Part shown: one piece after another, positions 1-45,081 of the stretch
Layout of the letters: each line of letters opens with the position of its first letter
Numbering within the stretch: the first letter of the stretch is position 1
DNA from: Actinomycetota bacterium
Lineage (GTDB): Bacteria; Actinomycetota; Actinomycetes; JAKEEW01
Direction: 5' to 3'
Assembly (NCBI GenBank): GCA_046725875.1
Contig: JBKOZJ010000114.1
Coordinates: 1 to 45,081, forward strand
DNA length: 45,081 nucleotides
Position numbers and translations under genes: made by a program
Notes under the pieces: model-generated
The model's database searches: none
What the model saw: only the letters and a program-made list of their open reading frames with translations
What the model was told of the DNA's origin: nothing

Positions 1-171
1 TGCATGACCTGCGTCCTCCCGGTGGTCGGCGACGACGGCCGGACCCGGATGACCCGCTCCTGCACCGAAGGCCCGGTCTTCGACGGGACGAGGGTCCGGT
101 GGGACGCCGTCGGGACGGTCCCCGCGGACTGCGTTGGCGCCACACCGGCACCGGGAGGCTTTGATGGCTGA
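1..171 (+). CDS. pyrK: Dihydroorotate dehydrogenase electron transfer subunit, 3' end (truncated by window)
   Basis: Frame 1 reads CMTCVLPVVGDDGRTRMTRSCTEGPVFDG, the PyrK 2Fe-2S CxxC...C-GPVF tail; stop at 169-171 overlaps the pyrD start. Confidence 0.88.
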   Translation, partial: CMTCVLPVVGDDGRTRMTRSCTEGPVFDGTRVRWDAVGTVPADCVGATPAPGGFDG

Positions 172-1162
172 GCCGCCTCGAACTCACCCGGAGGTCAACT
201 TCCCGCCGACCACTCGTCGTGTCTACCCCGGCCTCGACATGACCACCTCACTTGGCGAGGTGGATCTGCCCAACCCAGTGATGACCGCGTCGGGATGTGC
301 GGCCGCCGGCCGCGAGCTCGACCAGTTCTTCCCGGTAGACCGGCTCGGTGCCGTCGTGACCAAGTCGATCATGCTTGGCCCACGGGCCGGGCGGCCGCCG
401 CCACGCATGGCCGAGTCACCGTCTGGCATGCTCAACTCGATCGGCCTCCAGGGCCAGGGGATCGACGCCTTCTGCACGTCCGACCTGCCGTGGCTGCGGG
501 AACGCGGCGCCCGAACCGTTGTGTCGATCGCGGGTGTGAGCATCGAGGAGTACGGCAAGCTCGCGGCGCGCATCGCCGAAGAGGACGGCATCGCCCTCGT
601 CGAGGTCAACATCTCCTGCCCGAATGTGGAGGACCGCGGCCAGGTCTTCGCCTGCGACCCGGTCGCGGCCGGTTCCGTTCTCGATGTCGTACGGAGGGAA
701 CTCCCAGCGCAGACGCCGGTCTTCGCGAAGCTGTCGCCCGACGTGACCGACATCGTGTCGGTGGGCCTGGCATGCGTCGAGGCCGGCGCGGACGGCCTGT
801 CGGCCATTAACACGCTGCTTGGCATGGTGATCGATACTGGCACCATGCGCCCGGCCCTGGCCGGCGTGACGGGCGGGCTGTCGGGCCCGGCGATCCGCCC
901 GGTCGCGGTGCGGTGCATCTGGCAGCTGCACACGGCACTCCCGGACGTTCCGATCATCGGAATCGGTGGTGTAAAGACCGGCCTGGACGCGCTGGAGCTG
1001 GTGCTCGCCGGCGCGTCCGCCGTGCAGGTCGGTACGGCCACCTTCCATGACCCGAGCGCTCCGGTGCGGGTGCTCGGCGAGCTCGCCGACGCCCTGGCCG
1101 CCCGCGATTTCACCCGCTTCACCGACGCCGTCGGCTATGCACATCGCCCCCATGCAGAATGA
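164..1162 (+). CDS. pyrD: Dihydroorotate dehydrogenase B, catalytic subunit
   Basis: NPVMTASG, NSIGL, NISCPN, KLSPDV, GGLSGPAIRP motifs; ATG 164 preceded by GGGAGG. Confidence 0.95.
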   Translation: MAEPPRTHPEVNFPPTTRRVYPGLDMTTSLGEVDLPNPVMTASGCAAAGRELDQFFPVDRLGAVVTKSIMLGPRAGRPPPRMAESPSGMLNSIGLQGQGIDAFCTSDLPWLRERGARTVVSIAGVSIEEYGKLAARIAEEDGIALVEVNISCPNVEDRGQVFACDPVAAGSVLDVVRRELPAQTPVFAKLSPDVTDIVSVGLACVEAGADGLSAINTLLGMVIDTGTMRPALAGVTGGLSGPAIRPVAVRCIWQLHTALPDVPIIGIGGVKTGLDALELVLAGASAVQVGTATFHDPSAPVRVLGELADALAARDFTRFTDAVGYAHRPHAE

Positions 1163-1239
1163 ATGGCACATTGGCTCGATAGGTTCGAGCGAACGTGCCG
1201 TTGATACACCCGGGGTTCGATCGAACGGCACATTCATGC
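1159..1239. repeat. Cluster of three alternating-orientation copies of a ~12-17 bp REP-like motif (GAAYGGCACATT)
   Basis: gaatggcacatt (1161-1172), inverted gaacgtgccgtt (1191-1202), gaacggcacattcatgc (1223-1239); a fourth copy at 28055-28071. Confidence 0.6.
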
Positions 1240-1254
1240 CAAAGACGATTGCCG

Positions 1255-2082
1255 ATGACTGAGCAGATGTCCTTCGGTGCGCGGCTGCGAGTTGCCATCG
1301 ACGAGCGGGGACCGCTGTGTGTCGGGATCGACCCGCACGCGTTCCTGCTGGCCGATTGGCAGCTTCCCGACGACCCAAAAGGCCTCGAACGGTTCGCCAT
1401 GACCGTCGTCGAGGCGTTCGCCGATCGGGTGGCCGTGCTGAAGCCGCAGTCGGCGTTCTTCGAGCGACACGGCGCCCGCGGGATTGCCGTACTCGAGCGA
1501 ACGATTGCGGCGGGCCGCCGTGCGGGCGCTCTCGTACTCCTCGACGCGAAACGCGGCGACATCGGCTCGACGGTCGAGGCATACGCCCAGGCATATCTCG
1601 ATGCAGCCAGCCCGCTTGCCGTGGATGCGATCACTGCGTCGCCATACCTCGGCTTCGGCTCGTTGCGGCCGCTTTACGATCGGGCGGCAGCCCAGGGGAA
1701 TGGCGTCTTCGTTCTGGCCTACACCTCGAATCCGGAGGGCGCATCGGTGCAGCGTGCGATCGGGCTGAACGGGTCGCCGGTTGGCACTTCGATCCTCGAC
1801 GCGATCGCAGCGGAGAACGAGGGGGCAACGCCGCTCGGGTCGATCGGGGCAGTGGTTGGCGCGACGATCGACTCGATCGACTACGACTTCACCAAGCTGA
1901 ACGGGCCGATACTTGCTCCCGGACTCGGCGCCCAGGGTGGTACGGCGGCCAGCATCCGGCGGCTGTTCGCCGGCGCGACGGCACCCGTAATCCCGACGGT
2001 CTCCCGCGAGCTCCTCCGCCACGGTCGCGACGTCGCGGCACTCCGCAGCGCCGCCGCACGGATTCAGGCTCAGCTGCGGTAG
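1255..2082 (+). CDS. pyrF: Orotidine-5'-phosphate decarboxylase
   Basis: LCVGIDP, KPQSAFFE, DAKRGDIGST, TSNPEG, LAPGLGAQG motifs; follows pyrD. Confidence 0.96.
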   Translation: MTEQMSFGARLRVAIDERGPLCVGIDPHAFLLADWQLPDDPKGLERFAMTVVEAFADRVAVLKPQSAFFERHGARGIAVLERTIAAGRRAGALVLLDAKRGDIGSTVEAYAQAYLDAASPLAVDAITASPYLGFGSLRPLYDRAAAQGNGVFVLAYTSNPEGASVQRAIGLNGSPVGTSILDAIAAENEGATPLGSIGAVVGATIDSIDYDFTKLNGPILAPGLGAQGGTAASIRRLFAGATAPVIPTVSRELLRHGRDVAALRSAAARIQAQLR

Positions 2083-2093
2083 GGGCCTTGGAC

Positions 2094-2390
2094 TCACCCG
2101 CGTCGGAGTAGGAACACGGCGACGTACGCGCCGAGGAAAGCCCCGATGGCGCCGGAGATCGCACCGAGAAACGGCAACAGGGCGAAGAGCACGAAGACTC
2201 CACCGCCGGCGACGGCAGCCGCGGCCAGCGCAACGTCGGAGCGCCTGCCCCGCCGTCGCTTCTGCGGCTGCGGCTCCCCGCCCGCTCCAGCGCGCGGGGT
2301 TTGTGTCCGCCCAGTCGGCTGTGTCCGCCCAGTCGCCGCCTCCACCTCCGCAAGTAGGCGGTCGTAATCCGAATCGTCGTTGCCGGCCAT
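2094..2390 (-). CDS. Small hypothetical membrane protein
   Basis: 98 aa; DYDRLLAEVE N-terminus and two hydrophobic C-terminal helices; starts 7 nt downstream of the SWIM gene stop. Confidence 0.7.
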   Translation of the reverse strand: MAGNDDSDYDRLLAEVEAATGRTQPTGRTQTPRAGAGGEPQPQKRRRGRRSDVALAAAAVAGGGVFVLFALLPFLGAISGAIGAFLGAYVAVFLLRRG

Positions 2391-2397
2391 GCCTCCA

Positions 2398-3234
2398 TCA
2401 TGCCGCGCCGTGAGCCATTTCCTGGTACGCAGGACGCAATAGATCGGCGAGCGGCTGCCCGCGGACCACCAAGGGTGGTGGCTCGACCTCCCTCAGCACC
2501 AGGTCGGGCGAGATCGAGCGGGCCCCGCCGACTGCGGCAAGGTCGCCCATGGTCCAAAAGCTGTCGAGCAGGTCCTCGATGGGCGGCTCGACCGGCGGCG
2601 GCGCACCCGCCGCCGACATCTCGGCGGTCTCGTCGGAGCCGGTCAGCTCGCGCAGATTGGCCAGCAGCTCCTCCTTGCCGCGACCCCGCCACGCCAAAAC
2701 GAGGAATGGGTCGGCGTCGAACGCCTCGGCGAGCAAATAGAACACGGCGGCCAGGTGCTTGCACGGGACCGCCCAGTCCGGGCAGGAGCATTCCATCGAC
2801 ATCTCGTCCGGCCGGGTTGGGAAGAGCGGCCGGCTACAGGAGGCGAACACCTCCTCGATCTCCGGCGGCATATCGCCTGCCAGTAGCTTGGCCCGGAACA
2901 AGGCTTGCGACGCCAGGGAGGCCTCGATCGCCGCCCAATCGTCCGGGCCGAACGTGTCGAGCTCGACCCAGACGTCGTACGGCTCCTTGCGCGACCCCTG
3001 CACAGCCGCTGTTACCTGACCGGGCCCGATCTCCAGCGACAGCACTTGTCCCGCCCGGGCATAGGTGCGGCCGCGGGTGATCCTGGTGCCGATCCTGAGC
3101 GACTCGAGGACCTCCACGAAGCGCCGCGACCACCAGGTCTGCGCGATCTCACCGCGGGCTGATCGCGCCTTGAGCCCGCCCTCGACCCGTCGTGGCCCCG
3201 ATGGCGGCCACTCGTCCCAGCGATCCCACGACAT
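2398..3234 (-). CDS. SWIM zinc-finger protein (SNF2 partner)
   Basis: CSCPDWAVPCKH (CxC...CxH) SWIM motif; RGRTYARAGQV and VQGS motifs; directly downstream of SNF2 gene. Confidence 0.92.
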   Translation of the reverse strand: MSWDRWDEWPPSGPRRVEGGLKARSARGEIAQTWWSRRFVEVLESLRIGTRITRGRTYARAGQVLSLEIGPGQVTAAVQGSRKEPYDVWVELDTFGPDDWAAIEASLASQALFRAKLLAGDMPPEIEEVFASCSRPLFPTRPDEMSMECSCPDWAVPCKHLAAVFYLLAEAFDADPFLVLAWRGRGKEELLANLRELTGSDETAEMSAAGAPPPVEPPIEDLLDSFWTMGDLAAVGGARSISPDLVLREVEPPPLVVRGQPLADLLRPAYQEMAHGAA

Positions 3235-3247
3235 GACTGTGCGACCC

Positions 3248-6200
3248 CTACTCCGCTACCGCGGTCTCGGCATCCAAGATGACCAGCTCGCGCAGCTCGT
3301 CGGTCGAGAGCTCGGTCAACCACGACTCGCCCACGCCGACGACGAGCTCGGCCAGCGCCTTCTTCTCCTCGATTAGCGCGTCGATGCGCTCCTCGAGCGT
3401 GCCCACGCAGACGAACTTGCGTATCTGCACGTCCTTGCGCTGCCCGATCCGAAAGGCGCGGTCGGTCGCCTGGCTTTCCACCGCCGGGTTCCACCATCGG
3501 TCGTAGTGGATGACGTGGTTGGCCGCCGTGAGGTTGAGCCCGGTCCCACCGGCCTTCAGGGAGAGGACGAACACCGCGGGCCCGTCCAGGGACTGGAACC
3601 GTGCCACCATCTCGTCCCGCTCTCGCTTCGTCGTCCCACCATGGAGATACAGAATGGGCACGCCCGCGAGGTGTCCGGTCAAATACGGCGTGAGCAAGGC
3701 CCCGAACTCGGCGAACTGCGTGAACACCAGCGCCTTGTCACCGTCGGCGACAACCTCCTCGGCGAGTTCCTCCAGCCGGGCGAGCTTGCCGGACCGGCCC
3801 GGCAGCCGCGAACCGTCCCGCAGGAGGTGTGCGGGGTGGTTGCACACCTGCTTGAGTTTCATCATCGTGGCGAGCACCAGGCCACGCCGCTCCATGCCCT
3901 CGGAGTGCTCGATCTTGCCGAGCATGTCGTCGACGATCGCCTGGTACAACGATGCCTGCTCCGGCGTCAGGTTGCATAGAACGGTCATCTCCAGCTTGTC
4001 CGGCAGGTCGTCGATGATCGACCGGTCCGTCTTCAGCCGGCGCAGGATGAATGGCCGGGTCGCCCGTTGCAGCCGGGACGCGGCGTCGGCATCGCGATAG
4101 CGCTCGATCGGCACCGCAAACCGCTCCCGGAACCGCGCCGCCGACCCGAGGAGTCCCGGGTTGAGGAACTCCATGATCGACCAGAGCTCGGCCAGCCGGT
4201 TCTCCACCGGCGTGCCGGTGAGCGCAACGCGGTGCGCCGCGGGCATAGTCCGTACCGCTTGAGTCTGCCGCGCCTGACTGTTCTTGATGTTCTGCGCCTC
4301 GTCTAGCACGACCCGGCGCCACGCAACGCTGGCGAGCTGGTCGGCATCGCGCGCGGCGAGAGAGTACGTCGTGAGGACGAGATCGGCATTCGTCACCGCG
4401 ACCCGGAACTCGTCACCGGATAGCCGCTGTGACCCGTGGTGGACGTACACCCGAAGCTTTGGCGCGAACCTCGCCGCCTCCCGCTGCCAGTTCCCGACCA
4501 CCGACATCGGGCACACGACGAGCGCCGGGCTTTGCTGCGATTCCGAGGTGTCGCCCCGCCGGGCTCTTGCCGTTCCCGTCTCACTCGCAAGCAGCGCCAG
4601 GGTGGTGGGCGTCTTACCAAGTCCCATATCGTCGGCGAGGCACGCGCCGAGGCCGAGCCGGGACAGGAAGCGCAGCCAGGACAGGCCACGGAGTTGATAG
4701 GGGCGGAGCGTGCCGGCGAACCCGTCTGGCGGTTGGACCTCTTCCACCGCGGGAAGATCACCGGATAGCAGCGCACCCAGCCAGCCGTCGGCGCGTACCT
4801 CAGTGACCGGCAAGCCGTCGGCCGCCATCTCCGGATCAACGGCCAGCGCGAGCACGTCGGCCGCCGTTGCCTCGCCCGAACCGCGCGCGGCGAGGAAGTC
4901 CAGTGCCCGGGCGAGTGAAGCCCGGTCCACCTCGACCCACTGTCCGCGCAGTCGGACCAACGGCGCCTTCGTCCGGGCTAGCTCGGCCAGCTCCGCGGCG
5001 CTCAGCGTGTCCTCGCCGAGGGCAAGCTCGAACTGGAACTCGGCGAGACTCTTCATGTCGAGTCCGCTGCCGCGGCTCGCGGCGGGGTCCTGCCGGCTGC
5101 TCGATCGCGCCGTGAGCTTCAGCCCGAGTCGGCGGCGGCGGTCGGACCACCACGACGGCAGGAGGACGCCGAATCCCGCCTCGATCAGGACGGGCGCCGC
5201 GGTGCGCAGGAATCGCTGTGCGCCGTCGATGTCGAGGGATACCGCCTCCGGGTAACGAGCACGCAGCTCGGTCTCGATATCGGGAAACAGCCTGCTGGCT
5301 CGGCCGAGGTCGCTCAGAAGCGCCTCCTCCGCGTTCGCGATGACGCCGTAGGACGTCGAGAGCGTCCGCGCGCGATTCGCCCACACGCTTCGCGCCGAGA
5401 TGAGGAGGCTCGGATCATCGGTGGCCTGGAGCAGGAAATCCACTTGCCAGATGTCCGGGTCCGCGTCGCTCGGCTCGACGAGCCGGAAGCAAGCCCGTAC
5501 CGGTCCCGCTCCGGTGTGCAGCTCGGCCCGCCAATGGTCCAGGGTCTTCGCAAGCGCGACGAGGTCATCTTGCGGTGACACGTCAACCTGGGGGGTCGAC
5601 GAGGTGAGCGCCGCTAGCCAACGCTCGGCCAACGTCGCCGTGCGGCGCCGCAGTGGCGGCGCGAGGTGGACGCCGCGCAGCCGGCGTCGTACCACCACGT
5701 CGACGAACCACTCGAGGGCGCCGATCAGCGCGTCATGCCCGGATGCACCCGGCTCGGCTCGGCACACGGGCGGCATCGCCTCGGCGAGCGACCGGAGGCC
5801 CGCCGCATCCGGACCGGTTAGTACGGGGAGCCAGACGGCTGACTCGCCGCGCAGCCCTGGCACCACCCGACCGCGGTCGGCGAGGTCGCCCGCGAGCGCC
5901 TGAACGGCCGCGTACCAGCGCACCGACGCGCCGGTGACGACGTCGGCCGCATCGCTGAGGTAGGCCAGGTCGACCTCGGGCGGCAGCGCGACCGCCGGCA
6001 CCCGCCACTCGGCGAGCGCCGGCTTGCGTTTCGCCGCTGGACGCTCGCGTACCAGCTCAGGCGAGGGCAGCGGGCTGCCGCCCTTGGTTGGAAGCCGGAG
6101 CGTGATAGTCGTGGTCGGGGGGTTGGCGAGATCGACGAGAGCGGCCACAACGTCGGCGCCCGCGGCGAATGGATGTTCGGTCGGGGTTTGCCGCGAGCCC

Positions 6201-6286
6201 TTGGCCGACGACCGCCGAGGGGGTGCGGTGGAGTCCTCGACCCATACGTACGTCCCGGCCGACCAGTGGGCATGGAGGACGTACAT
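3248..6286 (-). CDS. SNF2-family (SWI2/SNF2) ATPase/helicase
   Basis: LADDMGLGKT Walker A, DEAQ Walker B, LTGTP motif III, GGTGLNL, QATDRAFRIGQ motif VI. Confidence 0.96.
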   Translation of the reverse strand: MYVLHAHWSAGTYVWVEDSTAPPRRSSAKGSRQTPTEHPFAAGADVVAALVDLANPPTTTITLRLPTKGGSPLPSPELVRERPAAKRKPALAEWRVPAVALPPEVDLAYLSDAADVVTGASVRWYAAVQALAGDLADRGRVVPGLRGESAVWLPVLTGPDAAGLRSLAEAMPPVCRAEPGASGHDALIGALEWFVDVVVRRRLRGVHLAPPLRRRTATLAERWLAALTSSTPQVDVSPQDDLVALAKTLDHWRAELHTGAGPVRACFRLVEPSDADPDIWQVDFLLQATDDPSLLISARSVWANRARTLSTSYGVIANAEEALLSDLGRASRLFPDIETELRARYPEAVSLDIDGAQRFLRTAAPVLIEAGFGVLLPSWWSDRRRRLGLKLTARSSSRQDPAASRGSGLDMKSLAEFQFELALGEDTLSAAELAELARTKAPLVRLRGQWVEVDRASLARALDFLAARGSGEATAADVLALAVDPEMAADGLPVTEVRADGWLGALLSGDLPAVEEVQPPDGFAGTLRPYQLRGLSWLRFLSRLGLGACLADDMGLGKTPTTLALLASETGTARARRGDTSESQQSPALVVCPMSVVGNWQREAARFAPKLRVYVHHGSQRLSGDEFRVAVTNADLVLTTYSLAARDADQLASVAWRRVVLDEAQNIKNSQARQTQAVRTMPAAHRVALTGTPVENRLAELWSIMEFLNPGLLGSAARFRERFAVPIERYRDADAASRLQRATRPFILRRLKTDRSIIDDLPDKLEMTVLCNLTPEQASLYQAIVDDMLGKIEHSEGMERRGLVLATMMKLKQVCNHPAHLLRDGSRLPGRSGKLARLEELAEEVVADGDKALVFTQFAEFGALLTPYLTGHLAGVPILYLHGGTTKRERDEMVARFQSLDGPAVFVLSLKAGGTGLNLTAANHVIHYDRWWNPAVESQATDRAFRIGQRKDVQIRKFVCVGTLEERIDALIEEKKALAELVVGVGESWLTELSTDELRELVILDAETAVAE

Positions 6287-6485
6287 CGGTCCCGCAGCCT
6301 AGCTCGCGGCGCCACCAATTAGTGGACTGTGCGGATCTTGTGCTCTGGCACACAGAATCTTGCATCGTTACTCCGTTCGGGCGCACTCCCTCCCGCCACC
6401 ATGCGCCTCGTGGACCGCGGTCTGCGCGTAGCGCTTGCCCTAGCATTGGTCTGCAAGGGTGGGCCGGGCTGCGATAGTGGATGGC

Positions 6486-7424
6486 GTGCGGATCGCCAGC
6501 TTGGTGCCGTCGGCGACTGAAATGCTGTTTGCGCTCGGCCTGGGGGACCGGGTCGTGGCTGTCACGCACGAGTGCGACTTTCCCGCAGAGGCGACCGCGC
6601 TCCCCCGACTCACGCGCAGTGTGCTGTCCGACGAGTTGTCGACGTCAGAGATCGATGTCGCGGTCCGGGAGATCACGGGACGAGGCGACGCCCTCTATGA
6701 GTTGAACGAGCCGATGCTGCGCGAGCTCGACATCGACCTGATCGTCACCCAGGCGGTCTGCGCGGTCTGTGCCGTCTCGTACGACGACGTGCGGGCGGTC
6801 GCGGCGAGGCTCCCGACAACCCCGCAGGTGCTGTCGCTCGATCCGGGGACCCTCGATGACGTGTTCGCCGACGTCGAGCGGCTTGCGACGGCCGGTTCCG
6901 CACCGGACGCGGGCGAGTCACTCCGGCGCGGCCTCGAGAAGCGGTTGGGCAAGATCACCGACGCCGTTGCCGGGGCGGACCGACCGCGCGCCCTTGCCCT
7001 CGAGTGGCTGGATCCGCCTTTCGTCGGCGGCCATTGGGTGCCGCAGATGATCGCCTTTGCCGGTGGCGAAGACGCGTTCGGGGTTCCGGCCGGCGCACCC
7101 TCCCGCACCGTGACATGGGACGAGCTCGCCTTGACCGAGCCCGACGTTATCGTCGTGATGCCGTGCGGTTACGGCGCGGAACGAGCGGCAACGGAGGTGA
7201 GAACGTACGCCCCGGACATCGCCGCGCTCGGCGCGTCCTCGGTATATGCCGTCGACGCGGCCGCTTCGTTCTCCCGCCCCGGTCCGCGCCTGGTCGAAGG
7301 TGTCGAGCTGCTCGCCCATTTGTTCCATCGTGACCTTGCGTCGCCGCCCGCTGCGGTCGCATACGCCGATGTCAGCGGCATAGTGGCGAGCCGCCGCCCG
7401 GACCGAGCCCGGCCGCCGATGTGA
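6486..7424 (+). CDS. BtuF-like cobalamin/iron-siderophore ABC substrate-binding family protein
   Basis: RIASLVPSATEMLFALG, VTHECDFP, LEWLDPPF..GHWVP, FSRPGPRL motifs; GTG start at 6486. Confidence 0.85.
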   Translation: MRIASLVPSATEMLFALGLGDRVVAVTHECDFPAEATALPRLTRSVLSDELSTSEIDVAVREITGRGDALYELNEPMLRELDIDLIVTQAVCAVCAVSYDDVRAVAARLPTTPQVLSLDPGTLDDVFADVERLATAGSAPDAGESLRRGLEKRLGKITDAVAGADRPRALALEWLDPPFVGGHWVPQMIAFAGGEDAFGVPAGAPSRTVTWDELALTEPDVIVVMPCGYGAERAATEVRTYAPDIAALGASSVYAVDAAASFSRPGPRLVEGVELLAHLFHRDLASPPAAVAYADVSGIVASRRPDRARPPM

Positions 7425-7746
7425 GATCCGGAACGACCCGGATGAGGCACTCCCATGGAGTCGGCGCAGCGCCAAGTTTTCGGCAATGTGCGTGGCCGAG
7501 TTGACAACCATACGACCTGCGCGGAAGGGTCGGATGCGTCCGATCAGGCGATGTGACCTGGGACGATTCCCGGCTCGCGTCGTCGGCGCGTCCCGCAGAC
7601 AAGGGAGGTTTCCCGTGTCGCGTTATGGATTCGGCTAACGCGCCTCGACCCGGTGGGTCCGCGGGGGAGCGCCAACCCTTCGGGTCGCTAGGTTTGCAGC
7701 GACGCGATTTGTCCTATGCCCGAACTAGTTTGCCGAGGTGACACGA

Positions 7747-8064
7747 GTGGCTCTGCCGCCCCTCACTCCCGAACAGCGCGCTGCGGCACTCGAGAAGGCC
7801 GCCCAGGCCCGCCGGGAGCGCGCGGAGGTGAAGAACCGTCTAAAGCACGCGGGTGCGTCGCTTTCCGAGATCATCAAGGAGGGTCAGGACAACGACGTCA
7901 TCGGCAAGATGAAGGTGTCCGCGCTCCTGGAGTCGCTGCCAGGTGTGGGCAAGGTACGGGCCCGCCAGATCATGGAGCGGCTCGGCATCTCCGAGACGCG
8001 CCGGGTGCGTGGCCTGGGCAGCAACCAGGTTGCCGCCCTCGAGCGTGAATTCGGTGGCCGCTGA
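7747..8064 (+). CDS. mihF: Actinobacterial integration host factor (mIHF/sIHF)
   Basis: ALPPLTPEQRAAALEKAAQARRERAEVK...KVSALLESLPGVGKVRA...RRVRGLG; upstream of gmk. Confidence 0.97.
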   Translation: MALPPLTPEQRAAALEKAAQARRERAEVKNRLKHAGASLSEIIKEGQDNDVIGKMKVSALLESLPGVGKVRARQIMERLGISETRRVRGLGSNQVAALEREFGGR

Positions 8065-8149
8065 CGCGCCAGCTGGGTCCGCGAGATCTTCGTCACGCGT
8101 GAAGGTTTCCGGGTCGGCGGGACGAGCCGCGGCCGCTCCGGGCGGTTAG

Positions 8150-8725
8150 GTGAGCCCGCCAGGGCTGACGGTTCTGTCCGGGCCGTCGGGCGTAGGAAAG
8201 AGCACGGTGGTCGCTCACCTGCGCGCTCACCATCCGGAAGTCTGGCTGTCGGTTTCGGCGACTACCCGTAAGCCTCGACCGGGCGAGACCCACGGCGTCG
8301 AGTATTACTTCATCACCGATGACGAATTCGACCGCCTGATCGCGAACGGCGAGTTCCTCGAATGGGCGGAATTCGCCGGCAATAGATATGGCACGCTGCG
8401 GCAGCCGGTCATGGACCGGCTTGCCCGCAGCGAGACCGTTCTTCTGGAAATCGATCTCCAAGGCGCCCGCCAGGTGCGAGCCGCGATGCCCGATGCGCTC
8501 CTGGTATTCCTCGCTCCTCCATCCTGGGACGAGCTGGTTCGCCGGCTGGGCGGCCGGGCTACCGAGTCGGCCGATTGGATCGAGCGGCGGCTGGCGACCG
8601 CGCGCGCCGAGCTGGCGGCCGAGCCTGAGTTCGACGCGATCTTGATCAACACATCCGTGCGAGACGTCGCCCATGAGCTGCTAGGCTGGATGGGTATCAC
8701 TGCGCAGCGAGATGATCTTCCCTGA
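8150..8725 (+). CDS. gmk: Guanylate kinase
   Basis: [10 protein letters not shown]-loop, [24 protein letters not shown]. Confidence 0.97.
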
Positions 8726-8778
8726 CGCGGTGGCCAAGACGATCAGCAATGTCCACCAACCATCGGAGGCACTCCCGC

Positions 8779-9042
8779 GTGTCCGGAACCATGCCCGTCG
8801 CGGAGGGGATCACCAACCCACCGATCGATGACCTGCTCGAGGCGACCGACTCGAAGTACAGCCTGGTGATCTACGCCGCCAAGCGCGCCCGGCAGATCAA
8901 CGCCTATTACAGCCAGCTTGGCGAGGGCCTGCTCGAGTATGTTGGGCCGCTCGTCGAGACGCACGTCCACGAGAAGCCCCTGTCGATCGCGTTGCGGGAG
9001 ATCGAGGGCGGTCTGCTTACCGCCGAGCCGGTCGAGCCGTAA
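8779..9042 (+). CDS. rpoZ: RNA polymerase omega subunit
   Basis: [11 protein letters not shown]...[20 protein letters not shown]...[14 protein letters not shown] 8779 with GGAGG upstream. Confidence 0.97.
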
Positions 9043-9072
9043 GCACCGCGGTGGCGGCGGATACTTGGCCAC

Positions 9073-10335
9073 ATGGCCGAGCAGCGCACCGTCGTTGACG
9101 GAGCGGCGCCGTCCGCACCCAGCATCGTCCTTGGGGTCGGCGGCGGGATCGCCGCCTACAAGGCATGCGAGCTGCTTCGGCTGTTTACCGAGAGCGGATA
9201 CGCGGTCCGGGTCATTCCGACCCGGGCCGCGCTGCGTTTCGTCGGCGAGCCCACCTGGGGCGCCCTGTCCGGGCAGCCGGTGAGCGCCGACGTGTGGGAC
9301 GAAGCTCACGCTGTGCCGCATGTGCGCATCGGCCAGCGGGCCGATCTGGTCGTCGTGGCGCCGGCAACGGCGGACCTGTTGGCCAGGGCTGCGCACGGTA
9401 TAGCCGACGACCTGCTCACGAACACATTGCTGACCGTGCGCTGTCCGATCGTTTATGCACCGGCGATGCACTCCGAGATGTGGGAGCATCCGGCGACCCA
9501 GGCGAACGTGGCGATGTTGCGCGAGCGTGGCGCGATCGTCATCGAGCCGGCCGTGGGGCGGCTGACCGGGCCGGACGCCGGTCCGGGCCGGCTGCCCGAG
9601 CCGGGAGAGATCTTCGCGTTGTCGACCCGGGTGCTTGCCCGCGGTGTCGAGGGACTGAGCCTCGACTTGGCGGGTCGCCGCGTCCTGGTAACCGCCGGAG
9701 GAACCAGGGAGCCGGTCGATCCGGTCCGGTTCCTCGGAAACCGGGCGTCGGGCCGTCAGGGATACGCGCTGGCGCGCACGGCCGCCGCCCGGGGTGCCGA
9801 GGTAGTGCTGGTGGCGGCGAATACGGAACTGCCCGATCCGGCGGGTGTGAAGGTCATCAGGGTAGGAACCGCCCAGGAGCTGCACGATGTCGTGATGGCC
9901 GAGGTCGCCGCTGCGGACGCGGTTGTGATGGCCGCCGCGGTGGCCGACTTCCGCCCCGCCGAGTACGCCGAATACAAGATCAAGAAGGTCGATGAGGTGA
10001 CCGCGCCGACGCTTCACCTCGTACAAAATCCGCACGTCCTGCGCAGCCTCGCGCGGGCCCGGCCACGGCTCGGACAAGTGATCGTCGGGTTCGCAGCCGA
10101 GACCGGAGACGCAACTCGGACAGCCGTCGAGACGGGCCGGGCGAAACTCGAGGCTTACGGTGTCGACGTCCTCGTCGTCAACGAGGTCGGCAAGGACCGG
10201 GCGTTTGGGAGTACGGACAACGAAGCGGTGATCTTCACCGCAGAGGGACCGATGTATCGTGTCCGGCGCGGACCCAAGGAGGATCTGGCCGACCAGATCT
10301 GGGATCTGGTGCTCGAGCGGCTCCCGGGTATGTGA
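9073..10335 (+). CDS. coaBC: Phosphopantothenoylcysteine decarboxylase / phosphopantothenate-cysteine ligase
   Basis: [48 protein letters not shown]. Confidence 0.97.
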
Positions 10336-10469
10336 CGAGCGACGCAGTCCGACGAAGAATGAGATCGTCTGTCGCCGCACCGCGGCTCTGGTTAGACTCG
10401 CCCCGTTCATCGAGCCCGCGTTCGGCGCTCGCCCAGATACAACCGCCGCCAGAGTCGCCTAGGAGCGTC

Positions 10470-11663
10470 GTGTCCCGTCGCCTGTTCACCTCGGAGTCCG
10501 TGACCGAGGGTCACCCCGACAAGATCGCCGATCAGATCAGCGACGCCATCCTCGACACGCTGCTCAAGGAAGACCCGCGCAGCCGGGTCGCCGTGGAGAC
10601 CCTCATCACAACAGGGCTCGTCCACGTCGCTGGCGAGGTGACGACCGAGGCATGGGCGGACATCCCGACCATCGTCCGAGAGAAGATCCTCGAGATCGGG
10701 TACGACTCGTCGAAGAAAGGATTCGACGGTCTGTCCTGCGGTGTCACGGTGTCTATTGGTTCCCAGTCGCCCGACATCGCCCAGGGCGTGGATGCGGCCT
10801 ACGAGACCCGCGAGGGCGAGAACGGCGACGAGCTGGACCGTCAGGGTGCCGGCGACCAGGGGATGATGTTCGGCTACGCGTGCCTGGACACGCCCGAGCT
10901 CATGCCGCTGCCGATCACGTTGGCCCACCGGCTCGCGCAACGGCTGGCCAAGGTGCGCAAGGACGGGACGATCCCCTACCTTCGTCCGGACGGGAAGACC
11001 CAGGTCACCATCGAGTACGCGGGCGAGCAGCCGGTCCGGCTCGACACGGTGGTGGTGTCCAGCCAGCATGCTTCCGACATCGACCTAAACACCCTCTTGC
11101 AGCCAGACATCGCCGAGCATGTGGTCGAGCCCGAGCTTGCCCGGCTGGCAATCGACACCGCCGGATACCAACTGCTCGTCAACCCAACCGGTCGGTTCGA
11201 GGTCGGCGGCCCGATGGGAGACGCGGGTTTGACCGGCCGCAAGATCATTATTGACTCCTACGGGGGGATGGCGCGGCACGGTGGCGGCGCCTTCTCCGGC
11301 AAGGACCCGTCCAAGGTGGACCGCTCGGCTGCCTACGCGATGCGGTGGGTTGCCAAGAATGTGGTGGCGGCCGGGCTGGCGGGCAGATGCGAGGTCCAGG
11401 TCGCCTACGCGATCGGGAAGGCGCATCCGGTCGGCCTGTTCGTGGAGACCTTCGGCACCGGTGTGGTCTCCGACGACGAGATCATGCACGTGGTGATGTC
11501 GGTCTTCGACCTGCGGCCCGCGGCCATCATCCGGGACCTGGATCTGCTGCGGCCGATTTACGCGCAGACCGCCACCTATGGGCACTTCGGCCGCGACCTG
11601 CCCGACTTCACCTGGGAGCGCACCGACCGGGTCGACGCCCTCCGGGCGGCATCTGGCCTATAG
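10470..11663 (+). CDS. metK: Methionine adenosyltransferase
   Basis: [39 protein letters not shown] 10470 with AGGAG RBS. Confidence 0.98.
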
Positions 11664-11687
11664 CGGTTCGGCCGGCGACCACGTGAC

Positions 11688-11714
11688 AAGGCTCCCTGGT
11701 GGCCGCCAGACCTT
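11688..11714 (+). terminator. Possible stem-loop after metK
   Basis: aagg-ctcc-ctggtgg / ccgccag-acctt imperfect inverted repeat 25 nt after the stop; no U-tract. Confidence 0.3.
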
Positions 11715-11838
11715 GCCCAGATGGCGGGCACTCGAGGGCGAACAGAAGGCGTGAGCCGGCTGGTTGGCCAATATCGTCAGGCGGACTGTGCTGTGGATGA
11801 GGTGCGCGGCTGACCGGATGATTTGGTAGACCGGGGGG

Positions 11839-14031
11839 ATGGACGGCGGCGCCGGCTCGACGAAAGGGGAGGAGGTCGCTCTCGTCCGTGCGAGGCTCCG
11901 GAATGGCGCGCCGTCCGGACCGCCTGCAATTGCCGCCCGCGACCCCGTCGCCCGCGTCCTGGTCGACGTGTCGCTACCCCATCTCGACCGACCGTTCGAC
12001 TACCTCGTGCCCGAGTCCATGTCGGATCGGGCGATGCCGGGATGTCGGGTGCGAGTGCGGTTCGCGGGCCGGAAGATCGACGGCTTCATCCTCGAGCGCC
12101 AGGCAGCCAGCCAGCACACCGGCAGCCTGGCTCCACTGGATCGGGTGGTGTCGCCGCAACCTGTTCTGACGCCGGAGATCGCCCAGCTTGCTCGGCTGCT
12201 CGCCGATCGGTACGCCGGAACCACGGCCGACGTGCTGCGGCTCGCCATACCACCGCGGCACGCCCGCGCGGAGCGCGGCCTAATTGGAGACAACGACACC
12301 GGCCAGCGCGATGAGGCTGACTGGGCACAGCCGCCGCAGCCAAGCGAGACCGGGGAAGCCGCCGTGACCAGTGAAGATGCCGGGGGCACCGGGGGTTACG
12401 CGGTCCCGCCGGGACCGAGTGCCAAGTTTGTGGGCCAGCCCCGGGACGCCAGGCCTCCGCTCGCGAGCGACGCTGCCCCGGTGCCGGCCGGTGAATGGAA
12501 GCTCTACTCGGCGGGCCCGGCGTTCTTGGCTGCCCTGAGCGGCGGCGATTCCCCCCGCGCGGTTTGGTCGGCACTGCCGGGCGCAGAGCACTGGACTGGG
12601 GCCGTGGCGGCCGCTGCTGCTGCGACCGTCGCATCCGGTCGTGGCGTCGTCGTTGTTGTGCCCGACAAGCACGACCTCGCTCGCCTCGACGCGGCCGTGA
12701 CCGACGCTCTTGGGCCCGGCCGCCATGTGGTCCTCACCGCTGAACTGGGCCCGGCCGAGCGCTATCGCCGCTTCCTGGCCGTTCTGCGCCGCGAGGTTCA
12801 GGTCGTGATCGGCACTCGTGCGGCGGCCTTCGCGCCGGTTCATGGGCTCGGTCTCGTTGTCTGCTGGGACGACGGCGACGACCTGCACGAGGAGCCACGC
12901 GCGCCCTACCCGCACACGCGCGAGACTCTGACGCTGCGCGCACATGAAGCGGGCGCCGCGGCGCTGGTCGGCGGCTTCGCGGTGACTGCCGAGGCGGTGC
13001 GCCTCGTACGCTCCGGTTGGGCTCGGGCGATCCGCGCGGATCGGTCCGTCGTCCGGGCCAACGCACCCAGAGTCGCTCCTGCCGATGACGTGGGCAGTCC
13101 GGCGGTCGCGGACATCGACGCGGCCCGGTCGGCTCGTCTGCCGACCGGTGCGTGGTCGGTGGCGAAGGTGGCGCTCGAGCGAGGACCGGTCCTCGTCCAG
13201 GTACCCCGGGGCGGATATGCACCGGCGCTCGGCTGCCTGCGGTGCCGGATGCCGGCCCGCTGCACGCGCTGCTCCGGACCACTATCGGTGACGGCGGGCC
13301 AACCGATCGCGTCATGCGCGTGGTGCGGTCTCGTCGCAAGCGACTGGCGATGTCCGCAGTGCGGTGAGCGTCGGCTGCGGGCGCGGGTGCTCGGGGCGGA
13401 CCGCACTGCCGAGGAGCTCGGCCGGGCTTTTCCGGCGGTCCCCGTGATCTCGTCGACCGGTGAGCACCGGCGACCGAGCGTCTCCGCTCGCCCGGCGCTC
13501 GTCGTCGCGACGCCGGGCGCCGAGCCAGTCGCCGGCGGCGGTTATGCGGCAGCGCTCTTGCTCGACGGGTGGGTCCTTCTCGGTCGGGCTGATCTGCGCG
13601 CCGCCGAGGAGGCGCTGCGCCGCTGGCTCGCCGCCGCCGCGCTCGTCCGGTCCGACGGCACTGTTGTGGTAATGGCGGATCGGTCGGCTCGCCCGGTGCA
13701 AGCACTCGTTCGGTGGGCGCCCGAGTGGCATGCCGAGCGCGAGCTGGGGGACCGGACAGCGCTCGGGCTCCCGCCCGCGGTACGGATGGCCGCGGTCGAC
13801 GGTCCCAACGCTGCGGTGACCGAGCTTCTTGACCTCGCGGCGTTGCCGGATGGTGCCGAGGTTCTCGGACCAGTGCCGATCGCCGAGGATCAAGTCCGTG
13901 CCCTTGTCCGCGTTGCCCACTCGGCGGGTGCGGATCTCGCCGTCGCGCTCAAGCAGGCCCAGGGGGTACGCAGCGCGCGGAAGGCCGCCGATCCGGCCCG
14001 GGTCCGAATCGACCCACACCCCCTCATCTAG
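11839..14031 (+). CDS. priA: Primosomal protein N' (actinobacterial type)
   Basis: HLDRPFDYLVP, VRVRFAGR, VIGTRAAAFAP, four CxxC pairs (CLRC/CTRC/CAWC/CPQC), GADRTAEELGRAFP, VRIDP; Walker motifs degenerate (WSALPG, DDGDD). Confidence 0.95.
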   Translation: MDGGAGSTKGEEVALVRARLRNGAPSGPPAIAARDPVARVLVDVSLPHLDRPFDYLVPESMSDRAMPGCRVRVRFAGRKIDGFILERQAASQHTGSLAPLDRVVSPQPVLTPEIAQLARLLADRYAGTTADVLRLAIPPRHARAERGLIGDNDTGQRDEADWAQPPQPSETGEAAVTSEDAGGTGGYAVPPGPSAKFVGQPRDARPPLASDAAPVPAGEWKLYSAGPAFLAALSGGDSPRAVWSALPGAEHWTGAVAAAAAATVASGRGVVVVVPDKHDLARLDAAVTDALGPGRHVVLTAELGPAERYRRFLAVLRREVQVVIGTRAAAFAPVHGLGLVVCWDDGDDLHEEPRAPYPHTRETLTLRAHEAGAAALVGGFAVTAEAVRLVRSGWARAIRADRSVVRANAPRVAPADDVGSPAVADIDAARSARLPTGAWSVAKVALERGPVLVQVPRGGYAPALGCLRCRMPARCTRCSGPLSVTAGQPIASCAWCGLVASDWRCPQCGERRLRARVLGADRTAEELGRAFPAVPVISSTGEHRRPSVSARPALVVATPGAEPVAGGGYAAALLLDGWVLLGRADLRAAEEALRRWLAAAALVRSDGTVVVMADRSARPVQALVRWAPEWHAERELGDRTALGLPPAVRMAAVDGPNAAVTELLDLAALPDGAEVLGPVPIAEDQVRALVRVAHSAGADLAVALKQAQGVRSARKAADPARVRIDPHPLI

Positions 14032-14426
14032 CGCCGTCGACGCCGGGCTGGTGACGGTTTCGATCCCCAGCTGCCGGTCCCCGTCCCGTCCGGTGGCCGC
14101 CGACGAGCCGGACCGGCGTCGGGGGCGGATTCGGCGCCACCTCTGTCGTCGACGCAGCCACGACGGAGCCGCCCGGTCGGGGTCGGGCTCCAACCTGCTC
14201 GGCAGTGTCGTCTTCACCGCCACTACCGGGCGGTCGCCTAGCAGCTCCGCCAAAGACCCCGGCTCCTGCCCGGCTCGCCGAGCGCGGCCTGGTCCTCGGT
14301 CGCGGCGCAACCTTGACAGATTGGAGCAGAGCTGACCCGACCAGGCAGCCCACTTGAACAACTGGCGGGCTGCCCCGGCTGTCCGCGTCCTTGCCGGAGA
14401 GGGCATCGGATCGCTCGTGAGACATG

Positions 14427-14639
14427 TCTGCGCAGTGCTGCCGGACCCCTCCGCACTGATCCAGAACGGTGGACCGTAATCTCGAAAACGATCAGGCATT
14501 CCCAAGATCAGGTGACCGCCGGGTCGAATATGGAGGCCGGTTTGTCAACCCGACGGTCCTTCAATCTTGGAATCTGCCTTGATCTTCTCCGTCACGGTCC
14601 AGCGTTCGGCGGTGCTCCCCCGGCGGACTGCCAAGTAGA
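14427..14639. repeat. ~210 bp imperfect inverted repeat (long hairpin)
   Basis: Nested arm pairs gcagt/actgc, gccgg/ccggc, gcactg/cggtgc, gaacg/cgttc, tggaccgt/acggtcca, gatc/gatc, aggca/tgcct, ccaagat/atcttgg, gaccgccgggtcga/tcaacccgacggtc around a loop at ~14528-14544. Confidence 0.75.
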
Positions 14640-15062
14640 TCAATCATTTGTGCTGAAACCGTGATTTTGGACTACACCGAGATCAGACGGTGTGCCGGGA
14701 CCCGGACAACCGCGGCCGATTCACGCAAGTTTCACCACATTGGCTGATTGCGCAGCCGCCAAACTTCAGGGTCTGCGCACAACGCCTGATCCCTGGCATC
14801 CGCCAGCCCGATCGGGACCGGCTCGACGCCGGGTCGAGGCCGACGAAACGAGCGTCGGGCACCGCCGGTAGCCGGTGCTCTTCTATCGGCTCCTCAGCGG
14901 ACCGTTGCGACCGACCTTTCACCTGCGTGGTCGGACTGCGACCACAGGCCGTGCCGGAGACCTACACGATCAAGGAAGCCCTTCCAGCCTTGCGCCAAGG
15001 CATCTGGCATGACTAGGGACAGTGGCAGGAGTTCAGTCTTGATGAGTAGCGGTTAAGCCATC

Positions 15063-15608
15063 TCAGAGGGCGAGGCCGTCGGTCCGGTGCGGGGAGATCT
15101 TGACGATGGGCGGCTGCTGGCCGGCCCATTCCGCTTCTCTTATCTCCTTGAGTGCACGTTTGCGGGTTTCCCGGTCCAGCCGGTCGATAAATAGCACGCC
15201 GTCGAGGTGATCGGTCTCATGCTGCAGGCACCGAGCCATCAGGTCGGAGCCCTCGATGACGACCGGTTCGCCGTACTGATTGAAGCCCTTTGCGACGGCG
15301 CGCAGCGCCCGCTTCGTATCGTAAGCAAGACCGGGCAACGACAGGCAGCCCTCTTCGCCGTCCTGCTCTTCGCTCGACAAGTCGAGGTCAGGGTTGATGA
15401 GGTGGCCGAGCTCGTCGTCGACGACGTAGGTGAACACCCGAAGGCTTACACCGATCTGGGGCGCCGAGAGGCCGGCGCCGGGGGCGTCCACCATGGTGTC
15501 GGTGAGATCCTTGACCAGGATCCGCAGCTCTTTGTCGAAGTCAACGACGGGATCGGCGGGGGTGCGAAGGATGGGGTCTCCGAAGAGCCTGATCGGCTGG
15601 ACGGCCAC
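15063..15608 (-). CDS. def: Peptide deformylase
   Basis: GAGLSAPQIG, EGCLS, QHETDHLDG motifs. Confidence 0.97.
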   Translation of the reverse strand: MAVQPIRLFGDPILRTPADPVVDFDKELRILVKDLTDTMVDAPGAGLSAPQIGVSLRVFTYVVDDELGHLINPDLDLSSEEQDGEEGCLSLPGLAYDTKRALRAVAKGFNQYGEPVVIEGSDLMARCLQHETDHLDGVLFIDRLDRETRKRALKEIREAEWAGQQPPIVKISPHRTDGLAL

Positions 15609-15740
15609 GCTTTCTCCCGTTCGTCGCGCTTAGGTGGCAAAGAAGAACTGCGTTCAAGTCTACGAGGCGCCACACGCAGCCGGCTCACTGCTTGATCATA
15701 AGTCTGGCAGTGGCTTGGCGTCCGGCCGATCAAGGAGGCC

Positions 15741-16679
15741 ATGGCTATGAGGGTGGTGTTCGCCGGGACGCCGCAGACCGCCGTGGCTTCGCTCGAGGCC
15801 GTACTCGGCTCCCGGCACGAGGTCGTCGCCGTCCTCACGAGACCGGATGCACTCGCCGGCCGAGGGCGGCGGCTGACGCCGACACCCGTGGCGGAGCGAG
15901 CAACCGCCGACGGCCTGGAGGTGCTGAAGCCGCAGCGGCCGCGCGATCCCGGGTTTGTCGCCCGACTCGCCGACCTTGCCCCGCTCTGCTGTCCGGTCGT
16001 CGCCTACGGTGGGCTCCTCCCACCAGCGGCGCTCGAGATCCCGCGCCACGGCTGGGTCAACCTGCACTTCTCACTACTTCCGGCGTGGCGGGGGGCGGCG
16101 CCCGTGCAGCACGCGATCATGGCTGGAGACGAGGTGACCGGGGCGACGACCTTCCGGATCGACGAGGGATTGGATACCGGCCCGGTGTACGGCATGGTGA
16201 CCGAGGCGATCAAACCCACGGACACCAGCGGCGATCTCCTCGGCCGCCTCGCGGTCTCCGGAGCGGCGTTGCTGGTCGCGACGCTCGACGGCATCGAAGA
16301 CGGTACCCTCACCGCTCGACCGCAGCTGGCTGACGGGGTGTCATATGCCCCAAAGGTCACCGCCGCTGACGCACGGGTCGACTGGGCAAGGCCGGCATTG
16401 CGGGTTGATCGGGTGGTACGCGGGTGCACACCGGCGCCCGGGGCGTGGACGACCTGGCGCGGCCTGCGGATCAAGCTCGGTCCGGTCCAGATAATCAACA
16501 CAGCCGACATCGGCTCTCTTGGCGCTGGCACGCTCCATGTCAGCAGGGATGCCGTGCTGGTGGGCACGGCGACGCATACGGTCCTGCTTGGTGATGTGCA
16601 GGAGCAGGGCAAGCGGCGGATGCCTGCGGCGGACTGGGCCCGCGGCAGTCGGATCGAGTCCGGCGAGAGCTTTGAGTAA
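15741..16679 (+). CDS. fmt: Methionyl-tRNA formyltransferase
   Basis: [32 protein letters not shown]. Confidence 0.97.
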
Positions 16680-18153
16680 CGAAAGCGCCGCCCACCGCGG
16701 GGGTGGATCGCGGCGGCACCGGACGACGGGCGACAGGCAGGCGGCGATGGTACGACACGATCCCAGCGCCGCCCGGCGCGGGATGCGCCGGCGGTCGTCC
16801 GGACGACGCGATGGCAGGAGCGACCCCGCCCGCCGCGCGGCCTACCAGGTTCTCCGGGCGGTGGCGGATCGAGATGCCTACGCGAACCTGGTTCTGCCTT
16901 CGACCCTCCGCGAGCATGGGCTGTCCGGCCGGGACGCGGCATTCGCGACCGAGCTCGCCTACGGCACGCTGCGCCGCCGCGGGACCTGGGACGCGGTGAT
17001 CGCGGGCTGCGTCGACCGTCCACTTGAGCTGGTAGACCCGGCAGTGCTCGACATCCTCCGGCTCGGCGCTCATCAGCTGTTCGCGATGAGGGTGCCAGCC
17101 CATGCGGGGGTGGCCGAGTCGGTCGACCTGGGCCGGGAGGCTGTGGGAACCGGTCCGGCGCGGTTCGTCAACGCCGTCCTGCGTCAGCTGGCGACGCGCG
17201 CTCTCGACGCTTGGCTCGCCGAGCTCACCGACGGTCTGGACGATATCGAACGGCTCGCGGTCGTCCACTCGCATCCTAAGTGGATCGTGACGGCCTACGC
17301 TGACGCCCTTGGAGGGGACCTCGCCGAGGTCACGGCGGCACTCGCTGCCGACAACGAACCGCCCATGGTCACACTGGCCGTACGCCCGGGACGCGCAACA
17401 GTGGACGAGCTCTATGTGGCCGGCCTTCGTCCGGCACGCTGGTCGCCCTATGCCGTCTCGCTGTCCGGCGGTGATCCTGGTGACCTTGTAGCCGTAGTCG
17501 AGGGTCGGGCCGGGGTGCAGGACGAGGGGAGCCAGCTTGTGACGCTCGCACTTGCCCAGGCTCCGCTATCTGGTCGGGACGCTCGCTGGCTAGACCTATG
17601 TGCCGGACCGGGCGGCAAGGCGGCCTTGCTTGGTGGGCTGGTCGCCGAGCGCGGCGGTGCATTGCTCGCCGTCGACCGCCAGCCGCACCGGGCGAGGCTG
17701 GTCGCAGGAGCCCTGACCGGTTCACCTAGCCAATGGCTCGTGGTCGCCGGCGACGGCAGAGTGCCCACCTGGCGACATGGCGAATTCGACCGTGTCCTCG
17801 TCGACGTGCCATGTACGGGGCTGGGGGCATTGCGTCGCCGGCCCGAGTTGCGTTGGCGGCGCTCCCCTTCCGACGTAGCGGCACTACGGCCGCTGCAAGC
17901 AGAGCTACTCCGATCGGCGATCGAAGCGGCTCGTCCGAACGGTCTGATCGCCTACGTAACGTGCTCGCCACATCTCGCCGAGACGGTTGTAGTAGTTGGC
18001 GACGTGGTGAAGGGTCGCGACGACGTGGTGACTCTTGACGCCCGGCCCTATCTTCCGCGCGTACCACATCTCGGTACCGGGCCGCACGTACAGCTCTGGC
18101 CGCACCGGCATGGCACCGATGCGATGTTCCTGGCACTGCTCCGAAAGCGGTGA
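16672..18153 (+). CDS. rsmB: RsmB/NOP (Fmu/Sun) 16S rRNA m5C methyltransferase with NusB-like N-terminal domain
   Basis: [46 protein letters not shown]; start uncertain (TTG 16672 overlapping fmt stop, or ATG 16747). Confidence 0.92.
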
Positions 18154-18192
18154 GGGCGACTCGTAACCGAGCCGCGGGGCTATCGTGCAGGT

Positions 18193-18861
18193 GTGGGTGT
18201 GCAGATGGCGCCGAGCATCCTGACGGCCGACTTCGCGCGGCTCGCCGAGGAGGCGGCCGCGGTAGAGAACGAGGCGGACTGGCTGCACGTGGATGTCATG
18301 GACAACCATTTCGTCCCCAACCTCACACTCGGCCTGCCGGTCGTGGAGAGCTTGCTCAAACACACGTCGCTTCCGCTGGACTGCCACCTAATGATCGAGG
18401 AGCCGGACCGCTGGGCCCCCGCCTATGCGGAGGCCGGCGCCACGAGCGTGACCTTCCATGTGGAGGCGGCGGATGCGCCAGTGCGGACCGCCCGAGCGAT
18501 CCGCACGGCCGGGGCCAGGTCCGGCCTCGCCCTGAGACCAGCCACCGCGGTAGATCCCTACGCTGAGCTGTTCCCCGAGCTCGACCTGCTTCTGATCATG
18601 ACGGTCGAGCCGGGCTTCGGCGGACAGGCGTTCCTCGACATCGTGCTCCCGAAGATCCGCCGGTCCCGCGAGCTCATCCGCGGGTCCGGCATGTCGATCT
18701 GGCTGCAGGTGGACGGCGGCATCTCGGCGAACACCATCGAGCGCTGTGCCGAAGCCGGAGCCGACGTCTTCGTGGCCGGGTCGGCTGTTTATGGCTCGGA
18801 TGACCCGGCGGCCGTGCTCCAATCGCTACGCGCGCAAGCGGACCGCGCCTTCCACCCGTAA
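18193..18861 (+). CDS. rpe: Ribulose-phosphate 3-epimerase
   Basis: [43 protein letters not shown] -10-like hexamer at 18181 suggests a leaderless start. Confidence 0.97.
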
Positions 18862-18975
18862 GCGGCCCGCGCATACGCAGTTGGGTCCAGGGTGTCGTCC
18901 ATTCGCCACGGACCGCCGTTCCGGTTCCTGCCGGATCGGGCGTCGGTCTGGCAGACTGGAGTGTGCACAAAGAGC

Positions 18976-19102
18976 GCGTGCTCCGGGGTCGGTGAAACTC
19001 CGAACCGGCGGTGATAGTCCGCGACCCGACCGACGCCATCGGCCGGTGGACCTGGTGGAAGTCCAGGACCGACGGTAAAAGTCCGGATGGGAGGCAGCAC
19101 GC
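18976..19102 (+). ncRNA. FMN riboswitch (RFN element)
   Basis: gcgtgctccggggtcggtgaaactccgaaccggcggtgatagtccgcga...gtggacctggtggaagtccaggaccgacggtaaaagtccggatgggaggcagcacgc; RFN consensus directly upstream of the rib operon. Confidence 0.96.
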
Positions 19103-19257
19103 AGGCGTGCCGGCGCCATCCGCGCCGTTGGCAAGCGGTCGTCCGACTGCAACCGCCGGCCGGCGCGGAGTTCCAGGGGTCGTCCTCCTGCGATCCGTGG
19201 ACGATTGGACCGCCTCGCCTCGCCCCCGGAGTCCGTGATCGGACGAAAGGGGCCGAG

Positions 19258-20442
19258 ATGGACGAGGCCGGCCAGGTTGAGATTTCTGCCGGGCGGCTCC
19301 CAGGAGCGCCGGAAGAGCTGGCCGCTATGCGACGTGCGCTAGAGCTCGCGGCGCTGGGCGTCGGTACGACAAGTCCTAACCCAGTCGTCGGCTGCGTGGT
19401 CCTCGACGCGAGCGGAGCCATCGCGGGGGAGGGCTTTCATGAGTACGCAGGCGGCCCGCACGCCGAGGCACGCGCCCTGGCCGCTGCCGGCGACCGGGCC
19501 GGCGGCGGTACTGCGGTGGTCACGCTCGAACCGTGCGCCCACACCGGCCGCACTGGACCGTGCACCCGCGCTCTTATCGCAGCCGGCATCCGGCGGGTGG
19601 TCGCTGCGATCGCCGACCCAAGCGACTTCGCGGGCGGCGGCGCCGCCGTGCTGCGGGCGGCGGGCATCGAGGTCGAAGTTGGCCTGCTCGCCGAGGAGGC
19701 CGCCCTGGTCAACGAGGCGTGGCTCACTGCGGTCTCGCATGGGCGGCCACACGTCACCTGGAAATATGCGGCGAGCCTGGACGGGCGGGTCGCGGCCGCC
19801 GACGGTTCCAGCCGGTGGATCACCAGTGCAGCCGCCCGGGCCGACGTCCACCGCCTGAGGGCCAAGGCCGATGCCATAGTTGTCGGGTCCGGAACCCTTC
19901 TCGCCGACGACCCGCACCTGGCTGTCCGTGATCCAGCGCATGGAGTCCGACAACCGCTCCGCGTCGTCGTCGACACCGACGCGAAGATCAGTCCTGCCGC
20001 CAGGGTGCTTGACGGGACGGCACCGACTCTGCTCGCCGTTGCCGAGGACGCGGCTACCGACCACCTCCCGCCCACCGTGGACGTTCTCCGCATCCCCCGG
20101 GCGGCGACTGGGGGGCTCGGCCTTACCGCACTGCTCGGGGGGCTTCGGGACCGCGACGTCGTCTCAGTACTCCTCGAAGGCGGTCCCACGCTCGCCGGGT
20201 CCTTCCTACGCGAGGGCCTTGTGGACAAGGTGATCGCGTATATCGCGCCGGCACTCGTTGGTGACGGGCACTCCGTGATCTCCGGCCCGCTCGCCGCGAC
20301 GATCGCGGACGTCCGGCGCCTCCGTATCGATGACGTAGCGCAGGTCGGGCCGGACCTTCGCCTTACCGCTCGGCCGGCCGGGTTGCCGAGCGGTGTGGGG
20401 AACGTCGAGGAGTCGGTTGGCGCCGCGAGCGCCAGGCTCTGA
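19258..20442 (+). CDS. ribD: Riboflavin biosynthesis deaminase/reductase
   Basis: TSPNPVVG, HAE, TLEPCAHTGRTGPC, SLDG, SRWIT, LLEGGPTL; ATG 19258 with GAAAGGGG RBS. Confidence 0.96.
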   Translation: MDEAGQVEISAGRLPGAPEELAAMRRALELAALGVGTTSPNPVVGCVVLDASGAIAGEGFHEYAGGPHAEARALAAAGDRAGGGTAVVTLEPCAHTGRTGPCTRALIAAGIRRVVAAIADPSDFAGGGAAVLRAAGIEVEVGLLAEEAALVNEAWLTAVSHGRPHVTWKYAASLDGRVAAADGSSRWITSAAARADVHRLRAKADAIVVGSGTLLADDPHLAVRDPAHGVRQPLRVVVDTDAKISPAARVLDGTAPTLLAVAEDAATDHLPPTVDVLRIPRAATGGLGLTALLGGLRDRDVVSVLLEGGPTLAGSFLREGLVDKVIAYIAPALVGDGHSVISGPLAATIADVRRLRIDDVAQVGPDLRLTARPAGLPSGVGNVEESVGAASARL

Positions 20443-20460
20443 AGAAGTGCGAGGTGACGG

Positions 20461-21123
20461 ATGTTTACCGGGATAGTTGAGGAGCTGGGCGAGGTCATCC
20501 GGCTCGACCGCCTGGCCGACAGCGCCAGGCTGTACGTGCGCGGGAAGACGGTCACCGAGGATGCGCGGCATGGTGACTCGATCGCCGTGAACGGCGTCTG
20601 CCTCACAGTTGTCGACGTCTCCGATGGAGCGTTCACGGCGGACGTGATGCAGGAGAGTCTGGATCGCTCGGATCTGGGAGGTCTCGGGCCGGGCGATCCA
20701 GTGAACCTCGAGCGCCCGGTGCCGGCCGGTGGCCGGCTAGGTGGTCACATCGTCCAGGGACACGTCGACGGGGTGGGGACCATTCTCGACCGGACGCCCG
20801 CCGAGCGATGGGAAGTCGTCCGGATCGGGATTCCCGAGCGGCTTGCGAGGTTTCTCGTCGAGAAGGGCTCGGTCGCCGTCGACGGAGTCAGCCTCACCGT
20901 GGTCGAGGTGGGGGCGGGATCGGCCGAAAGCGAAGGTGGCGGCGGTGGATCCGCTGCCGCTGGCCCTTTCCTCAGCGTGGCGCTCATCCCGACCACCCTC
21001 GCGCTCACCACGCTCGGCCGCAAACAGGTTGGTGCGCTGGTCAACATCGAGGTGGATGTGATCGCCAAGCATGTAGAACGACTCCTCAGTCCAGCGCTGC
21101 CAGACGGGGGTGAAGTCGGATGA
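20461..21123 (+). CDS. ribE: Riboflavin synthase alpha chain
   Basis: [44 protein letters not shown]. Confidence 0.97.
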
Positions 21124-22661
21124 GGGGCGGTGAAGCGCGTTCGGGGGGCGCCGAAACAACCGTTCGTACGTTGAGTGGGTGGACGGTCACGCGGGACCCG
21201 ATCGAGCGAGCAATTACGGAGCTCGCAGCCGGCCGGCCGGTCGTGGTCGTCGACGACGAGGACCGGGAAAACGAGGGTGACCTGCTGTTCGCCGCGACCA
21301 AGGCCACGCAGGCACTGCTTGGATTCACCATCCGATACACGAGCGGCGTCGTGTGCGTCGCGATGGAAGGCGAGACGCTGGACCGGCTTGCTCTGCCGCC
21401 GATGACGGCGGTCAACGAGGATCGCAAGCAGACCGCCTACACAGTGAGCGTGGACGCCAAGGAAGGGATCACCACCGGCATCTCGGCGGGTGACCGCGCT
21501 CGTACCATCAGCCTGCTCGTCGACCCGGCGACGCGACCGGTTGACTTGACCCGGCCCGGGCACGTCTTCCCGTTGCGCGCCGTCCCCGGAGGCGTGCTCG
21601 AACGGCCCGGCCATACCGAGGCCGCGGTCGATCTGGCAAAGCTCGCCGGCCTGCCGCCCGCCGGCGCAATCTGCGAGCTCGTAAACGACGACGGCACGAT
21701 GATGCGCCTACCGCAGCTACTTGAGTTCGCCGGCCTGCATCGGCTTGCCATCGTGTCGATCGCCGACCTCGTCGCCTTTCGACGGGATCTCGACGTGACA
21801 GACGTCCCGACGAGCCGTGGGATCGAAGCACCGCCGGAGGCGAGCGGACCACGTCCGGCTGATGCGCGCGTGGTGTCCTTGCAACGTGGGGGGACGACCC
21901 CACTGGATCCCCCGGCGGTGCCCAGGCCCGCCACTGCCGGCGACAACCGCGATGCGGAGATGCTCAACGGCGTTCCCAATGAGCCGGCCGCGCGAATGAC
22001 CGACGATGCTCGTCGAGGCGGCGATTCGCCTCGCTCCCGCCGCGTCCAGCGCGTGGCGCGGACTCGACTGCCAACAGCACACGGGCAGTTTGCGGCCGTC
22101 GGCTATCAGGACGCCGCCGGGATCGAGCACATCGCGCTCGTCGCCGGTGACCTCGGCGACGGAACCGACGTCTTGGTCCGGGTCCATTCCGAGTGCCTGA
22201 CTGGTGATGTCTTCGGTTCCCGGCGCTGCGACTGCGGACCGCAGCTCGCTGCTGCGCTGGAGCAGGTGGCCGCGCTGGGGCGCGGGGTCGTCCTCTACAT
22301 GCGCGGCCACGAGGGCCGCGGGATTGGGCTACTCCCGAAGCTGCGTGCCTACTCCCTGCAGGACCGCGGACGCGACACCGTCGACGCGAATCTCGAACTC
22401 GGGCTTCCCGCAGATGCTCGCGATTATCGCGTCGCGGCGGCGATTCTCGCCGACCTCGGGGTGCGTACGGTCCGGTTGCTGACGAACAATCCAGCGAAGC
22501 GCGCGGCACTCGAGGACCATGGCGTATCGGTTGCCAACCAGGTGCCTATCGAGGTTGCTCCGACTCCTGACAACCTTCGTTACTTGCAAACCAAGCGCGA
22601 CCGGATGGGACACCTGCTCGACGTCGATGGCCGCTCCAGTGGGCGGGAGGCTACGCGATGA
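21120..22661 (+). CDS. ribBA: Bifunctional DHBP synthase / GTP cyclohydrolase II with long interdomain insertion
   Basis: [65 protein letters not shown] overlap with ribE. Confidence 0.95.
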
Positions 22662-23134
22662 GCAAGGCTGGCGCCCCCCGGCTGACCGTTGAGAACGCGA
22701 GCGGCCTGCGGGTCGGCGTGGTCGCCGCCCGCTGGCACGAACAGGTAACTGACGCGTTGCTCGATGGTGCCCTGCGGGCACTGAAGGAGGCCGGAGTCCC
22801 GGAGCCGACCGTCATTCGGGTGCCCGGCTCGTTCGAGCTACCGGTGGCGACAAGCGCGCTCGCGGAGAGCGGCTACGACGCGGTCGTCGCACTCGGCGTC
22901 GTGGTGCGCGGCGAGACACCGCACTTCGAGTACGTCTGCCAAGCGGCCACGGTCGGACTCACCGAGGTGTCCGTTCGTACCCGGGTGCCCGTTGGATTCG
23001 GCGTGCTGACATGTGACAACGACGAGCAGGCCCACGCGCGCAGTGGGCTGCCAGGTTCGAGCGAGGACAAGGGCTACGAGGCCGCCCGAGCGGCGCTCGG
23101 CACCGCACTGGCCCTCCAGCGGGCCGGCTTGTGA
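22658..23134 (+). CDS. ribH: 6,7-dimethyl-8-ribityllumazine synthase
   Basis: [40 protein letters not shown]. Confidence 0.97.
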
Positions 23135-23298
23135 GTCTTCCCGCCCATACACAAGATCTTTGTCCCTATGCAGGTGAGTCATCGTGCCCCGCGGTTAGCC
23201 GATTTCGACGAAAGATGACGGGTTCACCGGCCGATAGGGGAGAAGAGGACCTCGTTCGGAGACCTCCTAGAGTCGAAAAGCGCTCGGAGAGGGCGCCG

Positions 23299-23496
23299 AT
23301 GCGATACCAGGTGCAGCAGCTGCGCGCGGGCGAGTGGACCACCCACACCCACACCGACGACGGCATCGAGGCGGCCCGGCTGGCGATCACGCTCAGCCAG
23401 CAGGCGTCCACCCGAGTGATCGACGAGGAGGGCGAGGTCCTCGCGCTCCACCGCGGCCCGGCCGCGGTCATCCCGTACGCTCGCTCGGGTGGATGA
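23299..23496 (+). CDS. Small hypothetical protein (65 aa)
   Basis: MRYQVQQLRAGEW...; GGAGAGGG RBS, strong GC3 bias. Confidence 0.6.
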   Translation: MRYQVQQLRAGEWTTHTHTDDGIEAARLAITLSQQASTRVIDEEGEVLALHRGPAAVIPYARSGG

Positions 23497-23542
23497 GCGA
23501 GCGCAGCCCCATGCGCACCGAGCGGCAAGCAGCGGGCCACCG

Positions 23543-23629
23543 ACATTCGAGGCGCTGTTCGCGAGGCTCTGCGATCAGGCAGTGACCCGGCCGGCAAGAT
23601 CACGCACCGCCGTGCGTCTCGCCGAGGGG
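23543..23629 (+). pseudogene. hisE: hisE (phosphoribosyl-ATP pyrophosphohydrolase) 5' remnant
   Basis: TFEALFARLCDQAVTRPARSRTAVRLAEG resembles the actinobacterial HisE N-terminus (KTFEELFAEL..KA..RP.GS.T); expected position after ribH; no canonical start, remainder missing. Confidence 0.75.
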
Positions 23630-23632
23630 CGA

Positions 23633-23795
23633 TCGCCCGGCATTCGAGTCGCCGGCCGTGTCTCCGCATCACGACGCCGGGGTTGCGGTCCGCGCGATGG
23701 TTCTTCGGAAGGACGCGCACCGCATCATGGACGACTTGTGGGAGCTGGGGGCGCGAGGCATTCTCGTCACAGACATCCATGCCTGCCGCTTTTAG
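23633..23795 (+). pseudogene. hisG: hisG (ATP phosphoribosyltransferase) 3' remnant with +1 frameshift
   Basis: SPGI / ESPAVSPHHDAGVAVRAMVLRKDAHRIMDDLWELGARGILVTDIHACRF* matches the HisG C-terminal regulatory domain; extra base at ~23644. Confidence 0.9.
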
Positions 23796-23909
23796 ATCCC
23801 GCCAAGAGCCCAGTGGACGACCCCGGAGCCCCACGCTTCCGTCGTGGTCTGCCATGGGCGGTTTGTACGTTGACCCAGGTATCGGTTCCCAATCCGTTGC
23901 AGTGCGACG

Positions 23910-24362
23910 ATGAGCCTGCCCGAGCTGCCCGTCACGTATCGCCCGAAATGGGGCCGGATCGTGCCCTACTCGTTGGCCATCGTCGTACTCGCACTCTGCA
24001 CTGTCCTTGCCATACTCCTGCCGGGCGGCACGCATGGCTTCCGGCCCGTCGACCGGCTGGGCGTATTCGGCGTCGGCGTGCTCGCCGCCGCGTTCCTCTG
24101 TGTGCTCGCCCGCCCGCATGTCATCGCGCGACCAACGGGCCTGCGGGTCGTGAACTTGTTCCGGTCGCGCAACCTCGAGTGGGCTGAGGTAATCGAGGTC
24201 AATCTCCGCAGTGGCGACCCATGGGTGCTCCTCGACCTCTCCGACGGCGATACGCTAGCCGCGATGGGCATTCAGGCCAATGACGGCCTCCGTGCCCAAC
24301 AGGCCGCCCACGAGCTGCGGCGCCTGGTGGCTACCCACACCCTCACCGACCGAAACGACTGA
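23910..24362 (+). CDS. Bacterial PH-domain membrane protein
   Basis: LPVTYRP, two TM helices, GLRVVN...WAEV...GDPWVLLDLSDG..AAMGIQ; usual neighbour of actinobacterial hisG. Confidence 0.88.
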   Translation: MSLPELPVTYRPKWGRIVPYSLAIVVLALCTVLAILLPGGTHGFRPVDRLGVFGVGVLAAAFLCVLARPHVIARPTGLRVVNLFRSRNLEWAEVIEVNLRSGDPWVLLDLSDGDTLAAMGIQANDGLRAQQAAHELRRLVATHTLTDRND

Positions 24363-24463
24363 GGTGTTCGTCACGAGCGGTGATGCCGGCGAGCCGGCTG
24401 CTAAACCGGGGTCGGGCCGAGCGGGAGGTGGCGTTCCGGCCACCGCTAAACCCAAGATTCACG

Positions 24464-24739
24464 TCAGCGTTCGAAGAACCAGGACGCCAGCAGGCGACGT
24501 ATCCGGGAGCGGAACTCTCGGCGGCGGTCCCGGCCCGAATCGAGCCGTTCTGGCCTCGGCCCTTCGGTGTGGACGTCGAATGGAAAGATCGACCAGTGGA
24601 CCTGGTTAAGCTCTCGCCGTCGCCGCCGCTCCGCCTCGCGCACCTCGCGCAACTCGGGTGGAATCGAGCTGGTCTGCCAAGTGCGCCAGTGGCGCCAGCG
24701 AGCACGCAGCCCGGGAAACCGGGGATCTGAATCTCCCAT
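24464..24739 (-). CDS. Possible small basic hypothetical protein (91 aa)
   Basis: ATG with GGGAGG 6 nt upstream; fills the intergenic gap; no family recognised. Confidence 0.35.
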   Translation of the reverse strand: MGDSDPRFPGLRARWRHWRTWQTSSIPPELREVREAERRRRRELNQVHWSIFPFDVHTEGPRPERLDSGRDRRREFRSRIRRLLASWFFER

Positions 24740-24850
24740 CGGTGCCTCCCGCCTTCAACGTACCGGTCCCGGATAAACGGGGCTACGAGCGCCGGTGGCG
24801 AAGATCCGGCGGGGCCGGACCTGCGGCGGCCTCCCGATAGGCTCGATCGT

Positions 24851-25762
24851 ATGACCGAGCCGGGCAAAACCTCTCTGGCCAGCGCGGAGTCGGTCGAGGA
24901 CGTCCAACGGGCGCTTGCCGAGCAGGACTACCTCGCCGACCGAGGGCTGACGACCGCGGTCTTCCTTGCCCTGCGGATGGGCCGGCCTCTGTTCTGCGAG
25001 GGCGACGCCGGGGTAGGCAAGACAAGCGTCGCCGCCGCGATCGCGACCGCGCTCGGCGCACCCTTGATCCGGCTGCAGTGCTACGAGGGCATCGACGCGG
25101 CGCAGGCACTCTACGACTGGGACTTCCCGCGGCAGCTGCTGCACCTGCGCGCCGCGGAGGCCGCCGGCGTACACGACGCGGAGACGCTGGAAGCCGGCCT
25201 CTACGCCCGTCGATTCCTGCTGGCTCGGCCGTTGCTCGCCGCCCTGGAGACCGACCCTTGCGTGCTTCTCGTCGATGAGGTCGACCGCGCCGACGACGAG
25301 TTTGAGGCGTTTCTGCTCGAGGTCCTGTCTGACTTCACCGTGACCGTGCCCGAGCTCGGAACCATTCGCGCGCAGCGGCCACCGGTCGTCGTGCTCACGA
25401 GTAACAGGACCCGCGAGGTCCACGACGCACTCAAGCGCCGCTGCCTCTACCACTGGCTAGATCATCCGAGCATCGAACGTGAGGTGGCGATCATCCGGCG
25501 GCGACTGCCGGATGTGAGTGAGCGGCTGGCCGCCGACGTGGCTGCTGCCGTCGCGGTGTTGCGCGGCGGCGACCTGCTCAAGCCGCCGGGAGTGGCCGAG
25601 TCCATCGACTGGGCCAGCGCCTTGCGCACGCTTGGGGCGGAGCGGCTCGACTCGCTTGCCGCGGAGGCGACGCTGGGCGTCGTACTCAAGTATCGAGAGG
25701 ACCTCGAGCGAGTGCGCGGGAACGGGGTCGCCGCGCTGGCGATTGCCGCGGAGCCGTCATGA
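24851..25762 (+). CDS. MoxR-family AAA+ ATPase (CoxD-like)
   Basis: GDAGVGKT, RLQCYEGID, DEVDRADDEFEAFLLE, TSNRTREVHDALKRRC; TAGGCT at 24838 suggests a leaderless start. Confidence 0.94.
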   Translation: MTEPGKTSLASAESVEDVQRALAEQDYLADRGLTTAVFLALRMGRPLFCEGDAGVGKTSVAAAIATALGAPLIRLQCYEGIDAAQALYDWDFPRQLLHLRAAEAAGVHDAETLEAGLYARRFLLARPLLAALETDPCVLLVDEVDRADDEFEAFLLEVLSDFTVTVPELGTIRAQRPPVVVLTSNRTREVHDALKRRCLYHWLDHPSIEREVAIIRRRLPDVSERLAADVAAAVAVLRGGDLLKPPGVAESIDWASALRTLGAERLDSLAAEATLGVVLKYREDLERVRGNGVAALAIAAEPS

Positions 25763-26931
25763 CCCTGTTGGATGCGGGGGCGACCTCCCCGAGGTCGTCC
25801 GGGCTCGGAGCGATCGGTGACCTTGTGGCGTTCGGCCACCGGCTGCGCGCGGCCGGGGTTCCTGCCTCACCCGACCGCATCCAGGCCTTCGCCGCTGCCG
25901 TGGCAGCACTCGACCCGCTGGTCAGGGAGGACGTCTACTGGGCGGGCCGGCTCACCCTCTGCGGGGATCCGGACGACATCGCGCGTTTCGAGCAGGTCTT
26001 CCGGTTGTGGGTGTACGGGCCGGACGCGGGCTATCGGTTCTCTGGAGAGGTAACAGGTCTCCACCGACGGGATCGATCGGTTACCGACGTTGCCGCAGAC
26101 GCGGGCGGTCGGGGCGACGAGGACGGCGGCGGTGAGCGGCCGATCGGCCTTGCCGCCACCGACGTGGAGGTGCTCAGGCACCGTGACTACCCGCAGCTGT
26201 CAACGGCGGAGCGGGCCGAGGTTCGGCGGTTGATCGCCCTGCTCGACCCGGTTGGCCCGCCGCGGCGATCGCGGCGCTATCGGCCGGCTCGCCGCGGACC
26301 GCTGGATGCCCATCGGACAGTGCGCGCGATGCTCGCCCGCGGCGGGGAGCCGGCCAGACTGCGCCGCCGGCACCATGGCATCAAACCACGGCGGCTGGTG
26401 TTTCTCGTCGACGTGAGTGGCTCGATGGCCGCCTACTCCGACGCGCTGTTGCGAGTGGCTCACGCGGCGGTGCGCCGCCGTTTCGGAACCGAGGTCTTCA
26501 CGATGGGAACCCGGCTCACTCGGGTGACTCGAGAGCTGCGCCATCGGGATCCGGACCGGGCGCTCGCCGCGGCCGGGCGGGCCGTACCCGACTGGAGCGG
26601 CGGAACCCGGCTAGGCGAGCAGCTCAAGGCCTTCTGCGACCGATGGGGGCAGCGCGGGACCGCGCGCGGCGCGCTGCTGGTCGTCGCCAGTGACGGCTGG
26701 GAGCGTGGCGAGGCCCGCTTGCTCGGCGAGCAGATGGCCAGGCTGCGCCGGCTCGCGCATCGCGTCGTATGGGTTAACCCGCACGTGGCCAAGCCAGGCT
26801 TCGCGCCGTCGACGGCCGGCTTGCTGGCCGCGTTGCCGCACGTCGACGACATCCTCGCGGGCCACGATCTCGCGGCGTACGAGGAGTTGGCGCGTGTTCT
26901 GTCCACGAGGGTGAGGTCTTCCGATGCGTGA
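25759..26931 (+). CDS. VWA-domain protein (CoxE-like)
   Basis: DVSGSM MIDAS motif, GTRLTR, WSGGTR, SDGW, WVNP; ATGA overlap with the MoxR gene. Confidence 0.93.
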   Translation: MTLLDAGATSPRSSGLGAIGDLVAFGHRLRAAGVPASPDRIQAFAAAVAALDPLVREDVYWAGRLTLCGDPDDIARFEQVFRLWVYGPDAGYRFSGEVTGLHRRDRSVTDVAADAGGRGDEDGGGERPIGLAATDVEVLRHRDYPQLSTAERAEVRRLIALLDPVGPPRRSRRYRPARRGPLDAHRTVRAMLARGGEPARLRRRHHGIKPRRLVFLVDVSGSMAAYSDALLRVAHAAVRRRFGTEVFTMGTRLTRVTRELRHRDPDRALAAAGRAVPDWSGGTRLGEQLKAFCDRWGQRGTARGALLVVASDGWERGEARLLGEQMARLRRLAHRVVWVNPHVAKPGFAPSTAGLLAALPHVDDILAGHDLAAYEELARVLSTRVRSSDA

Positions 26932-28042
26932 CGTGCTCAACGAGGTAAAGGCGTGGTACGAGCAAGGAGTTGGTCTGGCCACGGTCGTCGGCACCTGGCA
27001 GAGTGCGCCCCGCCAACCCGGTGCGGCAATGGCGGTCTCGGCTTCCGGTGCGGCCGCCGGCAGCGTCTCCGGTGGTTGTGTGGAAGGCGCGGTCTACGAG
27101 GTCGCGCAGGAAGTCATGGCCACCGGCCGGCCGGCGCTGCAACGCTACGGGGTCAGCGACGACGATGCGATGGCGGTGGGACTGACCTGCGGCGGCATCA
27201 TCGACGTCTTCGTTCAGCCGGTGTCACCCGGGACATTTCCCGAGCTTCCGGCGATCGCGTCGGCAATCGAAGAGCACCGCCCGGTCGCGATCGCAACCGT
27301 GGTGTCAACCGAAGTCGGCGCCACGACGACGGCGCCCGCGGTCGGGTCCCGGGTGCTTGTCTGGTCGGATCGAGTTGACGGCTCGTTCGGCGTGGAGGGG
27401 CTGGATGTCGCGGTCGCGGACGACGCGCGCGGCATGCTCGGCACGGGCGTGACAGGTCTACGCCATTACGGCCCACACGGCGAGCGCCGCCGGGACGAGG
27501 TCGGCGTCTTCGTCGAGTCATACGCACCCCCGCCCCGGATGCTGGTGTTCGGGGCGATCGACTATGCGGCGGCGGTGGCCAGGATCGGCAAGTTCCTCGG
27601 CTACCGGGTGACCGTCTGTGACGCGCGGCCGATCTTTGCGACGAGGGCTCGCTTTCCCGACGCTGACGAGGTTGTCGTGGAGTGGCCGCACCGCTACCTT
27701 TCCCGCACCGCGGTGGACGGGCGCGCGGTCATCTGCGTGCTCACTCACGACCCCAAGTTCGATGTGCCGTTGCTGGAGGTTGCCCTGCGAACCCCGGCCG
27801 CGTACGTCGGCGCCATGGGTTCTCGGCGTACCCACGATGACCGGCTGGCCCGGCTGCGCTCGGCCGGGCTGTCGGACGAGGAGCTGGCCCGGCTTGCGTC
27901 GCCGATCGGCCTGGATATCGGTGCCCGGACGCCAGAGGAGACCGCGGTCTCCGTTGCTGCCGAGATCATCGCGCTGCAGTGGGCCGCGACCGGGCGCCGG
28001 CTCTCCGAGACCGAGGGCCGGATCCACGGATCGGCCTCCTGA
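26924..28042 (+). CDS. XdhC/CoxI family molybdoenzyme maturation factor
   Basis: SAPR, GSVSGGCVE, GLTCGG, THDPKFD, GAMGSRR, PIGLDIGARTPEETAVS. Confidence 0.94.
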   Translation: MRDVLNEVKAWYEQGVGLATVVGTWQSAPRQPGAAMAVSASGAAAGSVSGGCVEGAVYEVAQEVMATGRPALQRYGVSDDDAMAVGLTCGGIIDVFVQPVSPGTFPELPAIASAIEEHRPVAIATVVSTEVGATTTAPAVGSRVLVWSDRVDGSFGVEGLDVAVADDARGMLGTGVTGLRHYGPHGERRRDEVGVFVESYAPPPRMLVFGAIDYAAAVARIGKFLGYRVTVCDARPIFATRARFPDADEVVVEWPHRYLSRTAVDGRAVICVLTHDPKFDVPLLEVALRTPAAYVGAMGSRRTHDDRLARLRSAGLSDEELARLASPIGLDIGARTPEETAVSVAAEIIALQWAATGRRLSETEGRIHGSAS

Positions 28043-28105
28043 GGCGGCCGGTGTGAATGTGCCGTTCATGCGGGAGGGGCGAGGACCGAGGCGGGTCGGT
28101 GCGGC

Positions 28106-28687
28106 TTGAGTGACGTTGCCGGGCTGGTGCTCGCCGCTGGCGAGGGACGTCGGTTCGGCCGGCCGAAAGCACTGGTCGAGTTGGACGGCGAGCGGCTCGT
28201 GGATCGGGCGGTCCGGTTGCTCCGCGACGGCGGCTGCGCCCCGATCGTCGTCGTCAGCGGCGCGGCGCCGCTCGAGGTGGCGGGTGCTGATGTCTTCGAC
28301 AACCCCGACTGGAAGACAGGAATGGGCTCCTCGCTGCGGTGTGGTCTTGCCGCGCTTCCGGCCGAGTGCGGTGCGGCTGTCGTGGCGCTTGTCGACCAGC
28401 CGTACATCGGCTTGGAAGCGGTGCGACGCTTGGTGGATGCGTACAGGAAAGGTGCGCAGGCGGCGGTGGTGACCTACGGCGGCCAACGCCGCAACCCGGT
28501 GCTTCTCGCCCGCGATACGTGGCCAGCGGTCGCGGCACTGGCGACTGGCGACGTCGGTGCCCGCCGCTACATCGAGGCACGCCGCCAGGAAGTGGTCGAG
28601 GTGCCGGGCGATGGGACAGGAGATCCGCGCGACATCGACACCCCCGACGACCTGGCTACGGGAATCCGCAACGAGTGTCCGGGTTGA
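28106..28687 (+). CDS. MocA-like molybdenum cofactor cytidylyltransferase
   Basis: LAAGEGRRFG..K, NPDW..GMGSSL, LVDQP, NPV, GDVGAR, DIDTPDD. Confidence 0.9.
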   Translation: MSDVAGLVLAAGEGRRFGRPKALVELDGERLVDRAVRLLRDGGCAPIVVVSGAAPLEVAGADVFDNPDWKTGMGSSLRCGLAALPAECGAAVVALVDQPYIGLEAVRRLVDAYRKGAQAAVVTYGGQRRNPVLLARDTWPAVAALATGDVGARRYIEARRQEVVEVPGDGTGDPRDIDTPDDLATGIRNECPG

Positions 28688-28720
28688 TCCCGCGGGTTAT
28701 TGCGAGCCGGTCCGCAGTAA

Positions 28721-28867
28721 TCAGGAGCCCCGGGTTTCTTCGGCATGGCGGGCTTGCATGCCGGACATGGTCCGCAGCGGAAGCTCCCGCAGCGCCAGCG
28801 CCAGGAGGAAGCCGAGCATCGCAATCGCGGCGGCGATCAGGAACACCAGCTGCATAGCGGAGGCGAA
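28721..28867 (-). pseudogene. C-terminal remnant of a 14-TM DHA2/MDR-type MFS transporter
   Basis: FASAMQLVFLIAAAIAMLGFLLALALRELPLRT matches the last TM helix plus E.PLR tail of DHA2 exporters; rest of gene absent. Confidence 0.7.
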
Positions 28868-28935
28868 ACGACCCAGCGGCGTTTCGTCGCTTGGCTTTTC
28901 CAATTAAATGCTACGCAGGGCGGTACTCGTGCTGT

Positions 28936-30336
28936 TTAGGCGGTGTCGAATCCGGGAGCATGGGCGGCCAACGCGTCCAGCGCCTGCGTGAAACAGCTCA
29001 TTGGTGGCCGGACCAGCCCGGCGCCCACCTGACCCATCCCGGCTACCTTTCCGGCGATTCCCGTGTTGATCTGCGGGAGCAAGCCGGTGCGGACCACTCG
29101 GGTCACGTCGATCCCGACCGGCGTCCCTCGGAAACCGAGAATCGGAACCTGGTAGCGGGGGTGCTCGCCGAGCGTGATCTCGTACATCTCCCCGCTGGTT
29201 TGGACGGCGTCGCCCACCTCACCACCCACAAACCGCACAATTGCCGGTGCGGCGGCCATCGCAAAGCCACCGAGACCGCAGGTTTCGGTGATGGAGGAAT
29301 CGCCGATGTCCGGGTTCGCGTCCTCGGCACCGTAGGTGCCGAGATACAGCCCGTCGGGCACCGCGGCGGGCGCGGTGAACCAGGCATCGCCGCAGCCGGA
29401 CACTTGGACGCCGAAGTCGGTGCCGTTGCGTGCCATCGCCACAACGAGGGTCGACCCGGGCACGTCGCGTCCGGCGTCGAGGGCGAGCTTGCACGCGGTC
29501 ATGACCAGGTTGAGGAAGAAGTGGTCGTTGCCGCCGATGAACCGGGCAACGGCCGCGACGTCGCGGGGGGCCGCGGTGGACTCGACGAGGTGGGGGAGTA
29601 GGTCGCGGAGGAGCATCAGCGTGCCGGCGCGGTTCCGGTTGTGCCCTTCGTCGCCCATCTGGACCATCTGGGCGATCGTCGTGCTCACGTCGAACGGTCC
29701 GTGCCGTCGGATCGCATCTCGCAACAGCGGACCGAGTACCGAGGACATCCAGTCCAGGCGGTCGATCACATCGGGCGAGTAGGCGCCGTACCGCAGGACC
29801 TTCCCGAGCCCCTCGTTGAGCGAGCAGTAGGCCCGGCGGCCCGTCTCCGGATCCTCCACGATGAACATCCACATCGACGGGCTCACGACCCCGGCCATCG
29901 GTCCGACCGCCGCACGCTCGTGGCAGGTCGCGAGGGCAATCTCCGAGCCGAGGCGCTTCTCCGCTTCGGCCGCGGTGCCGGCCAGCCCCTCGAACAGGGT
30001 CGCGCCAATGAGCGCGCCGCGCAGCGGGCCGGATGCTCGCTCCCACGCGATCGGCGGTCCCGCATGTAGCAGCAGACCCGGCTCGAGGCGGAGCACGTCC
30101 CGGGCCGGCGCGAGGTCGACCAGATGCGCCCGCGCGGCGAGGATGCGCTCGAGCGCAGCCGCGTTCGCCACGCGCCGACGGGGGTCTGCCGCCACCCGAG
30201 CCAGGGCGGCTGGGTCACCGGTTGGGGGCCGCCAGTCGACCCGGGTGACGTCTACAGCTTGATTGGCCAGCGCGTCGGCGAGAAAGTCGGCGCCGGTTGC
30301 CACTACGCGCGGCGTCTCGTAGAGGAAACCGTGCAC
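28936..30336 (-). CDS. DUF1116 / YlbE (AllG-like oxamate carbamoyltransferase subunit)
   Basis: LLHAGPPI, GPMAGVVSPSM, NEGLGKVLRYGA, MGDEGHNRN, MARNG, DIGDSSITET, PQINTGIA. Confidence 0.92.
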   Translation of the reverse strand: MHGFLYETPRVVATGADFLADALANQAVDVTRVDWRPPTGDPAALARVAADPRRRVANAAALERILAARAHLVDLAPARDVLRLEPGLLLHAGPPIAWERASGPLRGALIGATLFEGLAGTAAEAEKRLGSEIALATCHERAAVGPMAGVVSPSMWMFIVEDPETGRRAYCSLNEGLGKVLRYGAYSPDVIDRLDWMSSVLGPLLRDAIRRHGPFDVSTTIAQMVQMGDEGHNRNRAGTLMLLRDLLPHLVESTAAPRDVAAVARFIGGNDHFFLNLVMTACKLALDAGRDVPGSTLVVAMARNGTDFGVQVSGCGDAWFTAPAAVPDGLYLGTYGAEDANPDIGDSSITETCGLGGFAMAAAPAIVRFVGGEVGDAVQTSGEMYEITLGEHPRYQVPILGFRGTPVGIDVTRVVRTGLLPQINTGIAGKVAGMGQVGAGLVRPPMSCFTQALDALAAHAPGFDTA

Positions 30337-30338
30337 CC

Positions 30339-31799
30339 TTATCGGACCTCCCCGGTGAGGAGGTCGATCGCGGCATTGACCGCCTCGGCATGGGATAGAA
30401 ACACCCGAACGCCCGCGTCGACCAGCAGGCTCGCCTGCGCCTCCAGATTCTGCGGATCGGCCCTGGTGCCCACGAGAGCCGCGACGACGGGCGGCACGAT
30501 GTCGCCGGTCTCCAGCGCGGCGTTTACGGCCTCAGAAATGGGGACTGCGGGTGACGGATGCGCGCCGTGGCCCAACAGGACATCGACCAGGACGACACCG
30601 GTGGCCGGATTAGCGAGGTCGCGCCGCAGCTGCTCGGCCCGCAAGGTCGGATCGATCATCGGGTGGGCGCGGCCGGCCGTGAAGCGGTCGTCGCCGAAAT
30701 CCGCTACCAGATGACCGAGGGCGCCGAGATCATCGACGGCAATCGCACCGAGGCGCGCGGTGGCGATGCCGACCGCCTCATCCCTCAGCGTGCCTCCCGA
30801 GTAGAGCCCGCGCAGCGCGCCGCTGCGCCTCGGCAGTGGCTCCGTGGGCATCCATCGGGCCCACATCGGCACCGCCCGACCGAACGCGGTAAGTACCGCG
30901 GTGGCAAGGGCGGTCAGGTCTGGATGGGCGGCGATGTCGTTGCCGGCTCGCCAGCCGTACAACACCGGCTTGGTCAGCCGTGCCGCGCGGTCCCGTACTC
31001 GCGCTGCCACAGCGGGATCCGCTGGCTTGGAGATGATCACAAGGAGTTCGGTAGCGGGATCGCTGTCCAGGAGCTCGAGTGCCCGCAGCGTCGAGATCCC
31101 GCCGACGCTTGCGGCGAGGTCACGACCTCCAACGCCCAGACAGTGGCTCACTCCGACGCCGGCGGCGTCGAGCAGGCACATGACCTGTTGTGCTCCGCTG
31201 CCGGATGCGGCGACGATCCCGACTGGACCGGGACGCACGACGTTCGCGAAGCCGAGGCCGACCCCGGCGACGACCGCAGTCCCGCAGTCGGGGCCCATGA
31301 CGAGCAGGCCACGCTGCTCGGCCTCGCCCTTCAGCCACACCTCCTGCTCGACGGGCATGTTGTCACTGAAGACCATCACGGGCAGCCCCGCGTCGAGCGC
31401 GTCCACGGCTTCGACGAAGGCGTGCCTTCCGGGAACCGAGACCATGGCGAGACTCACGCCATCGAGGGCGGTGATCGTGAGTCGGGCCGCCGGCATCTCC
31501 CCGGTCGCGGGCCCTGCCTTTCCGGCCGAACCAGGTTGGGCGAGCAGTTGGTCTAGGGCCCGCCGAGCTCGGTCCAGATCCGTCGCGTCGCCCACACTGA
31601 GGGCAACCACCAAGTCGTTCGGTCCTGCCCGGACAGGCCGGTCGAAGCCCATCGAGGCAAGCAGCTCGAGGTTGAGGTCGGTCCCCATCGCGACCAATGC
31701 CGCCGATACCCCTTCCAGTGCGGCGAGATCCCGGCTGGCCTGCATGAGAGCGACGGAGTCGCGGTATACGCCGGGGCGTACCTCGACGTAAGCGGTCAC
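30339..31799 (-). CDS. fdrA: FdrA / AllF-like protein (succinyl-CoA synthetase alpha-like fold)
   Basis: YRDSVALM, FSDN, MGPDCGT, GVGGRDL, ISKP, GGTL, HPMIDP motifs; GTG 31799 (alternative ATG 31862). Confidence 0.9.
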   Translation of the reverse strand: MTAYVEVRPGVYRDSVALMQASRDLAALEGVSAALVAMGTDLNLELLASMGFDRPVRAGPNDLVVALSVGDATDLDRARRALDQLLAQPGSAGKAGPATGEMPAARLTITALDGVSLAMVSVPGRHAFVEAVDALDAGLPVMVFSDNMPVEQEVWLKGEAEQRGLLVMGPDCGTAVVAGVGLGFANVVRPGPVGIVAASGSGAQQVMCLLDAAGVGVSHCLGVGGRDLAASVGGISTLRALELLDSDPATELLVIISKPADPAVAARVRDRAARLTKPVLYGWRAGNDIAAHPDLTALATAVLTAFGRAVPMWARWMPTEPLPRRSGALRGLYSGGTLRDEAVGIATARLGAIAVDDLGALGHLVADFGDDRFTAGRAHPMIDPTLRAEQLRRDLANPATGVVLVDVLLGHGAHPSPAVPISEAVNAALETGDIVPPVVAALVGTRADPQNLEAQASLLVDAGVRVFLSHAEAVNAAIDLLTGEVR

Positions 31800-31864
31800 G
31801 GCTTCGGAGACCTCGTGTTCTTCGCCCTGCAGGCCCGCGCCGGTGCCTGGCGGACCGGGCATGG

Positions 31865-32818
31865 CTAGCTACTCGGGTCGCGTTGCCCGAGGAGGGCCCG
31901 CCCGGCGGCGAGCACACCGCAGGCCGTGTCATAGCCGGAGGTGTGGCCGACCGCCAGCAGGCGCATGAGAGCGGGGGACAGGGGCCGCCGCCCGCACAGC
32001 GAATTGAGCACGGCGGTGACCTCGCCCGCCGCCTCGCCCCGCGCGGCGTGGCCGAGGAGCGCGGCGGACAGGGTTGCCGTCCGGGTCGGAGCGTCGACCA
32101 GTACGCGCGTGGCGATGGTGTCCCTGATCACGGAGACCGGCGGCTGCCCGCGACTGGCCTGCCGTTGCAGCTCCGTCCCGCGGGTCCAGTCAAGATGGTG
32201 CAGCCCGACGAGCATGCCGGCGAGGACGTCGTCGCCCGAGGGGGTCAACCCCTGGCCGAGGCCGAGCAAGCCAAGGGTGGCCTCCTCCGCAATCCTGGTG
32301 TCCCTGGTGCGTACCGCCGCCTCCAGCCGGCGCAGGCCGTCGGCGACGACCCGGAGCAGCCGGTGCTGCTGTACGGCGAGCCGGGAGGAGAGCGCGGACA
32401 GACCCCGGGCGAGAACGGTTGCATCCGGCGGGGGGGCGGGTGGCATCGGCAACCACCACCGCCCCGCCTCGACTCGGAGCCGGCCGGCCGCGACCACGCC
32501 ACGCCCGGCGGAGGCCCCATAGCTGGCGTGCTGCGCCGCTATCTGCATGAGGTCAGGTGAGTCACTCCCGAGGACTACCGCGCACGGCAACCGCACCGAT
32601 GCCGTACCCACCAGCGCCACCACGACCCCATCCCCGGTCGTGAGATAGATGGCACTGGGGAAGACCGCGAGCAAGGCGAGCGGTCTGGGCTGACCGAGCA
32701 GCAGGGGCCGGATGGCGATGCTTGCGGCGCCAGTGACCGTGATCGGCTGAGCCGAGCGGAGCGGGTCGATCTCGGCTGGAGCGTGCGAAGTCTCCTGCTG
32801 GGTGAGCACAGCGGTCAC
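31865..32818 (-). CDS. DUF2877 / YlbF (AllH-like) protein
   Basis: LLGLGQGLTPSGDDVLAG and VGHTSG motifs; start uncertain (32818 chosen; ORF open to 32938). Confidence 0.88.
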   Translation of the reverse strand: MTAVLTQQETSHAPAEIDPLRSAQPITVTGAASIAIRPLLLGQPRPLALLAVFPSAIYLTTGDGVVVALVGTASVRLPCAVVLGSDSPDLMQIAAQHASYGASAGRGVVAAGRLRVEAGRWWLPMPPAPPPDATVLARGLSALSSRLAVQQHRLLRVVADGLRRLEAAVRTRDTRIAEEATLGLLGLGQGLTPSGDDVLAGMLVGLHHLDWTRGTELQRQASRGQPPVSVIRDTIATRVLVDAPTRTATLSAALLGHAARGEAAGEVTAVLNSLCGRRPLSPALMRLLAVGHTSGYDTACGVLAAGRALLGQRDPSS

Positions 32819-33058
32819 CGGGGCACACCCCCATGAGGTTGGCTTCGCTCCATCTGCACCACCTCCCAGGCGGGCCCCGATTTCCTCGCCCTGCTGCGCG
32901 TCGCCCGAACGCAGCCGGCTAGGCTCTCGCTCGCCCACGCAGCGCTGCTACCCGGACTGGCCGCGGCTCGTGCGGATCGACGCGCAGTTCGCCGCTTGCA
33001 AAGGGCGAGTAAATCATCGGCCTCCCAGGCAAGCTAATGAGGGGAGTACCGTGCCCAC

Positions 33059-34705
33059 ATGGGCAAAGTTGCCAATGCTCCGGGCCAACCTTCGCTGGAG
33101 TTGCCAGGTCTGGGGACCGGTCTGACCGTCGCCGAGGTGTTGGAGCTTTCGTCGCTGAGCGGCTCGAAGGTGCTCGCCGGCGAGGCCGGCCTGAGCCGGA
33201 TCGTCCAGAAACTGAATGTGATGGAGGTCCCGGACATCCTGCCCTGGGTCAAGCCGAATGAGTTGATGCTGACGACCGGCTATCCGCTCCGGAACACGCC
33301 ACAGGATCTCGCTGATCTCATCGCCGATCTCGACGCGCGCGGCCTGGTAGCCATCGCGATCAAGCTTGGGCGTTATATCGACGAGTTGCCTGACGGAATG
33401 CTCGTCTCGGCAGACCGGCTGGGTTTCCCCGTGATCCGGCTCCCGGACACGGTCAGCTTCGACGATGTGCTCAACCAGGTTCTGACCGAGATCCTCAATC
33501 GGCAGGCGGCCGTTCTGGAACGGACGGAGCAGGTGCACCGCGCCCTGGTCCAGATCGTCCTCGAGGGCGGCGGACTGCAGGAGGTCGCCGACGAGCTGAC
33601 CCGCCTGTTGGGCGGACCGGTGTGCGTGACCAATCCGTCCGGACGGGTCCTCGCCGCGTCCGGCGAAGTCCCGTTGCAGGAGAGCGCTCTCCTCCAAGGC
33701 GGCGCCGGGCTCCGGCCCTATCGGGGCTCATCCGCGGCGGTGGCGCCGATCGTGGCGGGGTCATTCGACCACGGCCGGTTGGTCGCGCTCCCCGGCGATC
33801 ACGACCTTGGCTCGCAGGACGTGCACATCCTGGAGCGAGCCGCAACGGTGGCCGCGCTGGTGATCACAAAGCAGCTTGCGGTAAGTGCAGTCGAGAGCAA
33901 GTACCACGGTGACTTCCTGCGGGACGTTCTGTCCGGTCGCACCACCGAGGTGTCCCGGGTCGTGCAGCATGCCTCGTCTCTCGGGTGGGACCTCGACCGC
34001 CCACTCGCCGTCGTCGTCGCGGAGATCGACGGCGACGCCGCCAGCAGGGGCGCTCAGGACCGGCTCGCCAGTGCGTGGACCGGCGCGGTCCGGGCCAGGG
34101 ATCCACGGACCGCTGTGGTGGGCTACGCCAGCGAGGTAGCGGTGCTGCTTCCGGTCCCGATCGAAGCGCTCCAGCGCACCGTCCGCCAGCTTGCGAGCAC
34201 GGTCGCCGCCGATATGTCGGCGGTCAAACGAACATTCAGCACCGGTGGTAGCCGGGTCAGCTCCAGCCCGGCCGGGCTGCCCGAGGCCTATGAGCAGGCA
34301 CGCCAGGCCCTGCGGGTCGGCCGGCAGCTCCACGGCCCGGGCGCCGTCGCCATGTTCGACGAACTCGGTGTCTACCGGCTGCTCGCCCTGGTACCCGACG
34401 GTGCCGAACTTCGCTCATTTGTCCGAGAGACGCTTGGGCCACTGAGTGAGCAGGACGACAACGAAGCCCGTGACCTGCGTCGCACACTGCAGGTCCTGCT
34501 TGACACGAACCTCAACGTCGCGGAGACCGCTCGCACCCTGCATTTCCACTACAACACGTTGCGCTACCGAATCGGCAAGCTCGAGCGGATGCTCGGCTCC
34601 TTCACGACTGATCCGCACCTACGGCTCAACCTCGCGCTCGCGCTCCAGGTCGTGCACATGCGCGGAATCGGTGGACTCGCAGCTACCGAAGCCGGCCGGG
34701 CCTGA
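33059..34705 (+). CDS. PucR-family transcriptional regulator
   Basis: N-terminal PucR ligand domain (LAGEAGLSR..NVMEVPD...ELMLTTG), C-terminal HTH (NVAETARTLHFHYNTLRYRIGKLE). Confidence 0.94.
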   Translation: MGKVANAPGQPSLELPGLGTGLTVAEVLELSSLSGSKVLAGEAGLSRIVQKLNVMEVPDILPWVKPNELMLTTGYPLRNTPQDLADLIADLDARGLVAIAIKLGRYIDELPDGMLVSADRLGFPVIRLPDTVSFDDVLNQVLTEILNRQAAVLERTEQVHRALVQIVLEGGGLQEVADELTRLLGGPVCVTNPSGRVLAASGEVPLQESALLQGGAGLRPYRGSSAAVAPIVAGSFDHGRLVALPGDHDLGSQDVHILERAATVAALVITKQLAVSAVESKYHGDFLRDVLSGRTTEVSRVVQHASSLGWDLDRPLAVVVAEIDGDAASRGAQDRLASAWTGAVRARDPRTAVVGYASEVAVLLPVPIEALQRTVRQLASTVAADMSAVKRTFSTGGSRVSSSPAGLPEAYEQARQALRVGRQLHGPGAVAMFDELGVYRLLALVPDGAELRSFVRETLGPLSEQDDNEARDLRRTLQVLLDTNLNVAETARTLHFHYNTLRYRIGKLERMLGSFTTDPHLRLNLALALQVVHMRGIGGLAATEAGRA

Positions 34706-34772
34706 TCAGGAGCTTTATCACCGGTTGCGGGCCGGCCTGCCGCGCCGCCCGTGCGGCGGGGAGACAACGGAT

Positions 34773-34892
34773 TCCGTTGGAGGCTCGCCCACCACCTACG
34801 CCGAGAACATCGGCGTCATGGCGGCGATCAGGGTCTACTCCCGGCCCGCCGGGCCGAACCGTTGCCTGATCGGCATGGTCGCGGGGAGGATC
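34773..34892 (+). pseudogene. Remnant of an NCS2 (UraA/PyrP-type) nucleobase permease
   Basis: SVGGSPTTYAENIGVMAAIRVYS carries the NAT signature (E. coli UraA TTYGENIGVMAITRVYS); LIGMVAGRI follows 8 codons later; no flanking permease sequence. Confidence 0.85.
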
Positions 34893-34930
34893 ACCAGGGT
34901 GAGGTTGAGGATGAGGGCGGGCGGCGCCAC

Positions 34931-35836
34931 GTGAAGCCGGCACCGTTCGGCTATTACACACCGGCGACCGTGGACGAGGCGCTGGATGTCCTCTCGCAGA
35001 CCGAGGGGAAGGTGCTGGCGGGCGGGCAGAGCCTGATCCCGATCCTCAACATGAGGCTGGCCGAGCCACCGGACCTTGTCGACATCAACCGCTTGGACGA
35101 GCTGTCGTACATCAGTAACGAAAACAGCGGGATCCGAATCGGCGCGCTTGCCCGGCACAGTGAGGTAGAGCGCGACGCGGAAACGGCAGGCCGGCTCCCG
35201 CTGCTAAGGCAGGCGCTGCGCCTGGTCGCGCATCCGGTGATCCGCAATCGGGGAACCGTGGTCGGCAGCCTCGTTCACGCGGATCCGGCGGCCGAACTCC
35301 CGGCAGTTCTTGCGCTCCTCGGCGGGTCGGCGACCCTCGCGCGCCGTGGCGGGGCCCCGCGCACGGTGCCCGCGTCCGACTTCTTCTTGGGGCCGCTCGA
35401 GTCCGCGACCAAGCCGGGTGAGCTGGCAGTTTCCGCCTCCTTCCCGATTCCGGCCGGGCAGGTCGGCACCGACGTTACTGAGGTCTCCCGACGCCATGGT
35501 GACTTCGCCTTGGCTGGTGTGGCAACGCTGGTCGCGGCCGGCGCAGGAGGCGTGGTCGAGCGGGCCCGGGTTGCGTGCTTCGGCGTCGGACCGATCCCGG
35601 TCGTGGTCGACGTCACGGAGGCTGTTCGGGGCGTCGCCCGCGGTACATCGCCCGGAAACGGTTGGTCCGCCGCCGTCGACCTCGTCCGCGCTGCGGTTGA
35701 CCCGGACGACGACATCCACGCCACTGCCGCTTACCGACGCCATCTGGTTGGGGTGCTCGCCGCCCGGTCGTTCCGCACTGCCTTGTCCCGCGCCCAGGCG
35801 GCATCCGCAGACGACACCCGAGGGGAGCAGCAGTGA
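34931..35836 (+). CDS. Molybdenum hydroxylase FAD-binding subunit (CoxM/CutM-like)
   Basis: KPAPFGY, AGGQSL, IRNRGTVVGS, HADPAAE, RRHGDFA, DDIHATAAYR; GTG 34931. Confidence 0.94.
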   Translation: MKPAPFGYYTPATVDEALDVLSQTEGKVLAGGQSLIPILNMRLAEPPDLVDINRLDELSYISNENSGIRIGALARHSEVERDAETAGRLPLLRQALRLVAHPVIRNRGTVVGSLVHADPAAELPAVLALLGGSATLARRGGAPRTVPASDFFLGPLESATKPGELAVSASFPIPAGQVGTDVTEVSRRHGDFALAGVATLVAAGAGGVVERARVACFGVGPIPVVVDVTEAVRGVARGTSPGNGWSAAVDLVRAAVDPDDDIHATAAYRRHLVGVLAARSFRTALSRAQAASADDTRGEQQ

Positions 35837-36429
35837 TGTCGAATACCTGGTGGGGAGGACCCCAGACCGCCGCGACGTCAAGTACCGCGGGGGGACCCAC
35901 CTCGGCCGCTGCGCCCATCGGCGTCGCGGCGGGCGAGCGGATCGACGTCACCGTCACCGTCAACGGTGCCCGCCGAGCAGCACGCGTCGAGACACGCCGG
36001 CTGCTCTCCGACTTCGTCCGCCACGATCTGGGCCTGACCGGGACGCACGTCGGCTGCGAGCACGGCGTCTGCGGGTGCTGCACGGTCTTGCTCGACGGCC
36101 AACCGGTCCGCTCCTGCCTCATGCTCGCGGCCACCGCGGACGGTCACGAGATAACGACGGTGGAGGGCTTGGCCGCGCCGGACGGCGAGCTGAGCCCGGT
36201 GCAGCAGGCCTTCATCGAGTGCCACGGGCTGCAATGCGGCTTCTGCACGCCGGGCTTCCTCACGGCTGTGACCGCCCTGCTCGCCGAGAACCCGGCGCCG
36301 ACCGACGACGAGATCCTCGAAGGGATCTCCGGAAACCTGTGCCGGTGCACCGGCTACCAGAACATCCGCGCCGCGGTCCGGCGTGCGGCGGAGCTTGCGG
36401 CGGGAAGACGTGAAGGCGGCGGTTCGTGA
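35833..36429 (+). CDS. Molybdenum hydroxylase 2Fe-2S subunit (CoxS/CutS-like)
   Basis: GCEHGVCGCCTV..SC, QCGFCTPG, NLCRCTGY. Confidence 0.95.
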   Translation: MMSNTWWGGPQTAATSSTAGGPTSAAAPIGVAAGERIDVTVTVNGARRAARVETRRLLSDFVRHDLGLTGTHVGCEHGVCGCCTVLLDGQPVRSCLMLAATADGHEITTVEGLAAPDGELSPVQQAFIECHGLQCGFCTPGFLTAVTALLAENPAPTDDEILEGISGNLCRCTGYQNIRAAVRRAAELAAGRREGGGS

Positions 36430-38858
36430 CCACCCGGATGTTCGGTGCGCCGGTACAGCGCCGGGAGGATCCCCGCCTGGTCGTTGGCGAGGGACGGTAC
36501 GTCGACGACCTAGCGCCTACCGGCGCCCTCGCCGCCGCCTTTGTACGGAGCCCGCACGCCGAAGCGCAGATCGTAGACGTGGATGTAGGTAATGCGGTAG
36601 ACGTTCCTGGCCTGGTCGCGATCTATACGTATGACGACCTGGATGGTCGGCTAACCGAACCGCTGCCGCTTCTCATCCCGCATCCCTCGCTGACCCATCC
36701 GCGCACCGGTTACCCACTCGCGAAAGACGCGGTGCATCACGTCGGCGAGGCGGTCGCGATGGTGGTGGCCACGGACCGCTACGCGGCCGAGGATGCGGCT
36801 GAACGGATTCGGATCTCGTACGACCCGCGGCCGGCCGTGGTCGGCGTCGCGGCGGCACGGCGAGCCGAGCACCTCGTCCACGAGGACGTCCCGGGAAACG
36901 TCGCCGCACATCACGTCGAGCAGAACGGCGACGTCGATGCCGCGCTCGGCGCTGCACCGTATGTGCTCGACCTAGACCTCACCGTGGAGCGCTCCGCTTC
37001 CATGCCGTTGGAGGGCCGCGGTGTGGTCGCTCGGTGGGAGCCGGACGAGACCCTCCGGGTCTATTCGGCGACTCAGACGTCGACCAGCGTGCGGGCGGCG
37101 CTGGCCGCCAAGCTCGAACTGCCGCTCGACAAGGTAGAGGTCATTGCGCCGAATGTCGGCGGTGGATTCGGTGTGAAGATCGTCCACCCGTGGCCCGAGG
37201 AGGTGCTTGTCCCGTGGGCGGCGCGCCGTCTCGGTCGGCCGGTCACTTGGACCGAAGACCGGCGCGAGCACTTCATCGCGGCCGCGCATGAGCGTGAGCA
37301 GGAGCATCACGTCACCGTCGGCTTCGACGCCGAGGGCCGGATCCTCGGCCTCGACGTCAAGGTCTGGCACGACAATGGCGCCTACACGCCATATGGCGTA
37401 ATTGTGCCGATCATCACTTCGACGCAGCTGCTGGGCCCGTACAAGCCGGGCGCATATCGGGCGGAGTGGTGGAGCCTCTACACCTCGACCGTCATCGTCA
37501 CTCCTTACCGCGGAGCCGGCCGCCCACAGGGCGCGTTCGCCATGGAACGAGCGGTGGACGCGATCGCGGACTACCTCGGTCTGGACCGGACGGAGGTGCG
37601 GGTGCGCAACTTCATCCAGCCCAGCGAGATGCCTTACGACCAAGGCCTCACCTTCCAGGACGGGCGACCGCTGATCTACGACTCGGGCGACTATCCGGCA
37701 CTGCTCGAGAAGCTCAAGAAGCTCGTCGGGTGGGACGACTTCGAGACCTTCCGCGAGCAGGCCCGCGCCGACGGACGCCGGGTCGGCATCGGCATCGGCT
37801 GTTATGTGGAGGGCACCGGCGTCGGGCCGTACGAGGGCGGGCACGTGCTCGTCGAGCCGAGTGGCCGTGTGCGGGCGGCGACCGGGCTCACCAGCCAGGG
37901 GCAGGGGCACCAGACGATGCTCGCGCAGATCGTTGCGGACGAGCTTGGGGTGCCGTTCTCGGACGTCGACGTCGTGACCGGGGACACCCGGCGGTTCCGC
38001 TACGCCGTCGGCACCTTCGCGTCTCGTACCGCCGTGATGAGCGGCAACGCGGTGGCCCTCGCCGCGCGTGCGGTGCGGGCGAAGGCGCTGCGGATCGCTG
38101 GGGAGGCGCTCGAGGTCGACCCGGCCGACCTCGAGCTCATCGACGGCGTCATCTCGGTTCGGGGCAACCCGCAGGCACAGATCGCGTTGTCGACCGTTGC
38201 GGTGCTCGCCAACCCACTGCGTTATGCCTTCGACGAGGCGGCGCGGGCGGCGACGCAGTTCGCCGGGGCGGACGTGAGCCGGCCACCGGTCGAGGACGAC
38301 GATGAGCCTGGTCTCGAGGCGACGGACTACTACTCGCCGGTGCGGTCGACGTTCGCCGCCGGCATACACGCCGCCGTCGTGGACACCGACCCGGAGACCG
38401 CGGAGATCCGCGTCCTCAGGTACTGCGTGATTCACGATTGCGGCCGAGTCGTCAACCCGCGAATTCTCGAGGGCCAGATCCACGGCGGCGTGGCGCAGGG
38501 CATTGGGGGCGCGCTCTACGAACGGATGGCGTACGACGAGCATGGCCAGCTGCTCAACGCCTCCTTCATGGACTTCCTTATGCCGTATGCAACCGAGGTG
38601 CCGCTGGTCGAGATCGACCACATGGAAACGCCGTCGCCGCTAAACCTGCTGGGCATCAAGGGCGCGGGTGAAGCCGGGGTCATCCCGGGAATGGCCGTGC
38701 TGGCCTCGGCGATCGAAGACGCGGAGGGAATCGTCATCAACAGGATGCCGATGTCGCCGTCCGAGCTGTTCCACCTGCGGGAGCGCGCGGCCCGTGGCGA
38801 GGTGCCTCTTCTGCGCCGGGTTTCTGGGAGCCATGACAGCGGAGGGGAGTCGCGATGA
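36426..38858 (+). CDS. Molybdenum hydroxylase large subunit (xanthine oxidase family, CoxL form II-like)
   Basis: GGGFGVK, PYRGAGRP, GQGH, GTFASR, QIHGGVAQG, KGAGE motifs. Confidence 0.95.
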   Translation: MTTRMFGAPVQRREDPRLVVGEGRYVDDLAPTGALAAAFVRSPHAEAQIVDVDVGNAVDVPGLVAIYTYDDLDGRLTEPLPLLIPHPSLTHPRTGYPLAKDAVHHVGEAVAMVVATDRYAAEDAAERIRISYDPRPAVVGVAAARRAEHLVHEDVPGNVAAHHVEQNGDVDAALGAAPYVLDLDLTVERSASMPLEGRGVVARWEPDETLRVYSATQTSTSVRAALAAKLELPLDKVEVIAPNVGGGFGVKIVHPWPEEVLVPWAARRLGRPVTWTEDRREHFIAAAHEREQEHHVTVGFDAEGRILGLDVKVWHDNGAYTPYGVIVPIITSTQLLGPYKPGAYRAEWWSLYTSTVIVTPYRGAGRPQGAFAMERAVDAIADYLGLDRTEVRVRNFIQPSEMPYDQGLTFQDGRPLIYDSGDYPALLEKLKKLVGWDDFETFREQARADGRRVGIGIGCYVEGTGVGPYEGGHVLVEPSGRVRAATGLTSQGQGHQTMLAQIVADELGVPFSDVDVVTGDTRRFRYAVGTFASRTAVMSGNAVALAARAVRAKALRIAGEALEVDPADLELIDGVISVRGNPQAQIALSTVAVLANPLRYAFDEAARAATQFAGADVSRPPVEDDDEPGLEATDYYSPVRSTFAAGIHAAVVDTDPETAEIRVLRYCVIHDCGRVVNPRILEGQIHGGVAQGIGGALYERMAYDEHGQLLNASFMDFLMPYATEVPLVEIDHMETPSPLNLLGIKGAGEAGVIPGMAVLASAIEDAEGIVINRMPMSPSELFHLRERAARGEVPLLRRVSGSHDSGGESR

Positions 38859-39499
38859 AGGTGACCGGCAGCGCGATCCTGAGCGCGCCGCGCGATCGTG
38901 TGTGGGCGGCGCTTAACGACCCGGCGGTGCTCGTGCGGACGATCCCCGGCTGCCAGCGGCTCGAGGCGGTCGGACCAGACGACTACCGCATGACGGTCAG
39001 CGCGGGCGTGGCGTCCATCAAAGGCGTGTACGACGGTGAAGTCCGGCTATCCGACCAGCGGCCACCGGAGGCTTTTGTACTGAAGGCCCGCGGCGCCGGC
39101 GGTCCCGGAACGGTCGACGCGACCGCCCGCGTCACGCTCACCGAGGACGGTGACCAGACCCAGGTCTCTTACAACGCGGACGCCATCGTCGGCGGCATGG
39201 TCGCGGGCGTGGGCCAGCGCATGCTAACGGCCGTGGCGAAGCGGACGGCGGGTGAGTTCTTCGCCAACGTCGATGACGTCCTGGGCGGCCGCGCGCCGGG
39301 CGGTGTGACTGAGGAGTTGCCGGCAGGAGTCGCGGCAGCAGGCCAGCCGGTGACGACGCAGACCCCGAGCGCCGGCGTCTACGTAGCACCACCGAAGGCG
39401 CGGCAGCTCGCTTCGCCCGCGCTCATCCTCGGTTCCGCCGTGGTCGGTGCCATCATCGCGCTGGTAGGAGTATGGGTCGGCTGGGCCCTGGCGTCCTAG
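38855..39499 (+). CDS. CoxG / SRPBCC protein with C-terminal membrane anchor
   Basis: VWAALNDPAVL..TIPGC, GGMVAGVGQR, hydrophobic C-terminal helix. Confidence 0.9.
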   Translation: MKVTGSAILSAPRDRVWAALNDPAVLVRTIPGCQRLEAVGPDDYRMTVSAGVASIKGVYDGEVRLSDQRPPEAFVLKARGAGGPGTVDATARVTLTEDGDQTQVSYNADAIVGGMVAGVGQRMLTAVAKRTAGEFFANVDDVLGGRAPGGVTEELPAGVAAAGQPVTTQTPSAGVYVAPPKARQLASPALILGSAVVGAIIALVGVWVGWALAS

Positions 39500-39592
39500 C
39501 GACGTCCCCCAGATCACCGCCCATTGCAAAAGAGAGGCGCATCTTCCTTCTCGAAGTGGCGAGGTTGCCTCCGCAGGTACTGGCCGCCTTGA

Positions 39593-40541
39593 TGCCGTAA
39601 CGACCCGCTCTTCCCGAATGGCCTCAACGACATCAACCCCGTCCCGGCATTGCAGTTCGGCGAGACGGCGATCGACCTGACGAAGGCAGGTGTCTTCCCC
39701 ACGGGAACGTGCGCGGCCTTCGGAAGCGCGATGGTGAGGAGCCGCTCCGCGGCGTCGTTCACTTCGGAGATCAAGGACTTCATCGCCCCGATCCCGGTGA
39801 ACATCTCCAACTGCGGCAACGTCAACATCATCAAGCACACCGACCCGAGGGGAGTCAACCAGAACTTCAGTTACACATCGACTATTCCGAACCCGGCGAA
39901 CCCGAACGCCAATCCGCGCACGCCGCAATGCTCGAACGACGCGACGCCGTCTGGCTTCACCCTGAACGACCACGCGGGTGTCGACCCGTCGCCGATCACC
40001 GGCACGGACAACACCGAGCACTGCACGAACGTGCCGGCGGGGAGCTACACCGTCACGGAGAGCACCCCGCTGCCGGCCAACTTCGTGTTGGAGAGCCTCA
40101 CCTGTACGGCAGACAACGGCGGGAGCGGCAGCCAGGATGCCACCAACCAGTACCAACTCGAACACGGTCACGACCGATTCGAACGGCACCGCCTGTGTTG
40201 ACGGTCTCGCGTTCGGCACCTACACGGTCACCGAGACGCAGGCACCGCCGGGATTCGTCATCGACGACACAACCGGCCACCCGGTGACGGTCGATAACAA
40301 TGCGCTGTGCAGCGACAATCCATATGTGGGTGAGACAACCTCCTTCACCGACACCCCGACCGCGGACATCCAGGTGAACTTCCGCGACGGTGGCTCAGGT
40401 GAGACGAGCGGGACGATCACCTGTGACAACACGACGGGTACCGGCGACAACACTCCCGCAACGGGTTGGGAGACCTCCCGGACCGTCACCGGGGTGCACG
40501 CACCCACCACCGTCACCTGCACCATCGTCATCGACCCGTGA
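39593..40541 (+). pseudogene. 5'-truncated, frameshifted Thr/Asn-rich surface protein with SpaA/prealbumin-like Ig modules
   Basis: Frame A (to ~40156): FGETAIDL...KDFIAP...NVPAGSYTVTE; frame B (~40155-40541): TTDSNGTACVDGLAFGTYTVTETQAPPGF; in-frame stop at 39590, no start or signal peptide. Confidence 0.75.
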
Positions 40542-40572
40542 GGCTAGCTGACCAACCGTGAGGTGGGTGATC

Positions 40573-40612
40573 AACAGAGAGGGCCCCGCGACCGGCGGGG
40601 CCCTCTCCTGTT
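40573..40612 (+). terminator. Intrinsic terminator-like hairpin
   Basis: aacagagagggccccgc-gaccg-gcggggccctctcctgtt, ~30 nt after the 40541 stop. Confidence 0.8.
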
Positions 40613-40742
40613 CGTCGCGCTGCACCGTTTGACCCTGATTGGTCCACATGTCGGTCTCAATGCTGACCTTTCCGCGAAGTTCCTTACCACTTGATGATCT
40701 ATTGGACTTGACGCCTCGGTAGTCCGGGCATTCGCTGGGTAA

Positions 40743-41648
40743 ATGACGCCGAGCCAGCCGCTCACAGCGGCCGCGGTGCAGGTCGCAGCGAGACCAGGAC
40801 CGCTCACCGCGGAGACTGTTAAGACGAACCTCGACAACGCGGTCGGATGGGTCGAGCGATGCGTGGACTCGAGCGGAGCCGAGCTTGTTGTGCTCCCGGA
40901 GTCCTGCACGACCGGATTCACGCCCGCTCTCTCGCCCGAAGACCTATGGGATGTCGTCACCGAGGTTCCGGGTCCGGTCAGCGAGCCGATGCAGGAAGCA
41001 GCCCGCCGGCTCGGCGCCCACCTGTGCTATGGGACGTACGAGCGGGGCGACCGGCGCGGTGTCGTGTACAACACCGCACTGCTAATAGGTCCGTCGGGGG
41101 AAATCCTCTCCTCGTACCGGAAGACCCACCTCTACAGCGGAGAGTCGGTCGCGAGCGGTGGTTGGGTCACGCCAGGCGATACGGTGGCGGTGGCAGACAC
41201 ACCGTTCGGCCGGATCGGGACGGTGATCTGCTTCGACGGTGACTATCCGGAACTCGCCCGGATCCAGGCGGTCCGGGGGGCGGCCATCCTGCTCCGCCCG
41301 TCCGCGCTGCTGCGGTCTGCTGACATCTGGGAGCTCACGACCCGAGCCCGGGCGTATGACAACCACGTCTTCGTCATTGCGGCGAACGCGGTCGGCACCG
41401 ACCCGGCCGGCACCCTCTACTTCGGGAACTCGCTCATCGTCACCCCCACCGCAGAGGTCGTCGCCCGCGGTACGACCCATGAGGGTTGGGTCAGCGCCCG
41501 GATCGATCCGGCGACCGCGATGAGCACACTGAGTCCCGGGTCCAGCCAGCCGCAGCGGTTCGACCACCTCGCCGACCGCAACGTCGCTCTCTACGAGCGG
41601 TATGTCGATGACCTTATCCGTCCCGCCCGCCACGCCTTTGGCCGTTAG
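40743..41648 (+). CDS. Carbon-nitrogen hydrolase (nitrilase-family amidase)
   Basis: Glu-Lys-Cys triad: LPES, YRKTHL, ICFD; RARAYDN, GNS. Confidence 0.93.
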   Translation: MTPSQPLTAAAVQVAARPGPLTAETVKTNLDNAVGWVERCVDSSGAELVVLPESCTTGFTPALSPEDLWDVVTEVPGPVSEPMQEAARRLGAHLCYGTYERGDRRGVVYNTALLIGPSGEILSSYRKTHLYSGESVASGGWVTPGDTVAVADTPFGRIGTVICFDGDYPELARIQAVRGAAILLRPSALLRSADIWELTTRARAYDNHVFVIAANAVGTDPAGTLYFGNSLIVTPTAEVVARGTTHEGWVSARIDPATAMSTLSPGSSQPQRFDHLADRNVALYERYVDDLIRPARHAFGR

Positions 41649-42303
41649 GTGCGGCGACCATCGAAACGAGCGGCAGGTCGTCAGCCGCGGTTAGCAGCAG
41701 AGACAGCATGATGAGGAGCGCGACGACCAGCCCACCGGGCAGCAGCAGGGCGAGGACTGCGCGGATCCGTCCCACACCTTCAAGGGAACCGACAACGTAG
41801 GTGACCACCACTAGCGCGGCCACCGGTGCCACCATGTCGACGATGGGCGTTACATCGGCAGTTGGAGCACCTAGCCGGACGACCGCACTAGGCAGAAGCA
41901 TGATCGCAGCAAGCAGTCCTACGACCTCGGTGGTGGCGTCGTGGTGACCGGAACCGCCGAGCAGGCGCGCGGTCCGGTGGATTAGGCCGCCGAGCGTCTT
42001 GAGCATGATCGCGGCGACCGCCGCGATCAGGGGTGCGAGAAATACCAGGCCAAGGGTAGGCGTGCGGTCGAGGTGCCCGTCGCCGGACCGACCGATAACA
42101 TGCATCTCGGCGGCCGCCAGGAGCAGTACCGCGGTGACTAGCCGGCGGAATCTTGAGGGCAGCCGCGCCAGCACATAGGCCAACCGTTCCTGAAGCGGCA
42201 GCGGTCGCCGGTACGGGGCGAACGCAGGGAGCACCTCGGTCACCGGGACGGTCGGCCGGTCGCCCTGACGGCGATACTGCGGCCACGCGTTGTTGCCTCG
42301 CAT
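41614..42303 (-). CDS. Hypothetical multi-pass membrane protein (Yip1-like)
   Basis: About 5 hydrophobic segments, ARLLGGSG and GRIRAV motifs reminiscent of Yip1; AAGGTGG RBS. Confidence 0.6.
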   Translation of the reverse strand: MRGNNAWPQYRRQGDRPTVPVTEVLPAFAPYRRPLPLQERLAYVLARLPSRFRRLVTAVLLLAAAEMHVIGRSGDGHLDRTPTLGLVFLAPLIAAVAAIMLKTLGGLIHRTARLLGGSGHHDATTEVVGLLAAIMLLPSAVVRLGAPTADVTPIVDMVAPVAALVVVTYVVGSLEGVGRIRAVLALLLPGGLVVALLIMLSLLLTAADDLPLVSMVAAPNGQRRGGRDG

Positions 42304-42759
42304 GGCCAGCCACCTTAGCTCCGGCTGTACTTCTCAGCGGGACCCTGACGGGCGTCAGCGATGCCTTCGCCTGTCTCTCTGCTAAGCGGTGGTGGCGCCA
42401 ACAGTTGGGTCGGTCCTTGCTCTGGGTTCTGTGGATTACGACGCTGTCCTTGACGAGGTGTCGTCGGTGTGCGCAGCGACGACCTTGTCCAGTTTGCCGG
42501 CGCATCCGGCGGGTCGCAGCTCGTACCACCTGGTTCTGGGCTCAGCCACCCATCGGTGATAGTGCGTGCCGGCGCCTAGAGACGAGCTTCGAGATGTGAA
42601 CTGACTCCGTTCCCACAGCCCCGGTGCCGCTTCAGCACTGAATGGAACGCCCGTGGGCTGGTGCTGTCGGCGCCGGTCCCGTCTCGGCTGTGCGACAAGG
42701 TAGCCCGGGTTGTTGGCTAGCCTGAGCCGGCGTTCTGTTAGGCAGCCTCTGGAGCGACC

Positions 42760-43710
42760 ATGGACAAGCTGATCCTGGCGGCGCTGCTCGCGGTGTGGGG
42801 GGTGGCCAACGCCGTCGTCGGGTACCGGTTCCACCAGGGGCGTGCCGAGTACCTGCGCCGCGGGGACTACCCGGGATCGTACTGGTCGCGAAGCCGGCGG
42901 AGCTTCCCCTACGGCCTCTACCCGCTGGCCGCGATGATGCTGCTCACCGCCGCCGACTTCGCGGCGGACGCGCTCGGGTGGCTGACGGCGCCGATCTATC
43001 TGCTCTACCTGGTCCTCATGCTCGCGCTGGCCATCACCATGATTGTGCTCATGGCGACCCGACCGGCCTGGCTTGCATCACCCCACCCCTCGGTCACGCC
43101 GCCCGCAGCACCGAAGATCATTGAGTGGTCTGACAACGGGACGGTGCACAGGCTGCCCCGACCGTTGGACGAGATGACAACAGAGGAGATCCGGGCCTGG
43201 GCACGGGAGGACCCGGCGCGGGCCAAACGCCTAGTGAAGTGGATGAAACCAGGATCCACTGACCGACCGCCGGGGTTGCGCCGACCACCCCCCGTGGTCA
43301 GTGCCGTCAACGCCGCGTTCCCGCTGGGATCCCTAGCGGCGTTCGTCTACTTCATCGCGCAGGGACAGCCGTTCTTGAAGCATTTGACCGCCAGGCAGTG
43401 CCTGATCTACGGCGCCTTCATCGTCATCCCCTGGCTGCTGTTCTGGAGATCCTCATCGCCGCCCGACGACGGCGGTCCGGCTGATGCCGCAGCCGGCCGC
43501 GCCGTCATGACTTATAACCCGCCGAATCTCACGTTCAACGCCGCCCGCTACACCGCCGACCTGCTTCTCCCGGTGGCCAATCTCGGCGAACGGGCTAAGT
43601 TCACCGCCGTCCGTGACGCTGCCTGGCTCGCTTTTGCCTACACGCCCGCCCGATGGTTGCTGGCTATCGTCCTGGTTGCCGGACTCACCGGCGCCTTCAA
43701 ACGTGACTGA
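42760..43710 (+). CDS. Hypothetical membrane protein, apparently chimeric
   Basis: GGAG RBS; N-terminal TM region with high GC3; C-terminal 43507-43710 resembles the tail of actinobacterial 'membrane-associated oxidoreductase' proteins. Confidence 0.55.
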   Translation: MDKLILAALLAVWGVANAVVGYRFHQGRAEYLRRGDYPGSYWSRSRRSFPYGLYPLAAMMLLTAADFAADALGWLTAPIYLLYLVLMLALAITMIVLMATRPAWLASPHPSVTPPAAPKIIEWSDNGTVHRLPRPLDEMTTEEIRAWAREDPARAKRLVKWMKPGSTDRPPGLRRPPPVVSAVNAAFPLGSLAAFVYFIAQGQPFLKHLTARQCLIYGAFIVIPWLLFWRSSSPPDDGGPADAAAGRAVMTYNPPNLTFNAARYTADLLLPVANLGERAKFTAVRDAAWLAFAYTPARWLLAIVLVAGLTGAFKRD

Positions 43711-43907
43711 CACTCGGCGGAGCAACCGTCGCCGAGAACTGGTCCCAGTCCCGGCGCCGGGGCCGCGCCTCCTCCAAGGAGGGTGCGGGTGACAAGGCCG
43801 ATCCGCTAGACGAGGGGCAACGGAGATCGGTCTCGATCGCCCCCTTGGCGGCGGCGGAAGGCAGGCGGATACTCGCGGCATCGAAGTATCGCTCAAGGGG
43901 GGACGTC

Positions 43908-44306
43908 ATGAACAGAACACTCCGCTTCTTGTTGCCTACAGTCGGCATCCCGGCGCTGCTGCTGGGCCTCGCCGTGCCCGCCACCGCCGACCCCAGCCGC
44001 GCTCCCCGCCTCGTCGCGGGCACCGCGGACTGCGGCTCCGATGGCACATTCGACTTCGTCGTCAACCAGAGCAATTCCGACTCGCAGTCGTGGAGTCCCG
44101 CGTTCCTCACCAGCAGCGACGGCGCCTCCGGGCTTTTCATCGGGACCAGCGTCGACCTGACCTTCACCTCGCCCGAGGGATCCTTCAGCTTCAGCGCGCA
44201 GAAAGGGGCGACGGCTGGCCCAGCGTCCTGCGACATTGAGGCGGAACTCGCGCCTGGGTTCACACTGACGGGCACGGTGACCGGAACAATCATCCTGACC
44301 GGCTAA
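43908..44306 (+). CDS. Small secreted protein
   Basis: Signal peptide MNRTLRFLLPTVGIPALLLGLAVPATA-D, two Cys, beta-rich; AAGGGGGGA RBS. Confidence 0.8.
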   Translation: MNRTLRFLLPTVGIPALLLGLAVPATADPSRAPRLVAGTADCGSDGTFDFVVNQSNSDSQSWSPAFLTSSDGASGLFIGTSVDLTFTSPEGSFSFSAQKGATAGPASCDIEAELAPGFTLTGTVTGTIILTG

Positions 44307-44429
44307 ACGGGAAGCTGCTGGCTCTCGCGGATCGATGGCGTTGTCATCGGCTACATGACCGGAAGCGACCCCGAGGTCGGCGACGTTCTCTACCACTGTG
44401 TTCAAGCCTGGGGACCGAGGACGACCCGA

Positions 44430-44702
44430 TCATGGTGGACAACGACAACCCCACCTTCGCCGGCCACAGACGCCGTGGGCATGCTCCACGCACTGGAGTC
44501 CCGGTCCGGGTGTGTCGCGGCTAGGAAGGGGTGACCGATCCCTGGGAATGGGTCCGCCACACTCGATCAGCAGGTCCGCGAGCTCGATCGGCCGACCCTG
44601 ATCGTTGATCGCGTCGACGCTGGTGAAGTAGCCGACTAGGAACTTTCCCTGCGGGGTAACCGACCGGACCCGGATGACCGCTCGGTCGTCGAGGACGATC
44701 AC
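44430..44702 (-). CDS. Small hypothetical protein or fragment
   Basis: EVIVLDDRAVIRVR...FLVGYFTSVDAI...IELADLLIE looks protein-like; 3' half looks non-coding; no RBS. Confidence 0.35.
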   Translation of the reverse strand: MIVLDDRAVIRVRSVTPQGKFLVGYFTSVDAINDQGRPIELADLLIECGGPIPRDRSPLPSRDTPGPGLQCVEHAHGVCGRRRWGCRCPP

Positions 44703-44722
44703 TTCGGCGAGATACAGGTGAC

Positions 44723-44738
44723 TAGAACGTACGTTCGA
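44723..44738. promoter_or_regulatory. LexA (SOS) box
   Basis: tagaacgtacgttcga matches the actinobacterial consensus TCGAAC-N4-GTTCGA at 11/12 conserved positions; TACCGT -10 at 44746 and ATG at 44758. Confidence 0.85.
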
Positions 44739-44757
44739 TTAGCGGTACCGTCCAGGC

Positions 44758-45078
44758 ATGGGCACCACTCGCCGCCGGGCCGACCCTGAGCGAATCATCA
44801 CCGCCCGGCTCGCAGGCACCTCCGCCCGCTACGTGAGCCGGGAGCCGTTGGACGTCGATGCCGCGGTGGCGGAGCTGCGGGAGATCGCCCAGGGTCGCGG
44901 CGATCTGGTGGCCGAACAGGCCGGGATCATCCTCGGCACCGCTGAGCGCGACGCGAGGGACGGCATATGGCCACAGCGGGCACTCCAGGCCGCGCTGATC
45001 CTCGCCGCGGGCGCCGACCTGACCCGGCTCACCGAATGGATCGCCGAGGGGGAACGGCGGGCGCAGCGGATCCGCTAG
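44758..45078 (+). CDS. Small alpha-helical hypothetical protein, probably SOS-inducible
   Basis: 106 aa with good GC3 bias; AVAELREIA.GRGDL.AE.AG and AAGAD...W..EG.RRA motifs; leaderless start. Confidence 0.8.
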   Translation: MGTTRRRADPERIITARLAGTSARYVSREPLDVDAAVAELREIAQGRGDLVAEQAGIILGTAERDARDGIWPQRALQAALILAAGADLTRLTEWIAEGERRAQRIR

Positions 45079-45081
45079 ACG

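Follow-up and report, generated by a model that had tools for sequence, protein, structure and literature searches.

A gene cluster at positions 24851..41648 of the window (the whole stretch of 45,081 nucleotides that was analysed) probably holds the larger part of a system for the oxidative catabolism of uracil and thymine that is encoded at two loci and would form no urea and conserve energy. The sequence-only reading of this DNA had proposed a pyrimidine pathway, and this overall interpretation is supported, with a favourable outcome in every genomic test that we ran. The enzymatic steps are all assigned from homology and gene association.

Gene content of the cluster

Pfam and NCBIfam models place every gene of the set described in that reading, intact, at the following positions:

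24851..25762, +: AAA+ (CoxD/MoxR/MadB-like) maturation ATPase (PF00004/PF07728; NF047784 MadB 271.7 bits, below the cut-off of 475)
25759..26931, +: VWA CoxE-like maturation protein (PF05762 VWA_CoxE, 183 bits)
26924..28042, +: XdhC/CoxI-family Mo-cofactor insertion chaperone (PF13478, 150.9 bits; PF02625, 115.7 bits)
28106..28687, +: MocA-like molybdenum cofactor cytidylyltransferase (PF12804, 129 bits; TIGR03310 MocA 103.8 bits, under the cut-off)
28875..28891, +: terminator-like hairpin where the MocA and AllG genes converge
28936..30336, -: AllG-like (DUF1116) subunit of a proposed ureidomalonate carbamoyltransferase (PF06545, 311.5 bits)
30339..31862, -: AllF/FdrA-like subunit (PF00549; NF004760 FdrA 376.6 bits, below the cut-off of 433)
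31865..32938, -: AllH-like (DUF2877) subunit (PF11392, 81 bits, residues 224-345)
32939..33058, no strand: divergent allH-like/pucR intergenic region, presumed control region (read directly from the sequence)
33059..34705, +: PucR-family transcriptional regulator (PF07905, PF17853, PF13556)
34752..34850, +: remnant of a RutG/UraA-type NCS2 permease gene, about 33 codons (tblastn and translation)
34931..35836, +: CoxM-type FAD subunit (PF00941 and PF03450)
35833..36429, +: CoxS-type [2Fe-2S] subunit (PF01799 and PF00111)
36426..38858, +: CoxL-type molybdopterin subunit, proposed uracil/thymine hydroxylase (PF01315/PF02738/PF20256; NF040766, 1465 bits)
38855..39499, +: CoxG (SRPBCC) accessory protein (PF06240, 90.4 bits)
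40743..41648, +: nitrilase-superfamily amidase, proposed malonamate amidase (PF00795, 163.8 bits; no NCBIfam cut-off met)

The AAA+ gene is kept beside the cluster in relatives of the same family, and PucR is beside it in 38 of 55 full-length loci. The hairpin is the sole terminator-like site in 28000-42500, but it is weak evidence because shuffled sequences averaged 4.3 such sites. No sigma-70-like consensus was found in the allH-like/pucR intergenic region. The start of the AllH-like reading frame may be over-called. The CoxM frame is open from 34751 and its FAD domain begins at residue 65 of this long frame; the true start is probably the GTG at 34931. CoxG is separated from the amidase by 1.2 kb (39500-40742) that holds a frameshifted SpaA/prealbumin-fold fragment and not a permease remnant.

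The UraA-type permease scar suspected from the sequence, between PucR and CoxM, proved to be real. Three relatives (G001, G024, and G022) carry NCS2 permeases at this position, and the scar matches their residues ~297-348 with 68-79% identity (tblastn E about 1e-6). The permease gene has been deleted in the source metagenome-assembled genome (MAG) and the scar alone remains. Permeases from the clusters of relatives are RutG/uracil-like and not of the xanthine type, with scores of 322-389 bits to RutG and 246-294 bits to uracil permease versus 160-174 bits to xanthine permease (pbuX).

A second locus encodes barbiturase and carbamate kinase

Barbiturase and carbamate kinase had been named as genes to look for in the rest of the genome. 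Both are on contig C117, where barbiturase directly adjoins carbamate kinase and a family-III CoA-transferase. The barbiturase and carbamate kinase genes are also immediate neighbours in 17 of 20 additional genomes and in five of six examined earlier. The barbiturase operons of 20 genomes contain the CoA-transferase in 12 cases and a carboxyltransferase in eight, which points to malonate as the end product; the fused carboxyltransferase was not found in the source MAG, which, like the loss of the permease gene there, counts against the pathway reading. A carbamate kinase next to barbiturase needs a source of carbamoyl phosphate, for which the AllFGH-like trio was the one candidate seen: the annotated stretches of the barbiturase/AllFGH clusters showed no other transcarbamylase.

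The two loci are inherited together. We compared 301 genomes of the class, which are related and thus not independent samples. Orthologues of AllG, barbiturase, and CoxL occur in 64, 63, and 62 of these, respectively. All three are present in 59 genomes and none in 234, and the eight partial sets are mostly from incomplete MAGs. Inside partly positive families the same genomes are positive for all of them (8/15 in f3, 10/14 in f12, and 12/14 in f17). AllG and CoxL are less than 15 kb apart in 45 of the 46 genomes that have both on one contig, so the arrangement is far from chance, and this linkage spans many families of the class. The one exception is G111, in which CoxL and the amidase instead lie 20 kb from barbiturase. 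Barbiturase is usually 18-90 kb outside the cluster (median distance from AllG 36 kb in 30 same-contig cases), which counts against the pathway reading. Genome G147 has a compact divergent cluster with permease, barbiturase, and Mo hydroxylase on one side and AllH-AllF-AllG, an open reading frame, and carbamate kinase on the other. Its Mo enzyme is FAD/FeS/XDH-like, only 28% identical to CoxL, and non-orthologous, suggesting that two unrelated Mo hydroxylases fill the same role beside barbiturase. Having all of these functions in one cluster supports the pathway.

Proposed pathway

In the pathway that we propose, a RutG/UraA-type NCS2 permease, the gene lost in the source MAG, would import the base. 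CoxMSL(G), matured by the AAA, VWA, XdhC, and MocA proteins, would then hydroxylate C6 to yield barbiturate or 5-methylbarbiturate, and the C117 barbiturase would open the ring to give ureidomalonate. By analogy with the conversion of oxalurate to oxamate in Escherichia coli, the AllF/AllG/AllH-like trio may phosphorolyse ureidomalonate to malonamate and carbamoyl phosphate. The carbamate kinase encoded by the barbiturase gene would convert carbamoyl phosphate to ATP, CO2, and NH3, and the nitrilase-family amidase would convert malonamate to malonate and NH3. Malonate would be disposed of via malonyl-CoA by the family-III CoA-transferase, to which relatives add a fused AccD/AccA-type carboxyltransferase. 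PucR would control the divergent operons.

The amidase and the late steps

Malonamate is the monoamide of a dicarboxylic acid, the kind of substrate on which omega-amidases act. Like the omega-amidases Nit2/Nit3 (2W1V, 1F89), the amidase has a CN_hydrolase fold with visible Glu/Lys/Cys motifs, and its nearest solved structures include Nit2 (2W1V, 107.6 bits) and yeast YLR351C. Unlike these enzymes, it scores about 107 bits, meets no curated family cut-off, and has a predicted activity on malonamate that is proposed from sequence. The amidase is less than 15 kb from CoxL in all 33 genomes with both on one contig. An orthologue was found in about 37 of 57 complete systems, and for this reason the malonamate amidase role is the weakest link of the pathway. 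It was found in none of the 15 sampled f3 genomes and in none of the six genomes of genus g81 (f51) that bear the cluster.

It is conceivable, but unlikely, that the late roles are swapped within the same pathway. The nitrilase-family protein would then be a ureidomalonase, releasing urea and malonate, or a decarbamoylase, and the trio and carbamate kinase would serve a parallel or other ureido substrate, for example a thymine-derived branch. Rhodococcus erythropolis has a hydrolytic, urea-releasing ureidomalonase activity (PMC3758960, PMC4051656), to which no gene is known to be assigned. Carbamoylases and beta-ureidopropionase are among the solved homologues of the amidase, which when present is always beside CoxL. 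Against such a swap, the carbamate kinase adjoining barbiturase would still need carbamoyl phosphate from the trio, about a third of carriers have the system without the amidase, and urease alpha, which would allow use of the urea, was not found in the source genome (89% complete).

The AllFGH-like trio and purine catabolism

E. coli converts oxalurate to oxamate with an oxamate (oxamic) carbamoyltransferase made up of AllF, AllG, and AllH, which is coupled to the carbamate kinase AllK/YbcF (PMC11326118). The window trio is similar in having FdrA, DUF1116, and DUF2877 subunits in one operon, in its coupling to a catabolic carbamate kinase, and, as we propose by analogy, in the phosphorolysis of an N-carbamoyl amide. 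Unlike the E. coli genes, the order is H-F-G and not F-G-H, carbamate kinase is outside the trio operon beside barbiturase, and the FdrA protein falls under the NCBIfam cut-off. In place of AllB/C/D/E, the trio is partnered by barbiturase, a Mo hydroxylase, and a uracil-type permease, and the putative substrate, ureidomalonate, is one CH2 longer than oxalurate. Identity to the E. coli proteins is 49% for AllG (YlbE), 39% for AllF (FdrA), and 34% for AllH (YlbF, over the C-terminal 128 residues). Because AllG is closer to YlbE than is the second AllG paralogue of the genome (40%), oxalurate specificity has possibly been kept by the trio.

This resemblance, the naming of the PucR family after purine catabolism, and the presence of allantoinase and allantoicase genes on contig C117 are what canonical purine/allantoin catabolism would predict, with the Mo enzyme as xanthine dehydrogenase, the trio acting on oxalurate as an oxamate carbamoyltransferase, and PucR as a purine regulator. 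We consider this quite improbable. CoxL scores 156 bits to Rhodobacter capsulatus XDH versus 449-457 bits to Qor and Kdh, the permease is not pbuX-like, and the oxalurate-making AllD/Ldh_2-type dehydrogenase was not found in the 89% complete genome. Gene neighbourhoods point the same way. As the sequence-only reading had anticipated, AllG-type clusters co-occur with barbiturase (61 of 64 AllG-positive genomes) and not with allantoin genes, of which allantoinase or allantoicase was within 10 kb of AllG in one of 80 loci.

Substrate of the ring-opening enzyme

It is highly improbable that the system degrades, in place of uracil and thymine, a different cyclic ureide or a triazine-like compound, such as cyanuric acid, alloxan, or other hydroxypyrimidines. 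The barbiturase does pass the NCBIfam cyanuric acid amidohydrolase model (478.9 bits, cut-off 360), and AllFGHK is beside biuret/triuret genes in nitrifiers (PMC12625717). However, the enzyme is far nearer to a solved barbiturase (PDB 5HWE, 585 bits; by eye, roughly three quarters of the aligned residues are identical) than to cyanuric acid hydrolase (6BUM, 317 bits). A hydroxylase is also not required for cyanuric acid, and the permease is uracil-like.

The Mo hydroxylase

CoxL has the form II active-site loop PYRGAGR, with Gly at the position of CO dehydrogenase (CODH) residue 388, which we take to be the copper-binding Cys. Its nearest solved structures are two N-heterocycle hydroxylases from the CoxL/Qor/Kdh branch of the xanthine oxidase family, Kdh (7DQX, 6-hydroxypseudooxynicotine dehydrogenase, 457 bits) and Qor (1T3Q, quinoline 2-oxidoreductase, 449 bits), with CODH at 357-380 bits. 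It shares their L/M/S architecture and, as in that branch, the genes that accompany it include MocA, an MCD-type cofactor gene, and maturation genes of the CoxD/E/XdhC type. Unlike Kdh and Qor, it belongs to a distinct clade labelled as aerobic CO dehydrogenase by NCBIfam and public records, and its predicted substrate is a pyrimidine. The source names of the best 120 homologues are mostly carbon-monoxide dehydrogenase, the rest being generic CO/xanthine dehydrogenase or molybdopterin oxidoreductase. Despite these names, the CoxD/E/G-type accessory genes, and a score well above the cut-off of 950 for NF040766 ('aerobic carbon-monoxide dehydrogenase large subunit'), the enzyme is almost certainly not an aerobic CO dehydrogenase that merely neighbours an unrelated nitrogen-catabolic operon, judging by the loop Gly, a TIGR02416 score (439 bits) far under the cut-off of 991, the tight co-inheritance with barbiturase and AllG, and the XDH-type enzyme that takes its place in G147.

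Comparison with the Rhodococcus pathway

Soong et al., in 2001 and 2002, reportedly described an oxidative pathway in R. erythropolis JCM 3132 consisting of uracil/thymine dehydrogenase, barbiturase, and ureidomalonase. We know of no genes assigned in the literature to the first and last of these. The system proposed here is like that of JCM 3132 in having a barbiturase, an orthologue close to the solved enzyme, an entry by oxidative uracil hydroxylation, and an end product at the malonate level. By contrast, R. erythropolis converts ureidomalonate to urea and malonate, whereas the products indicated by the gene content here (an AllFGH-like trio, carbamate kinase, an amidase, and no urease found) are carbamoyl phosphate, ATP, and two NH3. 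The hydrolytic step in R. erythropolis differs from the phosphorolysis that we propose, and this counts against the pathway reading.

If the proposed pathway is true, it would be an undescribed route for uracil and thymine via barbiturate that recovers ATP and ammonia without urea, and it would assign genes to enzymes that have lacked any for decades.

Gene content of the cluster

Annotation of the window with family profiles showed that every gene named in the sequence-only reading between 24,851 and 41,648 is present and intact. The window is an entire 45,081-bp contig (C114) of a MAG of 3.76 Mb in 197 contigs with an estimated completeness of 89%, and the G+C content of the window is ~69%. 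The first 24 kb carry the housekeeping genes pyrD, pyrF, SNF2 helicase, metK, priA, def, fmt, rsmB, rpe and ribD/E/BA/H in an order that we take to be typical of actinobacteria. The remaining genes are arranged as follows:

From 24,851, plus strand: AAA ATPase, VWA CoxE protein, XdhC and MocA-like cytidylyltransferase (maturation genes; family profiles)
28936–30336, minus strand: AllG (DUF1116; PF06545), first of three adjoining genes (the trio)
30339–31862, minus strand: FdrA/AllF (PF00549 and NF004760)
31865–32938, minus strand: AllH (DUF2877; PF11392)
After the trio and divergent from it, plus strand: PucR regulator (family profiles)
Downstream of PucR, plus strand: CoxM, CoxS, CoxL (36426–38858) and CoxG (family profiles)
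40743–41648, plus strand: CN_hydrolase protein (amidase; PF00795), beyond a 1.2-kb insert after CoxG

The remnant of a uracil-type permease gene that had been reported here was also confirmed. Positions 34752–34850 code for 33 residues, and these share 68–79% identity with the NCS2 permeases that relatives carry between PucR and CoxM. The long ORF of CoxM crosses this remnant in a different frame, and the GTG at 34931 is probably the true CoxM start. No intact NCS2 permease of the cluster type was found in the MAG at its 89% completeness. A location for the remnant at 39.5–40.7 kb was ruled out because a frameshifted SpaA-like fragment occupies that stretch. This insert (39500–40742) occupies a gap that spans about 80–300 bp in relatives, codes for a start-less piece of a SpaA/prealbumin-fold surface protein, has a lower G+C content (0.65) and is unique in the genome.

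Barbiturase and carbamate kinase in the same genome

Barbiturase and carbamate kinase had been placed outside the window, and a search of the genome found both, adjoining on contig C117. The family search of the whole MAG returned one AtzD/TrzD/barbiturase-family gene (C117:7467–8570, minus strand). Its product scores 585 bits against PDB 5HWE, deposited as 'Barbiturase', versus 317 bits for 6BUM, the highest-scoring cyanuric acid hydrolase. It also passes the NCBIfam model for cyanuric acid amidohydrolase (478.9 bits, cut-off 360); we rejected this function on the comparison with PDB structures. Assigned by similarity, a barbiturase (EC 3.5.2.1) orthologue is present in the genome, as the oxidative pyrimidine pathway requires. 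Directly upstream on the same strand are a carbamate kinase gene and a family-III CoA-transferase gene, the latter truncated by the contig end. Neither an Ldh_2/AllD-type ureidoglycolate dehydrogenase (PF02615) nor a urease alpha subunit was found in this 89% complete genome. An allantoinase gene that runs off the start of the contig (TIGR03178, 389.9 bits, cut-off 357.85) and an allantoicase gene (C117:1–2089, locus L004) lie 5 kb from the barbiturase operon, so that purine and pyrimidine ring catabolism are neighbours in this genome.

Carbamate kinase adjoins barbiturase in five of the six genomes of a first set, and in the sixth, G147, the kinase gene follows AllG. The same adjacency was seen in 17 of 20 further genomes, with two of the three misses close to contig ends. 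A catabolic carbamate kinase requires carbamoyl phosphate, and the trio is the only candidate source seen in the annotated stretches of these clusters. Near barbiturase in the 20 genomes there is also a family-III CoA-transferase (12 genomes), a fused AccD/AccA-type carboxyltransferase (8) or a HydA/HydB hydantoinase/oxoprolinase pair (5). The carboxyltransferase, of which no orthologue was found in our MAG, gave weak matches to the beta subunit model of malonate decarboxylase and the alpha model of methylmalonyl-CoA decarboxylase. The presence of the CoA-transferase and the carboxyltransferase would be consistent with malonate disposal via malonyl-CoA. HydA/HydB, of the ATP-dependent type, occurs in or beside the barbiturase–carbamate kinase operon at loci L127, L140, L141, L142 and L128; in L127 the pair directly precedes the carbamate kinase gene, with match ends ~12 bp apart. 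The orthologues in our MAG are on another contig (C115:13489–18576). The idea that HydA/HydB and the amidase are complementary alternatives was rejected, as no complementarity was seen.

Conservation of the cluster and co-occurrence with barbiturase

The same genes in the same arrangement surround the AllG orthologue in ten relatives from several families. CoxMSL were on the fetched stretch in six of these, the remaining four being cut by contig or stretch ends. Five genomes (G001, G008, G022, G024 and G033) have an NCS2 permease in the interval between PucR and CoxM. Four full-length permeases of relatives score 322–389 bits against RutG, 246–294 bits against uracil permease and 160–174 bits against the xanthine permease (pbuX) model. 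Judged from these scores the cluster transporter of relatives is predicted to be of the pyrimidine type, in keeping with the sequence-only reading, and the window keeps only the 33-codon remnant. In two genomes of the same family (G003 and G005) an MpaB/Lcp-family oxygenase-like gene (L019 17930–19117; L024 7581–8573) replaces the permease, and in G003 the slot holds a phage-integrase fragment too.

A scan for AllG relatives with one genome per species gave 581 loci, and we examined the best 80, of which 55 were full length (±10 kb). Most of these 80 belong to Nocardioides, Streptosporangiaceae, Micromonosporaceae, Jiangella, Pseudonocardia and unnamed Actinomycetota MAGs. At the 55 full-length loci CoxM was found 50 times, a CoxL orthologue 47 times, PucR 38 times and a permease 36 times. 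Each maturation gene was beside AllG at just 6–8 of the 55, and we therefore rejected these genes as a fixed part of the cluster. Barbiturase also lies outside it, occurring within 10 kb of AllG at only 2 of the best 80 loci, which indicates that the two loci are loosely linked and do not form a single operon; G147 and G077 are exceptions. The amidase lies just beyond the 10-kb flank, so this count is uninformative about it. Two AllG orthologues (L072 and L098; 68–69% identity) come from MAGs labelled Spirochaetaceae and Gemmatimonadota, where they sit on short contigs, and could result from binning contamination or horizontal transfer.

We also searched 301 genomes of the class with AllG, barbiturase, CoxL and the amidase. 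Orthologues of AllG (identity at least 57%) were found in 64 genomes, of barbiturase (at least 70%) in 63 and of CoxL (at least 68%) in 62. All three were present in 59 genomes, none in 234 and some in 8; these are counts over related, non-independent genomes, given with no statistic. They include four unpublished genomes (G012, G020, G029 and G041), and removing these gives 57, 233 and 7 of 297. Six of the partial cases are genomes that are 75–91% complete (G002, G020, G042, G043, G094 and G176), in G157 AllG is fragmented and G147 has a different hydroxylase. The CoxL orthologue occurs in 60 of the 63 barbiturase genomes. In families that are partly positive, the same genomes were positive for all three genes (8 of 15 in f3, 10 of 14 in f12, 12 of 14 in f17 and 3 of 8 in f19). 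When the orthologous clusters were checked for barbiturase versus allantoin genes, barbiturase was in 61 of the 64 AllG-positive genomes and allantoinase/allantoicase within 10 kb at 1 of the best 80 loci.

AllG and CoxL were within 15 kb in 45 of 46 same-contig cases, and the amidase and CoxL in all 33 (median 3.2 kb). For AllG and barbiturase the median distance over 30 same-contig cases was 36 kb, with 28 within 100 kb. The sole exception for AllG and CoxL is G111, where CoxL and the amidase are within 20 kb of barbiturase and 1.7 Mb away from AllG.

A different hydroxylase beside barbiturase in G147

In G147 two divergent gene sets occupy a single 12-kb stretch. On one strand, genes for an NCS2 permease and barbiturase are joined by those for the three subunits (FAD, FeS and molybdopterin) of an XDH-like enzyme that is only 28% identical to the CoxL of the window. 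The opposite strand encodes AllH, AllF, AllG, a 140-residue ORF and carbamate kinase; the ORF (L027 1431–1853) has no family match. No orthologue of the window CoxL was found in G147, so that two unrelated Mo hydroxylases occupy one slot beside barbiturase. This is what is expected if the role of the slot is conversion of uracil to barbiturate.

The Mo hydroxylase

CoxM, CoxS and CoxL provide molybdopterin, FAD and 2×[2Fe–2S] subunits and are encoded with XdhC and MocA, as in an L/M/S heterotrimer of the xanthine-oxidase family (Pfam). The public names suggest a CO dehydrogenase. CoxL passes NCBIfam NF040766, 'aerobic carbon-monoxide dehydrogenase large subunit' ('grp5'), with 1465 bits versus 950; this is an 'exception' model with its experimental basis unstated. 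Of the names that the 120 best homologues bear in their sources, most are carbon-monoxide dehydrogenase names, the remaining ones are 'CO/xanthine dehydrogenase', 'xanthine dehydrogenase family' and 'molybdopterin-dependent oxidoreductase', and none is uracil dehydrogenase. We rejected a CO dehydrogenase on the active-site loop and the equivalog score. The loop reads PYRGAGR, whereas form I enzymes have the copper-binding cysteine in the motif AYXCSFR. The alignment to CO dehydrogenase 1N5W starts at query residue 61, chain residue 385, and puts Gly at residue 388, which we take to be the copper-binding Cys of CO dehydrogenase. The score against the equivalog TIGR02416 is 439.4 bits, below the cut-off of 991. 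Among solved structures CoxL scores highest against 6-hydroxypseudooxynicotine dehydrogenase (457 bits) and quinoline 2-oxidoreductase (449 bits), with 357–380 bits for CO dehydrogenases and 156 bits for R. capsulatus XDH. The CoxL clade lacks the active-site Cys of CO dehydrogenase, and its CO-dehydrogenase naming in NF040766 and most public records (homologues P0005–P0123) is probably a systematic misannotation. We propose CoxL as a candidate uracil/thymine dehydrogenase from its association with barbiturase and its replacement in G147.

The trio and the amidase

Like E. coli AllFGH, which is described in PMC11326118, the trio consists of three co-operonic FdrA, DUF1116 and DUF2877 subunits and is coupled to a carbamate kinase, here beside barbiturase on C117 and in G147 right after AllG. 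Identity is 39% to FdrA, 49% to YlbE and 34% to YlbF, the last over the C-terminal part only. Unlike the E. coli genes, the window FdrA is under the NCBIfam cut-off (376.6 versus 433 bits), and the trio is associated with barbiturase instead of AllD or allantoin genes. A purine role with oxalurate as the substrate would follow the E. coli precedent. We rejected this role for the window on the permease type, the CoxL affinities, the co-occurrence data and the finding of no AllD gene in the 89% complete genome. A 2025 metagenomic study (PMC12625717) read allFGHK adjoining biuret/triuret genes in nitrifiers as oxalurate degradation.

DUF1116 genes of this class have at least three further contexts: with AllH, AllF, carbamate kinase and an ABC transporter; adjoining glutamine-synthetase-like genes; and in a lyase/DUF7714/AIRS cluster on contig C13 of our MAG. 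The substrate thus cannot be read from family membership. On C13 (L005 7131–18053; L008 3675–8327) second FdrA-like and carbamate kinase genes are fused in one operon, and an AllG paralogue, 42–44% identical to the window AllG, is ~12 kb away. The surroundings encode a radical SAM protein, an AIR-synthase-like protein, DUF7714, two fumarase/ASL-type lyases and a PLP enzyme, and similar sets with AllH, Pyr_redox_2 and ComA in addition occur in G071, G033, G091 and G067. Short AllG paralogues with ~41% identity adjoin one or two glutamine-synthetase-like genes and transporters at L147, L148 (G134) and L149 (G221).

The amidase matches PF00795 with 163.8 bits, and its translation contains the motifs LPES, YRKTHL and ICFDG, which presumably hold the Glu-Lys-Cys triad of nitrilases. 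It reaches no curated NCBIfam branch (best matches at most 105 bits, cut-offs 249–500), and the omega-amidases Nit2 of mouse and YLR351C of yeast are among its closest homologues of solved structure. An orthologue occurs in 43 of the 301 genomes, 42 of which carry one or more of the three marker genes, and in only 37 of 57 complete systems. There was none in the 15 sampled f3 genomes or in the six cluster-bearing genomes of genus g81 (family f51). We are less confident about the exact role of the amidase than about the pathway as a whole, and it could be the ureidomalonase itself.

A proposed route for pyrimidine degradation

The biochemistry of the oxidative pyrimidine pathway goes back to the 1950s. 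To our knowledge barbiturase is the only enzyme of it with a known gene, and we know of none for ureidomalonase. From the sequence alone it had been suggested that the hydroxylase makes barbiturate, that the trio cleaves ureidomalonate to malonamate and carbamoyl phosphate and that the amidase releases malonate and NH3. Each genomic test that we ran (genes of the same genome, permease type, CoxL affinities and co-occurrence) supports this idea, and the substrates and products after barbiturase are those that we infer. A uracil-type permease, its gene lost in our MAG, would bring the base in, and CoxMSL would hydroxylate uracil at C6 to barbiturate. Barbiturase would then open the ring to give ureidomalonate. 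The trio would move the carbamoyl group onto phosphate, leaving malonamate, and carbamate kinase would yield ATP, CO2 and NH3. Where present, the amidase would release a second NH3 and malonate, which would exit via malonyl-CoA. We consider the pathway as a whole fairly likely.

The pathway of R. erythropolis, according to two papers (PMC3758960, PMC4051656), ends in urea and malonate via a hydrolytic ureidomalonase. Barbiturase and ureidomalonase were characterised in strain JCM 3132 (= CCM2595), which has a public genome (PMC3961730). In place of the urea-releasing step, the genes found here suggest cleavage by phosphorolysis. We therefore propose either a variant of the known oxidative pathway with an AllFGH-type enzyme or a route parallel to that of R. 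erythropolis. The chances seem about even for a broader proposal, namely that the 'form II CO dehydrogenase' clade of CoxL is uracil/thymine dehydrogenase (EC 1.17.99.4), an enzyme long without a gene. Together with barbiturase, carbamate kinase, a ureidomalonate carbamoyltransferase of the AllFGH type and an omega-amidase-like malonamate amidase, it would form a complete fourth pyrimidine route, ATP-yielding and urea-free, in about one-fifth of the sampled genomes of the class. In the full-text literature searched, which leaves most subscription journals outside, we found no paper tying barbiturase to AllFGH or carbamate kinase and no gene assigned to uracil dehydrogenase or ureidomalonase. 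The analysis of this window adds a hydroxylase, permease, regulator and amidase to the picture, together with co-occurrence figures for the class.

The cluster offers genes that can be tested as candidates for uracil/thymine dehydrogenase and for the further conversion of ureidomalonate. If the proposal is true, the newly identified AllFGH enzyme family would gain a second substrate, pyrimidine rings would give a substrate-level gain of ATP, and actinobacteria that lack urease would have a route to regain both ring nitrogens. It would also give a physiological role to a widespread 'form II CoxL' clade that databases list as aerobic CO dehydrogenase, with consequences for surveys of CO oxidisers, and a large share of the marker genes for aerobic CO oxidation in Actinomycetota would be nucleobase hydroxylases.
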